From Atribacterota bacterium (GTDB taxonomy: Bacteria > Atribacterota > Phoenicimicrobiia > Phoenicimicrobiales > Stramentimicrobiaceae), in contig JAXGNR010000004.1 of the NCBI GenBank assembly GCA_040767965.1, positions 160,001-224,000 of the forward strand: a stretch of DNA of 64,000 bases, in the 5' to 3' direction. The notes under the pieces were generated by a model that did no database searches, was not told where the DNA came from, and saw only the letters and a program-made list of their open reading frames with translations. Made by a program: the position numbers and the translations under genes. Shown piece after piece: positions 1 to 64,000 of this stretch; the stretch's first letter is position 1, and each line of letters opens with the position of its first letter.

Positions 1-1
1 A

Positions 2-1258
2 TTTGGTGTTATTCATAAAGAAAGAATAAAAAAAATTAAAGAACAGGTTGATTCTTTAACTTTAACCGCTACTCCTATTCCCAGAACTTTGTATTTTTCC
101 TTAATCGGAGTGCGGGAAATGAGCCTAATGAATACTCCACCCGAATTACGTTTGCCGATTGTAACTTATTTACGAGAAAAGGAAAACAGAATTATTCAGG
201 AAGCAATAAGAAGGGAGATCGATAGAGAAGGACAGATTTATTATGTTCATAATAAAGTTGAAGATATTGATATTGTAGCTGACCAGATCAAGGAAATCGT
301 TCCTGAAGCCAGAATTGTAGTTGCTCATGGCCAAATGTCAGAGCACATATTGGAAAAAATTATGATAGATTTTCTCAATAAAGAATATGATGTTCTGGTT
401 TGTACAACAATTATTGAAATTGGACTGGATATACCTAATGTCAACACAATTATTATCGACGAAGCACAAAACTTTGGCTTATCTCAGCTCTATCAACTCA
501 GAGGCAGAGTTGGGAGAACTGACAGGAGAGCTTATGCCTATCTGCTTTACCCCGATAAAAAAATACTAACTGAGAATGCCCGAAAGCGAATGCAGGCTAT
601 CAAAGAATTCAGTGATCTGGGTTCAGGCTTCAGACTGGCAATGCGCGACCTGGAAATAAGAGGGGCAGGTAACCTGTTGGGGAAAGAACAGCATGGTTTT
701 GTCAGTGAGGTTGGCTTTAATTTTTATTGCAAGTTGCTTGAAGATAGTATTTCTGAGTTAAAACAAATTGAAGCAGGGGAAAGTAAAGAAGGAGAAAGAG
801 ATCCGGAAATACAATTAAAAATAGAAAGTTATATACCTGTTTCTTATATTTCTGATGCAGAAAAAAGAGTTTTGTATTATCAAAAACTAAGCCAGGTCAA
901 AAAAAGCAGCGATTTGGAAGATATTGAACAGGAATTAAAAGATATCTATGGTCCTTATCCATATGAGATTTCTAATCTACTCTCAGTAATTGATTTAAAG
1001 TTAAAGGTAAAAAATCTTGGAGTAACCCAGATAAGGATTAATCCTTCTTTTATTGTATATCGATACAATCGTAATTCCCGGTTTGAAAAAAACCTGGAAA
1101 AGCTTGAAGTTAAAAATTCTTCACTTTACAAATATAACAAAGGATCTATTAATGAATTAAAAATATCAGTAAAAAATAATGGAAATAGCGCTGTTTCAGG
1201 AAATATTTTTCAGCAAAACAATCTTTTGTTGAAAAAATTGAGATCCGAAAATAATTGA
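2..1258 (+). CDS. mfd: Transcription-repair coupling factor Mfd, C-terminal part (5' truncated by window edge)
   Basis: Frame open from base 2 (FGVIHKERIK...TATPIPRT); helicase motifs QLYQLRGRVGR and DLEIRGAGNLLG; TRCF domain. Confidence 0.97.
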   Translation, partial: FGVIHKERIKKIKEQVDSLTLTATPIPRTLYFSLIGVREMSLMNTPPELRLPIVTYLREKENRIIQEAIRREIDREGQIYYVHNKVEDIDIVADQIKEIVPEARIVVAHGQMSEHILEKIMIDFLNKEYDVLVCTTIIEIGLDIPNVNTIIIDEAQNFGLSQLYQLRGRVGRTDRRAYAYLLYPDKKILTENARKRMQAIKEFSDLGSGFRLAMRDLEIRGAGNLLGKEQHGFVSEVGFNFYCKLLEDSISELKQIEAGESKEGERDPEIQLKIESYIPVSYISDAEKRVLYYQKLSQVKKSSDLEDIEQELKDIYGPYPYEISNLLSVIDLKLKVKNLGVTQIRINPSFIVYRYNRNSRFEKNLEKLEVKNSSLYKYNKGSINELKISVKNNGNSAVSGNIFQQNNLLLKKLRSENN

Positions 1259-1753
1259 TATGATGAATTGTTGACATTAATGTTATAATCGTTTTGGGTA
1301 AATGCGAATAATTAAATTGAAATTAATGGGATAGACAAAAATATTGTATTTGCTCAATAAAATGCTAAATACAAACAAACCACAAGTGATTTTTTGTTGC
1401 ATTGCAATATTATCCATTGATAATACTATCTAAAGAGTAATGCTAAAATTACTTGTCATATAAGTTATACTATAACTTCAAAATATTTTTAAAAATCTTT
1501 ATTATCTTACTAACTGAAATAACAGTAAAATATATTCTATTTTTATAAAAATTTTATATATTTTTAAATAGTTTTTAATTTTTTAATTATATAATAATGT
1601 TGTTACTATTTTTATTGGATAATGGCAACTAAAAAACAATAAACTAGTCTTTATCACTTTAACTAGCAAAAATAGCATATAAATTAAATCTATAATAAAT
1701 AAAAAATGAAGTTAAATTTTTAAGTTTGATTATAAAATTACAAAAAAGCAGGT

Positions 1754-2182
1754 TTGAAAATGCCAGAAAAATTTGAATCAGAACAAGAACTTTTTTCCGA
1801 ATTAATAGCAATTGTAACTAAGTTAAGAGGACCTCAAGGATGTTTATGGGATAAAAAACAAACTTTAGCCAGCATGATTCCCAACATTATAGAAGAAGCA
1901 GAAGAGGTGAAAGAAGCTGTAGCTGCTAAAGATTATCAAAATCTTTGTGAAGAACTAGGTGACTTGCTGGTGGATATCTTAATGGAAATTCAGATTGCCA
2001 AAGAAGAAGGATTATTTGATTATCAACAGGTTTTACAGGGTGCTAAGGAAAAATTTATTCGCCGCCATCCTCATGTTTTTGGGGATATAAGCGTAGAAAC
2101 ACCAGAAGAGGCTCTTCTTGTCTGGAAAAAAATGAAAAAGAAAGAGAAAGAAGATCGTTCCCGTGATCCGGAAGTGAATTGA
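1754..2182 (+). CDS. mazG: Single-domain MazG nucleotide pyrophosphohydrolase
   Basis: LRGPQGCLWDKKQT, EEAEE, EELGDLL and RRHPHVFG motifs. Confidence 0.9.
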   Translation: MKMPEKFESEQELFSELIAIVTKLRGPQGCLWDKKQTLASMIPNIIEEAEEVKEAVAAKDYQNLCEELGDLLVDILMEIQIAKEEGLFDYQQVLQGAKEKFIRRHPHVFGDISVETPEEALLVWKKMKKKEKEDRSRDPEVN

Positions 2183-2241
2183 TATTTATTTTTGCAAATA
2201 ATCCGATTTAAATGAATGTTTTTTAGAAGAGGGGTGAAAAA

Positions 2242-3561
2242 ATGAAAAAGATTAAATTAACAGTTAATTATCATAGGCTATTATTAAATATACTTTTTGC
2301 TGGAGCATTTTTTTTCTTTTCAGGTATTTTATCTTTGACATTACTTGCTGCTGATGCTTCTGATATAAGTTTAGATGAATGTATTCAGATAGCCCTGGAA
2401 AATAATTTAGGTTATCAAATTACAAAAAGTACTGTTGATATAAAAGATGAACAGGTAAAAGAAGCTGAAGGAGCAAGTAAAATAAATGCTAAATTTCAAG
2501 CAGGCTATATCAGAATGAATGATGCGCCAGATCCGGAAAGTATATTAGAAGGTGATTTTAGTTATCTGTTTTCCACAGGACAGAGCGTTCCTCAAATTTC
2601 TTTTAATTTCTCTAAAGTATTGTATAGTGGAGGAAAACTAAAAACAATTGTGGAACAAGCCGACGCTGAGAAAAATATTTCCTTAAATGAATTAGAGCAA
2701 AAAAAGCATGAGATTATATACCAGGTAACACAAGCTTATTATCAGGTTTTGCAAGCAGAAGGAATGATGAAAGTAACAGAGCAAGCCTTAACACAGATCA
2801 AGGCTCATCTGGGCAATTCCGAAGCTTTACTGGCAGAAGGTATGATAGCCCCTATTGATTTAAATAGAATTAAATCACAATTGTCCAGTCTTGAACATAA
2901 TTTAATCCAGGCTGAAAACGGACTCATACTGGCTTTTTATAATTTAAATGCTGTTATGGGTATTGAATTGCTGGCAGTTACGAGTTTAAAGAACAATTTA
3001 ACTTATTATCCTTGTGAAATTACTCTGGAAGAAGCTCTGGAGAAAGGAAAAACAATCAGGCCTGAAATTAAAAATTTAACCGAACAAAGAGTGATAATGG
3101 AAGGTATGGTTGATATTGCAAAAAGCAATAAAAAACCTCAAATAGTCATGAATATGCAAACTGGTTTAAGCGGCTGGCAGATTGCCGTTATGGGTGAAGT
3201 GCCTATTCTGGATGGCGGAATAAATGATGCGAAAATAAAACAAGCAGAATTGAGCCTTGGTCAGGTTGATCAGGGAAGAAAACAAATTGAACAAATGATT
3301 GAATTTGAAATCCGCTCAGCTTATTTGAAGATGAAAGAGGCTGAAAAGTTAATTAAAATAACTGAACAGGGCATTGAAGATTCTGCAGAAAGTTTTCGAA
3401 TTGCCCAGGTTAAATATAATGAAGGTATTGCAACTAATGCGGAAGTAATTGATGCTCAGAGTGCCTTGATAGAAGCAGAAACTAATCATTTGAATGCTCT
3501 CTATGAATACAATATTAACCAGGCAGCTTTAATCAAAGCAATGGGCAATGCTGACCGGTAG
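2242..3561 (+). CDS. TolC-family outer membrane efflux protein
   Basis: Signal peptide; ALENN; two OEP-like helical repeats; YNEG...VIDAQ; precedes MFP and RND genes. Confidence 0.88.
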   Translation: MKKIKLTVNYHRLLLNILFAGAFFFFSGILSLTLLAADASDISLDECIQIALENNLGYQITKSTVDIKDEQVKEAEGASKINAKFQAGYIRMNDAPDPESILEGDFSYLFSTGQSVPQISFNFSKVLYSGGKLKTIVEQADAEKNISLNELEQKKHEIIYQVTQAYYQVLQAEGMMKVTEQALTQIKAHLGNSEALLAEGMIAPIDLNRIKSQLSSLEHNLIQAENGLILAFYNLNAVMGIELLAVTSLKNNLTYYPCEITLEEALEKGKTIRPEIKNLTEQRVIMEGMVDIAKSNKKPQIVMNMQTGLSGWQIAVMGEVPILDGGINDAKIKQAELSLGQVDQGRKQIEQMIEFEIRSAYLKMKEAEKLIKITEQGIEDSAESFRIAQVKYNEGIATNAEVIDAQSALIEAETNHLNALYEYNINQAALIKAMGNADR

Positions 3562-3785
3562 CCCATGATTATATAATCACATAGAAAGATATAGGATACA
3601 ATAAAAAAAGTATAAAATTATAATATATATAATTTAATATACATAAAATATATATAATACACATAATAAATATATGAATTAGAATTATTATAATAATACA
3701 AAAGTAGTTATTATTTTAATTTTATCCACCATACATAAAGCATAGAAGTATAAAATACATTAATCTTAAGGAGAACTGATTACAG

Positions 3786-5078
3786 ATGAAAATTAGAGGA
3801 CGATCGCTTTTTTTTATTTTTTTATTTTTGATTATAATAGGACTGGTTGCATTTAGGGTAACTACAAAATTAGATAAAGATAATATTAATAATAATGAAA
3901 ATACCTCTTTAATGCAAAACCAGGAGGAACGGATAATACCTGTCCAAACAGGTCAAGTAGAGAGGGGAAGTATTAAATCATTTCTATCGGTATCCGGCCT
4001 GGTTGAACCAAAAGAAACTGTCAGAGTCTTTCCTAAAAGTGCCGGGCAGGTGAAGGAAATTCTTGTAGAAGAGGGTAATTTTGTCAATAAAAATGATATT
4101 TTATTACGCTTGGATGATGAACAAATCAGACTGCAGGTAGCCCAGACAAAAGCCACTCTTGATTCTGCCCAAGCTTCTTTAGAAAAAGTGAAAGCTGGAG
4201 CAAGACCTCAAGAAATAAGTCAGGTAGAAGCGGCAGTTCGCCAAGCTGAGATAAATAAAATAAGTTCAGAAGAAAATTATTTACGGATGCAAAAATTATT
4301 TTCTGAAGGAGCTGTTTCAGAACAGCAATTTGAACAGGCAAAAAATCAATTTGAGATAGCTGAAGCCCAGTATCAATCTGCTAGTGAAAATTACAAGCTG
4401 GTTTTAGAAGGCGCTTCAGAACAAGATCTGAGAGCGATGGAAGCTCAGGTCAGGCAGGCTCAGTCTGCACTGGAATTGACTCAATCACAGTTAAATAATT
4501 CTGTCGTAAGAGCACCAATTAGTGGAAAAATAGGTATGATTAATGCAAAAATTGGAGAAATTGCGTCTTCAGCAATGCCGGTACTGGTAATTGTTGATAC
4601 CAGTGACTTGTATGTTAACACGGGGATTTCTGAAAAAGATGTAGCTACCGTACAAGTTGGTCAGCAGGCAGAAGTGTTTATTGACGCCTACTCACAAATG
4701 ATTTTTCAGGGAGAGATTGTCAGCAAGGGTATAATGGTTGATCCTGCAAGCAAAATGATGGATATAAAAATTAAAATTATTGATGCAGATCTGGAAATTC
4801 CTCCAGGCGTTTTTGCCAGGGCAAATGTTACTGTAAAAGAAAAAACCGATGCTTTAATTATCCCGGATACTGCCTTGACCAGGAAAAGAGATGGCATTTA
4901 TGTTTTTGTTTTAAAAGAAGAACAGGCTGAACAAAGAATCGTTGTTCCTGGTATCAGCCAGGGTGGTAAAGTAGAGATACTGCAGGGACTGACAGAAGGT
5001 GAAGAGATTATAATTTCTGGGAATTTAACTTTACAGGATGGAGATAAAGTTAGAGTAGTCAACAGGGAGGAAAGATAG
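3786..5078 (+). CDS. RND efflux periplasmic adaptor (membrane fusion protein)
   Basis: N-terminal TM, lipoyl halves (V.EG..V.K / RAPISG), long coiled-coil, GLTEGEEII. Confidence 0.92.
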   Translation: MKIRGRSLFFIFLFLIIIGLVAFRVTTKLDKDNINNNENTSLMQNQEERIIPVQTGQVERGSIKSFLSVSGLVEPKETVRVFPKSAGQVKEILVEEGNFVNKNDILLRLDDEQIRLQVAQTKATLDSAQASLEKVKAGARPQEISQVEAAVRQAEINKISSEENYLRMQKLFSEGAVSEQQFEQAKNQFEIAEAQYQSASENYKLVLEGASEQDLRAMEAQVRQAQSALELTQSQLNNSVVRAPISGKIGMINAKIGEIASSAMPVLVIVDTSDLYVNTGISEKDVATVQVGQQAEVFIDAYSQMIFQGEIVSKGIMVDPASKMMDIKIKIIDADLEIPPGVFARANVTVKEKTDALIIPDTALTRKRDGIYVFVLKEEQAEQRIVVPGISQGGKVEILQGLTEGEEIIISGNLTLQDGDKVRVVNREER

Positions 5079-5080
5079 CA

Positions 5081-8000
5081 GTGAATCTACCAAAATTTTC
5101 AGTTAACAGGCCTGTAACAATTTTGATGTTATTTATAGCTTTGATTGTGCTTGGAGTTATTTCTTATCAGGGACTGGGCCTTGATTTATTACCAGATCTT
5201 TCTTTCCCGGTATCAGCAATTATAGTATCTTATCCAGGCGTAGCCCCGGAAGAAATAGAAACCCTGATTACGATCCCTCTGGAAGAAGCTGTCAGCACAA
5301 TGAGTCAGATAGATACTGTAAGCTCCTTTTCTCAGGAAGGAAGCTCAGTTATTCTTTTATCTTTCCAGTGGGGCACTAATATGGACATAGTTTCATTGGA
5401 AATAAGAGAAAAAATAGATATGGTAAAAGGCATTCTTCCCAGTGATGCAAGCGACCCAACTGTTTTCAAGGCGGACCCATCTATGATGCCAATGATGGTT
5501 TTAGGAATGGGATCTAAACAATATGAGTTGCATGAATTAGAAAAATATGCCCAGGATATTGTTAAGCCAAGATTAGAAAGGCTGGAAGGGATAGCCCAGG
5601 CATCTTTGACAGGTGGCTTGGAAAGAGAAATATTAATTTCTTTAGATAATGAAAAGATTAGGGCAAATCAGATAACTCTGGATCAGGTGGTAATGTCATT
5701 AAGAAGTGAAAACATAAACCTGCCTGCAGGTACTGTCAGAGACGGAAATGTTGATTTGCTTATAAGAACTCTTGGCAGATTTGAAGATATAGAAGGCATA
5801 AAGAATGTGATAATAACCAATATGCAGGGAAACCAAATATATTTAAAAGATATTGCCAGGATTGAAGACACTTTTAAAGAACAATCCACAATTAATTATG
5901 TTAACAGACTACCAAGTGTTGCCTTTAGTATTCAAAAAGAATCAGGAGCAAATACTGTTATAGTTGCCAATAGGGTAAATGATGAATTGACAAGAATCCA
6001 AAGATTACTTCCTGGCGATATTGAAATAATAAATATTTTTGATACTTCTGATTTTATTAAAAAAACAATTGCAGAAGTTACCAGCACCTTGTTGATTGGA
6101 GCTGTTTTAGCAATACTGGTATTGTATATATTCCTGCGAAGTTTCAGCAGCACTTTAACAATAGGATTAGCAATTCCAATTTCTGTTATATCCACTTTTA
6201 CATTGCTTTATTTTGCTGATTTGACATTAAATATGATGACTTTAGGCGGATTAGCTCTGGGAATAGGAATGTTGGTTGATAATGGTATTGTAGTATCTGA
6301 AAATATTTATCGCCACCGGCAAATGGGAGAAGATGCAATTCTGGCATCACAGGACGGGGCAAATGAAGTAAGTCAGGCAATAACTGCTTCTACCCTGACG
6401 ACTATTGCTGTTTTTTTACCGGTAGCTTATGTTTCCGGGATTGCAGGAGAATTATTTAAATCAATGGGCTTAACCATTACCTTTTCCTTAATTATGTCCT
6501 TATTCGTAGCACTAACCTTAATCCCAATGCTTTCTTCGAAATTGATCAGGAGAAAACTGGTTTCAGAACAATCATCTGTTGTTAAAAAAGAAGGAGATAA
6601 TATAAATGATCCTGCTGATTACAATAAAAATAAGGAAGATTATGGATATATTGCTGGGAAAGGCGGTTTGTTTAATTTTATAAATCGTATGTATGGAAAA
6701 TTGATTCAAGCATCTTTAAGATACAGAGCTGTAGTAGTTTTTTTAGCAATTGCCATCATGGTAGGATCTTTTTTCCTTTTACCGATAATTGGTACAGAGT
6801 TTTTCCCTTCAGTAGACCAGGGATCTTTTAATGTTAATCTGTCTTTGCCAGTGGGAACAAATTTAGAAGTAACCAGAGAAATAGTAAAAGATATTGAGGG
6901 AATAACAATGAGCATTCCTGAGGTAAAGAATGTTTTCACCAGCATTGGCGGAGATGGAATGGGAATGGGAATGGGTGGTTCTGGCAGCTCAGGAACATTA
7001 ATGGTAACTTTAATCGAACAGTCCAGCAGAGAAAAAGCAGTCAAAGAGGTTATTGCTGATCTGCGAAGCAGAATAACCGATTACCCTGATGTAAAAATCA
7101 ATATCAGTGAACAAGGTATGTCTTTCTCATCAGGTGGCTCGCCTTTATCAGTTAAAATTACCGGAGATTCTATAAAGGAATTGGATTATCTAGCACAGGT
7201 AATGATTAGCCTGTTAAGTGAAGTGGAAGGTGTATATGATTTGCAAAGCAGCCTTGAAGAAGTGCGTCCGGAACTGCATATTAATATAGACCGCCAAAAG
7301 GCTAATATATACGGCTTAAGTTCAGGTCAAATTGCTACCAGTATCCAGGATGCTGTATTGGGAAAAGTTGCAAGTTATTATCAGGAAGAAGGAGATCAAT
7401 ATGATATCCGAGTCATTCTGGATAAAGAAAATCTGGATAATATCCAGCAATTGGAGAATTTATATATAAGTTCAGGGTATGGGCTGCAAATTCCTTTAAA
7501 AGAAGTAGCAGAAGTTGTATCAGGAACTGGTCCTCAAAGGATAAACAGGGAAAATCAGCAGAGAACTGTTACTGTTTCCGGAAATATTGGAGGAAGATTT
7601 TTGGGAAGCATTATCACAGATGCCCGGAAAAAAATAAGTTCCATAGTTTTACCGGATGGTTATAATTACACATTTGCCGGAGAAAATCAGGAAATGGTCG
7701 AATCATTTCAAAGCCTTTTCTTTGCCTTGATTCTTTCAATATTTTTAGTATACATGATCATCGCTGCCCAGTTTGAATCACTATTATTCCCATTTGCAGT
7801 TATTCTCGCAGTTCCTTTTGCCTTAATTGGAGTGATAATAGCCTTATTGCTGGCAGATACCAGCTTTAATGTCCTTGCCTTTATCGGAGTGATTATGCTG
7901 GCAGGTATTGTGGTAAACAATGCTATTGTTTTAATTGATTATATAAATCAGTTAAGAAAAAAAGGATTAGAGAGAAATGAAGCTGTGATTCAAGGGGGCA

Positions 8001-8218
8001 GAACAAGACTGAGACCAATTTTAATGACTACTTTAACAACAATCTTGGCTATGCTACCTATGGCTATAGCGACAGGAGAAGGTGCAGAGATGAGGGCACC
8101 ATTGGCTGCTACAATTATAGGCGGATTAACCTCTTCAACTTTCCTGACTTTGATTGTTGTCCCTATCTTTTATACTTACCTTGATGATTTAGCCAGAAAA
8201 TTTCATTTTAATTTTTAA
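5081..8218 (+). CDS. AcrB/AcrD/AcrF-family RND permease
   Basis: 1045 aa; FSVNRPV start, GMLVDNGIVV, RLRPILMTT. Confidence 0.96.
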   Translation: MNLPKFSVNRPVTILMLFIALIVLGVISYQGLGLDLLPDLSFPVSAIIVSYPGVAPEEIETLITIPLEEAVSTMSQIDTVSSFSQEGSSVILLSFQWGTNMDIVSLEIREKIDMVKGILPSDASDPTVFKADPSMMPMMVLGMGSKQYELHELEKYAQDIVKPRLERLEGIAQASLTGGLEREILISLDNEKIRANQITLDQVVMSLRSENINLPAGTVRDGNVDLLIRTLGRFEDIEGIKNVIITNMQGNQIYLKDIARIEDTFKEQSTINYVNRLPSVAFSIQKESGANTVIVANRVNDELTRIQRLLPGDIEIINIFDTSDFIKKTIAEVTSTLLIGAVLAILVLYIFLRSFSSTLTIGLAIPISVISTFTLLYFADLTLNMMTLGGLALGIGMLVDNGIVVSENIYRHRQMGEDAILASQDGANEVSQAITASTLTTIAVFLPVAYVSGIAGELFKSMGLTITFSLIMSLFVALTLIPMLSSKLIRRKLVSEQSSVVKKEGDNINDPADYNKNKEDYGYIAGKGGLFNFINRMYGKLIQASLRYRAVVVFLAIAIMVGSFFLLPIIGTEFFPSVDQGSFNVNLSLPVGTNLEVTREIVKDIEGITMSIPEVKNVFTSIGGDGMGMGMGGSGSSGTLMVTLIEQSSREKAVKEVIADLRSRITDYPDVKINISEQGMSFSSGGSPLSVKITGDSIKELDYLAQVMISLLSEVEGVYDLQSSLEEVRPELHINIDRQKANIYGLSSGQIATSIQDAVLGKVASYYQEEGDQYDIRVILDKENLDNIQQLENLYISSGYGLQIPLKEVAEVVSGTGPQRINRENQQRTVTVSGNIGGRFLGSIITDARKKISSIVLPDGYNYTFAGENQEMVESFQSLFFALILSIFLVYMIIAAQFESLLFPFAVILAVPFALIGVIIALLLADTSFNVLAFIGVIMLAGIVVNNAIVLIDYINQLRKKGLERNEAVIQGGRTRLRPILMTTLTTILAMLPMAIATGEGAEMRAPLAATIIGGLTSSTFLTLIVVPIFYTYLDDLARKFHFNF

Positions 8219-8411
8219 AACTGAAAGCAGATTTATTTTTTATTAAAATAAATAAATACTTGTGTTAAGTTAATTTATTAATTATACTTGCATAGATTTA
8301 CTATAACCTTTAAGATATGTATAATAGATTTATTATGAAATAATTGTAATTAAAATTGCAATAAAAAGAATTAAAATATTCCCAGAACCAATATTCAGGA
8401 GGATTGATAAG

Positions 8412-10160
8412 TTGAAAAATATTAAAACAAAACAAAGTTTTTTATTTATTTTTTTATTAATGATTATTTTTTTTCTATGCGTTAATAATGGTTTAGCCCA
8501 GAATAATGGCAGGATTACAGCTATTGTAGTACGCGGAAATGAAAACATTGAAGTTTCTTTGATTGTATCTCAGATTTCCTCAAATATTGGTGATTTATTC
8601 TCTAAAGATAATGTGCAAACTGACATGGCAGCAATTTTTGATTTAGGATACTTTCAGGATGTCCAGGTAAAGCTGGAACCTTTCCGGGATGGTTATCGTG
8701 TCGTATTTCAGGTTGTTGAAAATTCTATAATTGAAGATATACAAATTGAAGGAAGTACTACGTTGAGCCAGGATGAGATTGAAAAAGTAATGGTAATAAA
8801 GAAGGGACAGGTATTTTCCCAAAAGATTCTACAGAATGACCTGGATAGAATATCAGAATTGTATCGGGAAAAAGGTTTAATCTTAGCTCAGATGGAAGAA
8901 ATATATTTTGATCAAAAGACCGGAGGATTATTTATCAAGCTTACTGAAGGAAGAATAGAGGAAATTCAAATTACCGGCAATGTTAAAACAATAGAGAAAG
9001 TAATCAGAAGAGAGATAGACATTGAACCAGGACAGTTATTTAATTTTGATGAAGTGAGAAAATCATTGCAAAAAATATATAATCTTGGCTTTTTTGAAGA
9101 TGTTACCATGAAGTTAGAGCCTGGTAATGAAGATCAATCAATCATATTAATAGTTGAAGTAATTGAAAAGAGTACTGGATTACTGGGTGGAGGCGGAGGT
9201 TATAGTTCAGGAGAAGGTCTTTTCGCCTATGCAAGTATCAAAGAATCTAACCTTTTTGGACGAGGACAGAGCATTGAGGCCAAACTGGAAGTAGGGACCA
9301 GGACAACGTACAGTGTTTCTTTCTATGAGCCATGGCTGGGTAATACTCCTACTTTTTTTGGAATAGATGCATATGATTCATTTTTAACTAAAAAAGAGGA
9401 AATAAACAGTGTTGATTCTGAATATGAGATAGCCCGGTTAGGCGGGAAACTAACATTTGGCAGGACTTTTAAAGATAAATTTAAGGTTGGTATTGAATTT
9501 AAAACAGAAGAATCTACTTATGAATTAATTTCAGGCCAATTACCTGAAAATATCCAGGAAGGGTTAACAAACAGTTTTAGACCAATTTTAATTTATGATA
9601 CACGTGATGATAGATTTAATCCTACAGAAGGATGGTTTGGCACTGCTTCAATTCAGAATGCTGGAGGAATATTGGGTGGAGATTATAATTTTAGAAAATA
9701 TGATCTGGATCTGCGCACCTACTTATCTACTGACTTTTTTGGAGAAGCTGAAGATGACGAACAAAATGATACTTCAATTACCGGTACTTTAAATAAAGGG
9801 GTTTTGGCAATGAGGGCGATGGCCGGTATTGGCGATACAGTCTTACCTTCTTTTACAAAATATGAAGTAGGTGGATTGGGAACTATTCGCGGATATGATT
9901 ATAAGGAATTCTCAGGTGACTCTATGCTGGTTTTAAATGTTGAATATCGTTTCCCTTTTTCTGATAACCTGCAGGGGGTTGTTTTTGCCGATATAGGAAA
10001 TGCCTGGGATTATGGAGACACTATAAATATTGGTGATTTAAAGTTTGGAAAAGGATTTGGAATAAGGTTTGATACTTTTTTAGGGCCGATTGGAATAGAT
10101 TATGGCATTGGAGAATCCCAGGAAGGAAAAACCTATTTTAGCATTGGACATACTTTTTAG
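8412..10160 (+). CDS. bamA: Omp85/BamA outer membrane protein assembly factor (about 3 POTRA domains)
   Basis: POTRA motifs (GYFQDV, LGFFEDV), NLFGRGQ, IRGY motif, C-terminal FSIGHTF. Confidence 0.92.
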   Translation: MKNIKTKQSFLFIFLLMIIFFLCVNNGLAQNNGRITAIVVRGNENIEVSLIVSQISSNIGDLFSKDNVQTDMAAIFDLGYFQDVQVKLEPFRDGYRVVFQVVENSIIEDIQIEGSTTLSQDEIEKVMVIKKGQVFSQKILQNDLDRISELYREKGLILAQMEEIYFDQKTGGLFIKLTEGRIEEIQITGNVKTIEKVIRREIDIEPGQLFNFDEVRKSLQKIYNLGFFEDVTMKLEPGNEDQSIILIVEVIEKSTGLLGGGGGYSSGEGLFAYASIKESNLFGRGQSIEAKLEVGTRTTYSVSFYEPWLGNTPTFFGIDAYDSFLTKKEEINSVDSEYEIARLGGKLTFGRTFKDKFKVGIEFKTEESTYELISGQLPENIQEGLTNSFRPILIYDTRDDRFNPTEGWFGTASIQNAGGILGGDYNFRKYDLDLRTYLSTDFFGEAEDDEQNDTSITGTLNKGVLAMRAMAGIGDTVLPSFTKYEVGGLGTIRGYDYKEFSGDSMLVLNVEYRFPFSDNLQGVVFADIGNAWDYGDTINIGDLKFGKGFGIRFDTFLGPIGIDYGIGESQEGKTYFSIGHTF

Positions 10161-10291
10161 CAATACTTATCAATTTAAACTAAAGTTTTTAGAAATGAAA
10201 TATCTGAAAACTTCTAAAAAATAAACGAAATAAGAAAAGTCGCTTTAATAGTTATTATAACAATTGTATAGATAAAATAAGGAGGAAGAAA

Positions 10292-10822
10292 ATGTTTTTT
10301 AACTTGAATGTATTTACAAAATGGCAAAGTAAATTATGTATCTCTCTAAGTGTAGTTTTAATACTGCTAGCAATTTCCATGGTTGGTGCAAGTGCCCAGA
10401 GCATTGGCTTTATCAGCCTGACAAGGGTTACTGCAAGCCATCCTAATACAGAAAAAATAAATCAATTAAACCAGGAATTAAGAGCTGAGTTACAGACCAG
10501 GCAGGAAAAGCTTAATCAAGAAGGAAAAGGTCTTGAAGAGGCAGATTTGATAAAATTAGAAGAAAAATTCAACTCTGAATGGGAACCTGTAAAACAAAAA
10601 ATGCTTGCCCAATTACAAGCTTTGCAAGTTGAAAGAAATTCAGATATTATCCAGGCAATCAGAGCTGTTGGAGAAAAAGGAAATTATCAAGCGATTCTAA
10701 ATAGTGAAGTACCGGTTTTTACCGGAAATGATATGACTGAATACCCTATTATTTTGTATGGAGGAGAAAATGTTACCCAGGATGTAATAACTGAAATACA
10801 GAATATGGCTGCTGCTCAGTAA
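10292..10822 (+). CDS. skp: OmpH/Skp periplasmic chaperone
   Basis: Signal peptide, IGFI.L..V...HP start, coiled-coil, ENVTQDVI end; directly after bamA. Confidence 0.75.
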   Translation: MFFNLNVFTKWQSKLCISLSVVLILLAISMVGASAQSIGFISLTRVTASHPNTEKINQLNQELRAELQTRQEKLNQEGKGLEEADLIKLEEKFNSEWEPVKQKMLAQLQALQVERNSDIIQAIRAVGEKGNYQAILNSEVPVFTGNDMTEYPIILYGGENVTQDVITEIQNMAAAQ

Positions 10823-10910
10823 TAATAGCAAAGGTTGATTCTTTAAAAAATATGAGTAGTTAGAAAATTAATTATATTTGTAGATAAATTGATCTTTGTA
10901 GGAGAAGTAT

Positions 10911-11633
10911 TTGAGTAAAATCTGGACAGATAAACTTGTAAAAATCTACAATAAAAGAAAAGTAGTCAATGAAGTTAATCTTGAAATAAACAAAGGAGAA
11001 GTAGTAGGATTGCTTGGATCTAATGGTGCAGGCAAAACTACTACTTTTTATATAATTGTTGGCTTGATACGACCTGATAAAGGGCATGTTTTTTTTCAAG
11101 GCAAGGACATTACTCATACCCCTATGTATCAACGTTCCCGAATGGGTTTAGGATATCTTGCACAGGAACCTTCTATCTTTCGAAAATTAACCGTTCAAGA
11201 AAACATCCTTCTGATCTTAGAGGCACTAGGGGTTGATAGAATAGAAAGAGAAAAAAGATGCAAAGGTATGTTGCAGGAATTAGAGATCAGCCATTTGGCA
11301 GAATATAGAGGTTATATGTTGTCAGGTGGAGAGCGTAGAAGGGTTGAAATTGCCCGAACTCTTGCCAGCTCACCTTCTTTTATTTTATTGGACGAACCAT
11401 TTACCGGGGTTGATCCAATTGCTGTTTATGATATTCAAGAGGTAATTGGATATCTTAAAAATAAAGGTTTAGGGATTTTGATTACTGACCATAATGTCAG
11501 GGAAACAATGAAAATTACCGATAGAACCTATATTATGCATGATGGCAAAATTTTAGTCTCAGGCCATCCCACAGAAGTAGCCAGTTCTGAAGTCAGTCGT
11601 AAATATTATCTTGGAGAAAGATTTACATTATAA
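10911..11633 (+). CDS. lptB: Lpt ABC transporter ATP-binding subunit
   Basis: GSNGAGKTTTF, YLAQEPSIFRKL, LSGGERRRVEIAR, ITDHNVRET, YYLGERF. Confidence 0.95.
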   Translation: MSKIWTDKLVKIYNKRKVVNEVNLEINKGEVVGLLGSNGAGKTTTFYIIVGLIRPDKGHVFFQGKDITHTPMYQRSRMGLGYLAQEPSIFRKLTVQENILLILEALGVDRIEREKRCKGMLQELEISHLAEYRGYMLSGGERRRVEIARTLASSPSFILLDEPFTGVDPIAVYDIQEVIGYLKNKGLGILITDHNVRETMKITDRTYIMHDGKILVSGHPTEVASSEVSRKYYLGERFTL

Positions 11634-11878
11634 GATAAATAAAAAAAGATTGCCAGTAATATTTATTTCAAGTAAATATTTATTGATTATAAATCACAAT
11701 TGTATTTATATATATTTATAAATTAAAAAAAATAAATACTACAATTTTACAATTATATTTTATACTTATAAGTTGAATTGTTTGATTATGTAATAAACAT
11801 TAAATCTTTTATCATTAAAATTAGTATTAAAATAAGAAGAAAGAGTTCAGGTTAATTATTGAACTTAAGAGATGAGTT

Positions 11879-13009
11879 ATGTATAGTATTATTCTGATTG
11901 TTACCTTAATATTAGTAAGCGGAATTATAGCTTATATAGGCGACCTAACCGGTTTTCGGATCGGGAAAAAGAAAATTAGTATATTTGGTTTACGTCCGCA
12001 CCGAACCGCAGTCTTCATTACAATTATTACTGGAATAGTAATTTCAATTCTGACTATTTCTATCTTGTCAATCCTGTCTAATGATGTTCGAACAGCTCTA
12101 TTCGGCTTAGACGAGTTGCGTGAAAGACAATATGAATTAACAAGAGAGATTCAAGCACGTAATAATGTATTATTGAAAACACAGGAAGAATTAACCGCAA
12201 CAACCGAAGATCTTGAAATGCTGGAAGAAGAATATGAAATTATGAGCAGACAGATTGATTTACAAACACAGCAATTGGAATCATTGATTGAGATAAGAGA
12301 GAAATTAACCCAGGAAAGGGATGGATTACAGGAAGAAATTGTTGAACTGGAAAGAATGATAGGGGCATTATATTCAGGTATAAACTGGCTCAGAAGCGGG
12401 GATATAATCCTAGATCAGGGAGAGGAAATTACAAAAACTATTATCCAGGGTGGTATCCTGAAAGAGGAAATTGAAAAAGAACTATTATATATTCTAAATC
12501 AAGCCACTATTAAGGTCCTGGAAATGGGTGCCGAACCAGATGAGAATAGTGGACAGGTTTTAATTGTTTCCCAAAAAGAGTTTGAAGATTTAGTCCAGAA
12601 AATTTATGAAAGTCAGGGAGAAATCATTGTTCGTTTGCTTGCTTCAATAAACGTCATAAGAGGAGAGGTTGTTCTTACAAACTTTGCTACTCTGGAAAAT
12701 AAATTAATATTCAGAGAAAATGAAGTAGTCTTTACAGAGGAAGTTCCCATTACTGACAATCCTTCTGAAGCTGAAGATATCATTTTTTCAATCTTGCGAA
12801 AAGTAAACCTGAAGGCAGTTCAAGAAGGTATTATGCCTGAAACAAGCACCAGCCTGGTTGGGACTATTACTGCAGTAAACCTTTTTGAAATGGTTAGAAA
12901 TATTGTGCAGGCGGAAAACACACTATTAATTAAGGTTATTGCTATTAATGATACATGGACCACAGGACCTTTCAGAGTTAGAATGGAAGCAGAAAAGGTA
13001 TTGCATTAA
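11879..13009 (+). CDS. DUF3084-like membrane-anchored coiled-coil protein
   Basis: IAYIGD..G.RIGKKKISIFGLRP.RTA N-terminus, then coiled-coil. Confidence 0.8.
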   Translation: MYSIILIVTLILVSGIIAYIGDLTGFRIGKKKISIFGLRPHRTAVFITIITGIVISILTISILSILSNDVRTALFGLDELRERQYELTREIQARNNVLLKTQEELTATTEDLEMLEEEYEIMSRQIDLQTQQLESLIEIREKLTQERDGLQEEIVELERMIGALYSGINWLRSGDIILDQGEEITKTIIQGGILKEEIEKELLYILNQATIKVLEMGAEPDENSGQVLIVSQKEFEDLVQKIYESQGEIIVRLLASINVIRGEVVLTNFATLENKLIFRENEVVFTEEVPITDNPSEAEDIIFSILRKVNLKAVQEGIMPETSTSLVGTITAVNLFEMVRNIVQAENTLLIKVIAINDTWTTGPFRVRMEAEKVLH

Positions 13010-13205
13010 AAATCATTAAATGAAATTCAATTCAATTTAAATATATATAATATTTAGACATTGAGATTGAATATGATAGAAAAACTATCTTTAAAAATTA
13101 AGAATAAAACCAGAATTAACAAAATGTTGAAAATCTGAACTGGAATATAAATTTAATAATAAATTATATAAAAACAGTTTTCCACACATTAATAGATAAA
13201 AATGC

Positions 13206-13235
13206 TTGACATTACTTAATTTTAGACTTTATAAT
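13206..13235 (+). promoter_or_regulatory. Consensus sigma70 promoter of the SLH-porin gene
   Basis: TTGACA (13206-13211) - 18 nt - TATAAT (13230-13235). Confidence 0.7.
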
Positions 13236-13513
13236 AATAAACAAATGTTCTTTGGTAATTTATTGCTGAAAAATATTTATTAATTAGAATAAAAAAGTTT
13301 TGTATCAATTTTCTGATTGAACAATTAAAGCGGGAAGAAAGGAGGCGAAAAAAGAATTGGTGCCTGCTTTATTTGTAAGAAAAAAGATACAAAAATCCAC
13401 TTAATTCTTTTTAGCACAAGTCGAAGAAATTGAGGGAACGAAGGATACTCAATTAAAATGGCTTTGTTTAAGGGAGTTAAGCTGGAAATATAAAAAATAC
13501 CAAGGAGTTAAAT

Positions 13514-15205
13514 ATGAAAAAACTAGTATTAGTATTAGTAGTCGTATTTGCTTTAGCTATCCCTGCTTTAGCAAATCCATTTGTTGACGTACCTTTAAAT
13601 CATTGGGCTTATGATGCAGTTCAAAGTCTGGCTGCAAAAGGTGTTATTGTTGGATATCCTGACGGAACCTTTGGCGGTCAAAGAACCTTAACCAGATATG
13701 AACTAGCAGAAGCATTAGCAAAAGCATTAGCTTATGTTGAGCAGTATGGTGGATTACAGGAAGATATAGAAATCCTCTCCAAACTGTCCGTAGAATTTGC
13801 TGATGAACTTGCTACCTTAGGCGTAAAAGTATCTGACCTTGAAGCTGCTCTTGGCGAACATAGCGAAGCTATCGATGCTATGAAAGCATTAGTAGACAAG
13901 CATGAGAAATTTTTTGAACCAGTTAAAATAACCGGAACCTGGAAAGCTGACTATAGCAAAGATGTCTTTGATATGTCTGGTGATCCTCTTGCCCCAGCAA
14001 CTTTAACTGATAGAGTAGATTTAAAATTTGCTGCTGAAATTAATCCGGAAACCACAGCCTCAGTACAATTAAGAATTGATAACGTTCTTAATGGTCCTGT
14101 AACAATTACCCCAAGAAAATACGACTTAAAATACGCAGGCGATTGGAATTTATGGGTTTCTAGCGATATTACCCCAGCCAGCATCGGATTAGGCCTACTT
14201 TATGACTTTGATGAACTGGAAGAATTTCCAGGCGTATGGGCACAGTGGGAATGGGATACCGATGAAGACTTAGGAACATGGACTGCATTTATGGACGTTG
14301 AAGATTTCTATTACTTGAATGTTGCCTTTGATCTGGGTGATGATGATGACATTCCAGTTGGTATTACAGCTGGTTATGACAACTTAACCGGTTTGGTCTT
14401 CGGTGGTGCAGATCTTTCCTTTGATTTAACAGATGAAGATGATGATGACCAAGTAGCTTTAGCTTTAGAAGGTGCAGTAGCTAGTGATCTGGCTGCAATA
14501 TCTTTCGGAGCAGCTGCTAAATTATCTGCAACTTTAGGTGAAGATGATGATATAGACTTGAAGGTAACCGGTTGGTACACTCAACCTGGATTTGACCTGA
14601 CCAATAGCAATTATAATCCTGATGAAATCGGTGTAACAGTTGCTCTCGGATTTATGCTGACAGACGATGAAGACGATTTACAGATCAAAGTTACCCCAAA
14701 ATGGGATTACAGAATGGATGCCGCTTTTGCTAACTTAAAGAGAAACAGAGTTGGCTTACAGTTAGACTTCAGCAATATCGATGAAGATAATGCTGATGAA
14801 GAAGCATACATTTTTGCTCAATACAGACTGGAAAGCGGAGACATTTACTTAGAAGGTCAATATCTGAACCTAGACTTTGGTGATGATAATGAATTTGTTG
14901 TTAATGCATACGGAGATTATTTAATCTCTGCAACCCCAGACTTCACTGCAATGGCTAACATGATTTACACCTTCCCAGATGATCCAATGCAGTTAATTGT
15001 TGAAGGTCGTTTGGATGCTGATGGTGCTGCCCTTTACAGTGCAGAAGCCCAGTTAAAATACGACGTAGCTGACAATACTACTTTAAAGGTCGGAGTTGAA
15101 ATGAATGATTGGGATGCTGACATTAATGACTGGTCAGATGATGACGAATGGGTCATTCTTAGCGACACAACCAAGGTTTATGCTGGTGTTGAAGTGAAAT
15201 TCTAA
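13514..15205 (+). CDS. SLH domain + coiled-coil + beta-barrel porin (OmpM/Omp-alpha-like outer membrane tether)
   Basis: FVDVPLNHWAY...GYPDGTF...LTRYE SLH motif, coiled-coil, beta-strand-rich remainder, C-terminal YAGVEVKF. Confidence 0.85.
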   Translation: MKKLVLVLVVVFALAIPALANPFVDVPLNHWAYDAVQSLAAKGVIVGYPDGTFGGQRTLTRYELAEALAKALAYVEQYGGLQEDIEILSKLSVEFADELATLGVKVSDLEAALGEHSEAIDAMKALVDKHEKFFEPVKITGTWKADYSKDVFDMSGDPLAPATLTDRVDLKFAAEINPETTASVQLRIDNVLNGPVTITPRKYDLKYAGDWNLWVSSDITPASIGLGLLYDFDELEEFPGVWAQWEWDTDEDLGTWTAFMDVEDFYYLNVAFDLGDDDDIPVGITAGYDNLTGLVFGGADLSFDLTDEDDDDQVALALEGAVASDLAAISFGAAAKLSATLGEDDDIDLKVTGWYTQPGFDLTNSNYNPDEIGVTVALGFMLTDDEDDLQIKVTPKWDYRMDAAFANLKRNRVGLQLDFSNIDEDNADEEAYIFAQYRLESGDIYLEGQYLNLDFGDDNEFVVNAYGDYLISATPDFTAMANMIYTFPDDPMQLIVEGRLDADGAALYSAEAQLKYDVADNTTLKVGVEMNDWDADINDWSDDDEWVILSDTTKVYAGVEVKF

Positions 15206-15233
15206 TTATCAACAAGCATAATTCTTATTAGCT

Positions 15234-15272
15234 AAAAAAGCCCCTGGAAATTCCAGGGGCTTTTTTCTTTTT
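15234..15272 (+). terminator. Rho-independent terminator
   Basis: AAAAAAGCCCCTGGAA-A-TTCCAGGGGCTTTTTT. Confidence 0.9.
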
Positions 15273-15439
15273 GGCAGTTTTTGAAAAAGGAACAAGATAA
15301 ATATTAATATTTTTAGTTTTACCCTGTTAATGGATGAAAAAGAGTGTAAATAAATTAGCAATTATATTATAATGTAAAGTAATAGAGTGGTTTATTAAAT
15401 TAATATACTAACATCTAAATACAAAAAAGAGGTGAAAAA

Positions 15440-16372
15440 ATGTTTTATAAAAAGGAATTATCAATATTTTTTATATTTATTTTTACTTTATCAATATTCC
15501 TACCACAATTTGCTTTTGCTCAGACAACTTCTGAAATTACAATTATTTCAGATCTCTCTCAGATTGAAATGCAGGTGTTTGGAGAAGTAAAGACAGAATC
15601 AATATTAAGCAGGGTGGAATATTTAGAAAAAGAAATGGTTGGCAGAACATTGCCAGGAATTATCAAGGATAGAGTAAAGCAGCTAAAAGACTTTATATTG
15701 ACTGGCACTCCTGAAGAGCCATCTTTGGCTTTTAAGATTAATTCAGTCCAATTGAGTTTAATGGACAGTGTTACAGAAGATCCTCTTTTGGCTAAAATAG
15801 AAGAGCTGGAAATAAATATTTTTGGTGAGGTATCTGATGATGTGCTGGCAATGCGGGCAGAGAAAATATTTAATGTTATTTTTGAAGATGGAAGACCATC
15901 TACAACAGAATTGACAATTCCGGCAGGGACTTTAGTCCCGGTTGTTTTGATGGATGATATTGGATCTAAAAAAAGTGATGATGGTGATATTTTTGAATAT
16001 CAAATAGCTGAAGATGTTATTTATTCGGGTATAAATTTAATACCAAAAGGCACCACAGGAAAAGGCGAAGTTCTCAAAGCAAGAAAAGCCTCAGTATTTT
16101 TGAGAAAAGGCAAACTAGAATTAGATTTTAGGTTCATTGAAGCAATAGACAACACTCCTTTACGTTTGGTCATGGGTGAAAAAGCAGAAGCAGAAAATTC
16201 AAGAATAGGTTTAGCTTTTGGGGCTAGTATTGCTGGCTTAATTATCCTTAGCAATCCCATTGGACTGGTAGCTGGTGCTTTAATTCCTGGAAAGAACATC
16301 ACTTTAGAAGAAGGAACAAAAATCTTTTTGGAAGTTGCCGGAGATACAAAAATATCCACTCTAGCCTATTAA
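15440..16372 (+). CDS. Secreted conserved hypothetical protein (helical repeats + beta-rich C-terminal domain)
   Basis: Signal peptide AFA-Q; repeated (L/I)E...G......R...L units; IPAGT/IPKGT motifs. Confidence 0.6.
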   Translation: MFYKKELSIFFIFIFTLSIFLPQFAFAQTTSEITIISDLSQIEMQVFGEVKTESILSRVEYLEKEMVGRTLPGIIKDRVKQLKDFILTGTPEEPSLAFKINSVQLSLMDSVTEDPLLAKIEELEINIFGEVSDDVLAMRAEKIFNVIFEDGRPSTTELTIPAGTLVPVVLMDDIGSKKSDDGDIFEYQIAEDVIYSGINLIPKGTTGKGEVLKARKASVFLRKGKLELDFRFIEAIDNTPLRLVMGEKAEAENSRIGLAFGASIAGLIILSNPIGLVAGALIPGKNITLEEGTKIFLEVAGDTKISTLAY

Positions 16373-16374
16373 CT

Positions 16375-16401
16375 TTGTCACGGGGACGGTTCTTTTGACA
16401 A
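16375..16401 (+). repeat. REP-like 27-bp element, family A copy 1
   Basis: TTGTCACGGGGACGGTTCTTTTGACAA, identical to the core of the transposase-flanking repeats. Confidence 0.92.
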
Positions 16402-16546
16402 TATTATTTAGTTATTTATAGTTATACAGTATCTGTTTAAGAAAAAAGATTATAAAATTATTAACACAATTATCTATCACTAATTGTTAATTAAGTAAGA
16501 ATAAATATTAACAAGATATAGGTCTATAGCTTATAGATAGCAGAGC

Positions 16547-16590
16547 AAACAAAAAAGAGCAGAATGTTTTCATTCTGCTCTTTTTTGTTT
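16547..16590. terminator. Bidirectional terminator between convergent genes
   Basis: AAACAAAAAAGAGCAGAATG-TTTT-CATTCTGCTCTTTTTTGTTT, 20-bp stem. Confidence 0.85.
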
Positions 16591-16669
16591 TTAACTATAA
16601 CTTATAGAATTTTATTTATTATTTTACTATTTCAATAAAAATATATTTATATTTCTAAAACATCTACAT

Positions 16670-17233
16670 TTAGGGGTACAAGTACACATAATTTGAGCCT
16701 GAAGAAATATTTTTTGTCTCACTGTCATAACCCAAAGAGGCACCTAATACATCAATTGCCTCAAAAAAATGACTACCAGTGGAAACATTTGCAATTGTAT
16801 AAGTACCATCTGTTACATTGGTGAATTCTGTAAATCCATCCATTTTAATATCATACTCATAAGAGCCGCTTACAACAACATAAACTGTTCCAGTGACAGT
16901 AGTGGGAACAGGATCTAAATATACATTGTTAGTCCCGGTGTTGATATAAACTCTTGTACTGTCATAACCATAAGATTCTCCATCTATATCAATTGCTTCA
17001 ATGGTCCGATATCCGGTTGGGATATCCGGTATTGTATAAGTGCCTGGTGCTTTATTGGAAAGCTTGGTTACTCCATCAATTTTTATATCATAATAATAAC
17101 TGCCGGTTATAGTAACTCTTACAGTACCTGTGTTTCCAGGTACTACAATATCAACACAACCTGTTAGAGCAATTGTTAACAAGAAAAAAGTTAGAATTAC
17201 CAGGGTTGTTTTAAGAAAATATTTTTTAATCAT
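16670..17233 (-). CDS. Lipoprotein with two tandem PEGA-like beta domains
   Basis: Lipobox LTGC; two ~72-aa repeats TGTV.V...GSY.YDIK.DG...GTYTI...EAID..G.S.GYDS...VYL.P. Confidence 0.75.
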   Translation of the reverse strand: MIKKYFLKTTLVILTFFLLTIALTGCVDIVVPGNTGTVRVTITGSYYYDIKIDGVTKLSNKAPGTYTIPDIPTGYRTIEAIDIDGESYGYDSTRVYINTGTNNVYLDPVPTTVTGTVYVVVSGSYEYDIKMDGFTEFTNVTDGTYTIANVSTGSHFFEAIDVLGASLGYDSETKNISSGSNYVYLYP

Positions 17234-17392
17234 TTATTTACTCCCTTCTTTTTTAATTAAATCATAGTATCTATTGTAATTATAAAGTAAATAAGAAAAA
17301 TCTACAAATAGAATAAAGAAATTAAACAACACCTCTTACATAGACACCCTTAAGAATTGGATTATCAACAATTAAAAATTCAGCCTTCATTT

Positions 17393-19147
17393 TTAATATT
17401 CAAAAATAGTAAAACTGGAGTTCAAAGGAAATATTTGTACATTTTGATTTACCCTCATTGCAGCTACCCACTGAGCAATATAGTTATAGGCTTCATTTAA
17501 ATTTATTTTATTATCTGCATTTGTATCTGCTGGGAAATTATTTTTTAATCCACAACCTTCATACAATGCTTGTGTAAAAACTCCAAAAGGTTCAACATTT
17601 GGCGGGTACAATTCATAACTTGACTGATACCAGTGACTGGATGTAAGGACCTGATATTCACTGGAAGTAAGCAAGTCTTTAGTTATTATTTTGTCAGAAA
17701 ATGAATTAATAATTGATTCATTAAAATTGGATAAAAAGTCTTCTTCTGAAATAAGGTTAATATTGGTTTCATTACTAGAAATATCTTTCCCGATAAAACC
17801 TCCGGAATGACAGGAATCAATAAGCACAACTTTTGTTCCCGGAATAGCACTAAGAGCAGACTCTAATTCATCTACGCTAATCCCGGTAGAGATGTTACCA
17901 TTAAAATCAGCGGGGCATAAGTAAGAAGTTTGATTTAGTGAAGCTCCATGGCCGCTGAAATAAAAATAAGAAACATCATCATTGGTAGCATCGGAAAAGG
18001 TGGTTTGAATTCTCTGAAGGATGTTGCTCTTGGTTGCCTGGGTATTTTTCAATTCACTGATTTTGGAAAAACCAGTATTGTTAAGTCCAAATTGACAATC
18101 ATTAAATATTTCTTTCATTTTATTAACATCATATGGCGGTGCAATAAGGTCACCTTCTTCTCCATAGTAAATATAATCCCCGATTCCAATTGCTAAAGCT
18201 CTATATACTGATTTTGCTGAAATTGGAGCATCTGTTACCGTAACTGAGATAGTATCATTTTTTACTATCCCATTATCTTCAAGTGTAATTGTAATTATCG
18301 AATTTCCCACAGAAATCCCGGTAATTAAACCAGAATTATTTATGGAAACATTAGAATTATTTGTATTGAAGTTGCAAAGTTCAGGATTTATATTAATTTC
18401 ATTTCCACTATCATAATATGCAGTAATAGAAGAAATATTTTGTGATTCTCCAACCGCTAATGACATTACAGAAGGCGTTACGGAAATTCCGGTTAAACTT
18501 CCCAGCTCTACAGGTGTCCCATAGACATTCACTAAAATACTGTCACTTTTTGTAATATTATTTTCTGTATAAATTGCCCAAATTGTTGTTTCTCCTTCAT
18601 TAATGCCAGTAATTATACCTGCTGGAGAGACATTAGCAACCTCCTTATTTATGCTTAAAAGAGTGCATTCAGGATATGAAAGATCTCTGTTTGTTCCATC
18701 AGAATAAAAAGCTTTAATAGAAATTATATTGAAAATTTGGCCAGAGAATAAATTAATTGATTCAGGGTTAATTTTTATTGATGTAAGGTAACTAGATATT
18801 GGCGGATAACTATTAGGAGTGAGTTCTACATCAAGCATATTTAGTTGATCAGGAAGTATTTGGATAATATTATTACTGCTTAAATAGCCATTTAGCTTTA
18901 AGGTTATTAAGCTACCACCAACAATATTTTCTAATGTATATGGAGTTACAAAGCCAGTATATGTACCATCAAGATATATTGAAGCACCAACTGGATTAGA
19001 AGTAATTTGAAGATTACCATAAGAATAGTCAGGGTTAGTAGGTAATACACTGCATCCCATTAATATACTAAACAATAAAATTGTAACAATTAAATAGAAT
19101 ATTAGTACTATTTTATCTTTTGAATGATAATTAATTAACATTGCCAT
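17393..19147 (-). CDS. Lipoprotein: PEGA + two Ig-like domains + caspase-like (C14, metacaspase) protease
   Basis: Lipobox LMGC; ITSNPVGASIYLDG PEGA; ALAIGIGDY, YFSGHG (His), IDSCHSGG (Cys). Confidence 0.88.
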   Translation of the reverse strand: MAMLINYHSKDKIVLIFYLIVTILLFSILMGCSVLPTNPDYSYGNLQITSNPVGASIYLDGTYTGFVTPYTLENIVGGSLITLKLNGYLSSNNIIQILPDQLNMLDVELTPNSYPPISSYLTSIKINPESINLFSGQIFNIISIKAFYSDGTNRDLSYPECTLLSINKEVANVSPAGIITGINEGETTIWAIYTENNITKSDSILVNVYGTPVELGSLTGISVTPSVMSLAVGESQNISSITAYYDSGNEININPELCNFNTNNSNVSINNSGLITGISVGNSIITITLEDNGIVKNDTISVTVTDAPISAKSVYRALAIGIGDYIYYGEEGDLIAPPYDVNKMKEIFNDCQFGLNNTGFSKISELKNTQATKSNILQRIQTTFSDATNDDVSYFYFSGHGASLNQTSYLCPADFNGNISTGISVDELESALSAIPGTKVVLIDSCHSGGFIGKDISSNETNINLISEEDFLSNFNESIINSFSDKIITKDLLTSSEYQVLTSSHWYQSSYELYPPNVEPFGVFTQALYEGCGLKNNFPADTNADNKINLNEAYNYIAQWVAAMRVNQNVQIFPLNSSFTIFEY

Positions 19148-19229
19148 TAGGAACCTTTCTTAAACATAAACTTTAATTAGATTTCTCAATATAACTAATA
19201 TAATACATTTTTTATACAATCTACAGGAT

Positions 19230-19290
19230 TTAATATAAAAAAGAAGAGTTTTCACTTCTATAATTGATAAACTCTTCTTTTTTATATTAA
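19230..19290. terminator. 22-bp perfect inverted repeat, probable terminator of the 19379-19714 gene
   Basis: TTAATATAAAAAAGAAGAGTTT ... AAACTCTTCTTTTTTATATTAA. Confidence 0.7.
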
Positions 19291-19378
19291 GTAAATCGGC
19301 ATAATCTTTTATTAATATTGAGAATAATTATAAAATACAAAAATAATATAAATATATTTATATTATTTTATAAAAATC

Positions 19379-19714
19379 TTACCAAAACCAAGTAAAGTTA
19401 AGGATGTTATTACCTGGATTCAAACTAACATATTCAATATGGCTATGATTTCCAAATTCATCTACAATTTGAACGCTAGCAACAGTTCCGGGAGTAAGTC
19501 CTGTTACTGTGACAGAACCGTTGTAATCGATATATTTACCTGTAGAGAATCCATTTACCCAAATATAGCCCCAACAATCAAAACAAGAAGAATACACCGT
19601 TAATGTGGCAGTAGGTGTTGGGGTAGGTGTTGGGGTAGGAACTGAGGCTGCACACCCTGTTAGTAGAACTAAAATACTTAAAATTGCGATAATAAAAACA
19701 ATATTTTTTTTCAT
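19379..19714 (-). CDS. Small lipoprotein, PT-repeat linker + PEGA-like domain
   Basis: Lipobox LTGC, PTPTPTPTPT, GYIWVNG. Confidence 0.7.
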   Translation of the reverse strand: MKKNIVFIIAILSILVLLTGCAASVPTPTPTPTPTATLTVYSSCFDCWGYIWVNGFSTGKYIDYNGSVTVTGLTPGTVASVQIVDEFGNHSHIEYVSLNPGNNILNFTWFW

Positions 19715-19972
19715 ATAATAAATACCTCTTTCTTTATTTAAGATAAATCTAGACAGATCTATTTTGAGAAATAAGCAAACTAAGATAAATTTTTTAAAAA
19801 TACATTCCTAATAAAGAGTTTTATAATTGTTTAAAATTAACCAACTTATTTTAAACAAATGATAAGCGTATAATTATTTTCAGGCAACCCTCCTCTCATA
19901 AATGGATTAAAAGAATTTGCAAGATAAAAATTTAATTATAAATGAACATAAATATAATAGAAAATTGATTGC

Positions 19973-20293
19973 TTAATAGGTAGAAATGTTAACTCTATTA
20001 TAACCACTAGTTATGGTTTGCCATTTATCCCCATAACGATTTAAAAATGAAGTATCTTGTGCTTCAAAGTGATGATAACCTGCACTTACATTATGAAGAA
20101 TTAATTTGCCGGTGTTGTCAGTTGTGCCTTGAAATGAACCATCGACATAAATATCATATTTCCAATTATCGTTTGTTATATTGATCTCTACAATCGGATT
20201 ACCTACGTAAATAACACAACCATTGAGGAAGATGACTAAAACAAGAGTGAGCAATACTGCAGAAAAAACTTTCAATAAAAGATTCTTTTTCAT
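19973..20293 (-). CDS. Small PEGA-like lipoprotein
   Basis: Lipobox LNGC, YDIYVDG...G.TD..G. Confidence 0.7.
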   Translation of the reverse strand: MKKNLLLKVFSAVLLTLVLVIFLNGCVIYVGNPIVEINITNDNWKYDIYVDGSFQGTTDNTGKLILHNVSAGYHHFEAQDTSFLNRYGDKWQTITSGYNRVNISTY

Positions 20294-20626
20294 TTTTTCT
20301 ACTCCATTAATATTTATAAAAATATTAGAAAATGAAAATTTTGTTTAATTAATTATATTTTATTAAATAAAAATATACAATAAAAATATATAAAAAAAGT
20401 TAATTATCAGAAGGATTTTTAACATTTATTAGACATCCGAAGATTGATTTGGTTTTTATTAAAAAATGACAGGATTGGAAAAATATTTTATTATGCTTGT
20501 ATTTTAGATAAACCTATAAAAATAAACTAAATAATGGTAAAATACAAATATTGCAAAACAAAATTGGCAAAATATTATAAACGTTTAATGAATATTGTTA
20601 AATTTACAAGGAAAATAGGATGATTT

Positions 20627-21889
20627 ATGATAAATAATAAATTGATAAAAATATTTTTATTAGTATTTATTGCTACCTTGTTGTCTACTTTTTTAAATGG
20701 TTGTCAGATAACTCCCCCTATTGCCGAAAAAGCTGAATGGACAGTGATGGTTTATCTAGCTGCCGGAAATAATTTAGAATCTGTCGGTATTCAAGATATA
20801 AATGAAATGGAATTAATTGGATCTAATAAAGATGTTAATATTATAGTACAGCTGGACAGGATTCCGTTTCATGTTTTGGATCAATATGGAATGGGAGACG
20901 CAGATGATGCATCTAATAACAATTGGACTGGCACCAGGAGATATTATGTTACCAAAGATATAAATCCTGAAATTATCAGATCAAACTTGATTATGGATCT
21001 TGGAGAAAAAAATATGGGAGACCCGGAGACTTTAAACGATTTTGCTTTATGGGCAATGCAAAATTACCCTGCAAAACGTTACTTGCTGGTACTTTGGAAT
21101 CATGGCGGAGGGTTTCGATCAATAGACACCAGTTCCAGTAGAGATATCTGCTGGGATTGGAATTTTGGATTTAATAACAGAATTACCATGCCTCAGTTAA
21201 AAGAATCGTTATCGTTTATTTCAGGCCAGATGGGTAAAAAGATAGATATTGTAGGAATGGATGCCTGCTATATGGGCATGGTAGAAGTTGCTTACCAAAT
21301 AAAAGATTATTCTGATATAGTAGTTTTTTCTGAAGCCTCTGTTCCTGGTGATGGATGGCAATATGACTGTATATTGGAAGGTTTGGTTAATTATCCTCTG
21401 CAGAAAACAAATGATTTTGCTTCATCAATAGTAGATAGCTTTCAAAAACAATATTCTGGCTCAGGTAGAAATGTCACCATATCTGCTGTTGATTTAAGTA
21501 AAATAGATAATTTAGCAGACAATATTTCCAATCTGGCTAATGCCATAATAAGTGATAATAAAACTTTGAAAGAAAACTATCGTGCTGCTGCCAGAAATAC
21601 CCAGAATTATACTGGTGTTGGTTTTGAATATATCGATTTAAAAGATTTTACGAGTAATTTGCCTGACTATACTTCTAATTCATCAGTACTGATTTATGCT
21701 AACCAAATTAAACAATATCTAGAAGACGGTAATATCATTATTAATAATACTTTCAGTGGAAGCAGTGTTAGGAATTCATATGGACTTTCGATCTATTTTC
21801 CTTATTATAGCTATGATAACTATTATAATAACTTAATTTTTACACAGGATTTTCTTTGGGATGAAATGTTAACCCATTTGGGATATTAG
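20627..21889 (+). CDS. Clostripain-family (C11) cysteine peptidase lipoprotein
   Basis: Lipobox LNGC; WTVMVYL, DINEME, LWNHGGG (His), MDACYMG (Cys), GLSIYFP. Confidence 0.92.
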   Translation: MINNKLIKIFLLVFIATLLSTFLNGCQITPPIAEKAEWTVMVYLAAGNNLESVGIQDINEMELIGSNKDVNIIVQLDRIPFHVLDQYGMGDADDASNNNWTGTRRYYVTKDINPEIIRSNLIMDLGEKNMGDPETLNDFALWAMQNYPAKRYLLVLWNHGGGFRSIDTSSSRDICWDWNFGFNNRITMPQLKESLSFISGQMGKKIDIVGMDACYMGMVEVAYQIKDYSDIVVFSEASVPGDGWQYDCILEGLVNYPLQKTNDFASSIVDSFQKQYSGSGRNVTISAVDLSKIDNLADNISNLANAIISDNKTLKENYRAAARNTQNYTGVGFEYIDLKDFTSNLPDYTSNSSVLIYANQIKQYLEDGNIIINNTFSGSSVRNSYGLSIYFPYYSYDNYYNNLIFTQDFLWDEMLTHLGY

Positions 21890-22132
21890 GGCATACCAAA
21901 TCAAAAAATATGATGAAGTTATTATGAAATATTGAAATATAAAATATTACAAGAAAATATAAAAAGAGCCAGACCTGTATTAGAAGTAAAAAAATAAAAA
22001 ATAATAAAGTAAAAAAATTATTTTAAATTAATATTAGGTAGATAATTTAATTAACCTAAAAACCTAAAAAAGGATTAATCAGTAGAAAATTTTTAACTGT
22101 TTTCTACATAATTTTCTACATAAATAAATAAA

Positions 22133-22711
22133 ATGAAAAATAAAAAGCTAATATCATTAATACTATTAATAGGAATAATTATTACGATTGCTGTGTTTTA
22201 TAATAATAAAAACAGTACATTGGAAAATGAATTATCTTCGGAAGAAGCCATTGATCAGGTTCAAGATAATGTTATAGTAGACGAACCTCCTGTAAGGATA
22301 ATGGAGGGGCAAGTGTTGGGAATAAAAAATGAAATAAGAGAGTGGCTGATTGAGGCTGAGAGCATATCAATTGCTGAAGATAGAGAGAGTACTCTTTTTA
22401 AAAATATCAAGCAGATGGTTATCTATAAAGATGAGGAACCGCATTTAACTATTAGTGCAGATGAGGTCCTTGCAAATATGCAGACAAAAGATATGGAGTT
22501 GAGTGGTAATGTGGTTATTTCAAATCAGGAAGGCAACTCTTTAAAAGGACAAAAGATTTACTGGCACTCAGAAGAGCAGAGCTTATCTAGTGATAGCGAG
22601 ATAGAATTATACGTTGATGATAACTATATTATTGCGGGTGGAATTTATAGTAATATGGAGATGACAGAGATAGAGCTGATAGGAAGAGCTACGGTAACAA
22701 TGAAATTATAG
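22133..22711 (+). CDS. lptC: LptC-like protein
   Basis: Single N-terminal TM, beta-jellyroll pattern (EW.IEAE, LSGNVVI, IYW); adjacent to lptA. Confidence 0.75.
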   Translation: MKNKKLISLILLIGIIITIAVFYNNKNSTLENELSSEEAIDQVQDNVIVDEPPVRIMEGQVLGIKNEIREWLIEAESISIAEDRESTLFKNIKQMVIYKDEEPHLTISADEVLANMQTKDMELSGNVVISNQEGNSLKGQKIYWHSEEQSLSSDSEIELYVDDNYIIAGGIYSNMEMTEIELIGRATVTMKL

Positions 22712-22873
22712 ATAATATCTTTTAGATATTTAAATTGCTATTATTCTTTTAATGGTATTTATATTGCATATTGCGGTTTTTAAAAGCAGAAGAAAAAAAT
22801 AAAAGAAGTTTAATATATAATTTTATGTATATTGTATATATATTGTATATATTTTGAAAGGATGGTTTATTCT

Positions 22874-23572
22874 ATGAAAAGAATAATTTTGTTTAAATCC
22901 ATGATATTACTTATAGTTATAATGATACTGTCTATTTTAACATTTATCGGTTTTGCCCAAAATCAGACTGAACCAGAAGATGGTGGTGAGGCTGATACCG
23001 AAGAATCATCAGTAGAAATCACAGCTGATCAGGTCAATTACGAGAAAGAAAATGATCAGATGATTTTTATTGGAAATGTGCTTATTTTGCAAGAAGACAC
23101 TACCCTCACTGCAGGCCAAGCTTCTTTTAACGTAGATACCAAAATTGGTCAGATCTCCCAGGATGTTAGATTAATACAAGAGGATATCGCTATTACAGGT
23201 CAAGAATTGGAAGCATATCTGAATGATAAACATTATATATTTAGAAATCAGGTAGAACTGTTACAGGAAAGAACAGATAATGCAGGAGAGCAGGATAATA
23301 TTACCTGGATCTGCCAACAACTGGAAATTTTTACTGATAGCAAAAATATGACTGCCACTGGCGAAGTTGTAATAACGAAAAAAGATTACACCATAACTGC
23401 TCAGGAAGCTATATATGATGATGCTGAAGAAAAAGTATCTTTATCCGGACAGGTTAAAATTGAAGAAATTGAAAATAACAGACAGATTTCAGGTGACAGG
23501 GCTGTCTTTTATATTGAAAATGATAAGCTTGAAGTATCCGGAAATGTCAGAAGCAGCATAATTCTAGATTAA
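22874..23572 (+). CDS. lptA: LptA/OstA-like periplasmic protein
   Basis: Signal peptide, VEITADQV.Y, F.GNV, two OstA-like halves; start moved to ATG 22874. Confidence 0.78.
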   Translation: MKRIILFKSMILLIVIMILSILTFIGFAQNQTEPEDGGEADTEESSVEITADQVNYEKENDQMIFIGNVLILQEDTTLTAGQASFNVDTKIGQISQDVRLIQEDIAITGQELEAYLNDKHYIFRNQVELLQERTDNAGEQDNITWICQQLEIFTDSKNMTATGEVVITKKDYTITAQEAIYDDAEEKVSLSGQVKIEEIENNRQISGDRAVFYIENDKLEVSGNVRSSIILD

Positions 23573-23638
23573 TTTTCTTTGGATACATATAGATAGCAGG
23601 GCAGCATTAAAATGACAGGAAACAGGAGGTTGAATAAT

Positions 23639-24232
23639 ATGAATTTTGGAAAAAACATAATAAAAAGACATCATCTTTTTTTATTGCTCATAGTGCTAGT
23701 AATATTTTTGGCTGGTTGTGCTCGCTGGCCTACAGATCCTAATGGCGGAGGTAACGGTGATGGCCAGAAGCTGTTGCGGGTAAGGGTAGATATTAATCAG
23801 AACGGATTAATAAATACTGAAGATGGGCAATATTACATAGTATTTGACACCAACAAAGATGCTCCATTCAGCCCTGCAGATGATATTGAAGATTGGGAGA
23901 CAGGGTTTTATTATATAAGGCTGGATATGATGGGTTTTTTTCTGGGAGAGGTTTTAGAATCTGGTTCTTCTGAGCAATTTTTATCAGGTACAGTTTCTGA
24001 TGAGTATTTCCAAATTCTGATTCCATTGCAGGATATTGGCGATCCGGAAGGAATTCATATGAATGTTATAACTACTGATTTAGATAATGTAACATATGAT
24101 GCTCTGGATATAGATTATTACATTGACACAAACATAATTTCTACAAAAACTGAAAATGATTTTATCCAGGATTCAGCCGGTGGTCCTGATTTTGACATTT
24201 CCCAGGCCACAACAACAATCCTAATCCCTTAA
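23639..24232 (+). CDS. Hypothetical lipoprotein
   Basis: AGGAGG RBS before ATG 23639; lipobox LAGC; Gly-rich linker; beta-rich domain. Confidence 0.7.
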   Translation: MNFGKNIIKRHHLFLLLIVLVIFLAGCARWPTDPNGGGNGDGQKLLRVRVDINQNGLINTEDGQYYIVFDTNKDAPFSPADDIEDWETGFYYIRLDMMGFFLGEVLESGSSEQFLSGTVSDEYFQILIPLQDIGDPEGIHMNVITTDLDNVTYDALDIDYYIDTNIISTKTENDFIQDSAGGPDFDISQATTTILIP

Positions 24233-24241
24233 ACTTTGTCA

Positions 24242-25123
24242 AAGTTGTCACGGGGACGGTTCTTTTGACAACCTTTTAATGAAAATGATATAGTAAAATA
24301 AATATTATTAAAAGGAATATAGTGTGTTATGCCCAGATTACCAAGAAAACTGAATGATATTGGAATATATCATATTATGGTGAGAGGTAATGCAAAGCAA
24401 AAAATATTTATTGATAACCAGGATAAAAGAAAATACCTAAAAATAATTACCCAAGCTAAGAAAAAAAATTTATTTTGCATTTATGCTTTTTGTATCATGG
24501 ACAATCATGCTCATCTGGTATTGAAAGAAATTGAAGAATCAGTTTCTAAGTTTATGAAAAGAATTACTGTTAGTTATGCTTTTTACTTTAATGCAAAATA
24601 TGACAGAGTAGGTCATGTATTTCAGGATCGCTTTAAAAGCGAAACAATTAAAGATGATGCATATCTTCTTTCTGTAATAAGATATGTCCATAATAATCCT
24701 GAAAAAGCAGGTATTGCTACCAAAGAAAAATATCCCTGGAGTAGCTACAATGATTACGTTTCATCTAATGATAGCCTAACAGAAACAAGAGAAATTCTTA
24801 ATATGTTTTCAAGTAATTCAACAGAAGCAATGGCTGCATTCAAGGAATTTAGTGATCAGGCTGATAAAAACAAAAGAGAATATCTGGAAATGGACGAAGA
24901 ATATAATAAAAAGTTACTTTTTGAATATGTAAAAAAATATCTGGAAGAAAAACAGCTTAATATAAAAGATTTAAAAAATAGAAAATACTTTGATCAACGT
25001 GATAATCTTGTAAAAAATATCACCAAAAAATATAATTTTTCTACCAGGTCTATTGCAGAAGCTACTGGAATAGGTAGGGAAACGGTGAGAAGGTTGTCAA
25101 AAGAACCGTCCCCGTGACAACTT
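24242..25123 (+). mobile_element. HUH (Y1) transposase element bounded by perfect 34-bp inverted repeats
   Basis: AAGTTGTCACGGGGACGGTTCTTTTGACAACCTT at 24242-24275 and its exact reverse complement at 25090-25123. Confidence 0.85.
24329..25117 (+). CDS. REP-associated tyrosine transposase (RAYT-like, IS200/IS605 Y1 superfamily) with C-terminal HTH
   Basis: MPRLPR, YHIMVRG, MDNHAHL (HUH), FQDRFKS, RYVHNNPEKAG (catalytic Tyr), YPWSSY; C-terminal STRSIAEATGIGRETVRR. Confidence 0.93.
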   Translation: MPRLPRKLNDIGIYHIMVRGNAKQKIFIDNQDKRKYLKIITQAKKKNLFCIYAFCIMDNHAHLVLKEIEESVSKFMKRITVSYAFYFNAKYDRVGHVFQDRFKSETIKDDAYLLSVIRYVHNNPEKAGIATKEKYPWSSYNDYVSSNDSLTETREILNMFSSNSTEAMAAFKEFSDQADKNKREYLEMDEEYNKKLLFEYVKKYLEEKQLNIKDLKNRKYFDQRDNLVKNITKKYNFSTRSIAEATGIGRETVRRLSKEPSP

Positions 25124-28100
25124 ATTGGCCGATGGTGATTGATTCGGTTGGGAAGGCATTGATTTTAAAATCAAGCCAGATGGCTTTAGTTGACTGGCGG
25201 TAATTAATGCTAATTTCACGACAATGCAAATCTCTTACAACGCTGATTACACTATTTCTTATATCAAAATCATCAAAATAAACAGTACCACTATAAGACA
25301 TGCGCCAATCTTCGCTTATATTTAAAGACAATCTGGTGTCTACACGTTTACTCCATTCCATATTATTGAGATTATAAGATGTGCTCAAATAAACATCATG
25401 TTCTCCCTTTGGCTTCCATTGTAATCTTGCTCCCAGGCTGCCAAAAGATTCAGTAACAAAATTATAATTAGTAGACAGATTTATCTGTAAATTATCTGCC
25501 GGCTTTAAAACAACACTGGCGCTGGCTGATTCGGATAATTCACTTAAAGTGTCAAAATTAAAAGGAGTTGGACCTTCAGACATATAATAACTGTAAGAAA
25601 AATTACCATAGAATTCAGGCTGATAGCCAACTCTCAAATCTAGTTTTCCACCCAGCATATAACGGGCCTCACCAGTTAAATAAACATCCTGGCGATAAAC
25701 ACCTGAAGCAGTCAGCCTGATTTTATCAGTAATATCAAAAGGCCTGTTGGCATTAATAATATATTCTCCCCGGATATTTTGCTGATCAGTTGCGCTTTCA
25801 TAATAATTTCCCACAGATGCGCTAATGCTATAATTAATTCCAGTGTCTAAAAATTTTGCGTTGTTTTTATTAAAAACCAGTTCTGGTAATTTGTCCAGAG
25901 TGCTTGGTTTGCTTGGGTTTAGGGGATCCCCGCCGAAAGTAAATTGCTTTTCGGTAATAAGTCTTACTGAATAACCTTTACCCGAATATCTCAATTGCCA
26001 CTCCGGACGAAGCTGATATTCAGCAGGATTGGAAGTAGAATCTTTAGAATTATAAAGCAATACAAGGTTTGAATTTATTTTGTCAGTAATAGTTTGGTCA
26101 TAACTCAATTTGATATTACCAGTACTGGTAGTAGTATTGCTGATATTAAAGTTATATTTTCCGGTAATTGTCAGGAGGGCTTCGTCCCATTTTTTATAAA
26201 AATAAAAATCAGGTCTTATTATGTGAGAATTTTCTTGCGTGCTTGATCCTCCATAATAAGTTCCATCATAACTAATATTTGCTCTCAGTCTCAGGTCATT
26301 TTCAAAGTTTTGCCAATAGCTAACTTTGCCATCCAGGTCATAAATGCTAGTATTTTTTCTTTTTAAACCATAAAAATATAGGACTAATTCACCATCATCA
26401 ATTTTTTCTTCACCTAATTCAAAAGTATGTTCAACGCCAGCCCCTATTCCTTTTTTCAGCATCAGATCTAAGTAAATGCTTCCATAAGAATCAGCGTCTT
26501 GAACATAATTGAATTGATTTTTTAAGAACCATCCCTCGCTGCTGCTTTGGCCGATATCGGGCCAGTAGGGGAACTGATTTTTCCCTCTTAAGAAAATCAT
26601 AAAAGAAGGCAAGGTAAATATTTTTCTTTTTCCTTCATACCAGGAGACTTTTTTGGCAATAATTTTATCATCAGGATAAATTGTTATTTTTTCAGCCTCA
26701 ATATGCCAGTGAGGCTCTTCCAGGTCACAAGTTGTAAAAACACCTCCGGAAATATCAATAGTTTCCGGGAAATTCTCATAACGGTCACCCTGATAATAAA
26801 CTACACCTTTAATTTTATCTCCAGTGGCTTCCCCGGATAATCCTTCCATTATTATTTTTTCAGTTTCCCAATTATAATTTATAGCCTGACTGGAAAAGGA
26901 CTCATTCCCTCTGGCAAAAGTGACTTGATCAGAGGCAATTAATTCTTTTCTATCTATAAATATTTGAAGATAATTTGATTTAAGAGTGATGTCCTTATAA
27001 CGGAGATTGACTTTATTTTGAGCAATAACAACATCTTCTCCATCCACAATCTGATAGCTTAAAAATTCTGCTTCAATATTAAGGCCGCCTTCTACAAAAT
27101 CTTCATCTTCTTCGCCTTCTTCCGGAGCTGTTTCCTCTAATGATTCCTGGAAGTAAAAGAATCCTCCTGTTATAGATTCAGCAATTGGCTGATTTTCTAT
27201 ATCGTATCCGGTTACTTTGTACTGCCACTGATAACGATGCTGTTTTGTAAATAAAGATTCACTTTCATTTTCTTCAAAATCCTCATTATCACCATTGTTG
27301 ATGTCTGTATTATTTGTATCATTATTTGTATCCTGAATAATAGCTTCACCATTTTCATTTATATTATTATTTTCATCAGCTTCATTATCATCTTCGCTGT
27401 TTTCATTATTTTCATTGTTTGGTTCTTTTATTGTATTGTTATTGTTAATATTACTATTATCGCTATTTTCGCTAATGCCTTCACTTTCTTCATCATCTTC
27501 GCTGGCAGTTTCTTCTGTTATTTCGGTAATTATTTCTTCTGGAAGCAATCGCAGACTATCTATGTTTATATTTTCAATTTGAACTCTACTTACTTCTTCT
27601 CCTTCGGTTATATCAAAAAGAATAAATTCTCCCTGTGCAGAAAAAATAACATTTCTAAAAGGAAATGCATTAATAGAAATAGATTCCCATTTAAATTCAG
27701 GGTTTTCTTCTGCTACCACTTCATTGTTGGCTGGGTATTGGGCAGAACTGGAAGGTAACCAAAAATCAATATCAATTGCATCTGTCCTGCCTACTGATTC
27801 CTCCTGCCACAATCCTTCTATATAATATTGATAAGAGTTTCCTTCCAGGATATCTTCATCAACCCACCACAGCTGAAATCCTTCATCATTATAATCAACA
27901 TTACGGACTTCTTCGAATTCTCCCTGATTACTACTTTTGAAGATTTTGTATTCATCTGCTCCACCAAAGGCAGCCCAGGTAATTCTTACTTCATATTCGG
28001 TAAATCCACCCTGAAAACGGGTAACTGCAAAAGCTTTTATTTCTTCATCCAGCCAGAAATCTTGAGCTGCTGCAGGTATATTAAAAAAATGAGAGCAGCA

Positions 28101-28190
28101 TAAAAAAGGAGCTAAAAATAAAAGGGTGGTTATGATAATTAAAAATATATTTTTAAATTTAAAAGGTATTCTATTGAGTTTATTTGCCAT
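25122..28190 (-). CDS. lptD: LptD-like outer membrane translocon with long N-terminal extension
   Basis: OstA-like region, FTTCDLEEPHWHIEA.KI.IYP signature, large beta-barrel, RDLHCRE near C-terminus. Confidence 0.82.
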   Translation of the reverse strand: MANKLNRIPFKFKNIFLIIITTLLFLAPFLCCSHFFNIPAAAQDFWLDEEIKAFAVTRFQGGFTEYEVRITWAAFGGADEYKIFKSSNQGEFEEVRNVDYNDEGFQLWWVDEDILEGNSYQYYIEGLWQEESVGRTDAIDIDFWLPSSSAQYPANNEVVAEENPEFKWESISINAFPFRNVIFSAQGEFILFDITEGEEVSRVQIENINIDSLRLLPEEIITEITEETASEDDEESEGISENSDNSNINNNNTIKEPNNENNENSEDDNEADENNNINENGEAIIQDTNNDTNNTDINNGDNEDFEENESESLFTKQHRYQWQYKVTGYDIENQPIAESITGGFFYFQESLEETAPEEGEEDEDFVEGGLNIEAEFLSYQIVDGEDVVIAQNKVNLRYKDITLKSNYLQIFIDRKELIASDQVTFARGNESFSSQAINYNWETEKIIMEGLSGEATGDKIKGVVYYQGDRYENFPETIDISGGVFTTCDLEEPHWHIEAEKITIYPDDKIIAKKVSWYEGKRKIFTLPSFMIFLRGKNQFPYWPDIGQSSSEGWFLKNQFNYVQDADSYGSIYLDLMLKKGIGAGVEHTFELGEEKIDDGELVLYFYGLKRKNTSIYDLDGKVSYWQNFENDLRLRANISYDGTYYGGSSTQENSHIIRPDFYFYKKWDEALLTITGKYNFNISNTTTSTGNIKLSYDQTITDKINSNLVLLYNSKDSTSNPAEYQLRPEWQLRYSGKGYSVRLITEKQFTFGGDPLNPSKPSTLDKLPELVFNKNNAKFLDTGINYSISASVGNYYESATDQQNIRGEYIINANRPFDITDKIRLTASGVYRQDVYLTGEARYMLGGKLDLRVGYQPEFYGNFSYSYYMSEGPTPFNFDTLSELSESASASVVLKPADNLQINLSTNYNFVTESFGSLGARLQWKPKGEHDVYLSTSYNLNNMEWSKRVDTRLSLNISEDWRMSYSGTVYFDDFDIRNSVISVVRDLHCREISINYRQSTKAIWLDFKINAFPTESITIGQ

Positions 28191-28515
28191 AAATTTTAGT
28201 ATCCCGATATTTCTGTTTTAAAATTTTTTAATTTTTGTTAATTCTTAACTTAAATTTACTTAAAACTTAAACTTTTTAATAAAAAATAAAAAAGGAAAAA
28301 AAATATTATAAAAATATTATTAAATTATACTCTATATTCTATATGTATTTTAAATAATTTAACACATCTTCCTTAATTATTTATTAATAAATGTAATAAA
28401 ATGCTTCTATTTCTTCAGGAAAATTTATTGGTTAATTTTTATAAAAACTTTAGATAAATCTAAAACAACCTTTTCCATTACCACCAAATACCAGCCTTAT
28501 AACAAATCCTTATAT

Positions 28516-29610
28516 TCAGCTTTTTTCTGCATTATACACCAGGGCAATTCCTAATAGTAAAAATAACAAATTAGGAATCCAGGCTGACAAGAGGGGATTT
28601 ATCATTCCTCCTCTACCCAATGAGCGGCTTAGGGAATATACTACATAATAAATGAAGACCAGTGCGATACTAATAATAATTCCGGTTGCCTTGGTACTTC
28701 TTTTCATTTGAGTTCCAAGAGGGACACCGATTAAAGCAAAAATAATACCCACCAGGGGATAAGAAAATTTAATATGATAATCCACCTGGAAATTATTTGT
28801 ATCAACTCCGGCATCTGTCAGTATCTGTATTTGCTGCTTTAATTCTCTGCTATTCATTTCCTGAGGTGTGCGTTGATTTTTAAAGAAATCCTGCAGTTCG
28901 TCTTTTACCTCAATTTCCATCTCCTGAAAGCTCATTTCATATGTTATCTTTCCCTCGGCATTGTAGTTATAAACAGTGCCAAAACTTAATTCCCAGGTGT
29001 CTTCCACCCATCTGCCTTCTGCTGCTGTTATAACCCGCGGAAAACGTTCTCTGGTCATTTCATAAACCATAATTTCTCTCATAATCATGTTTTGCTCATC
29101 CAGACGGTTAATATAGAAATACCGGTTTTCGGCATCTCTGAAAAATACATTTCGCTGGATGTGCGGCGGCCCTTGTTTTAAGACTATTTCTCTAATTATA
29201 TTCTGAGAAATATGATTTGCTTCAGGCACAATATAATCATTTGTTACAAAAGATAAAATGCTGATAAAAATTGCTGTAATAATAAAAGGTCTCATAATGC
29301 GCCGAAAGCTGATTCCTCCAGTACGCATGGCGGCAAGTTCATTACTTGTAGACATTTGTGAAATGGCTAATTGACTGGAGCCTAATAAAGCAATAGGGAA
29401 AGTTAAGACCAGAAATGCCGGTAATCTATATAACAACAATTCTACAACATTGATAATTGGTACTTTTTTATTTATTAGCATTTCCATCAGCTCAAACATA
29501 GTTTCCATGATGAGCAGAATAGTTAAGAGGGCAACTACCCCTAAAAAGAAACTCATTACCTGGGTAATGATATATTTGTCTATGATTTTTATACCTGGAA
29601 TTTTTTTCAT
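28516..29610 (-). CDS. LptF/LptG family permease
   Basis: IIDKYI, ELAAMRTGGIS..R, 6 TM, AWIPNL; start at 29610 after GAAGGT RBS. Confidence 0.92.
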   Translation of the reverse strand: MKKIPGIKIIDKYIITQVMSFFLGVVALLTILLIMETMFELMEMLINKKVPIINVVELLLYRLPAFLVLTFPIALLGSSQLAISQMSTSNELAAMRTGGISFRRIMRPFIITAIFISILSFVTNDYIVPEANHISQNIIREIVLKQGPPHIQRNVFFRDAENRYFYINRLDEQNMIMREIMVYEMTRERFPRVITAAEGRWVEDTWELSFGTVYNYNAEGKITYEMSFQEMEIEVKDELQDFFKNQRTPQEMNSRELKQQIQILTDAGVDTNNFQVDYHIKFSYPLVGIIFALIGVPLGTQMKRSTKATGIIISIALVFIYYVVYSLSRSLGRGGMINPLLSAWIPNLLFLLLGIALVYNAEKS

Positions 29611-29935
29611 TGATACCTTCGTAATGATTTTTTCCTTTAATATATCCAAACAAGTTTCATTTAAATATTCTCCATAAGTATAACACAAATTATTTTAATA
29701 AAAAAACGTTTTTCATAATCAAAAATTACTTTCCAGAGCAGGCATCTGGTGTTGGTTTTATTGAATGAAATGCCATAATAAGATATAATCACAATTGAAC
29801 TGTTTCACAAAATCAATATTAAAATAATGAATATAAAAAACCATATGTCTCTTGTATTCTTAAAATCAATTTTTAAATTACCCTACAGATGCAGATGGAT
29901 GGGAAATAAGTCAATAAGCAGTAATTTACTTTGAG

Positions 29936-30733
29936 GTGAAAAAACGAAAAATGCAAAAAAGGAAAACCGGGATCGGGAACAAAATTTTCTTTAGAATGAA
30001 AAAAATAGCAATATCACTAATTTTAATAGTAACCCTTTGTACAATAATAAACTTTGCCATTTCCGCTCAGGAGAGAGAGCGGATTGATGAAAAGCCAACC
30101 GCAGTGGAAGATCCTGAAATTATCTGCTTGGAAGAGGGAAAAAATTTTTTTTGGCAGCAGCAGTACAGTGATGCTATAAAACAATTGGAAAGCTGTATAG
30201 AGAAAGATACGGATAACCCGGAAATATATTATTATATAGCCCAGTCTTATTTTCAAAGAGGACAGCGCAGCACTCTAAGAGCGGTGAGATATTTCAAACA
30301 GGCTTATGAATATTCAGATATTGCTATTGAAAAATACTATCAGGCTATTGAGGAAAACCCGGAAGAAGATAATACTAATAGATATCTGCAGCTGGCTTAT
30401 ATTCACCAAATTCGCAGTTTAATACCAGGGGTAGATGAATATCAAAAGGCATTAGATATTTATCAACAGCTGATAGAAGAAAAACCTTTCATTTCTTCTC
30501 CACATTACCATATGGGTTGGATTTATTTTCAGCAGGAAGAATATCAAAAAGGAATAGAGGCATTTTTGGATTATCTGAAACCAGGGCTGAAAAGCGATTT
30601 TGTTTACTACCACTTAGCTTTGTCTTATGATAAAATTGGTGAAAGAGAAAAATCTGAATATTATTATCAGCTTTTACTGGAAGAGTTTCCGGATTCCGAT
30701 CTTGCCAGCAGGGCTCAAAAAGAATTAAATTAA
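29936..30733 (+). CDS. Secreted tetratricopeptide repeat protein
   Basis: Signal peptide, TPR motifs, ends EEFPDSDLASRA; exact start uncertain. Confidence 0.8.
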   Translation: MKKRKMQKRKTGIGNKIFFRMKKIAISLILIVTLCTIINFAISAQERERIDEKPTAVEDPEIICLEEGKNFFWQQQYSDAIKQLESCIEKDTDNPEIYYYIAQSYFQRGQRSTLRAVRYFKQAYEYSDIAIEKYYQAIEENPEEDNTNRYLQLAYIHQIRSLIPGVDEYQKALDIYQQLIEEKPFISSPHYHMGWIYFQQEEYQKGIEAFLDYLKPGLKSDFVYYHLALSYDKIGEREKSEYYYQLLLEEFPDSDLASRAQKELN

Positions 30734-30925
30734 AAAAACAAATTTAACTGGAAGTAGATAATTTATTAAGAAATATTAAGAAGTAAGAAGAAAAAGTAAG
30801 CAGGAAGAAGAAAATAGACATCTTTATTTATTATTTTTTGAAATACATTCCGAATAGGGCTGTTGATATTAGGTATGTCCCAAATCTGTGGTATTATATT
30901 CATTAAATAAAAAAAGATAACGGCG

Positions 30926-32215
30926 ATGGTGGAACAGATGAAAAGAAAAAACATAAAAGAATCATTCTATATCAGAAATTTAGGTTTGGCTGGATTGCTT
31001 ATATTATTTTTGCTTGTAATTATGACAGTAATTTTAAATGGCTGCAGCGCTCTTGCTCCGAGAACCGGTGCTTTGCAGGGAATAGTACACCGGGAAACAG
31101 CCAGCGGTTCTTCGCCGATAGAAAATGCCTTGATCAGTGTCAGCGGTTCAAATAATACAGCCCAGACTGCAGAGGATGGACATTTTTTCATAAATGAAAT
31201 TTCAGCAGGCAAGAGAACTCTTACAGTTGTAAAAGAAGGTTATGTTACCTTGCAGCTGGTTAATATTTATATAGAACCGGAAATCGTAAATGAAGTCAAT
31301 TTCGGTGAGCCTATTATTTTGAAAGCAAAAGAAGATCAGTCTTTATTTGATACAGCATGGGATGCATATCAGGCTGAAGACTATCAATTTGCCTTGACTA
31401 TCTGGCAGGAGCTGTTAAGCGTTTTTCCGGAGAGCCTGTTAGCCGATGATGCCCAATACTATATAGCCTGGTGCCATATTTCTTTAGAAGATTTTGTCAA
31501 AGCAGTAACAGAATTTGAAAATCTGCTGATAAGTTATCCCGCAAGCGAATATGCCGATGATGCCCAATATTATATCGGCTGGTGCCATGAAAAAAAATTA
31601 GGATTACCAATACCGGCAATTTTAGCATATTATACTCTCTTGTTTGATTATCCTGACAGTCAATGGGCAGATGATACCCAGCTGGGCATTGGCAATTGCT
31701 ACTATGCAACTGATGATTATGGAAATGCCATAACTGAATATCAAAAGGTAATTGACAATTATCCCTGGAGTGCTTTACTTCCTTTAGCCCGGTATAGTAT
31801 TGCCCAAAGCTATCGGATGGCCAATTATCGCACTACTGCTATTGAAAAATACCAGGAATTAATTCTGTTTCATCCGGAAAGTGATTTTTGCGGACCAGCC
31901 CAATACTATATAGGTTATTGTTATTATGAAAAAAATGAATATTTAATCGCTATTGCTGAATTTCAAAAAGGAATTGATGATTATCCCAATTCTACCTGGC
32001 CGGATGAAAGCAGGTTAGTTGCTCCCAGCGCCCAGTTTTATATCGGCTGGTGCTATGAGCAGCTTGAGAACTGGGAAGAAGCACTTGTGGCTTATCAGCT
32101 GGTGATTGACAATTATCAGGGAAGCACTTTCAGCAACGGCAGTTCAATAACGGCATATTCCCAGGAAAGAATAGACTGGATTAATGATACTTATTTTCCG
32201 GAACTGCCTGGGTAA
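30926..32215 (+). CDS. Lipoprotein with carboxypeptidase-regulatory-like domain and BamD/CpoB-type TPR repeats
   Basis: Lipobox LNGC; ~7 repeats YP.S..A..AQYYIG.C. Confidence 0.82.
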   Translation: MVEQMKRKNIKESFYIRNLGLAGLLILFLLVIMTVILNGCSALAPRTGALQGIVHRETASGSSPIENALISVSGSNNTAQTAEDGHFFINEISAGKRTLTVVKEGYVTLQLVNIYIEPEIVNEVNFGEPIILKAKEDQSLFDTAWDAYQAEDYQFALTIWQELLSVFPESLLADDAQYYIAWCHISLEDFVKAVTEFENLLISYPASEYADDAQYYIGWCHEKKLGLPIPAILAYYTLLFDYPDSQWADDTQLGIGNCYYATDDYGNAITEYQKVIDNYPWSALLPLARYSIAQSYRMANYRTTAIEKYQELILFHPESDFCGPAQYYIGYCYYEKNEYLIAIAEFQKGIDDYPNSTWPDESRLVAPSAQFYIGWCYEQLENWEEALVAYQLVIDNYQGSTFSNGSSITAYSQERIDWINDTYFPELPG

Positions 32216-32230
32216 GAAGGGAGAATTAAT

Positions 32231-32295
32231 ATGGGGTCAGGTCTTCACATTTTACATTATTTTGTGAAATGTCAAATGTGAAGACCTGACCCCAT
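32231..32295. repeat. REP/REPIN-like palindrome, family B
   Basis: ATGGGGTCAGGTCTTCACATTT ... AAATGTGAAGACCTGACCCCAT, 22-bp perfect arms. Confidence 0.85.
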
Positions 32296-32306
32296 TATTG
32301 GAAGTT

Positions 32307-32882
32307 ATGCCTCAACTGCAAGATGATTTAAAAATAATTGAATTATGTTTGCTTGGGAACACCCAGCAATTTTCAAATATTATAGAGAAATACAAAGGCA
32401 TGGTTTATAATTTAGCTTATCGCATGTGCGGCAATTATCATGATTCGGAAGACATAACCCAGGAAACTTTTGTCAAGACCTTTCAGGCTCTCAGCCATTT
32501 TAATCCGGCATTTCGCTTTTCTACCTGGCTTTATCAAATAGCCTTAAACGTTACCAAGGATCGATTGAAAAAGAAGAAGCTGGATAGCGTTTCCCTTGAC
32601 AATAATTTTGCAGATGGCCGGGAATTACAAAATGAATTAACTTCTTTTCAAAACAACAAAAACAATCCTGAAAATTATCTGGATAGCGTTGAAAAAAAAG
32701 AAATGCTGCAACAGGCCATGCTGTCTTTACCGGTGCAATACCGGGAAATTATTATACTAAGGCATCTGCAAGACCTGAGTTACCAGGAATTAGCCACTAT
32801 TTTAAAAGTATCCCCGGATACCGCCCGGGTCCGCTTATTTCGAGCCAGAGAACAATTAAAGAAAATTTTAAAAAATATTTAA
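32307..32882 (+). CDS. ECF RNA polymerase sigma factor (SigW/RpoE-like)
   Basis: EDITQETF, FSTWLYQIALN, LSYQELA.IL......R.RLFRAR. Confidence 0.95.
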   Translation: MPQLQDDLKIIELCLLGNTQQFSNIIEKYKGMVYNLAYRMCGNYHDSEDITQETFVKTFQALSHFNPAFRFSTWLYQIALNVTKDRLKKKKLDSVSLDNNFADGRELQNELTSFQNNKNNPENYLDSVEKKEMLQQAMLSLPVQYREIIILRHLQDLSYQELATILKVSPDTARVRLFRAREQLKKILKNI

Positions 32883-32887
32883 AGCAC

Positions 32888-32915
32888 TGTAACATTTTTT
32901 GTTCTCATTCGTATA
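32888..32915 (+). promoter_or_regulatory. ECF-sigma promoter upstream of the anti-sigma gene
   Basis: TGTAAC-N16-CGTATA, of the SigW/SigX/SigM AAC...CGT type. Confidence 0.75.
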
Positions 32916-32978
32916 ACAAAGTAGAAGTGAAAATAAATCATTTTAATATTTATATTTTATAGGTGTAAAGATAATAAA

Positions 32979-33638
32979 ATGAAATGCTTACAAGCAAGAG
33001 AATTATTTCAAGAATATCTTGATAAACATATTTCCGCTGAAAAAAGAAGCCAATTAGAGGAACATTTGCTTAACTGTCCTTCCTGCCAGGAAGATTTAAA
33101 AGAATGGGAAATTCTTTTTTCAGATATTCAAATTCTTACAGAAGAGAAAACTGTTCCTGCAGGATTAACCCAGTCAATTATGTCTCACATCCAGACAGAA
33201 AAAATTACCGCAAAACAATCCTGGATAGAGAAATTAAAACACATTTTTGTAATCCCGCGCTTCTCTTTAAGGTGGGTCTGCAAGCGCACTGTTGCTTTAA
33301 CGGTAATGATATTTTTTGTTAACTTTATCTGGCTATCACCGGAAATGCTGCCAGAGGGGTTGACTGAAGTTCAGTTCAGCCTGAGAGCTGGCGGAGATCA
33401 GCCAACCAGTGTAGCGGTGGTAGGAGACTTTAATGATTGGAATCCCAGCAAAAACCTGTTAAAAGATGAAAACAACGATGGGATCTGGTCGCTAACCTTA
33501 AATCTGGAACCAGGCCGTTATGAGTACATGTTTATAATTGATGGCCAAAAATGGGTACCGGATCCGGAAGCATATCGTTATGTCCGGGATGGTTTCGGCA
33601 ATAAAAATGCAGTAATAGAAATAAGTAATTGCAGCTGA
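32979..33638 (+). CDS. Zinc-finger (ZAS) anti-sigma factor with TM and C-terminal CBM48/AMPK-type glycogen-binding domain
   Basis: HLLNCPSC (HxxxCxxC); TM; VVGDFNDW...LEPGRYEYMFIIDG.KW.PDP. Confidence 0.88.
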   Translation: MKCLQARELFQEYLDKHISAEKRSQLEEHLLNCPSCQEDLKEWEILFSDIQILTEEKTVPAGLTQSIMSHIQTEKITAKQSWIEKLKHIFVIPRFSLRWVCKRTVALTVMIFFVNFIWLSPEMLPEGLTEVQFSLRAGGDQPTSVAVVGDFNDWNPSKNLLKDENNDGIWSLTLNLEPGRYEYMFIIDGQKWVPDPEAYRYVRDGFGNKNAVIEISNCS

Positions 33639-33697
33639 AAAAGCTGTTAGTGTTAAGAGGAAGAGAAAGAACAAAAATTACAAGGTGTTAAAAATAA

Positions 33698-34675
33698 ATG
33701 AAAAAATTAAGGTTTACTGAAAAATTAAATAATAACAGAATATCATCTTTTCTATTTACCCTGTTATTTATTGTTCTTTTTTTGGTATTTACTGAAACAG
33801 GATTTGCGCAGGAAAAGGAACTTGCGAACCTGGAAAGAATTTTACAGCAGAACAGGTACAGCAGCTTCCAGCAGAGAATGATTATTACCACTACACAGGA
33901 ACTGTTGAAATTACAGGTTGATCATGCAGAGCTTAATAAGCTTTTATCTACCAGCATTGCTAACCGTTTTGATGCTTATAATATTAAAAAGATTTTAGAA
34001 GTAATTATTGATGCTAAAAAGAACGGGCTTTCTGAGAAGTCGCTGCTAAATAAATTTAAAGAAGGTTTAGCCAAAAGAGTAGATGAAAGATTAATTGTAG
34101 AGGTTCTTCTCAAAGAAGCTGAAAATTTAAAAATCGTAAAAAATATGCTTAAAGGCAACTTCATTGCAGAAGTATCATTTGAGCAGGATATTATAGTTGA
34201 TTCTTTAATGGAAGGTTTAAATAACGGAGTGCCGCAGGATTCTCTCTCTGAAGTAATTACCAGGGGTGCACGGGAAGGCAAAAGATTGCGGGAAGTAGCT
34301 GAAGTTAGTGCAGAAATGGGTAATTTAAGCTTAAAAGCTTATGAATTAGGTTTATCTGAACAGGAAGTAAATGAGGTATTTTCCAAAGCTGTAGCAAGCA
34401 GGAGTGGTATTGACGGTATCTGTGAAGATATACAGGATACCCTGATAGCTGCTGCAATAGCCAAAATGAACCTGGCTACCAGAAACAGCTCGGGAAGTTC
34501 CAGTCAGAGTACGTCAATAACCGGTATTTCCGAAGGTGAAGGCAGTACCTCTGGCTCCAGCTCAAGCAGTATTATTCCATCCAGCAGCAGTACTTCAACA
34601 CCTACTGCTTCTGATGACAAACCTGATACTGGCAGTACATCCGATAGCGGCAGTTCATCTCCACCGGAGAATTAA
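33698..34675 (+). CDS. Secreted helical hypothetical protein with Ser/Thr-rich tail
   Basis: Signal peptide GFA-Q; C-terminal ~60 aa S/T/G low-complexity. Confidence 0.7.
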   Translation: MKKLRFTEKLNNNRISSFLFTLLFIVLFLVFTETGFAQEKELANLERILQQNRYSSFQQRMIITTTQELLKLQVDHAELNKLLSTSIANRFDAYNIKKILEVIIDAKKNGLSEKSLLNKFKEGLAKRVDERLIVEVLLKEAENLKIVKNMLKGNFIAEVSFEQDIIVDSLMEGLNNGVPQDSLSEVITRGAREGKRLREVAEVSAEMGNLSLKAYELGLSEQEVNEVFSKAVASRSGIDGICEDIQDTLIAAAIAKMNLATRNSSGSSSQSTSITGISEGEGSTSGSSSSSIIPSSSSTSTPTASDDKPDTGSTSDSGSSSPPEN

Positions 34676-34843
34676 GAATAATTTACAGTTCTTTTAAAAT
34701 TTAATAAAATAGTATCGAGTATATAGCAGGTAGTATCTAGTGAAAAGTGAAAGCATGTTACGTTTTCCTGCAAAGGTGGAAGGTTATAAATGTATTTTAC
34801 TAACTACTATCGCTAACGACTAACAGATAAAGCAAGCTTCTGC

Positions 34844-34872
34844 TTGACTTTTTAAGCAAAATGCTTTATAAA
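34844..34872 (+). promoter_or_regulatory. Putative sigma70 promoter of Cys-rich lipoprotein 1
   Basis: TTGACT-N17-TATAAA. Confidence 0.5.
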
Positions 34873-35084
34873 CTAAAATGATTGACTAAAGTCTTAAAGG
34901 CTGGTCACAAGCCCGCGTGAGGTCGACATGCGGAATATTTACTGTAGAAAATATTTATTTAATACAGGTAAAGAGCTTGAAGTCCAGATAAATAGAAGAG
35001 GAATTAATTAATTTCTCATAAAATCCATGGAAAAAAGAAAAATAGAAAATTAAGAAAAACAAAATTCGAAAGGAGAATTTTTTA

Positions 35085-36050
35085 ATGAAGAAATTTTTAG
35101 TATTATTACTGATCTCAGTCCTAGCCCTGTTTGTTTTTGCCGGTTGTTCTGGCGTAGTTCCAGGCGAAGGCGAAGGCGAAGGTGAAGGTGAAATCGAAGA
35201 AGCAACCGTTGAAATTGACGGTTCTGTAGTCTTAGAAGGCAAAACCTATGTTGCAGCAGGTACTCATACCATTACTGTTACTTTCCCGGCACCAGTAGCT
35301 AATGCAGGTGCCTATTTAAGTGATTGTTCTGGTGATTACAGCAAAGCACCAATGGAACCAGATATTGTCCTTTTCCCAAACGAAGACAAGACCGTCTGGT
35401 CAGGTTCCGGATCTTTTGGTGATGGTGATTGTGAACCCTGCTGTGCTTCTTACCTGTACATCGATGCCGGCGAATGTGAAGAAGATGTCTGTATTGCCAT
35501 TCCGGTAATCGTTGATGGTTTACCTCCATATGCTAAAATTTTAATTGAAGCAGATGGCGATGATTGTGTCTGTGAAGACTGTGATATTACCTTCAGTATT
35601 TATGAAAAAGAAATTGACTGTGCAGATGATGAACTTTGCTGTGGTGATGACTGCTCAGGTTTAGCCAGCTGGTCTATTGCTATCTTTGACGAAGATCCGT
35701 TTGCAGAATGCTGCACCATCCCTTGTGTAGAACCAGTCTTTACCTGCAGCGGCACAGATTGCCCAATTGAATGCTCAACCGGCTGCCTGGTAGTAGGAGA
35801 AGAGGGAGATAAGTACTATGTTATCGTCAGCATGGTTGACCAGGTTGGCAATGATATGGAATACTATGCAACCATTGAAATTGAAAGTGATTGCGAAATT
35901 ACTGTTACTGAACATGCAGCTAATATTCCAGTTGGCGGAATTTACCAATGCACAGATTGGGATGCTCCAATGCCTACTGATGTTGAAGGAACAATCGGAC
36001 ATTGCAATTTTCCAGCATGGACTAATCAATACGGAGAAGAAATCGAATAA
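35085..36050 (+). CDS. Cys-rich acidic lipoprotein, paralog 1
   Basis: AAGGAG RBS; lipobox FAGC; (GE)5 linker; 24 Cys in 321 aa. Confidence 0.85.
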   Translation: MKKFLVLLLISVLALFVFAGCSGVVPGEGEGEGEGEIEEATVEIDGSVVLEGKTYVAAGTHTITVTFPAPVANAGAYLSDCSGDYSKAPMEPDIVLFPNEDKTVWSGSGSFGDGDCEPCCASYLYIDAGECEEDVCIAIPVIVDGLPPYAKILIEADGDDCVCEDCDITFSIYEKEIDCADDELCCGDDCSGLASWSIAIFDEDPFAECCTIPCVEPVFTCSGTDCPIECSTGCLVVGEEGDKYYVIVSMVDQVGNDMEYYATIEIESDCEITVTEHAANIPVGGIYQCTDWDAPMPTDVEGTIGHCNFPAWTNQYGEEIE

Positions 36051-36086
36051 TAATCTAATATTAATTTAACCAATACTATAAAGAAA

Positions 36087-36126
36087 AAAAAATGGGTTAG
36101 GAATTAAATTTCCTAATCCATTTTTT
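36087..36126 (+). terminator. Rho-independent terminator
   Basis: AAAAAATGGGTTAGGAA...TTCCTAATCCATTTTTT. Confidence 0.75.
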
Positions 36127-36604
36127 ATTTTCCTATTAATTTCTGTTTATTTTTTAATATTGAATTACTAAAAATATATAAAATATTTAACAACCAAAAT
36201 ACTTACAGTAAAATTATCTTTTATAACCACTCATAATTATCGATAAAGGTTTTTAATAAATATAGTTAATCATTAATACTATTATAATAATATATTTTTG
36301 TGAGTATTATTCGAAAACTACCAAAACGGTAACTATCCTTTTTTATGCTATTATATTATATGAATAATTAAATAAGCGATTGAGAAAGTGTAGTTAATCC
36401 AAATAAAGTTTTTTATAAATCTTTAAAAAATATGTTAATAATTCTCAAAAAAATTATAATTATGCAAATTGATATTTTTGATTTATTTCTATAATCTGCA
36501 ATCCTCTTTCTCTATAAATTAAGCCATTAAAAATATTCTAATAAGAAAATAATTTATTTAAAAACTATTTAAATTAAAAAAATTACAAAAAAATATAAAT
36601 ATTA

Positions 36605-36632
36605 TGTAACATCTTACTTGTCTTCTCGTATA
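36605..36632 (+). promoter_or_regulatory. ECF-sigma promoter upstream of Cys-rich lipoprotein 2
   Basis: TGTAAC-N16-CGTATA, same boxes and spacing as 32888-32915. Confidence 0.75.
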
Positions 36633-36787
36633 ATAGTTAAGTGTTAATTTTATATTATAATAATGCAGAAAATAATTTTTAGTATTTTAGTATTTGAAGA
36701 ATATTAAAATACAGCAAAATTTAATTATGCAATAAATTTTAGTAAGTAATAATTAATTTAGAAAAAAGAAAAGGAGTAACAAAAAAC

Positions 36788-37804
36788 ATGAAGAAATTTT
36801 TAGTATTATTACTGATCTCAGTTCTGGCCCTGTTTGTCTTTGCCGGCTGTTCCGGCGTAGTCCCGGGCGAAGGTGAAGGCGAAGGAGAAGGCGAAATTGA
36901 AGAAGTAACCGTTGAAATAGACGGTTCTGTAGTCTTAGAAGGTAAAACCTATGTCTCAGCAGGCAACCATACCATTACTGTTACCTTCCCAGCACCGGTT
37001 TCCGGCAGCGTTTCTGCAGAGATTACCGGCTGTACAGGTTATTACGGTGATAAAGGGGAAATTCCAGAGTATAATGGAGCTGTAGTCCTTTTCCCCAATG
37101 AAGACAAAACTGTCTGGTCCGGTTCCGGTTATTTTGGAGGATATATGGGTCCTTTGAGCAGCAGACAAGGATCACCTATACCTATAAACGGATTTTACAA
37201 TGATTGCTGTGCCTCTTATGTCAGAATTAATGCCGGCGAATGTTCTGATGATGTCTGCATCGAATTTCCGGTTATCGTTGATGCTCTACCTCCTTATGCT
37301 TCAATTGTAATAGCTACAGATGATGAATGTGTCTGTGAAGACTGTGATATTACCTTCAGCATTTATGAAAGCGAAGTTGACTGTGCTGATAACGAAGCCT
37401 GCTGTGGTGATGATTGCTCAGGTTTAGCCAGCTGGTCTATTGCTGTCTTTGATACCAACCCGTTTGCAGAATGCTGCACCATTCCTTGTGTAGAACCAGT
37501 CTTTACCTGCAGCGGCACAGATTGCCCAATTGAATGCGCAACCGGCTGCCTGGTAGTAGGAGAAGAGGGAGACATGTACTATGTTATCGTCAGCATGGTT
37601 GACCAGGTTGGCAATGAGAATGAATTCTACGCAACTATAGAGATAGAAAGTGATTGCTCTATAGAGGTACAAGATTATAGCAGCAATATAGAGATTGGTG
37701 GAGTGCCATCCTGTACTGACTGGACCAACGGCCAAATAATCAGCGAAGATACTGAAGCTGGTGGCTATGTATTTGGTTATTGTGGTGATAAATTTAGAAA
37801 TTAA
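36788..37804 (+). CDS. Cys-rich acidic lipoprotein, paralog 2
   Basis: First 39 aa identical to paralog 1; (GE)5; 23 Cys in 338 aa. Confidence 0.85.
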   Translation: MKKFLVLLLISVLALFVFAGCSGVVPGEGEGEGEGEIEEVTVEIDGSVVLEGKTYVSAGNHTITVTFPAPVSGSVSAEITGCTGYYGDKGEIPEYNGAVVLFPNEDKTVWSGSGYFGGYMGPLSSRQGSPIPINGFYNDCCASYVRINAGECSDDVCIEFPVIVDALPPYASIVIATDDECVCEDCDITFSIYESEVDCADNEACCGDDCSGLASWSIAVFDTNPFAECCTIPCVEPVFTCSGTDCPIECATGCLVVGEEGDMYYVIVSMVDQVGNENEFYATIEIESDCSIEVQDYSSNIEIGGVPSCTDWTNGQIISEDTEAGGYVFGYCGDKFRN

Positions 37805-37852
37805 CCTGAATTAAAAAATAGAAAAAATAAAATAAAATATAATTGAAATTTA

Positions 37853-37891
37853 ATAAATAAAAGAGGAGGTTTAACCTCCTCTTTTATTTAT
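37853..37891 (+). terminator. Rho-independent terminator
   Basis: ATAAATAAAAGAGGAGGTT-T-AACCTCCTCTTTTATTTAT. Confidence 0.85.
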
Positions 37892-37992
37892 AGATGCTTT
37901 TTGTATCACAAAAAATAGGAAAAAATGCTATTAATTAATTAAATAAAATCAGATAGAAAATATTTTAATTTAAATCTATTTTTTGGTTTTGC

Positions 37993-38760
37993 TTGTCAAG
38001 GAAGAGATATTTCTATATAATATTTTCTATGATAAAAATTTACCCAATTATAAAAAAAGGTATATTGCTCTTATCCTGTCTAGTATTTGCATTTTTATAT
38101 GCAGGATGCCATCAGGAAATTATTACCTCTAATCCGGATAATAATAATAATGATGACCAGTACTATAATGATATAAGAATACAATCGCTCCTGTTGGTCA
38201 AAGGAAATCCAGATATTGTTAAAGACTGTACTCCGGAATTTACAATATTTACAGAAAAGGATGAAGTTAAAAATATGTCTTTTAGCGGAAATGGGATAGA
38301 CTGGTCTCCCTGGATTCCATATGCCGAGAATTATGAAAATTTTAATATTGCCAGCGGCACATATGGAACTATGCGGGAATCAGGAAATAAAACCATTTAT
38401 ATCCGTTTCCAGGATGAAAATGGAATTGTCTTTCCAGCCGGATCACAGGAACCTGTTGTCTGTAATTTTAAATATAAAATGCAGGATTTGTTTTCTATTA
38501 AAATTGAACCATCAACAACAGAAGTTATGAAAGGTGGAAAAGCTAGTTTCCAAATAAAAGGATATGACATAGTATTAAATGAAGTACCTTTAGATCCTGC
38601 TCTGGCAAGCTGGACCAAGGGTTGCGGTGTGGGGGAATTAAATCCCATAGTTGGTTTAAGTACTACGTATACTGCTCCGGATATTGCCGGTGTAAGAGAT
38701 ATTGCTGCTCATTATGGATCTTTAAGAGTGGGCGCCAAAATATATATTTCAGAAAAATAA
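37993..38760 (+). CDS. Hypothetical lipoprotein with Ig-like domains
   Basis: Lipobox YAGC; WSPWIPY, G.KTIYIRF.D..G; Big-like C-terminal domain; start probably later (ATG ~38029). Confidence 0.7.
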   Translation: MSRKRYFYIIFSMIKIYPIIKKGILLLSCLVFAFLYAGCHQEIITSNPDNNNNDDQYYNDIRIQSLLLVKGNPDIVKDCTPEFTIFTEKDEVKNMSFSGNGIDWSPWIPYAENYENFNIASGTYGTMRESGNKTIYIRFQDENGIVFPAGSQEPVVCNFKYKMQDLFSIKIEPSTTEVMKGGKASFQIKGYDIVLNEVPLDPALASWTKGCGVGELNPIVGLSTTYTAPDIAGVRDIAAHYGSLRVGAKIYISEK

Positions 38761-38803
38761 AAATTATTATTAAATAAAGATTTTTAAAAAGGAGAAGATT
38801 ATA

Positions 38804-39555
38804 ATGAAAAAAATATTTGTCGTGTTATTAATATTATCAATAGCTCTGTTTGTTTTTTCCGGCTGTTCCGGTGTAGTCCCGGGTGAAGGTGAAGGCGAGG
38901 GTGAAGGCGAAGGTGAAGGCGAGGGTGAAGTCAAGCAAGTTGTTTTAGTTGAAACATTTGTAGCAGACGGTTGTGGCAATTGTGCCCTTCTTAAACCTAG
39001 ATTAGAAGATCTTGCTGATGAATATGATAGAAATGAAATGATCTTGGTGGAACTAATCCCATGGGCGACTTATTCACTATCTTTAGCTTATGAACGTTTT
39101 GATTGGTATTCACCAGACAACAAGAATATACCACAAACATATTTTAATGGGTCAAATAAAACAGTTGGCAGCTCTGCTTCTTACGCAACATTAAAAAGCA
39201 GAATCGATGCTCAGTTAACACTCACTCCAAAAGTTTCCATTCAGGCTTCTGCGCAGCACAAATGGCCAGACTTCAATAATTACCGGCTCAATTAAAAATA
39301 TTAGCAGCAATGATTTATCAAATCTGGTTATTAACGGAATGACTTTGAAAAGCAGAGGAAGCTTTGGTTATGCAGTAACAAATATTTTTGACAATGAAAA
39401 GATATCTCGTTTCCTCTTTAGCAGCAGGGGAGACTAAAAATTTCACAATGACATTAACAGATATAAATTGGGATGGCCAGGGTTATGATGGAGTTATTTT
39501 TGTTCAGTCTACAAGCGGCATTAAAACCATTTACCAATCTTTATATATTAACTAA
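38804..39555 (+). pseudogene. (GE)8 lipoprotein with thioredoxin-like CxxC / Omp28-like domain, interrupted by two +1 frameshifts
   Basis: Lipobox FSGC, VLVETF...CGNC; continues in shifted frames (RSTNGQTSIITGSIKN..., then ...YDGVIFVQ...IYQSLYIN*) and matches paralog 42765-43571. Confidence 0.75.
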
Positions 39556-39556
39556 A

Positions 39557-39583
39557 TTGTCACAGGGACGGTTTTTTTGACAA
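39557..39583 (+). repeat. REP-like element, family A copy 4
   Basis: TTGTCACAGGGACGGTTTTTTTGACAA (2 substitutions). Confidence 0.88.
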
Positions 39584-39925
39584 TATACTACGAAAAATTA
39601 TTTTGTAGTATATTGTCAAAAATTAATATAAGTTCTTTTAAATGTAAACATAAACATTTATGAGTACAACATGAAACAGGCCTGTATCTTGATTAAATTT
39701 AAGATACAGGTTGTACTATCTTGTATCAACAATGATGTTTTGATCTAGCTTTTGTTTTTAAAAGGTTTTCAAATAAAAATTAAAAACTAAAACAAGTAAT
39801 ATTGTAAGTATCAAAAAATGAGCAGGATCACTTGTTTATATGCAAAATTCTCATTCGATCTGCCAGATATAAAAAATAAGAAAAGCCACTGAACTAAAAC
39901 ATAAACAATAAAGGAGAACTTTTAG

Positions 39926-40333
39926 ATGAAAAAAATATGTTTATTGCTTTTAATAGTAATATTCTCATTTTTAATAATCGGATGTTCCGGAGTTACACCC
40001 AATACTCCTGGAGATGAATATGATGAACAAAATACACAGGTATCTTATATAAAAGTTACACCAGCAAGTACAGAGCTTTCCTTTGGCCAGTCCAAAAAAT
40101 TTGAAGTCAAGGCTTACAATTCTGAAAACAAATTGGTTGCCATGGATGCCTCTAAGATTAAATGGACCTGTACTTATGAATGTATTGCCTGCGGAGTAGT
40201 TTGTAATGTATCACCAGTTACAGGATCAGCACAGACAACTTTTAAAGCAACCAACCCTGAAAAAACCGGCAGCTTTGAAGTCTGGGCAAATTATGATGGA
40301 AAATGGGCTAAGGCAAACGTTACTGTAAACTAA
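39926..40333 (+). CDS. Small lipoprotein with Ig-like domain
   Basis: AAGGAG RBS, lipobox IIGC-SGVTP, IKVTPA..EL..G. Confidence 0.78.
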   Translation: MKKICLLLLIVIFSFLIIGCSGVTPNTPGDEYDEQNTQVSYIKVTPASTELSFGQSKKFEVKAYNSENKLVAMDASKIKWTCTYECIACGVVCNVSPVTGSAQTTFKATNPEKTGSFEVWANYDGKWAKANVTVN

Positions 40334-40336
40334 AGA

Positions 40337-40363
40337 TTGTCACAGGGACGGTTCTTTTGACAA
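40337..40363 (+). repeat. REP-like element, family A copy 5
   Basis: TTGTCACAGGGACGGTTCTTTTGACAA (1 substitution). Confidence 0.9.
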
Positions 40364-40516
40364 CATAAAATACTTCTCGAAGCATAAAATAGATAAGTAT
40401 TCTAATCCATTGCCAGCAGAAGAGGATTGAATTAAAAAGAATAGTACACTAAATTCACTGACACTGATAGAAAAAGTATAGATTTTAACAATATTAATAT
40501 TGTTAAGTGTGATGAT

Positions 40517-42658
40517 ATGGAATCAAAAGAAAATATGAATCAAAGAAAGAACAAAATATCATTATGGAATGAAAGCATCATTGCGGTTTTGGCAGCTATA
40601 GTAATATTTATCCCTATTATCTTTTATCCATATTGCATTCCTGCATTCGATCCAATTAAAAATACTGTCCTGCAACTACTAGCTTTGCTGGGACTGGGTA
40701 TATTTGTTCTAAAAAATATTTATACAGAGAAATTTTCTTTTGAAAAAAAACCTGTTGATAAAATTATTTTTCTATACTTATTGTATGGCTCAATTTCACT
40801 AATCTGGTCTGTAAATATTTACCACAGCATTATGGCTTGGCCTTTATTCTTGGCAGGTCCGATATTATACTTTCTTTCTTCAAATACAGTTAAAAAACAG
40901 CCTAATTTGAATTTTTTAGTATTAATTATTTTATATTCAGGAACCATTAAGGGTTTTTATGGAATTCTACAGTATTTAGGAATTGATTTTGATTTCTGGG
41001 CTGGAAATGTTAACCGTGGACAGGTTTTCGGCTTGTTTGGAAATGTAAATTATTTTGCGGAATATTTGATATTACCATTATCTTTAGCTCTGGGTTTATT
41101 TATAAATAAAGAGCGGGTGTTCTCACGATTATATTTAATTATTTCTTTAATTGCCATGGGCGGAGGATTGTTTTTTACTTTTACCAGAGGATCTTATCTG
41201 GGTATTGCAGCAGCTTTAACAGTTATGATGGTTTTATACTACCAAGGATCAATAGAAAAAACGCATAAAAAATATTACCAAAGAATGATCCTATTTTTTC
41301 TTATAATGATATTTATTGCTTTGGCTGTTATTTACATTCCTCATACTTTTAACAAAGCAGGTACTCCGCTAGGAAGGCTTAGAGAAAGAGTAACCATTGA
41401 AAATATTACCTCTGGCAATAATACCATACGAAGAATTGCCATTTGGAAAATTACCTGGTTAATGATAAAGGACCGTCCTGTATTAGGTTCCGGAATAGGA
41501 ACTTTTGATTACCATACTTTGGATTATCAGGCAAAATTTTTTGCCCAGGGAGATAATAGAGATATTTACCCTCATGGTTTTGCTGCACAGAGCCATAATG
41601 AATATTTGCAGATATGGTCTGAATTGGGATTAGTCGGATTATTGTTGTTTCTTGGAATTACTTTTGTCTATTACAGGCATGTCCTGTTAAATTTAAAAAG
41701 AATAAATAAAATAAAAGAAAAAGCAATTGTTATTGGCCTGGCAGGGGGTATAGCAGCAGTTTTAGTAGATGCCCTGGTTAATTTCCCTTTACAATTGCCT
41801 GGTTCTATTGTCTTATTTTGGTTATTCATTGGCCTTACTAACACTCAAATAAATATATCCTGTAATACTGCACAGTTGGCTGGTAAAGAAGATACAAATA
41901 CCAGGATAATCGATTCAAAAAATATTAATACTCATCAAAAAAATACTGATAGCAATTCACAGAAAAGATTTATTTCAAATAATATTGTAAAAATTACTCT
42001 GACAGTATTGGTAATATTAATTATTATCATTGCTTCTAGTTTTATTATCAGGCCTTTTATAGCCAGGGTTTATTGGTATTATGGTAATCGACAGATAGTT
42101 AAAGGAAACTTTAATGAAGCTATCAGTATATATGAAAAAGGATTAAAATGGAACCCCTGGCAGGGAGAGATGCATTTTGACATTGCAAGTATTTTAATGA
42201 GTAAAGGAATAAATAATGTAGCTTTAGAAAATTTTGAGCAAGCAGAAAAGTATGTTGCACATCATAATATACCTCAGAATATTGCTGCTATTTATTTAAG
42301 ATGGGGGGAAGCTGAAAGAGCAATTCCTTTCCTGGAAAAGAGCATTTTATATCAAAAAGACAAAAAGAGTATGCTTCCTTATCAATTACAATTGGGGAAT
42401 ATATATTTAGCTAAAAAAAACTTTCAAAAAGCCAAAGAATATTTTGGTTCTGCTATTGATAATAACCCGGATAATGCTGAAGCATATTATGGAATTGCAG
42501 GGGTTTATGTAAATACCGGAGATAAAGAGCTGACTGTTGAATCTTTAAAAAAGGTAATTGAATTAGCTCCGGAAAGCAAATTGGCTGGTTATGCTAAAAC
42601 TATGTTAATTAAAATAGAATTAGATAGCATAAAAGATACTTCGGTTTTTATCGAGTAA
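40517..42658 (+). CDS. O-antigen ligase / O-oligosaccharyltransferase family (Wzy_C) membrane protein with C-terminal TPRs
   Basis: FGNVNYFA, TFTRGSYL, R..IW......IKDRPVLGSGIGTF, SHNEYLQ..SELG; TPR tail. Confidence 0.88.
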   Translation: MESKENMNQRKNKISLWNESIIAVLAAIVIFIPIIFYPYCIPAFDPIKNTVLQLLALLGLGIFVLKNIYTEKFSFEKKPVDKIIFLYLLYGSISLIWSVNIYHSIMAWPLFLAGPILYFLSSNTVKKQPNLNFLVLIILYSGTIKGFYGILQYLGIDFDFWAGNVNRGQVFGLFGNVNYFAEYLILPLSLALGLFINKERVFSRLYLIISLIAMGGGLFFTFTRGSYLGIAAALTVMMVLYYQGSIEKTHKKYYQRMILFFLIMIFIALAVIYIPHTFNKAGTPLGRLRERVTIENITSGNNTIRRIAIWKITWLMIKDRPVLGSGIGTFDYHTLDYQAKFFAQGDNRDIYPHGFAAQSHNEYLQIWSELGLVGLLLFLGITFVYYRHVLLNLKRINKIKEKAIVIGLAGGIAAVLVDALVNFPLQLPGSIVLFWLFIGLTNTQINISCNTAQLAGKEDTNTRIIDSKNINTHQKNTDSNSQKRFISNNIVKITLTVLVILIIIIASSFIIRPFIARVYWYYGNRQIVKGNFNEAISIYEKGLKWNPWQGEMHFDIASILMSKGINNVALENFEQAEKYVAHHNIPQNIAAIYLRWGEAERAIPFLEKSILYQKDKKSMLPYQLQLGNIYLAKKNFQKAKEYFGSAIDNNPDNAEAYYGIAGVYVNTGDKELTVESLKKVIELAPESKLAGYAKTMLIKIELDSIKDTSVFIE

Positions 42659-42764
42659 ATAAAAACAAACACTCTTTTAGTGTTTTTCAAAGATTAAATA
42701 TATTTTCAATTATTTAAAAAACAAATTTTTTGAACTATATTTTAGGATTAGGTATAATAAAAAT

Positions 42765-43571
42765 ATGAAAAAAAATAAAAAATCAATTAAAAAAATAATT
42801 TTTTCTTATATTGTGATTTCAGCACTGATTTTATTATTCTCTACTTTTTCTGTTTGTGCCCAGAACGATCCTGATAAAAAGGACAGTTACTCAATCCCTG
42901 CTGAAATATCCAAAAATGTATTGATCGAACTTTTTATCAATAAGGGATGCTCTGTTTGCCCTAAAGCAGCATTTTGCCTGGAGGAGATTGTGTGGGGGTA
43001 TGAACCAGGTAAGGTAATTTTGGTAGAAAGCCATATTTGGGGTGATGGTTTTGACACACCAGAAACCAATACCCGTTATAACTGGTATGCTGGTGATGGA
43101 CCTAAAGGAACTCCTGATGCCTTTTTTAATGGAATGTCAGACAGGATGCAGGGTTTATGTTGTGATTGCGGTGATATAGATGAAAACATTTCTGCCTATC
43201 AGGAGATAATCGAAAAACATTTAAGCAAAACAACTCCTATAAAAATAACAGCCAAGCAGGAAATATATGGTGATAAGATAATCATAGAAGGAGAAGTTGC
43301 CAATAAAAGTCATTCCATGTTAAACAATCTATTTTTAAGTGGAATTATCTATTTTGAAGGAGATGAGAGCGAGTTTTTCTACCTGACTAAATATATATTT
43401 GAAAATCAGGATATCTGTCAGTTAGCACCTCTGGAAAATCGTAAATTCAGCTTTGTTGCCGACTTAGAATTAAACAAATTAGAAAAAATTGAACAGCAAA
43501 AATATCGAGGGGTGGTATTTGTGCAAGAAAAACTAAGCAAGGAAGTAGTGCAATCTTTTCTTATTCCTTAA
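42765..43571 (+). CDS. Secreted thioredoxin-fold / Omp28-like protein
   Basis: Signal peptide; VLIELF...CSVCPKA; GTPDAFFNG; VVFVQ....KEVVQS. Confidence 0.75.
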   Translation: MKKNKKSIKKIIFSYIVISALILLFSTFSVCAQNDPDKKDSYSIPAEISKNVLIELFINKGCSVCPKAAFCLEEIVWGYEPGKVILVESHIWGDGFDTPETNTRYNWYAGDGPKGTPDAFFNGMSDRMQGLCCDCGDIDENISAYQEIIEKHLSKTTPIKITAKQEIYGDKIIIEGEVANKSHSMLNNLFLSGIIYFEGDESEFFYLTKYIFENQDICQLAPLENRKFSFVADLELNKLEKIEQQKYRGVVFVQEKLSKEVVQSFLIP

Positions 43572-43681
43572 ATAAATAGTATCATGTAAAAAATATTTTA
43601 GTTCTTTAACAATTTCGAAGCACAATTTATACTAAGATTAGTGAAATATTTAATTCTAAAAGGCAGGTTAGATGCAGTAAA

Positions 43682-44296
43682 ATGGGGAAAAATTATAGAA
43701 AATCCAAAATAATAATTTTAAATGTTGCATTAATAGTAATATTTATTTTATCCGGCATAAGCCAAGTATTTGCACAATGTGAAATATCTTCTCCTGCTCC
43801 CGATTTTATATTACAGGATTTAAACGGGGAAACTTTCCAGTTAAACCAGATTAAAAATAAGTATCAATATGTTTTAATCAGTTTTTTGCAGGCAAATAAC
43901 TCTAATTCAATTAATAAATTAAGTGAGCTGGTAAACTTTTTTGAAAACTGTAAACCAGCAGAAAATTACCTTCTTTTAGCTATTCTTGCTGATACAGAAA
44001 ATTCAGAGTTTCAAAAAGATAAGTTTATTAATTTACAAAAAAGAACAGAGGTTCCTATAACATTATTATCTGCTGAAGATAGTCAGGTATTAGAAGATTA
44101 TCAAATAGAAGGATATCCTACAATTATTTTATTAAGAAATGATCTTTGTGTCAGGAAAATATATTCAAAATTTACTGACCATGTTGAGAAGTCTTTTTAT
44201 CAGTATCTTACATTTATAATGGCCTGCCAGAAATCCAGCAATAATAACAATAGTTCCTGTGATAGTGGAGTTTGTCCACCACCTGCCGGTTATTAA
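43682..44296 (+). CDS. Secreted redoxin (AhpC/TSA/TlpA-like) lacking the CxxC
   Basis: APDFILQDLNGETFQL, YQIEGYPT; NSNS at the CxxC position. Confidence 0.72.
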   Translation: MGKNYRKSKIIILNVALIVIFILSGISQVFAQCEISSPAPDFILQDLNGETFQLNQIKNKYQYVLISFLQANNSNSINKLSELVNFFENCKPAENYLLLAILADTENSEFQKDKFINLQKRTEVPITLLSAEDSQVLEDYQIEGYPTIILLRNDLCVRKIYSKFTDHVEKSFYQYLTFIMACQKSSNNNNSSCDSGVCPPPAGY

Positions 44297-44322
44297 AAAT
44301 TAAATAATACAGGAGGGAAGAG

Positions 44323-46091
44323 TTGGATTATATAGCGAAATACCAAAAATGGCTAAAAAGTTCTTTTCTTAGTGCAGAGGACAAGAATGAACTGCTTTCT
44401 ATTTCCGAAAACAAAGAAGAGATACAGGATCGTTTTTATAAAGAGTTAGAGTTTGGGACAGCAGGATTGCGCGGTAAGATTGGCATGGGAACTAACAGAA
44501 TGAATATATATACAGTTGGAAAAACTACCCAGGGCCTGGCAAACTATTTACTGCAAAATACAGAAAGCCCTCAAGAAAGAGGAGTAGCCATTGCATATGA
44601 TTGCAGGTATAAGTCCCGGGAATTTTCTGCAAGGGCAGCCCAGGTACTGGCAGCTAATGGTATTAAAGTTTACCTTTTTGAGGATATCAGACCAACTCCT
44701 GAATTATCTTTTGCTGTTTATCACCTGCAAGCTGCTGCTGGCATAGTTATAACTGCCAGCCATAATCCGCCAGAATATAATGGTTATAAAGTTTATGCGG
44801 AAAATGCTGCTCAAATCATGCCGGAAACAGCTGATAAAATAATTGAAGAAATAAGCAAGATCAAAGATGATTCTGCAGTTAAAATAATTTCTTTACAAGA
44901 AGCACAGAATAGTTCTTTGGTAATAAATATCGGGGCAGATATAGATAAAATATATTATCAAAAAATAAAACAACTCTCTTTGAGTGAAGATATTGACAAA
45001 AAAGTCAAAATAGTATTTACCCCATTACATGGTACCGGCAATCGACCTATAAGGGAAATCTTAGAAAGCCTGAATTATGAAAACTTGTCGATAGTGGAAG
45101 AGCAAGCAGGCCCTGACCCGGAATTTTCTACTGTTGACTCCCCCAATCCGGAAAATCCGGCAGCATTTAAAATGGCGGTAAAATCAGGGCTGAAAAAAAA
45201 TGCTGATATTCTGATTGCAACTGATCCTGATTGCGACCGGATTGCAGTGGCAGTTTTCAATCCTAAAATTTTTGAAAAATGTAACGATGAGGCAAACTTG
45301 TTTGACACTATAAATAATTATGTTTTTAAATGGTAATCAGACAGGTGCCCTGTTACTAAATTATATTTTAGAGAAGAAAAGAGAATAACCAGCTACCAAT
45401 AGGATCTTTTGTCATTAAAACAATAGTAACTTCAGATCTGGGGAAAAAAGTAGCAGAAAAATACAATATTCAGATCTATGATACTTTAACAGGATTTAAA
45501 TTTATCTGCAATAAGGCAATGGAACTTGAAAAAAAAGGTGGTACTTTTTTATTTGGCTATGAGGAAAGTATCGGTTATCTGGCAGGAAATTTTGTCAAAG
45601 ACAAAGATGCGGTTATCTGTGCTATGCTGATTGCAGAAATGACCGCTTATTATAAGAAAAGAAACTTATCGCTTTTGGATGTGCTTGCTGATTTATACGG
45701 ACAATACGGATATTTCCTGGATCATCTGGAATCCATTACCTTAGAGGGAATGGCCGGGGAACTGCAAATGAAAAAAATAATGGCTTCTTTTAGAGAGCAA
45801 TTTCCAGTTATTCCCGGAATGGATGTTGCCCAAAAAATAGATTACCTGTCATCATTTCAATATGATTATCTTAAAAAAGAACAAAAATTGATTGATATCC
45901 CGCAAGAAGATGTTTTAAAGTGTTTTTTTACCGATGGGTCCTGGTATGCAATTCGCCCATCAGGTACTGAACCAAAAATAAAGATTTATATGTCTTTAGT
46001 GGGCAAAGATAAAAAACAATCTGAAGAAAAGCTATTGAAAATGAAATCTGTAATTTTACAAAAGATAAACAGTATTTTAAAGTATTCTTAG
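44323..46091 (+). pseudogene. Phosphoglucomutase/phosphomannomutase, split by two +1 frameshifts (probably assembly errors)
   Basis: FGTAGLRG, TASHNP, DPDCDR; middle frame LNGNQTGALL; last frame KTIVTS, TLTGFK, YEESIG, RPSGTEPK. Confidence 0.85.
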
Positions 46092-46954
46092 GGTAATTCA
46101 AGGACATTGAATTCAACATCTTCAAGATTAATCAGTAATAATTTATTTCTTAAAGAAGTTCCTCTGTTTAAAAGTACTTTTAGCACTTCCTGAACTTCCA
46201 AAGATGCTATTAAGGCCGGAGAGGCAGGTAAAACACTCAGGCGATTTTCGGAATTATCTTTTGTGTAATTTTCCTTTGGCCCATAGATATTCTGCAAACC
46301 TTTATCTTCAGGGAAAATAGTGCTAACCTGTCCAATAAAACCACCTACTGCCCCATGGATAAAGGGTATTTTTAATTTCTTACAACCTTCTTCAATAATA
46401 AAGCGACTTGGGATATTATCCAGGGCATCAACCACTATGTCAGAACCTGAAATTATTTCCCGGACATTTTCTGAGTCTATAAAACAGGAATAGCTGGTGG
46501 TATTGATACTGGAATTGATGTGTTTTATTCTTTCAAGAGCTTTTTCTGCTTTTTCGATTCCGATAGCATGCTCAGTGCATAATAATTGCCGGTTAAGGTT
46601 GCTTTCATTAAAAATGTCTCCATCAATAACAGCTATATTTCCAATACCTGTTCTGGCTAAGAGCTCTACTATATTGCCGCCTAATCCGCCACAACCGACT
46701 ACAGCTACAGTAGACTGAAGCAACTTAATTTGATCAGAAAAGCTAATAGTATCATAATTGCGCTCATAACGAGTGGGCATAATATCCTGCTGTAATGATA
46801 ATATTTCAACTTCTAAAGGCGATAGTGAATATTTTTTGGCAATATGTTTAACTTGATTGGTGGTAATTGTGAAAATAAAACTTTTCTGCGATAATTGTTT
46901 TTCCTTTATCTTTCCCAATTCGTTTATAATTTCTTTTATATTTTTATTTTTCAT
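46088..46954 (-). CDS. ThiF/MoeB/HesA-family E1-like adenylyltransferase
   Basis: RYERN, GCGGLG, DGD....SNLNRQ, DALDN. Confidence 0.92.
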   Translation of the reverse strand: MKNKNIKEIINELGKIKEKQLSQKSFIFTITTNQVKHIAKKYSLSPLEVEILSLQQDIMPTRYERNYDTISFSDQIKLLQSTVAVVGCGGLGGNIVELLARTGIGNIAVIDGDIFNESNLNRQLLCTEHAIGIEKAEKALERIKHINSSINTTSYSCFIDSENVREIISGSDIVVDALDNIPSRFIIEEGCKKLKIPFIHGAVGGFIGQVSTIFPEDKGLQNIYGPKENYTKDNSENRLSVLPASPALIASLEVQEVLKVLLNRGTSLRNKLLLINLEDVEFNVLELP

Positions 46955-47223
46955 TACCCACCTGCCATCATTAAAAAGAGTTTTAATTCACATGAGTGCC
47001 GGATTAAATACTCTTTATTGATATTTTTTTCTCCATTCAAAAGAATAATCCCCAGATAGTCATCTTTTATTCTGCTATCTTTTAAAACCTGCTCTACTTT
47101 TACCGGATTGTCATATTTCAGTTCAAGAAGCTGAGTATTTTTCAATAAATCTTCTTTGCTGCTCAGATATTTCGGTATGGATAGCTTTATTTTAATTGTC
47201 TTCTTAAATTTTTTCTGGTTCAA
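46954..47223 (-). CDS. MoaD/ThiS ubiquitin-like protein
   Basis: 89 aa, LLNG, C-terminal MAGG; translationally coupled to the E1 gene. Confidence 0.8.
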   Translation of the reverse strand: MNQKKFKKTIKIKLSIPKYLSSKEDLLKNTQLLELKYDNPVKVEQVLKDSRIKDDYLGIILLNGEKNINKEYLIRHSCELKLFLMMAGG

Positions 47224-47440
47224 TAATAGTTTGTCTTTCTATATTTGATTATAATTATAACAGTCTGGTCAAGGTTTTTTTGCTGAGAACGAGAAAAATA
47301 ATTCAAAAATAGAATAAGTATTTTGGGTATCTGAAATATGTATTTACTGTTTTTATGAATAAATATTTATTATACTTGTAAAGATTTCAATGTTATAATA
47401 AAAATATCTAATTTATAATTAATTAGTTGAGGTATATAAA

Positions 47441-48025
47441 ATGGATATTTTAGAAATTCTTCAAAGTATGTCTGGTAACAGTTCAGCACTTAAACAATTA
47501 AATAAAAAAGTTGATGCTGAACCGGAAAAAGTGGAGAAGGCAGTACAAATCAGCATTCCAATGCTAATGGAGGCATTAAACCGTAACACAAATAACCCCC
47601 AGGGTGCCCAGTCTCTGGCAAAAGCTCTTGATCAGCATCAGAATGACAATGTAGATAATCTGGAAAAATTTTTACAAAATGTTGATATGGCAGATGGCTC
47701 TAAAATACTTGAGCATATTTTTTCAAATAAAAATCAGACAGTGCAAAATAGTCTTTCCAAAACAACAGGCCTTCAGCAAGACCAGATTGGTTCAATTCTA
47801 GCCAGTCTTGCTCCAATGTTGTTAGGGTTTTTAGGCAATCAGAAAAAAGCCCAGAATTTAGATGCTGACGGCATATCCAACCTGACTTCTTCTTTATCTC
47901 AAAACCTGCAGAAAAATACAGGCGGAAATCTTTTTTCACTGGCTACCAAATTGTTAGATGCCAATAAAGATGGCAGTATTATTGATGATGTATTAAAAAT
48001 GTTTGGTAAATTTAAAAAAAGATAA
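47441..48025 (+). CDS. DUF937-like protein
   Basis: GAQSLAKALDQH, DGSKILEHIF, LLDANKDGSIIDD. Confidence 0.8.
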   Translation: MDILEILQSMSGNSSALKQLNKKVDAEPEKVEKAVQISIPMLMEALNRNTNNPQGAQSLAKALDQHQNDNVDNLEKFLQNVDMADGSKILEHIFSNKNQTVQNSLSKTTGLQQDQIGSILASLAPMLLGFLGNQKKAQNLDADGISNLTSSLSQNLQKNTGGNLFSLATKLLDANKDGSIIDDVLKMFGKFKKR

Positions 48026-48073
48026 AATATAACCTGCAACAGGTTAATTAAAATAAAAAATAAGGATATTAAA

Positions 48074-50464
48074 ATGAATGATAGTATTTCTTTGTATGAA
48101 AAATTAGGGCTTTTTTATCTAGGAAAGGAAGTAGATCCTAAAACATTTCAAAGCACCCAAAATCTGTTTCTCTATAAATCAAAGGACTTTACAACACATG
48201 CTGCTATAATTGGAATGACTGGCAGTGGTAAAACCGGTTTGGGGATTTCTATCATAGAAGAAGCAGTAATTGATAAAATACCCTCAATTATCATTGATCC
48301 TAAGGGAGATATGGGAAACCTGTTATTAGCATTTCCCGATTTAAAGGCAGAAGATTTTCAGAAATGGATAGACCCGGCTGAAGCTGAAAATAAAGGAATG
48401 GATCCAATAAGATATGCAGAAAATACTGCAAAAAACTGGGAAGAGGGATTGCACAGCTTTTTTCAAAATAAAGAAAGAATTGCTTTTTACAAAGATAATG
48501 CTGATTTTTCTATCTACACCCCTGGTAGTTCAGCTGGCATACCCATGTCAGTTTTAAGTAGTTTTGATGTTCCTTCACCGGATGTCCTTAATGATCCGGA
48601 TACCTTTTCTTCAATTATAAATTCTACCGTGATGGGATTACTTTCACTGGTTAAGATTGAGGCTGATGTGCTGACCAGCAAGGAATATATCTTATTAGCA
48701 GCCATTTTTACCCATTTTTGGAAAAACAATAAAAATTTATCACTGGAAGAAATTATTGGATATATCACCAATCCGCCATTTGATAAAATTGGTGTTTTAA
48801 GTCTGAATCATTTTTATCCTCAAAAAGAAAGATTTGCACTGGCTATGCTTTTAAATAATATTTTGTCCAGTCCCGGATTTTCAATGTGGTTAGAAGGCGA
48901 AAGATTGGATATCCAGAATCTCCTGTATACTAAAGAAGGTAAACCAAAGGTAAGTATCCTGTCCATTGCTCATCTTGATAATAGTCAGAGAATGTTTTTT
49001 GTAACATTATTTTTGAATAAATATATCAGCTGGATGAGACAGCAAAGAGGCACTCCTTCCTTGAGAACAATCCTTTATATGGATGAGATATTTGGATTTT
49101 TCCCGGCTACCGCAAGTCCTCCTTCTAAAAAGCCTATGTTGCTTTTACTGAAGCAGGCCAGGGCTTATGGTGTTGGCATAGTTCTGGCAACACAGAATCC
49201 TATTGATATAGACTATAAAGGACTTTCCAATATTGGCAGCTGGTTTTTGGGGAGGCTGCAGACCAGGCAGGATAGAGATCGGGTAATTGATGGTTTGCTT
49301 AAAAATACAGAGAATTCTTTAAATAAAAGCGATATTGAATCCCTGCTGGCTAATATGAAAAAGAGAACTTTTCTGTTAAAAAGTGCACACCTTGATGAAA
49401 TTCCAATATTGGAAACAAGGTGGGTGTTATCTTATCTGAGAGGACCTCTCTCCAGTATGGAAATAAAAGAATTGATGGAAAATAAGAAAGAATCTCCAGA
49501 AGAAAACAAAGCAGAACAGCACAGTTATCTCTGGAAGCAGGGGGAAAATTCCTCAGAAACAACAGAGGTGCTTCCTCTTATTTCTGATAAAATTAAACAA
49601 TATTTCCTGAATAATCCCCCATTTGGCGAAGAAGTAATTTACGAACCAACAATAATCTTGAATGGTAGTATAAGATTTTACAATCAATCCAAGCGTGTTG
49701 ATCAAAAAGAGAATGTATCTCTTAAATTACCAGTGAATAAAGACATGACTGATATTAATTTCCATGATGCCTTGCCCAATGATGATGATATAAACATGTA
49801 TGATATAAAACCTTTTGAACAGGCGCACTTTTCTTTATTACCTTCTTTTTTAGAAAAAATTAAAGATGTAAAGACGATCGAAGATAAGTTCAAGAATTAT
49901 TTGTATGATGAGAAAAGAGTAGAATTATATAATTGTAAGGAATTTAAACTGCTATCCATCCCGGGAGAAGAATTATCTGTCTTTAAATCCCGGATAATGG
50001 ACCTTATTAGAGAGGAAAAAGACAAAGCTGTTGAAAAATTAACTGAAAAGTATACCAAAAAAGAAGAAAAATTGGAAAAAGATTATGCAAAGCTTCTAGA
50101 AAAACTGGAAAAGGAAGAAGCTGAAGTCAAGGCAGCAACAACACAAAGCGCTTTATCGATAGGTTCCAGCGTATTAGGTGCTTTGCTGGGGAGAACTAAA
50201 GTGGGGACATTGAGTTCCAGTGTAACAGGTTTAAGTAAAGCCAGTAGAGTGTTAAAGCAAAAAAAAGATGTGGATCTGGTAAAAAAGAAGATAGAGAAAC
50301 TTACCGTGGATATTAATAAACTGGAAGAGGATCTAAAGCAAAATATAGAGGATATGTCAGTGGAATTTGATATTGATAAATATACCATTGAAACAATAAG
50401 CATCAAACCTAAAAAGAGTGATATTTACGGGATTAAAGTTGCTTTATTATGGGATTCTAAATAG
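48074..50464 (+). CDS. HerA-like P-loop ATPase (DUF87/DUF853-type) with C-terminal coiled-coil
   Basis: GMTGSGKT, IDPKGD, YTPGS, YMDEIFG, LLKQARAYGVG..LATQNP. Confidence 0.85.
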   Translation: MNDSISLYEKLGLFYLGKEVDPKTFQSTQNLFLYKSKDFTTHAAIIGMTGSGKTGLGISIIEEAVIDKIPSIIIDPKGDMGNLLLAFPDLKAEDFQKWIDPAEAENKGMDPIRYAENTAKNWEEGLHSFFQNKERIAFYKDNADFSIYTPGSSAGIPMSVLSSFDVPSPDVLNDPDTFSSIINSTVMGLLSLVKIEADVLTSKEYILLAAIFTHFWKNNKNLSLEEIIGYITNPPFDKIGVLSLNHFYPQKERFALAMLLNNILSSPGFSMWLEGERLDIQNLLYTKEGKPKVSILSIAHLDNSQRMFFVTLFLNKYISWMRQQRGTPSLRTILYMDEIFGFFPATASPPSKKPMLLLLKQARAYGVGIVLATQNPIDIDYKGLSNIGSWFLGRLQTRQDRDRVIDGLLKNTENSLNKSDIESLLANMKKRTFLLKSAHLDEIPILETRWVLSYLRGPLSSMEIKELMENKKESPEENKAEQHSYLWKQGENSSETTEVLPLISDKIKQYFLNNPPFGEEVIYEPTIILNGSIRFYNQSKRVDQKENVSLKLPVNKDMTDINFHDALPNDDDINMYDIKPFEQAHFSLLPSFLEKIKDVKTIEDKFKNYLYDEKRVELYNCKEFKLLSIPGEELSVFKSRIMDLIREEKDKAVEKLTEKYTKKEEKLEKDYAKLLEKLEKEEAEVKAATTQSALSIGSSVLGALLGRTKVGTLSSSVTGLSKASRVLKQKKDVDLVKKKIEKLTVDINKLEEDLKQNIEDMSVEFDIDKYTIETISIKPKKSDIYGIKVALLWDSK

Positions 50465-50523
50465 TTTTTGACTAGAATTTTAAAAGTTAAAAACAAATTA
50501 AATAAATATGTAAGGAGGTTGAA

Positions 50524-50928
50524 ATGGCAAAGATAACAGAAATAGAAGGAGTAGGAGAGGTTAATGCCGCGAAACTGAAAAAAGCAGGAATAAGCTCTGT
50601 GGAGAAATTGTTGAAAATTGGAGCTGAACCTGCTGGGCGCAAGGAAATTGCCAGCAAATCAGGATTTGATGAAAAACTAATCCTGAAATGGGTTAATTTT
50701 GCAGACCTTTTCAGAATTAAGGGAGTTGCCAGTGAATATTCCGAATTGCTGGAAGCGGCAGGAGTGGATACAGTAATAGAACTCTCCAAGAGGGTGCCGG
50801 AAAACCTGCAAAAAAAGATGGAAGAAGTAAACCAGCAAAAGAAGCTGGTGAGAAGAATTCCTACCTTGAAAGAAGTGGAAAAATGGGTTAGACAGGCAAA
50901 GGAATTGCCTAGAGGTGTTCATTATTAA
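50524..50928 (+). CDS. DUF4332-like HhH protein
   Basis: IEGVG...A.KL..AGI, ADLFRIKGV..EYSELLEAAGVDTV.EL. Confidence 0.85.
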   Translation: MAKITEIEGVGEVNAAKLKKAGISSVEKLLKIGAEPAGRKEIASKSGFDEKLILKWVNFADLFRIKGVASEYSELLEAAGVDTVIELSKRVPENLQKKMEEVNQQKKLVRRIPTLKEVEKWVRQAKELPRGVHY

Positions 50929-50984
50929 ATAAACTATTTTTTAAAAATAGCAGTCACCTTTTAATATTAATTGTTAATATTTTT

Positions 50985-51073
50985 ATAGTTGTTAAATGGT
51001 AAACTATTCTAAAGAATAGGACACAAAACTATGGGTCTAAAGCTATTGCCAGGATTGCCAGGTTGCCAACTAT
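50985..51073 (+). promoter_or_regulatory. Cyclic di-GMP-I (GEMM-I) riboswitch
   Basis: P1 ATAGTTG/CAACTAT; GGTAAA-CTATTC-TAAA-GAATAG-GACACAAA; GGGTCTAAA...AGGATTGCCAGGTTGCC. Confidence 0.8.
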
Positions 51074-51175
51074 CTTTTTATTTCTTGAAAATAAATATTT
51101 ATCAAGCATAGTGTTTATAATATAATTGTTTTAGAAATGTGATAATAAAAATATAGATTAAAGGATTTTTAACAG

Positions 51176-51871
51176 ATGTCTGTTGCAGAAAATTTTCAGA
51201 AGATAAGATCGGGAATTCCTTCTCATGTCAAAATTGTCGCAGCTGCCAAAACACGCACAACAGGAGAAGTAGAAGAATTAATTAAAGCAGGAATAACCGA
51301 TATTGGGGAAAACTATGTGCAGGAAGCTGAAGAAATAATAAAATCTCTAAAGCCGGAACTGATTGAAAAAGTGAATTGGCATTTAATTGGTCATTTACAA
51401 AAAAATAAAATAAATAAAGCACTGCCTATTTTTAATTTAATTCAAAGCGTAGATTCCTTAGACTTAGCCAGAGAGATAAATAAGAGAGTGCAAAAGGCAG
51501 GAAAGGAATATATTTCTATTTTACTGGAAATAAATATTGGCAGCGAATTTTCCAAACATGGAATCCAACCTGATAAGAGCAATAACATAGATTTTGAGGA
51601 ATATATAGAAAAATTAGCCAGAGAGATTTCACTGCTTCCAGGGATCCGCATGGAGGGATTGATGACCATGGGACCTCAATTTGATGACCCTGAAAAATTA
51701 CGTCCATTTTTTAAAAAAACGAAAAAAATTTTTACCAGATTAGCAACATTAAATTTGGAGAGGCTTAATATGAAATATTTATCAATGGGTATGAGCAACT
51801 CTTATAAGGTGGCAATTGAAGAAGGTGCTAACATGGTAAGGATTGGAACTGCTATTTTTGGTCCCAGATAG
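51176..51871 (+). CDS. yggS: PLP homeostasis protein YggS
   Basis: GENYVQE, WHLIGHLQKNK, LSMGMS, MVRIGTAIFG. Confidence 0.95.
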   Translation: MSVAENFQKIRSGIPSHVKIVAAAKTRTTGEVEELIKAGITDIGENYVQEAEEIIKSLKPELIEKVNWHLIGHLQKNKINKALPIFNLIQSVDSLDLAREINKRVQKAGKEYISILLEINIGSEFSKHGIQPDKSNNIDFEEYIEKLAREISLLPGIRMEGLMTMGPQFDDPEKLRPFFKKTKKIFTRLATLNLERLNMKYLSMGMSNSYKVAIEEGANMVRIGTAIFGPR

Positions 51872-52001
51872 CTTTCTTTAAAAACAGTTATAAAATAAGA
51901 AAAATTATAATTATAAAAGATTTTAATTTGGAATATTTAAGATTAAGCATAATAAATTATATAGTTAGAATATTAGAGTGAAAATGAAAGGGGAGTTTAA
52001 T

Positions 52002-53030
52002 ATGAGAAAAAAATTTTACCTGATACAAATAATGTTATTTTGTATATTTTTAGTTGTTTTTACAGTTAATTCCTTTGCAAATAATGTTAATTTTGTCATT
52101 AAACAGATGGAAGAAAGTTACAGCAAACAAATGAGCGGGATTGATGATATGACAATTGTACAAGGGATGGATGCCGGATTTTTTAATGTAAAAGCAATAA
52201 CCTATCAAAAAAAGGATATTGTAAACAATAATGAAATTTTCAAATACCGGACTGAAACAGAAGTAATGGACATGAATACTGTAACAATTTATGATGGACT
52301 ATATACCTGGTCTAACGACCCACTCAGTGGAGAAGTTGAACAGAAAGAAGGAGGAATTGATCCTTTGCAGGTATGGAAAATATTTGATCCTGATAAAATG
52401 CAGTATTTAGGTGAAGAAAAAGTTAATGACAAGGATGCCTATGTAGTACAGTTGGATGGTGCAATCTGGATGATGGGGCAGGAGGAAATTGCCAGTCAGA
52501 ACATGTCCGAAGAGGCTGAAGAAATGGAAATGCAAAGTATTTACTGGATTGATAAAAGTCAATTTATCCCCTTGAAATCAAGAAATATAATGAAAACCAC
52601 TACAATTGAAGATGGTGAAACAGTTATTGTTAATACAGTATCAGATGTTCAATTCTTAGATTACCGACTTGCTGGTTCAATGCTTATCCCCTACAAAGTA
52701 GTCATTTCAACTGAAATGGAAATTGATGACCCGACAATGAGTGAAGAAGAAAAGAAAATGGCCCAATCTATGATGAGCAGTATGGGAATGGGAGAAATGG
52801 AAATGACAGTCCAAAGTGTTGAGATAAATAAAGGATTATCTGATGACCTTTTTGATGGTACAAAATTGGAACCAACAGAAGGTATGCTGAAGCAAATGCC
52901 AGGTACCGAAGAAGGACAGAAAAGTTCAACCGGAGTACTTGACGAAATAGAGTCAATGTCTGAAGAAGACATCAGTCAGATGTTAGAAGGATTTATGGAT
53001 ATGATTAAAGATTTTGCCCCTAAAGAATAA
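52002..53030 (+). CDS. Secreted LolA-like fold protein
   Basis: GGGGAG RBS; signal peptide; KYRTE...TIYDG..TW, YLGEEKV....AYV, YWIDK...P, VEINKGLSDDLF. Confidence 0.6.
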   Translation: MRKKFYLIQIMLFCIFLVVFTVNSFANNVNFVIKQMEESYSKQMSGIDDMTIVQGMDAGFFNVKAITYQKKDIVNNNEIFKYRTETEVMDMNTVTIYDGLYTWSNDPLSGEVEQKEGGIDPLQVWKIFDPDKMQYLGEEKVNDKDAYVVQLDGAIWMMGQEEIASQNMSEEAEEMEMQSIYWIDKSQFIPLKSRNIMKTTTIEDGETVIVNTVSDVQFLDYRLAGSMLIPYKVVISTEMEIDDPTMSEEEKKMAQSMMSSMGMGEMEMTVQSVEINKGLSDDLFDGTKLEPTEGMLKQMPGTEEGQKSSTGVLDEIESMSEEDISQMLEGFMDMIKDFAPKE

Positions 53031-53195
53031 TAATTGAGTTTATTTTACTTTTGCTAAATATACCTGTTTGGTTATTCTTTAGTTATCATCTTAGCTTGTA
53101 ACAAAACAAATAAATTATGAAGAATCGATAGGTCGAACATTAAAGGCTAAAAAGCTTCTCCTATCGATTCTTCTTTAAAATCGGCATAATTAAAT

Positions 53196-54245
53196 ATGAA
53201 AATAAAAAATAAAATACAAAATATTTCCTTAAAAGAATTAGGAGATAATCTTGCAGAGGTAAATTTCCCTTCTTTTCGCGCCAAACAGGTTTTTGACTGG
53301 ATTTATAAGAAAAATGCTAGCTCTTATGATGAAATGCTGAATCTGCCAGCTAATCTTCGGGATTGGCTAAAAGAAAACTTACAGCTTGCCGAGATTGAAT
53401 GTCTTAAAAGACAAAAATCACAGGATAATTCTGAAAAATTATTATTTAGAATCGACAATCGTTATTTATTGGAAACTGTATTAATAAGAGGGAAAAAGAG
53501 AAATACTGTCTGTCTTTCATCTCAAATAGGATGTGCAAGAAACTGTCTTTTTTGTGCAACAGGCAAAGATGGCCTTCAGAAGAATTTAGAACCCGCAGAT
53601 ATAATTAATCAAATTTTAGCTGTTCAAAAAATTACCCAGGAAAAAATAAGCAATGTGGTTTTTATGGGAATGGGAGAACCTTTTGACAATTATCAGAATG
53701 TTTTAAAATCAATTCAAATTATTAATCATCAGCAGGGTATAAACATAGGAGCCCGTAAGATTACTATTTCTACCTGCGGAATCATCCCTGGTATAATTCA
53801 GTTGACTAATTGCCCGTTACAAATTGAACTTTCTGTTTCTCTTCATTCTGCTGATGATAAAGTTCGAACTTACTTAATGCCTGTAAACAAAAAATATCCT
53901 CTCAAAAAACTATTACAAACCTGCAGAAGATATGTGGAAAAAAAGAATCGCCAGATTACTTTTGAATATTTGATGTTGAAAGGAATTAACGATTCTATGG
54001 AAGACGCTTTTCAATTATGCAAACTGATTGCAGGGTTCGATGCCAAAATAAATTTAATTGCCTATAATGATATTGAAAATAAAACTAACTTAATTCCCTC
54101 TGCCAAAGATACTATCCTTTCATTTCAGAAGATATTAATAAAAAATCATATTCCTGCTACAATAAGATATTCAAAAGGAGCCGATATAAAAGCTGCGTGC
54201 GGGCAATTAAGAAAGATACATTCTCAAAGCAATAAAAACAGCTAA
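53196..54245 (+). CDS. rlmN: 23S rRNA m2A2503 methyltransferase RlmN
   Basis: SSQIGCARNCLFCATG, MGMGEP, SLHS, DI.AACGQL. Confidence 0.95.
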   Translation: MKIKNKIQNISLKELGDNLAEVNFPSFRAKQVFDWIYKKNASSYDEMLNLPANLRDWLKENLQLAEIECLKRQKSQDNSEKLLFRIDNRYLLETVLIRGKKRNTVCLSSQIGCARNCLFCATGKDGLQKNLEPADIINQILAVQKITQEKISNVVFMGMGEPFDNYQNVLKSIQIINHQQGINIGARKITISTCGIIPGIIQLTNCPLQIELSVSLHSADDKVRTYLMPVNKKYPLKKLLQTCRRYVEKKNRQITFEYLMLKGINDSMEDAFQLCKLIAGFDAKINLIAYNDIENKTNLIPSAKDTILSFQKILIKNHIPATIRYSKGADIKAACGQLRKIHSQSNKNS

Positions 54246-54278
54246 TAGTAGATAATCAGAACTGTAAAATATAATATC

Positions 54279-54306
54279 TTGACTTTCGTTTGATATCTGT
54301 TATACT
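54279..54306 (+). promoter_or_regulatory. sigma70 promoter of the tRNA
   Basis: TTGACT-N16-TATACT with extended -10 TG. Confidence 0.6.
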
Positions 54307-54326
54307 TTTAAAGGAGTATTTTCTTA

Positions 54327-54402
54327 GGGCCCATAGCTCAGCTGGTAGAGCAGCCGGCTCATAACCGGCCGGTCCCTGGTTCGAATCCGGGTGGGCCCAC
54401 CA
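54327..54402 (+). tRNA. tRNA-CAT, most likely tRNA-Ile2 (lysidine)
   Basis: GGGCCCA/TGGGCCC acceptor, GCCGG-CTCATAA-CCGGC anticodon arm, GTTCGAATC, encoded CCA; lacks initiator features. Confidence 0.93.
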
Positions 54403-54514
54403 AATAATCAAATATCTGTTATAAAAGAGTTCTTATGAAAAAAAACCGCTTAAAATTATTCAAAATATCCAATAAATTAAAAAAAGATAATAAAGCTGAC
54501 TTGGCTATATTTAT

Positions 54515-54556
54515 AAAAGCCTTACTTTAAAATAAAATTTAAAGTAAGGCTTTTTT
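54515..54556 (+). terminator. Rho-independent terminator after tRNA
   Basis: AAAAGCCTTACTTTAAA...TTTAAAGTAAGGCTTTTTT. Confidence 0.8.
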
Positions 54557-54606
54557 GTTTATATAAAAGCCTTAAATGAGAGTATTAACTTGAAAGGAGT
54601 AGTTTA

Positions 54607-55326
54607 TTGAAAGAACAGTTGCATGCCTTGCTATTACTACAGGAAATAGATACACAAATTAATAGAGAAGAAGAGAAGCAAAAACAGTTGCCTGCTAAAA
54701 TAAAGGAAATACAGAATATAATAGCAGGAATAGAAAGTAGAAAAAATATTGGAAATGAAAACCTGAAATCAATACAACTAAAAATAAAAAGAAGAGAAAT
54801 AGATGCCAAGGCAATTGATACAAAAATTGAAAAACATCAAAATGAGCTATATGGCGGAAAAACAAGTGATATTAAAGAGTTAAAACAATTGCAAAAGGTA
54901 ATAGAATTATTAAAAGCAGACAGAGACAAAGTTGAAGAAGATCTGCTAATAATTATGGATCAGGAAGATGATTTAAAAGCAGAGTTGCAAAAAATAGAAC
55001 AGGAATTATCTCAGGCAAAAAATCAACTGCAAAAAATAGAGCAAGATATGAATAAGCAGGAAAAAGAAATAAGTGCCTTTATTGAGCAAAAAACACAGGA
55101 AAGAAAGAAAATTATCAGCAGCATCAATAACGAGGATTTAATAAATAGATATAATATGCTCTGGCAAGAAAAAGAAGGCTTGGTTTTAACTGAAATCGAA
55201 GGATCTATTTGCAGTGGCTGTAACCTGTCTTTGCCCAGTGATATTATTTACCAGCTGCAAAAAAACAGTGTATTGATAACCTGCCCTAATTGTAATAGAA
55301 TATTACTGTGGAAAGAAAATAAATAA
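54607..55326 (+). CDS. Coiled-coil protein with C4 zinc ribbon (zf-RING_7/CT398-like)
   Basis: LLLLQEID, long coiled-coil, CSGC...CPNCNRIL. Confidence 0.9.
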   Translation: MKEQLHALLLLQEIDTQINREEEKQKQLPAKIKEIQNIIAGIESRKNIGNENLKSIQLKIKRREIDAKAIDTKIEKHQNELYGGKTSDIKELKQLQKVIELLKADRDKVEEDLLIIMDQEDDLKAELQKIEQELSQAKNQLQKIEQDMNKQEKEISAFIEQKTQERKKIISSINNEDLINRYNMLWQEKEGLVLTEIEGSICSGCNLSLPSDIIYQLQKNSVLITCPNCNRILLWKENK

Positions 55327-55333
55327 ATGTTTG

Positions 55334-55690
55334 CTGGCAAGTGAACCAGGTAATCGCAGGCTTAGCAATAAGCTTGAGGAAAGTCCGAGCTCCAAAGGGC
55401 AAGATGCTGGGTAACTCCCAGTAAGGGTGACCTTAGGAAAGTGCTACAGAAAAGAAAACAGCCAATATGGCAATGGTGAAAAGGTAGGGTAAGAGCCTAC
55501 CAGTTATTGGGTGACCAATAAGCTTAGCAAACCCCATCTGGAGCAAGATCAAGAAGGAAACAATTAGTTGCCCGCTAGAAGTTTCCGGGTAGATCGCTAG
55601 AAGCAGAGGGTAACCTCTGTTCAAGATAGATGATTACCGCATCATATTTTTAATATGGTGACAGAACTCGGCTTATGATTCACTTGCCAG
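55334..55690 (+). ncRNA. rnpB: RNase P RNA (type A)
   Basis: P1 CTGGCAAGTGAA/TTCACTTGCCAG; GAGGAAAGTCCGAGC; AGTGCTACAGAAA; ACAGAACTCGGCTTAT. Confidence 0.96.
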
Positions 55691-55904
55691 AAAATAGATA
55701 ATTATTATTTCCCGAAACTACTCATAAAACCCCAGAAAAAATCTTTACTTAAATGAATATTTTTTATTCTCCAAAAATTATTTTTTGTTATTTGTATTAT
55801 TTTAAAATATTATTCCAATTTTCATTAAAATATCCAAAATCTTGAAAAAAATTTTTTAAAAAAAAAGAGGATTTTTTTATTTAAATGTAGTATACTGTCT
55901 TTAA

Positions 55905-55930
55905 GTGGAGGAAAGTGGAGGAAAGTGGAA
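55905..55930 (+). promoter_or_regulatory. MraZ operator: three GTGGA(G/A) boxes at 10-bp period
   Basis: GTGGAG-GAAA-GTGGAG-GAAA-GTGGAA directly before mraZ ATG. Confidence 0.85.
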
Positions 55931-55931
55931 A

Positions 55932-56375
55932 ATGATTTTCCTTGGTCAGTATGAACATTCCCTGGATAAAAAAGGCAGGATCATTATGCCTTCCAATTTT
56001 CGAGAAGATTTGGGAGAAAATTTTGTTGTCACTTTTGGTTTAGACAAATGCCTTTTTGTATACCCGATGGAAGAATGGCAGAAGCTGGCCAACAGCTTAC
56101 AAGGATTACCTTTGGGTAAAAAAGACGCACGCTCTTTTAAAAGAACTTTAGCATCCAGAGCATTAATCAGTAAGTTTGACCTGCAAGGAAGAGTAGTTCT
56201 TTCCAAGCATTTAAGAGATTATGCAGAAATAAGCAAAAATGTCATGATAATCGGTGTCTTTGAACGAATAGAAATATGGGATTTAGAGAAATGGCAGGGT
56301 TATGCTGAAGAAACCGAAAAATCGTACGAAGATATCGCAGAACGCATTTATGAAAAAGAAGGGCCGGATTCATGA
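55932..56375 (+). CDS. mraZ: Transcriptional regulator MraZ
   Basis: FLGQYEHSLDKKGRI, D.QGR, RIEIW; start ATG 55932. Confidence 0.96.
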   Translation: MIFLGQYEHSLDKKGRIIMPSNFREDLGENFVVTFGLDKCLFVYPMEEWQKLANSLQGLPLGKKDARSFKRTLASRALISKFDLQGRVVLSKHLRDYAEISKNVMIIGVFERIEIWDLEKWQGYAEETEKSYEDIAERIYEKEGPDS

Positions 56376-57328
56376 TCGATTATCATGAACCGGTAATGTG
56401 TTCACAAGTTCTAAATTACTTAATAACTAAAAAAAATGGAATTTATTTAGATTGCACTTTAGGAGGAGGTGGTCATTCTCAAAAAATATTAGAGATTATT
56501 TATCCGGAAGGGTATCTGATTGGCTTGGACCAGGATATTGATGCATTAGAATATGCCAGAATAAAACTAAAAAAATATGAAGACAGATTAATGATAATTA
56601 AAAGTAATTTTAAAGATTTACGATTGCTTTTAAGTGAAATAAATTTCATGCAGATTACCGGTATTTTATTTGATCTGGGTTTATCTTCACACCAACTTGA
56701 TAATCGTTCCAGAGGTTTTAGTTTTATGGGCGACCATTTGCTGGATATGAGAATGGATTTAAGTAGCCAATTTACTGCTTATGATGTAATAAACGGTTAT
56801 ACTGAGCAGGAATTATGGGATATTTTCAGCAGATATGGAGAAGAACGTTTTTCTCGCTCCATAGCAAAAATAATCGTGGAAGAAAGAAAAAAAAATCCCA
56901 TTAAATCAACCACCCAGCTGGCTGATCTGGTAAAAAGACCTTATGTAAAATATAAGAAAAATAAATGGCGGATTCATCCAGCAACAAAAATATTCCAGGC
57001 CTTGAGAATCGAAGTAAATGATGAATTGAAGGTTTTACAGCAAGCATTACAGGATTCAATATCAATACTGGAACCGCAGGGAAGAATTTGCGTGTTAGCA
57101 TATCATTCTCTGGAAGACAGAATAGCCAAACATACTTTTAAAGATTATTCAAAAAAAGAAACGATTAACAAAAATGGTTACGGTTTAAAAATATTATCAA
57201 AAAAGCCATTTTATCCTACAAAAGATGAAATTGAAAAAAACCAAAGAGCCCGTAGTGCAAAAATGAGAGTTGCCGAGAAAATCTTTTTAGAGGAAGTATC
57301 TAAAAATGAAAAATATCATGCTGATTGA
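56372..57328 (+). CDS. rsmH: 16S rRNA m4C1402 methyltransferase
   Basis: DCTLGGGGHS, DLGLSS.QLD...RGFSF, FQALRIEVN, HSLEDR. Confidence 0.97.
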   Translation: MIDYHEPVMCSQVLNYLITKKNGIYLDCTLGGGGHSQKILEIIYPEGYLIGLDQDIDALEYARIKLKKYEDRLMIIKSNFKDLRLLLSEINFMQITGILFDLGLSSHQLDNRSRGFSFMGDHLLDMRMDLSSQFTAYDVINGYTEQELWDIFSRYGEERFSRSIAKIIVEERKKNPIKSTTQLADLVKRPYVKYKKNKWRIHPATKIFQALRIEVNDELKVLQQALQDSISILEPQGRICVLAYHSLEDRIAKHTFKDYSKKETINKNGYGLKILSKKPFYPTKDEIEKNQRARSAKMRVAEKIFLEEVSKNEKYHAD

Positions 57329-57746
57329 AGAAAACAATCAATTTCAAAGAAAAAATCACAAGGTATCATTTTATATATTTTTATTTATTATATTTGTAGT
57401 CGGTTTAATGGTTATTGGTTATATATGCAGTAATATTGCATTGATGAAACTAGGATATCAATCAATTGATTTAGAGCAAAAAAGAGACTACTTTTTAAAG
57501 GAAAATGCTCAAATGGAATATTCTGTTGAATGTCTGTCTTCATTAACCAGGATAGAGCAAATTGCTTGTGAGGAATTAGGAATGCGCAGGGCAGAGAATA
57601 TAGAATTTATAGCAATGGTTCCTGCTAAAATAAATACCGAAATGGTAGCAAGCAAGCCAGCAGGGGAAATGCAACAAACAGATTATCTGGAAGCAGGCAG
57701 TCTATTCAGGGAATTTGCCAGTTTACAAATATTTAGAAATCAATAG
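57306..57746 (+). CDS. ftsL: Cell division protein FtsL-like
   Basis: Single TM + coiled-coil, LSS..RIEQIA..ELGM; dcw position. Confidence 0.8.
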   Translation: MKNIMLIEENNQFQRKNHKVSFYIFLFIIFVVGLMVIGYICSNIALMKLGYQSIDLEQKRDYFLKENAQMEYSVECLSSLTRIEQIACEELGMRRAENIEFIAMVPAKINTEMVASKPAGEMQQTDYLEAGSLFREFASLQIFRNQ

Positions 57747-57797
57747 AATATTAGCATAAGAACAGAAGAATAGAATTGGACAAACGAGGCTAAGAAA

Positions 57798-59480
57798 TTG
57801 TTTCAATTGGTTGAAAAAAAGAAAAGAGTTCAATTATTAACTTTCGGTTTTATTATAATTTTTTTTATATTAATTTACCGTCTCTTTCAAATACAAATTG
57901 TGGAGGGCAGTAAGCTAAGTGAGCTTGCACGGAAAGAACATGTGGTTTCTTATGTACTGGATGGTAAAAGAGGAGCCATTTTTGATCGTAATATGAAAAG
58001 ATTAGCGGTAAATGTGGATGCCCAATCTTTATTTGCTATTCCTTATAAAATTGAAAATTCAGATGAAACAGCAAAGGTTCTTGCTGAAAAGACTGGATTA
58101 AAATACCAGAATATAAAAGACCAATTAGAAAAAGAAAGATATTTTGTCTGGATACAAAGAAAGCTGTCTTCTGAAAAATATCAAGAAATAGAAGAACTCG
58201 GATTAGAAGGAATTGATTTTGTAACAGAAAGTACCCGTTATTATCCTAAAGATTTTCTGGCTGCCAATTTACTGGGTTTTGTAGGTATCGATAATCAGGG
58301 ATTGGAGGGTCTGGAGATGTTTTTTGAGAAGGAATTAGAAAGCATACCTGGTTTATTGGTAATGGAAAGAGATGCCTCCGGAGCAAAAATTCCTTTAAGT
58401 ATGGAAAAGATGCAGCCATCCAAAGACGGTAATTCAATTGTATTGACTATAGATGAAGTTTTGCAATATATTACCGAAGAAGCATTAGAAGAAGCTTATC
58501 AGCAGTATCGTCCCAAATCTGCTGTTGCTATTGTAGTCAATCCCAAAACAGGAGAAATTTTAAGCCTGGCAGTAAGACCTACTTACAATCTAAATAATTT
58601 CCAAAATATCCCAAAAGATTTATGGAAAAACCGCGCTATAACCGATAGCTATGAACCAGGGTCTACATTTAAAATATTTACAATTGCTACAGCATTAGAG
58701 AATAATTATGCAAGTTTAAATGATCATTTTAACTGCAAAGGTTCAATAAGATTTCAGGGAACTGTTATCCGTGATATCGATCCTCATGGATACCAGGATT
58801 TGACTGAAGTGATGAAAAATTCCTGTAATGTAGGAGTAATTGAAGTAGGGATTAGAATGGATGAAAAAATTTTTGCAGACACAATACGGAATTTTGGCTT
58901 TGGTCAGCTAACTGATGTGCAGATGCCCGGTGAGGCAGCAGGATTATTCAGGCCTGTAGAACAGTGGTCTAAACTTTCTATCGCTTCCCTGTCTATAGGA
59001 CAGGAAATTTCCGTTACTCCTTTACAATTAGCCATGGCTACGGCAGCAATAGCCAATGATGGTGTTCTGATGAAACCTTTGATAGTAAAACAGGTACTTG
59101 ATTCAGAGTCTAATATAATCAAAGAATATCATCCTGAGAAAGTAAGGCAGGTTATTTCTCCAAGAACAGCCATGACTATGATGAATATATTAAAAGAAGT
59201 TGTAGATGATGGAACAGGCAGGAGGGCGATGCCTGATAATTATTCAGCAGGCGGGAAAACAGGTACTTCTCAAAAATTTGATTTTTCTTTAGGCAGATAT
59301 TCAAATGAAAAATTTACATCCTGGTTTGTTGGCTTTACACCCAGTCATGATGCCGAGCTTGCTATTCTGGTTATGCTGGATGAACCTAAGGGGAGTTATT
59401 ATGGAGGAACTGTTGCTGCTCCGGTTTTTCAGGAAATAGCCACAAAGGCACTTCCTTATATGTCAATTCCTCCTGAATAA
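57798..59480 (+). CDS. ftsI: Class B penicillin-binding protein (FtsI-like, no PASTA)
   Basis: RGAIFDRN, EPGSTFK, SCN, KTGT. Confidence 0.88.
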   Translation: MFQLVEKKKRVQLLTFGFIIIFFILIYRLFQIQIVEGSKLSELARKEHVVSYVLDGKRGAIFDRNMKRLAVNVDAQSLFAIPYKIENSDETAKVLAEKTGLKYQNIKDQLEKERYFVWIQRKLSSEKYQEIEELGLEGIDFVTESTRYYPKDFLAANLLGFVGIDNQGLEGLEMFFEKELESIPGLLVMERDASGAKIPLSMEKMQPSKDGNSIVLTIDEVLQYITEEALEEAYQQYRPKSAVAIVVNPKTGEILSLAVRPTYNLNNFQNIPKDLWKNRAITDSYEPGSTFKIFTIATALENNYASLNDHFNCKGSIRFQGTVIRDIDPHGYQDLTEVMKNSCNVGVIEVGIRMDEKIFADTIRNFGFGQLTDVQMPGEAAGLFRPVEQWSKLSIASLSIGQEISVTPLQLAMATAAIANDGVLMKPLIVKQVLDSESNIIKEYHPEKVRQVISPRTAMTMMNILKEVVDDGTGRRAMPDNYSAGGKTGTSQKFDFSLGRYSNEKFTSWFVGFTPSHDAELAILVMLDEPKGSYYGGTVAAPVFQEIATKALPYMSIPPE

Positions 59481-59589
59481 AATAAATTAAAAATTATTTT
59501 ACTTTTTATTATATATTAAGTAAGATATTCCTTGTGTGCACTATCAAGATAAAAAGCAGAAAAATTGAATTCCGGAATAAGGTGGGAAA

Positions 59590-61074
59590 TTGAATTTAAA
59601 ATCATTAATACAGGATATAAAAATTAAAGAAATAATTGGCAATACTGATATTGATATCAAAGGTATATCACAAAATTCCCAAAAAGTTCAAGATGGTTAT
59701 CTTTTTGTATGCATTGAGGGATTTTACCAGGATGGCCATAATTTTATTGCAGATGCTGTAAAAAAAGGTGCTAAGGCAATTTTAGTGCAAAAAAAAATAC
59801 CAGTTGATCAACATACTGTTTTGATTAGAGTAGAGGATACCCGTAAAGCCCTGGCTTTATTGGCTAATCGATACTATGATTTTCCTTCACAGAGAATAAA
59901 AATGATTGGGATAACAGGGACAAATGGAAAAACAACAGTAGCATATATGCTAAAGGCTATTTTTGAAGAGGCCAATAAAAAAGTTGGTTTATTAACTACT
60001 GTAGAGAATATAATAAATAATAAAAAAGTACCTTCAAAAATGACTACTATGGAGTCTCTTGATTTGCAGCAGGCATTCAGTGACATGATTGCCAGCAAAA
60101 CAGATTATTGTATTATGGAAGTATCTTCCCATTCTTTGAGCTTGTCAAGAGTAGAAGGCTGTGATTTTGATATTGCAGTTTTTACCAATATTAGCGATGA
60201 ACATTTTGAGATACATCACAATTTTCAAAATTATCTTGATAGCAAAAAAAAATTATTTCAAAATCTTACTCTAAACAGTCAAAACAGCCAGGATAAAGCA
60301 GGGATTGTTAATATAGATGAAGAATATGCAGACGAGTTTTTAAATAGTCTACAGGTAACAAAAATTACCTATGGAATTGAAAAAGATGCTATGTTTAGTG
60401 CCCAAAATATCAGGATGGATTTAAGAAAAACTAGCTTTCTTGCAAGAACACCTCAGGGAAATGCAGAAATCTTACTGAATATGAGCGGTAAGTATAATAT
60501 TTACAATTCTTTAGCTGCTATTGCAGCAGCTGTGAATCAGGGTATTCCCCTGGATACTATTGCTCTTGCATTTCAAAAATTTTCCGGTGCACCTGGAAGA
60601 TATAAATTATTAGATTACGGGCAGCCATATACTATTATAATTGATTTTGCCCACAACTTTCATGGATTGGAACATATCTTATCAACATTAGAGTTGTTTC
60701 CCAGAAATAAGATTATTACTATTTTCGGCCATGGAGGGGAAAGAGATAACCGGGTCAGAAAAAAGATGGGAAAAGTAGTTGGTACTCATAGTGATTATAG
60801 TATTATTACTGCTGATAATCCACGTAGCGAAGATCTGGAAACTATTGCCGGGGAAATAGAAAAGGGATTCCTGGAGGTAAAAAACAGTAATTATCAAATT
60901 ATTCTGGATAGATTTCAAGCTATTAAACATGCCCTTGATGTTGCTGAAAAGAATGATATAGTGCTGATTGCAGGTAAAGGCCCTGAAGATCAGCAAGTAT
61001 ATCATGATAAAACTATATACCACAATGATGAAATGGTTGTAAGGAATATTTTAAAGAACAAAGGTGGTACTTAA
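59590..61074 (+). CDS. murE: MurE ligase (DNPR motif, meso-DAP type)
   Basis: GITGTNGKTT, MEVSSH, DFAHN, DNPR, AGKG. Confidence 0.93.
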   Translation: MNLKSLIQDIKIKEIIGNTDIDIKGISQNSQKVQDGYLFVCIEGFYQDGHNFIADAVKKGAKAILVQKKIPVDQHTVLIRVEDTRKALALLANRYYDFPSQRIKMIGITGTNGKTTVAYMLKAIFEEANKKVGLLTTVENIINNKKVPSKMTTMESLDLQQAFSDMIASKTDYCIMEVSSHSLSLSRVEGCDFDIAVFTNISDEHFEIHHNFQNYLDSKKKLFQNLTLNSQNSQDKAGIVNIDEEYADEFLNSLQVTKITYGIEKDAMFSAQNIRMDLRKTSFLARTPQGNAEILLNMSGKYNIYNSLAAIAAAVNQGIPLDTIALAFQKFSGAPGRYKLLDYGQPYTIIIDFAHNFHGLEHILSTLELFPRNKIITIFGHGGERDNRVRKKMGKVVGTHSDYSIITADNPRSEDLETIAGEIEKGFLEVKNSNYQIILDRFQAIKHALDVAEKNDIVLIAGKGPEDQQVYHDKTIYHNDEMVVRNILKNKGGT

Positions 61075-62502
61075 ATGTTTAGGCTGAAAGATCTGGCAAG
61101 TGTTATACCAGGAGCAATTATTTTAGGGGATCCACAAACTGAATGGAAAGATATTTCCATCGACAGCAGAACAATCAAGGCAGGTGCCATTTTTTTTGCA
61201 ATACGAGGAGAAAAATTTGATGGACATCAATTTATAGTGAAAGCTTGCGAAGAAGGAGCATCAGCAATTGTTCTGGAAAATAGCTTTTATAACAATCATC
61301 AGCATTTGCATCAAGAGTTAGCCCAACCATTTTTATTAGTAGATAACACCATTGTAGCATTGCAATTATGGTCTCATTTTTATCATTCTTTATTTAAACC
61401 TCTTAATATCTGCATTACAGGCAGTAATGGCAAAACTACTACCAAAGAATTAACTGCTCATCTCTTAAAAAATAAATACCATGTCTTAAAATCACACGGC
61501 AATTTTAACAATGAAATTGGTGTGCCGTTAACTTTGCTCAATCTAAACAAGCAGCATGATGTATTAGTAATGGAGATGGCTGCACAAAAAACAGGAGAGA
61601 TTAGAGAGTTAACAAATATTGTTAAGCCGGATATAGCAATTATTACCAATATTGGCGAAGCTCATATTGGATTGTTTGGCAATAAAGAAAATATCGTCAG
61701 AGAAAAGGCTGAAATAATTTTATCTCTGAAAGATAAAGGAACAGCTATTTTAAATAGGGATGACCATTATTTTGAATATCTAAAGAGTTGTACTTCAATA
61801 CATAATGATATAATCAGTTTTGGCTTTCATACTGATGCTGATTTGAGGGCGGGAGACCTCGAGCAGGAAGAAACAGGTAATATGCAATGTAAATTGTATT
61901 ATGAAAATCAGGAATACAAGCTTTTATTGCCATTTTTAGGCCTTTTTAATATTTATAATACCTTAGCCGCTTTAGCAGTGGGAATAAAAATGCATATTGC
62001 TATTGAGGAAATGATTGAACTTCTAAAGGAATTTAATATTCCCTTAATGCATATGGAGAACCGTCAGATGCAAAATGATATAACCTTAGTAAATGATTGC
62101 TATAATGCCAATCCAACTGCTGTAAAAGAAGCTCTAAAGAGTATTGCCCATTTGCCTGGTGAGAAAAATAAAATAGCTATACTGGGAGATATGCTGGAGT
62201 TGGGAGAGCAATCCTCTTTTTATCATCAGGAAATAGGGAAAACAGTGGCAGAACTCTCTTTTGATCTTTTGTTCGTTTATGGAGATGAGGCCAGTTGGAT
62301 AGCTAAAGGAGCAAGAGAACAGGGAATGCCAGCTCAAAAAATATACCATTTTGAACGAAATAATATAGAGGGATTAGTTATAAAATTAAAAAAAGTAATT
62401 CCTCAAAATAGCATTGCTTTAATAAAAGGTTCAAGAGGTATGCAGATGGAGCAAATTTTCTGCTTATGGGAGAAATGTTCTATAGAGAAGGAGAATTGTT
62501 GA
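61075..62502 (+). CDS. murF: MurF ligase
   Basis: ITGSNGKTTTKE, NNEIGVP, DCYNANP, GDMLELG, KGSRG. Confidence 0.96.
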   Translation: MFRLKDLASVIPGAIILGDPQTEWKDISIDSRTIKAGAIFFAIRGEKFDGHQFIVKACEEGASAIVLENSFYNNHQHLHQELAQPFLLVDNTIVALQLWSHFYHSLFKPLNICITGSNGKTTTKELTAHLLKNKYHVLKSHGNFNNEIGVPLTLLNLNKQHDVLVMEMAAQKTGEIRELTNIVKPDIAIITNIGEAHIGLFGNKENIVREKAEIILSLKDKGTAILNRDDHYFEYLKSCTSIHNDIISFGFHTDADLRAGDLEQEETGNMQCKLYYENQEYKLLLPFLGLFNIYNTLAALAVGIKMHIAIEEMIELLKEFNIPLMHMENRQMQNDITLVNDCYNANPTAVKEALKSIAHLPGEKNKIAILGDMLELGEQSSFYHQEIGKTVAELSFDLLFVYGDEASWIAKGAREQGMPAQKIYHFERNNIEGLVIKLKKVIPQNSIALIKGSRGMQMEQIFCLWEKCSIEKENC

Positions 62503-62506
62503 AATA

Positions 62507-63466
62507 ATGAAAGTATTGCTATCTTTTATTATTGCTTTTATAATTCCTATTTTCTTAACTCCTTTTTTTATTAAAATTCAAAAAAAATACCGAATCGGAC
62601 AAAGAATTAGACAGGAAGGCCCTGACCTGCATCAGCATAAATCCGGAACTCCCACCATGGGAGGCCTGATGATATATATGGCAGTTGCTGTAGCATTGCT
62701 TTTCTTCCAGTCAAAAGATATCAATGTCTATATAATCTTTTTTTTATTAATCAGTTTTGGGATAGTTGGGTTTTTAGATGATTTTATAAAAAATTATAAA
62801 GAAAGATCTTTAGGATTGAAAGCAAGAACAAAGATTCTCCTGCAGCTGATTATTTGCGTGCTTTTTTTATACTGGCATAGTCAGCATAGTTCTTTTAACC
62901 AGAATATATTAATTCCTTTTTTGCATAAATCATTTTATTTACAAAAAATATTTTATATACCTTTTGTTATTTTAGTTTTTATTTCTTCGACTAATGCCGT
63001 AAATTTAACAGATGGATTAGATGGCTTGGCAACAGGATTAATGATTATTGCTTTATTTGCTTTTGCTGTTATTGCTTTTTTCCAAAAGCAAACTGAAATT
63101 CTCTTTTTTATAATTATATTGATTTCAGCCTGTGCTGGATTTTTAATATTCAATTATCATCCAGCAAGGATATTCTTAGGAGATGTAGGCTCTTTAGGAT
63201 TAGGCGGTGCATTGGCCGGGATTGCAATCCTGACCGGAACTGAATTGTATCTGCTCTTAATAGGTGGCGTCTTTGTTGCAGAAACACTTTCAGTAATAAT
63301 TCAAGTATTGTCAATAAAATATCGTAAAAAGCCTATTTTTAGGATGAGTCCGGTTCATCACCATTTTGAGCTCTTAAAATGGAGAGAAAAAAAAATAGTT
63401 TCATTGTTTTGGGGCACTGGAGTTATTCTGGCGATATTGGGAATAATTGCTTACCCTTTTTCTTAA
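62507..63466 (+). CDS. mraY: Phospho-N-acetylmuramoyl-pentapeptide transferase
   Basis: K.GTPTMGG, NLTDGLDGL, HHHFEL. Confidence 0.97.
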   Translation: MKVLLSFIIAFIIPIFLTPFFIKIQKKYRIGQRIRQEGPDLHQHKSGTPTMGGLMIYMAVAVALLFFQSKDINVYIIFFLLISFGIVGFLDDFIKNYKERSLGLKARTKILLQLIICVLFLYWHSQHSSFNQNILIPFLHKSFYLQKIFYIPFVILVFISSTNAVNLTDGLDGLATGLMIIALFAFAVIAFFQKQTEILFFIIILISACAGFLIFNYHPARIFLGDVGSLGLGGALAGIAILTGTELYLLLIGGVFVAETLSVIIQVLSIKYRKKPIFRMSPVHHHFELLKWREKKIVSLFWGTGVILAILGIIAYPFS

Positions 63467-63508
63467 TTAATAAAACAGAAAAGCTTTATTTAGAAGGAAA
63501 TTACAGAA

Positions 63509-64000
63509 ATGAATATATCTGACAACAAGCAGCCTGATTATTTTTTACTGGGAATTATATTTGTTTTAATGACTTTTGGCATTATTATGGTTTTCAGTTC
63601 CAGCTATATTATGGCTTACAAATGGTATGACAACAGTTATTATTTTTTTAACAGACAGATTATCAATGCTTTTATTGCAATTTTAGCTTTTATTATTGCT
63701 TTGAATATTGATTATCATTTTTGGCAGAAAGTTGCCATTCCAGTTCTAATATTATCTATTTTATTGTTGATCTTGATATATGTCCCCGGTCTTGGTCGTC
63801 ATGTAAGAGGAGCTAAGAGGTGGTTGGATTTAGGACCTATTCCCCTGCAGCCTTCTGAATTTGCTAAATTTGCACTGGTATTATATATTGCTGACAGGCT
63901 TACCAGGAAAAATGATAGAATTATAAGCACTTTTGTGAGTGGGATTTTGCCGGTATTTATCATAACAGGATTAATATTTGTTCTGGTATACGAACAGCCC
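63509..64000 (+). CDS. ftsW: FtsW/SEDS protein (3' truncated by window edge)
   Basis: ATG 63509: MNISDNKQPDY...GIIMVFSSS...GAKRWL...QPSEFAK. Confidence 0.92.
   Translation, partial: MNISDNKQPDYFLLGIIFVLMTFGIIMVFSSSYIMAYKWYDNSYYFFNRQIINAFIAILAFIIALNIDYHFWQKVAIPVLILSILLLILIYVPGLGRHVRGAKRWLDLGPIPLQPSEFAKFALVLYIADRLTRKNDRIISTFVSGILPVFIITGLIFVLVYEQP

Follow-up and report, generated by a model that had tools for sequence, protein, structure and literature searches.

We analyze a 27-bp hairpin repeat in the genome of an uncultured Atribacterota bacterium (GCA_040767965.1, denoted G000 in the counts below) and find that it is placed in sense orientation behind stop codons far beyond chance, a pattern that extends order-wide. 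The 27-mer probably represents the terminal repeat (REP/TIR) family of a single-copy, vertically transmitted Y1 HUH gene of the RAYT/TIRYT kind, with the stop bias perhaps arising mainly by retention. Hugging stop codons in the direction of the gene is a known trait of such repeats, not a new system: REPs are reported <20 bp from ORF 3' ends, where they can even supply the stop codon (PMC3733652), and, according to the summary in PMC12306157, ribosomes stall at REPs that lie no more than 15 nt from a stop. The proposal of an earlier note on this DNA that the repeat belongs to a system marking gene 3' ends is therefore not upheld as something new, since the closeness of REPs to these ends is already described in both sources.

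The case adds a clean, low-copy REP-type system for Atribacterota, a phylum with almost no genetics, and connects a TIRYT-like class of enzymes, putatively HTH-bearing, with a hairpin family that is truly dispersed. It also offers a small, countable data set, in which orientation tracks the gene and recent insertions lie 0-3 nt behind intact stops, that sharpens the old question of REP crowding at gene ends; cultured carriers make this question testable.

Repeat copies and their partner gene

The window (the whole 64-kb stretch of DNA analyzed) contains five matches to the 27-mer, compared to none expected in 100 shuffles, and the motif search confirms both the positions and the stop contexts given in the earlier note. 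Copy 1 (16375-16401, plus strand) is an exact consensus preceded by TAA (16370-16372) and CT, the TAA ending a gene for a 310-aa signal-peptide protein (15440-16372, plus). Copy 2 (24245-24271, plus) follows a 206-aa lipoprotein-like gene (23612-24232, plus), from whose TAA (24230-24232) it is separated by ACT, TTGTCA and AAG, and forms the left flank of the transposase gene. Copy 3 (25094-25120, minus) forms the right flank of that gene and is preceded by TAA (reverse complement of 25122-25124) and G, so that it begins 1 nt behind a convergent gene for a 1022-aa signal-peptide protein (25122-28190, minus). Copy 4 (39557-39583, plus; 2 substitutions) stands behind TAA (39553-39555) and A, and copy 5 (40337-40363, plus; 1 substitution) behind the TAA (40331-40333) of a 135-aa lipoprotein gene (39926-40333, plus), followed by AGA. 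In four of the five cases the preceding ORF is 135-1022 aa long; the exception is the TAA at 39553, which closes a frame of no more than 55-58 codons. This frame looks like the final part of a thioredoxin-like lipoprotein gene (38804-39555, plus) apparently broken into three frames. All five upstream proteins begin with signal- or lipoprotein-like hydrophobic segments by a crude hydrophobicity measure, in agreement with the secreted or envelope nature assigned to them; the name lptD given to the 1022-aa protein is not confirmed, as its LptC/OstA-like match is weak and below cut-off and no PDB sequence matches it.

A partial 5' half-copy, TTGTCAAAG (24236-24244, plus), immediately precedes copy 2; relatives and Sporomusa show similar half-copies ahead of full copies at further loci. 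The whole genome holds 14 copies by motif search, five of which cluster within 24 kb around the enzyme gene. Series in direct orientation are seen at 39557 and 40337 in the window and, with three copies, on contig C9. The outer stem TGTCA/TGACA, with 2 G-C pairs, and the core GGGACGGTTCT are invariant, positions 1, 7, 8, 20, 21 and 27 are free, the 15-nt loop is conserved, and the preferred flanks are A before the repeat and T-N-T-T after it. The repeat can be read in frame as a mini-ORF (NTG...TGA), but its third codon varies freely, reading TAG in 17/137 copies, so no conserved peptide is encoded. Rfam at gathering score returned only RNase P, one tRNA and a c-di-GMP-I riboswitch in the window, with no match to the repeat.

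When folded as RNA, the repeat reaches -8.2 kcal/mol in sense and -6.2 kcal/mol in antisense orientation, in both cases via the outer stem, and the suggestion that it folds on the coding strand only was thus overstated. The inner G.T wobble pairs proposed for this fold involve invariant positions, which leaves the pairing unsupported, and no inner-stem covariation was found at variable positions beyond the base-frequency expectation (a hand estimate). Given a weak hairpin and no such covariation, a role of RNA structure is not demonstrated.

The partner gene (24329-25117, plus; 262 aa), bracketed by the inverted copies at 24245 and 25094, encodes a Y1 HUH enzyme of the RAYT/TIRYT type (Pfam Y1_Tnp, 2.5e-15). 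Its motifs H60-A-H62 and Y119-x3-N123-P124 show little or no variation among 17 homologues and align with those of E. coli TnpA-REP (PDB 4ER8) in a profile search of the PDB, where 4ER8 was the best match (E 2.1e-5) and IS200-type proteins scored 0.1 or weaker; phmmer with the single sequence found no PDB match. The best fold match is again 4ER8, with a target-normalised TM-score (TMt) of 0.70, and the NCBIfam model REP_Tyr_transpos gives 69 bits, below its cut-off of 80. The enzyme carries an extra helical C-terminal domain of ~110 residues, for which the AlphaFold model predicts five helices at residues 190-257 with good confidence; matches to HTH families are weak and all below cut-off (HTH_26, E 0.005; HTH_23, E 0.14). 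The complement of copy 3 encodes the last 8 codons of the enzyme and its TGA stop, and the 3' arm of copy 2 (TTGACA) serves as the -35 box in a promoter-like sequence spanning 24265-24294 (11/12 consensus positions, with a TG extension).

G000 has one full copy of the enzyme gene and one fragment of 45% identity. Of the 13 genomes that have a close orthologue, at least 9 show inverted copies on both sides of the gene, judging by coordinates, and the motif is present in 13/13 genomes whose orthologue has at least 49% identity versus 21/48 others. The 206-aa and 1022-aa genes are conserved neighbours in 5 family genomes. The gene is single-copy, syntenic and vertically inherited, and the link drawn earlier to a domesticated transposase holds insofar as the HUH Y1 gene to which the repeat belongs is single-copy and looks domesticated. 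The pair also reaches Bacillota. In Sporomusa malonica, the same 27-mer flanks an enzyme homologue, and Pelotomaculum propionicicum has 186 matches to it. The same hairpin thus accompanies enzymes of only 43-45% identity, which points to a pair either conserved or exchanged across phyla.

Placement relative to stop codons

To describe placement we pooled copies from two Atribacterota families, 138 in all, across 34 genomes. Counts in relatives are based on ORF calls of at least 80 aa, not gene predictions, and the genomes, being related, do not count as independent; the initial motif search leaned toward the G000 repeat variant. Thirty-six of the 138 copies lie in sense orientation 0-12 nt behind an ORF stop, versus 2 in antisense, at 3 and 5 nt (binomial 5e-9), and the distances form a sharp peak at 0-3 nt (25/138) that decays by 12 nt. 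Seven further copies provide the stop codon themselves, and the 43 stop-adjacent or stop-overlapping copies represent 26 gene families. Among the rest, 51 are without clear context, 17 are cluster partners and 9 are not judgeable. In G000, a sense ORF stop precedes 6/14 copies at a distance of 0-12 nt, against 2.9% predicted by random intergenic placement (P = 1.6e-6); in 2/14 the ORF ends inside the repeat, and 1/14 is antisense at 3 nt. The earlier observation that the repeat always sits behind a stop survives as a sense bias far above the random null, but "always" does not, as it applies to about one third of the pooled copies.

The stop codon does not behave as a general target. Among the 93 copies away from ORF ends, TAA or TAG occurs at 0-3 nt in 23, compared to 16-20 at control offsets, which is no excess. 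TAA usage beside repeats is 28/36, compared to 66% genome-wide (P = 0.16), and a fixed 5' flank was sought across copies without success.

At the site orthologous to that of copy 1, the repeat is also present in one other genome (G005) and overlaps the stop in two genomes of genus g10, and six genomes are empty; orthologues of the 310-aa protein in 10/21 family genomes have C-termini of equal length with or without the repeat. The likely orthologue of the 135-aa gene in G019 has a repeat 5 nt after its stop. Most pairs of repeats at orthologous sites share 85-100% identity, falling to 67-81% where a degenerate copy is involved; the corresponding values are 61-92% for the ORF 3' ends and 55-80% for the DNA downstream. 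Two insertions are lineage-specific, one 0 nt after the stop of an 809-aa peptidase gene, with three other genera empty, and one behind a dipeptidase gene, 3 nt from its stop, with 16 other loci empty; in both, the native stop and the protein C-terminus are unaltered. A metagenome scan for the end of the 809-aa gene yielded 3 contigs (2 empty sites identical to the G006 locus, 1 distant) and no empty site from the same species; none of the orthologous loci or metagenome contigs provided an empty site near enough in sequence to reveal the exact junction. The DNA and RNA sequencing runs identified contain only 6-42% of the sampled words.

Origin of the bias toward gene ends

In the explanation we find most probable, the enzyme would bind the hairpin as single-stranded DNA and would now and then copy it to new sites, preferably nearby; REPs are reported to cluster near rayt genes (PMC2817692). 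Copies would then persist where they are transcribed as the first 3' untranslated bases, in the orientation with the fuller RNA hairpin, and might act there like E. coli REPs, either capping the mRNA 3' end or slowing the ribosome as it terminates; copies at other places would be lost faster. That the bias stems chiefly from such persistence of transcribed, post-stop sense copies is, in our judgment, roughly an even call, and a true insertion preference for gene ends may contribute. Against this explanation stand the two thirds or so of copies that are not stop-adjacent and the copy number, which at 14 is low, unlike classical REPs.

Alternatively, the enzyme, or its need for single-stranded DNA, could direct new copies to the sense (non-template) strand just behind the stop, through polymerase uncoupled where translation ends or through a short stop-like target sequence. 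The sharp 0-3 nt peak and the two recent insertions at 0 and 3 nt, with C-termini untouched, are explained by an insertion preference no less well than by selection, and further points in its favor are the differing repeat configurations found at one gene end across genera and an orientation that tracks the gene on both replication strands in Pelotomaculum. However, spacing varies over 0-12 nt, unlike the fixed target cleavage of IS608-type elements, and the lack of TAA/TAG excess, the two antisense exceptions, the two thirds of copies elsewhere and the want of a site close enough to show the junction all weigh against it; we regard this alternative as unlikely, and the stop-codon-guided form of it put forward in the earlier note as unsupported by the TAA/TAG counts and the variable spacing. 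More doubtful still is the specific idea that the insertion step itself makes the stop-hugging, the HUH enzyme pasting the hairpin into the sense strand exactly where translation ends and the DNA/RNA polymerase complex changes state. If it were true, a transposon would in effect read gene ends, and the same rule would explain stop-hugging sense REP-like repeats in several other phyla.

Replication offers another route to orientation, as a single-strand transposase might enter the lagging-strand template while most genes are co-oriented with replication. In G000, 7/8 singletons read on the G-rich (leading) strand (hand-sorted from a GC-skew table), but in Pelotomaculum the repeat strand divides 51:62 relative to GC skew, and the repeat is sense for 20/28 leading-strand and still for 11/14 lagging-strand genes. 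Orientation there tracks the gene, not replication, which largely refutes this explanation for the Pelotomaculum sample; copy 3, too, is sense to a lagging-strand gene (that of 1022 aa), and the 0-3 nt distance is left unexplained, making a replication by-product very improbable. A mobile promoter or terminator module has somewhat more to offer: the 3' arm is a perfect -35 (TTGACA), promoter-like sites scoring 11/12 begin inside repeats at 24265, ahead of the enzyme gene, and at 16395, and the bases following the hairpin are T-rich, with a preference for T at positions +1, +3 and +4 behind the repeat. Yet a -10 box at 16-18 nt is found in 7/98 copies versus 3-12 at control spacings, on which ground we reject a promoter role, and no distance to downstream starts is preferred, the enzyme gene excepted; none of the five window repeats was flagged as terminator-like, their 15-nt loop and 2 outer G-C pairs falling outside the scan rules. 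Overall, we consider such a module quite improbable. The least credible alternative is that the repeats are recombination sites shuffling surface-protein gene cassettes, like integron attC sites. It draws on the direct-orientation series and on N-terminal hydrophobic signals in 7/8 repeat-adjacent genes of G000 versus 24% genome-wide, and to this extent the association with surface proteins made earlier stands in G000. It finds no support in relatives, where the products of adjacent genes include a dipeptidase, a methyltransferase-like protein and others cytoplasmic-looking by eye, orthologues stay at their loci with or without the repeat, and no repeat-bounded gene was seen at a new locus.

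Comparison with known systems

An IS200/IS605 insertion sequence (IS608, ISDra2) would share the Y1 HUH fold and, presumably, the recognition of single-strand hairpins, but here the enzyme gene is single-copy and syntenic, its ends are inverted rather than direct, and neither a fixed target tetranucleotide nor a fixed 5' flank is seen; we reject this assignment. An intrinsic terminator (GC-rich stem, short loop, U-tract) is likewise rejected, none of the five window repeats being flagged. The stop-stalling REPs of E. coli (summarised in PMC12306157) resemble our repeat in placing a hairpin within the footprint of the terminating ribosome. The hairpin here is much weaker, and strict sense orientation is not described in that summary.

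The REPtron (Nunvar 2010, PMC2817692; E. coli TnpA-REP, 4ER8) is closer: a single-copy Y1 HUH gene flanked by inverted hairpin repeats, which also occur scattered between genes, abut or overlap the enzyme's stop codon, cluster near the gene and crowd ORF 3' ends. Here, inverted copies at 24245 (plus) and 25094 (minus) flank the gene and 12 further copies are dispersed, and 4ER8 is the best match by both sequence profile and fold. The differences are a foot of NTGTCA without a GTAG or GT[AG]G tag, a short AT-rich stem with a conserved 15-nt loop instead of a long GC stem, 14 copies instead of >100 (high numbers occurring only in Pelotomaculum), and the extra C-terminal helical domain together with a REP_Tyr_transpos score below cut-off.

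Also related are the TIRtron/TIRYT systems (Di Nocera 2013, PMC3733652), which are equated with TnpA-Y1 subclass 2.1 (Quentin 2018, PMC6006769) and probably correspond to Bertels' Group 1 RAYTs (PMC5581495). Shared features are a RAYT-like protein, flanking inverted repeats, a low copy number of flanking words (about 12 per replicon reported for Group 1), and a wide, patchy distribution including Clostridia. An HTH-type C-terminal extension (Bac_DnaA_C, HTH_23 or HTH_28 in that class; helices modelled here, HTH matches below cut-off) and a G-rich motif in the flanks (GGGGACGG here versus the GGGGWSAS given in PMC3733652, agreeing at 7/8 positions only) may be further likenesses. Whereas the account of subclass 2.1 in PMC6006769 has no REP-like sequences near the genes, the self-folding flank is here dispersed 14 times, and 186 times in Pelotomaculum. 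The repeat and its enzyme are a new member of the REP/RAYT (TIRYT-like) kind.

Repeat copies in the window and in other genomes

We find five copies of the 27-base repeat in the window, at 16375 (+), 24245 (+), 25094-25120 (-), 39557 (+) and 40337 (+), where the earlier note had placed them and where 100 shuffles lead one to expect none. When the sequence is read, the stop-codon context of every copy agrees with that description, as does the duplicated hexamer before the copy at 24245, which lies at 24236-24244. Four of the five stops that precede the copies close long ORFs, 135 to 1022 aa in length, and the TAA at 39553 closes a frame of only 55-58 codons. By eye, two frame changes link this short frame to a thioredoxin-like lipoprotein gene at 38804-39295, of which it is the continuation, and the gene is therefore probably broken or mis-assembled. 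Across 38804-39555 it seems to be split over three reading frames, because it is a pseudogene or because the assembly has errors at A/T runs. The window also holds a c-di-GMP-I riboswitch (50988-51070), a tRNA (54327-54399) and an RNase P RNA (55338-55690).

The whole genome (2.33 Mb in 30 contigs, 32.8% GC) contains only 14 copies in a search that allows up to 5 substitutions. Five of them fall within 24 kb around the enzyme gene, a Y1 HUH gene at 24329-25117 (+) that is bracketed by inverted repeat copies; a hand calculation gives an expectation of about 0.12 for the 12 non-flank copies in this stretch, where 3 are observed. Among 61 related genomes, the core pattern is present in 34 (15/21 in the same family, 18/30 in a sister family and 0/9 across four further families of the phylum), or in 39 when four variable positions are left free. 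Outside the phylum, it has 15 matches in the genome of Sporomusa malonica (G061) and 186 in that of Pelotomaculum propionicicum (G063). Most of the latter are close doublets that resemble BIMEs, with a period of 31 nt and either relative orientation. It has 0 matches in the genome of Clostridium bovifaecis, where a more distant homologue of the enzyme is present.

Placement relative to gene ends

To describe placement beyond the window, the DNA around every core-pattern match was fetched and rescanned, two duplicate loci were dropped, and each of the resulting 138 copies was assigned to the nearest ORF of at least 80 aa. A sense stop lies 0-12 nt upstream in 36 copies, at 0-3 nt in 25 of these, and an antisense stop lies within 0-12 nt in 2 (binomial P = 5e-9). 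In a further 7 copies, a sense ORF ends within the repeat: four times at the TGA of positions 22-24, twice at the TAG of positions 7-9, and once at a stop that lies at -1. The remainder comprise 7 copies that overlap only the enzyme's 3' end, 17 doublet or cluster partners, 9 too near a contig end to be judged, 9 with a sense stop 13-60 nt upstream, and 51 without clear context. The 43 adjacent or overlapping copies sit behind 26 unrelated gene families, and shared ancestry therefore did not make this result. The earlier note had stated that the repeat always sits directly behind a TAA in sense orientation; this describes the window well, and beyond it what survives is a strong order-wide statistical bias rather than a rule.

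The bias is also far above what random intergenic placement would give. In the genome of the window, such placement would leave 2.9% of copies in sense within 0-12 nt of a stop and 0.93% within 0-3 nt, compared with 6/14 (P = 1.6e-6) and 5/14 (P = 1.3e-7) observed. Under a null in which any non-coding TAA or TAG serves as the target, 3.9% of such triplets are real stops (P = 1.3e-4). The sole clear exception in this genome is an antisense copy on contig C5 (50119-50145, -). It lies 3 nt beyond the stop of a gene for a D-Ala-D-Ala dipeptidase, immediately ahead of the start region of the next gene, and has a 5' half-copy beside it.

Orientation could in principle be set by the gene or by the replication fork. 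The two are inseparable in the genome of the window because 7/8 singletons read on the leading strand; the window itself has a uniformly G-rich plus strand, and on contig C4 the GC skew changes sign near 600-625 kb, marking a replication origin or terminus. In Pelotomaculum, the bias is weaker (19 sense versus 8 antisense at 0-12 nt among 113 copies in 400 kb of repeat-dense DNA). There, the repeats no more than 30 nt from a gene end are in sense for 20/28 leading-strand and 11/14 lagging-strand genes, and repeat strand against GC skew divides 51:62; orientation thus goes with the gene and not with the replication fork.

Orthologous loci with and without the repeat bear on the age of these copies. 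Behind the stop of a 310-aa gene, the repeat is found in the genome of the window and in one relative (G005) and is absent in six genomes; two genomes from another genus have an overlapping repeat that contains the stop, and their protein is two residues longer, the C-terminus being otherwise unchanged across repeat-bearing and empty genomes. An 809-aa clostripain-family gene has the repeat only in the genome of the window, 0 nt past the stop, and is empty with the same C-terminus in three further genera and on two contigs from metagenomes, and a dipeptidase gene has it in 1/17 loci, 3 nt past the stop. At shared sites, repeat identity is 85-100% in most pairs (67-81% with a degenerate copy), next to 61-92% for the ORF 3' ends and 55-80% for downstream DNA, and the copies of one genome carry that genome's variant, such as the TTGTGACAT ending in the relative G019. 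Taken together, the empty sites, these identities and the genome-specific variants indicate that the repeat is kept or renewed and that some, at least, of the copies next to stops are of recent origin. About 12 nt past the stop of the 310-aa orthologue in the relative G008, the otherwise 'empty' locus L094 holds gtgcaaagaaccgattc. Nine consecutive bases of this sequence match the repeat core exactly in reverse complement, and it may be a degraded copy in inverted orientation.

Copies at 0-3 nt behind stop codons may be kept there by selection on the transcribed hairpin, or a real insertion preference may put them there. The predicted folding energy is -8.2 kcal/mol for the sense RNA versus -6.2 for the antisense RNA, and flank preferences (A at -1; T at +1, +3 and +4) are the same in adjacent and non-adjacent copies.

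Several other ideas were considered and did not gain support. A plain TAA/TAG target is not apparent, as 93 non-adjacent copies have 23 such triplets at 0-3 nt versus 16-20 at control offsets; nor is a promoter role, with a -10 at the right spacing in 7/98 copies versus 3-12 at control spacings. A terminator scan flagged none of the window's repeats, and we saw no fixed distance from the repeat to the next gene. The proposed link to surface-protein cassettes is found in the genome of the window, where 7/8 adjacent genes encode N-terminal hydrophobic signals versus 24% genome-wide, and is not borne out in the relatives, where adjacent genes include cytoplasmic-looking proteins (by eye) and loci are kept with or without the repeat.

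Anatomy of the repeat

In 137 full copies, positions 2-6 and 22-26 (TGTCA/TGACA) and 9-19 (GGGACGGTTCT) are near-invariant, due in part to how the copies were found, and positions 1, 7, 8, 20, 21 and 27 are free. Variable pairs match about as often as base frequencies predict (hand estimate) and the G.T 'pairs' 9-19 and 11-17 are never G-C in any copy, which leaves the inner stem unsupported; the core looks like a recognition sequence.

Partial copies recur directly ahead of full ones in the window, its relatives and Sporomusa. The 5' half (about positions 1-9 to 1-20) is seen at many independent loci in three lineages (24236-24244 in the window; L030, L079, L091 at position 1499, L023, L031, L038 and L071; L176-L178 in Sporomusa), and may have been left behind by the copying mechanism or by slippage. 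The 'AA' variant (TTGTCAAAGGG...) accounts for four copies in the genome of the window, which form two inverted pairs laid out as around the enzyme gene. One pair (contig C8, 131962 + and 134294 -) spans 2.3 kb and brackets one 622-aa gene, presumably, from its resemblance by eye, a GTP-dependent PEP carboxykinase. The other (contig C5, 22752 + and 26084 -) brackets a 3.3-kb block that includes what we take by eye to be a SWIM zinc-finger-like protein. At eight sister-family loci (L005, L012, L022, L023, L026, L035, L039, L040), many copies have the identical 12-base sequence ttttcttaccgt behind them, which is complementary to the final enzyme codons ahead of the repeat; no enzyme ORF follows, and the end of an antisense ORF lies at a distance of about 120-140 nt. 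These copies may represent a longer derivative element carrying the 3' end of the enzyme gene, as in the BIMEs of Nunvar et al.

The enzyme and known REP systems

The product of the enzyme gene is a 262-aa protein with a Y1_Tnp domain. It matches the REP_Tyr_transpos model below that model's cut-off (69 vs 80 bits), and the residues of its HUH and Y-x3-NP motifs vary little or not at all. When a profile is built from 17 homologues, its hit to E. coli TnpA-REP (4ER8) has an E-value of 2.1e-5, and IS200-type proteins score no better than 0.1. The AlphaFold model (mean pLDDT 85.8) also has 4ER8 as its best match (E 8.8e-7, target-normalised TM-score 0.70); its C-terminal domain is helical, with weak HTH matches. 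The right-hand repeat codes for the last eight residues and the stop, and the left-hand repeat gives the consensus -35 to an 11-of-12 promoter-like site. Besides this full copy, the genome has one fragment, the start of a second RAYT-like gene that runs off contig C19 (13313-13501; 45% identity over 64 residues). Orthologues of at least 49% identity occur in 13/61 genomes, and the motif is present in 13/13 of these versus 21/48 others; in five genomes of the family, the same two neighbours stand beside the gene. The Sporomusa malonica homologue is 43-45% identical and has the same SKEPSP tail; the 27-mer flanks it as well, in one case 2 nt behind a TAA.

In a literature search for Atribacter with RAYT, REPIN or REP, Atribacter is mentioned in none of the articles listed, though supplements may list the repeat type, and for the core 10-mer the articles listed are all from unrelated fields. 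According to PMC3733652, REPs lie mainly downstream of ORFs, often <20 bp from the 3' end, and GTAG REPs frequently supply the stop codon; PMC12306157 summarises earlier work in which ribosomes stall at REPs that lie no more than 15 nt from a stop, and PMC2817692 describes REPs as clustering near rayt genes, whose 3' ends form part of the clusters. Since known REP behaviour covers the placement, the new gene-end marking system proposed in the earlier note is not needed. RAYT-like 'TIRYT' genes are described as having flanking inverted repeats that share GGGGWSAS, some of them dispersed (PMC3733652); PMC6006769 treats them as TnpA-Y1 subclass 2.1, with C-terminal HTH-like domains, and its passages on this subclass report no REP-like sequences nearby. 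Group 1 RAYTs are given as the most widely distributed group, Clostridia included, with flanking 16-mers at about 12 occurrences per replicon (PMC5581495). Of known systems, the repeat and its enzyme appear closest to those of the TIRYT or Group 1 kind. They form a REP-type repeat family and its domesticated-looking Y1 enzyme, new for Atribacterota and shared with Bacillota.
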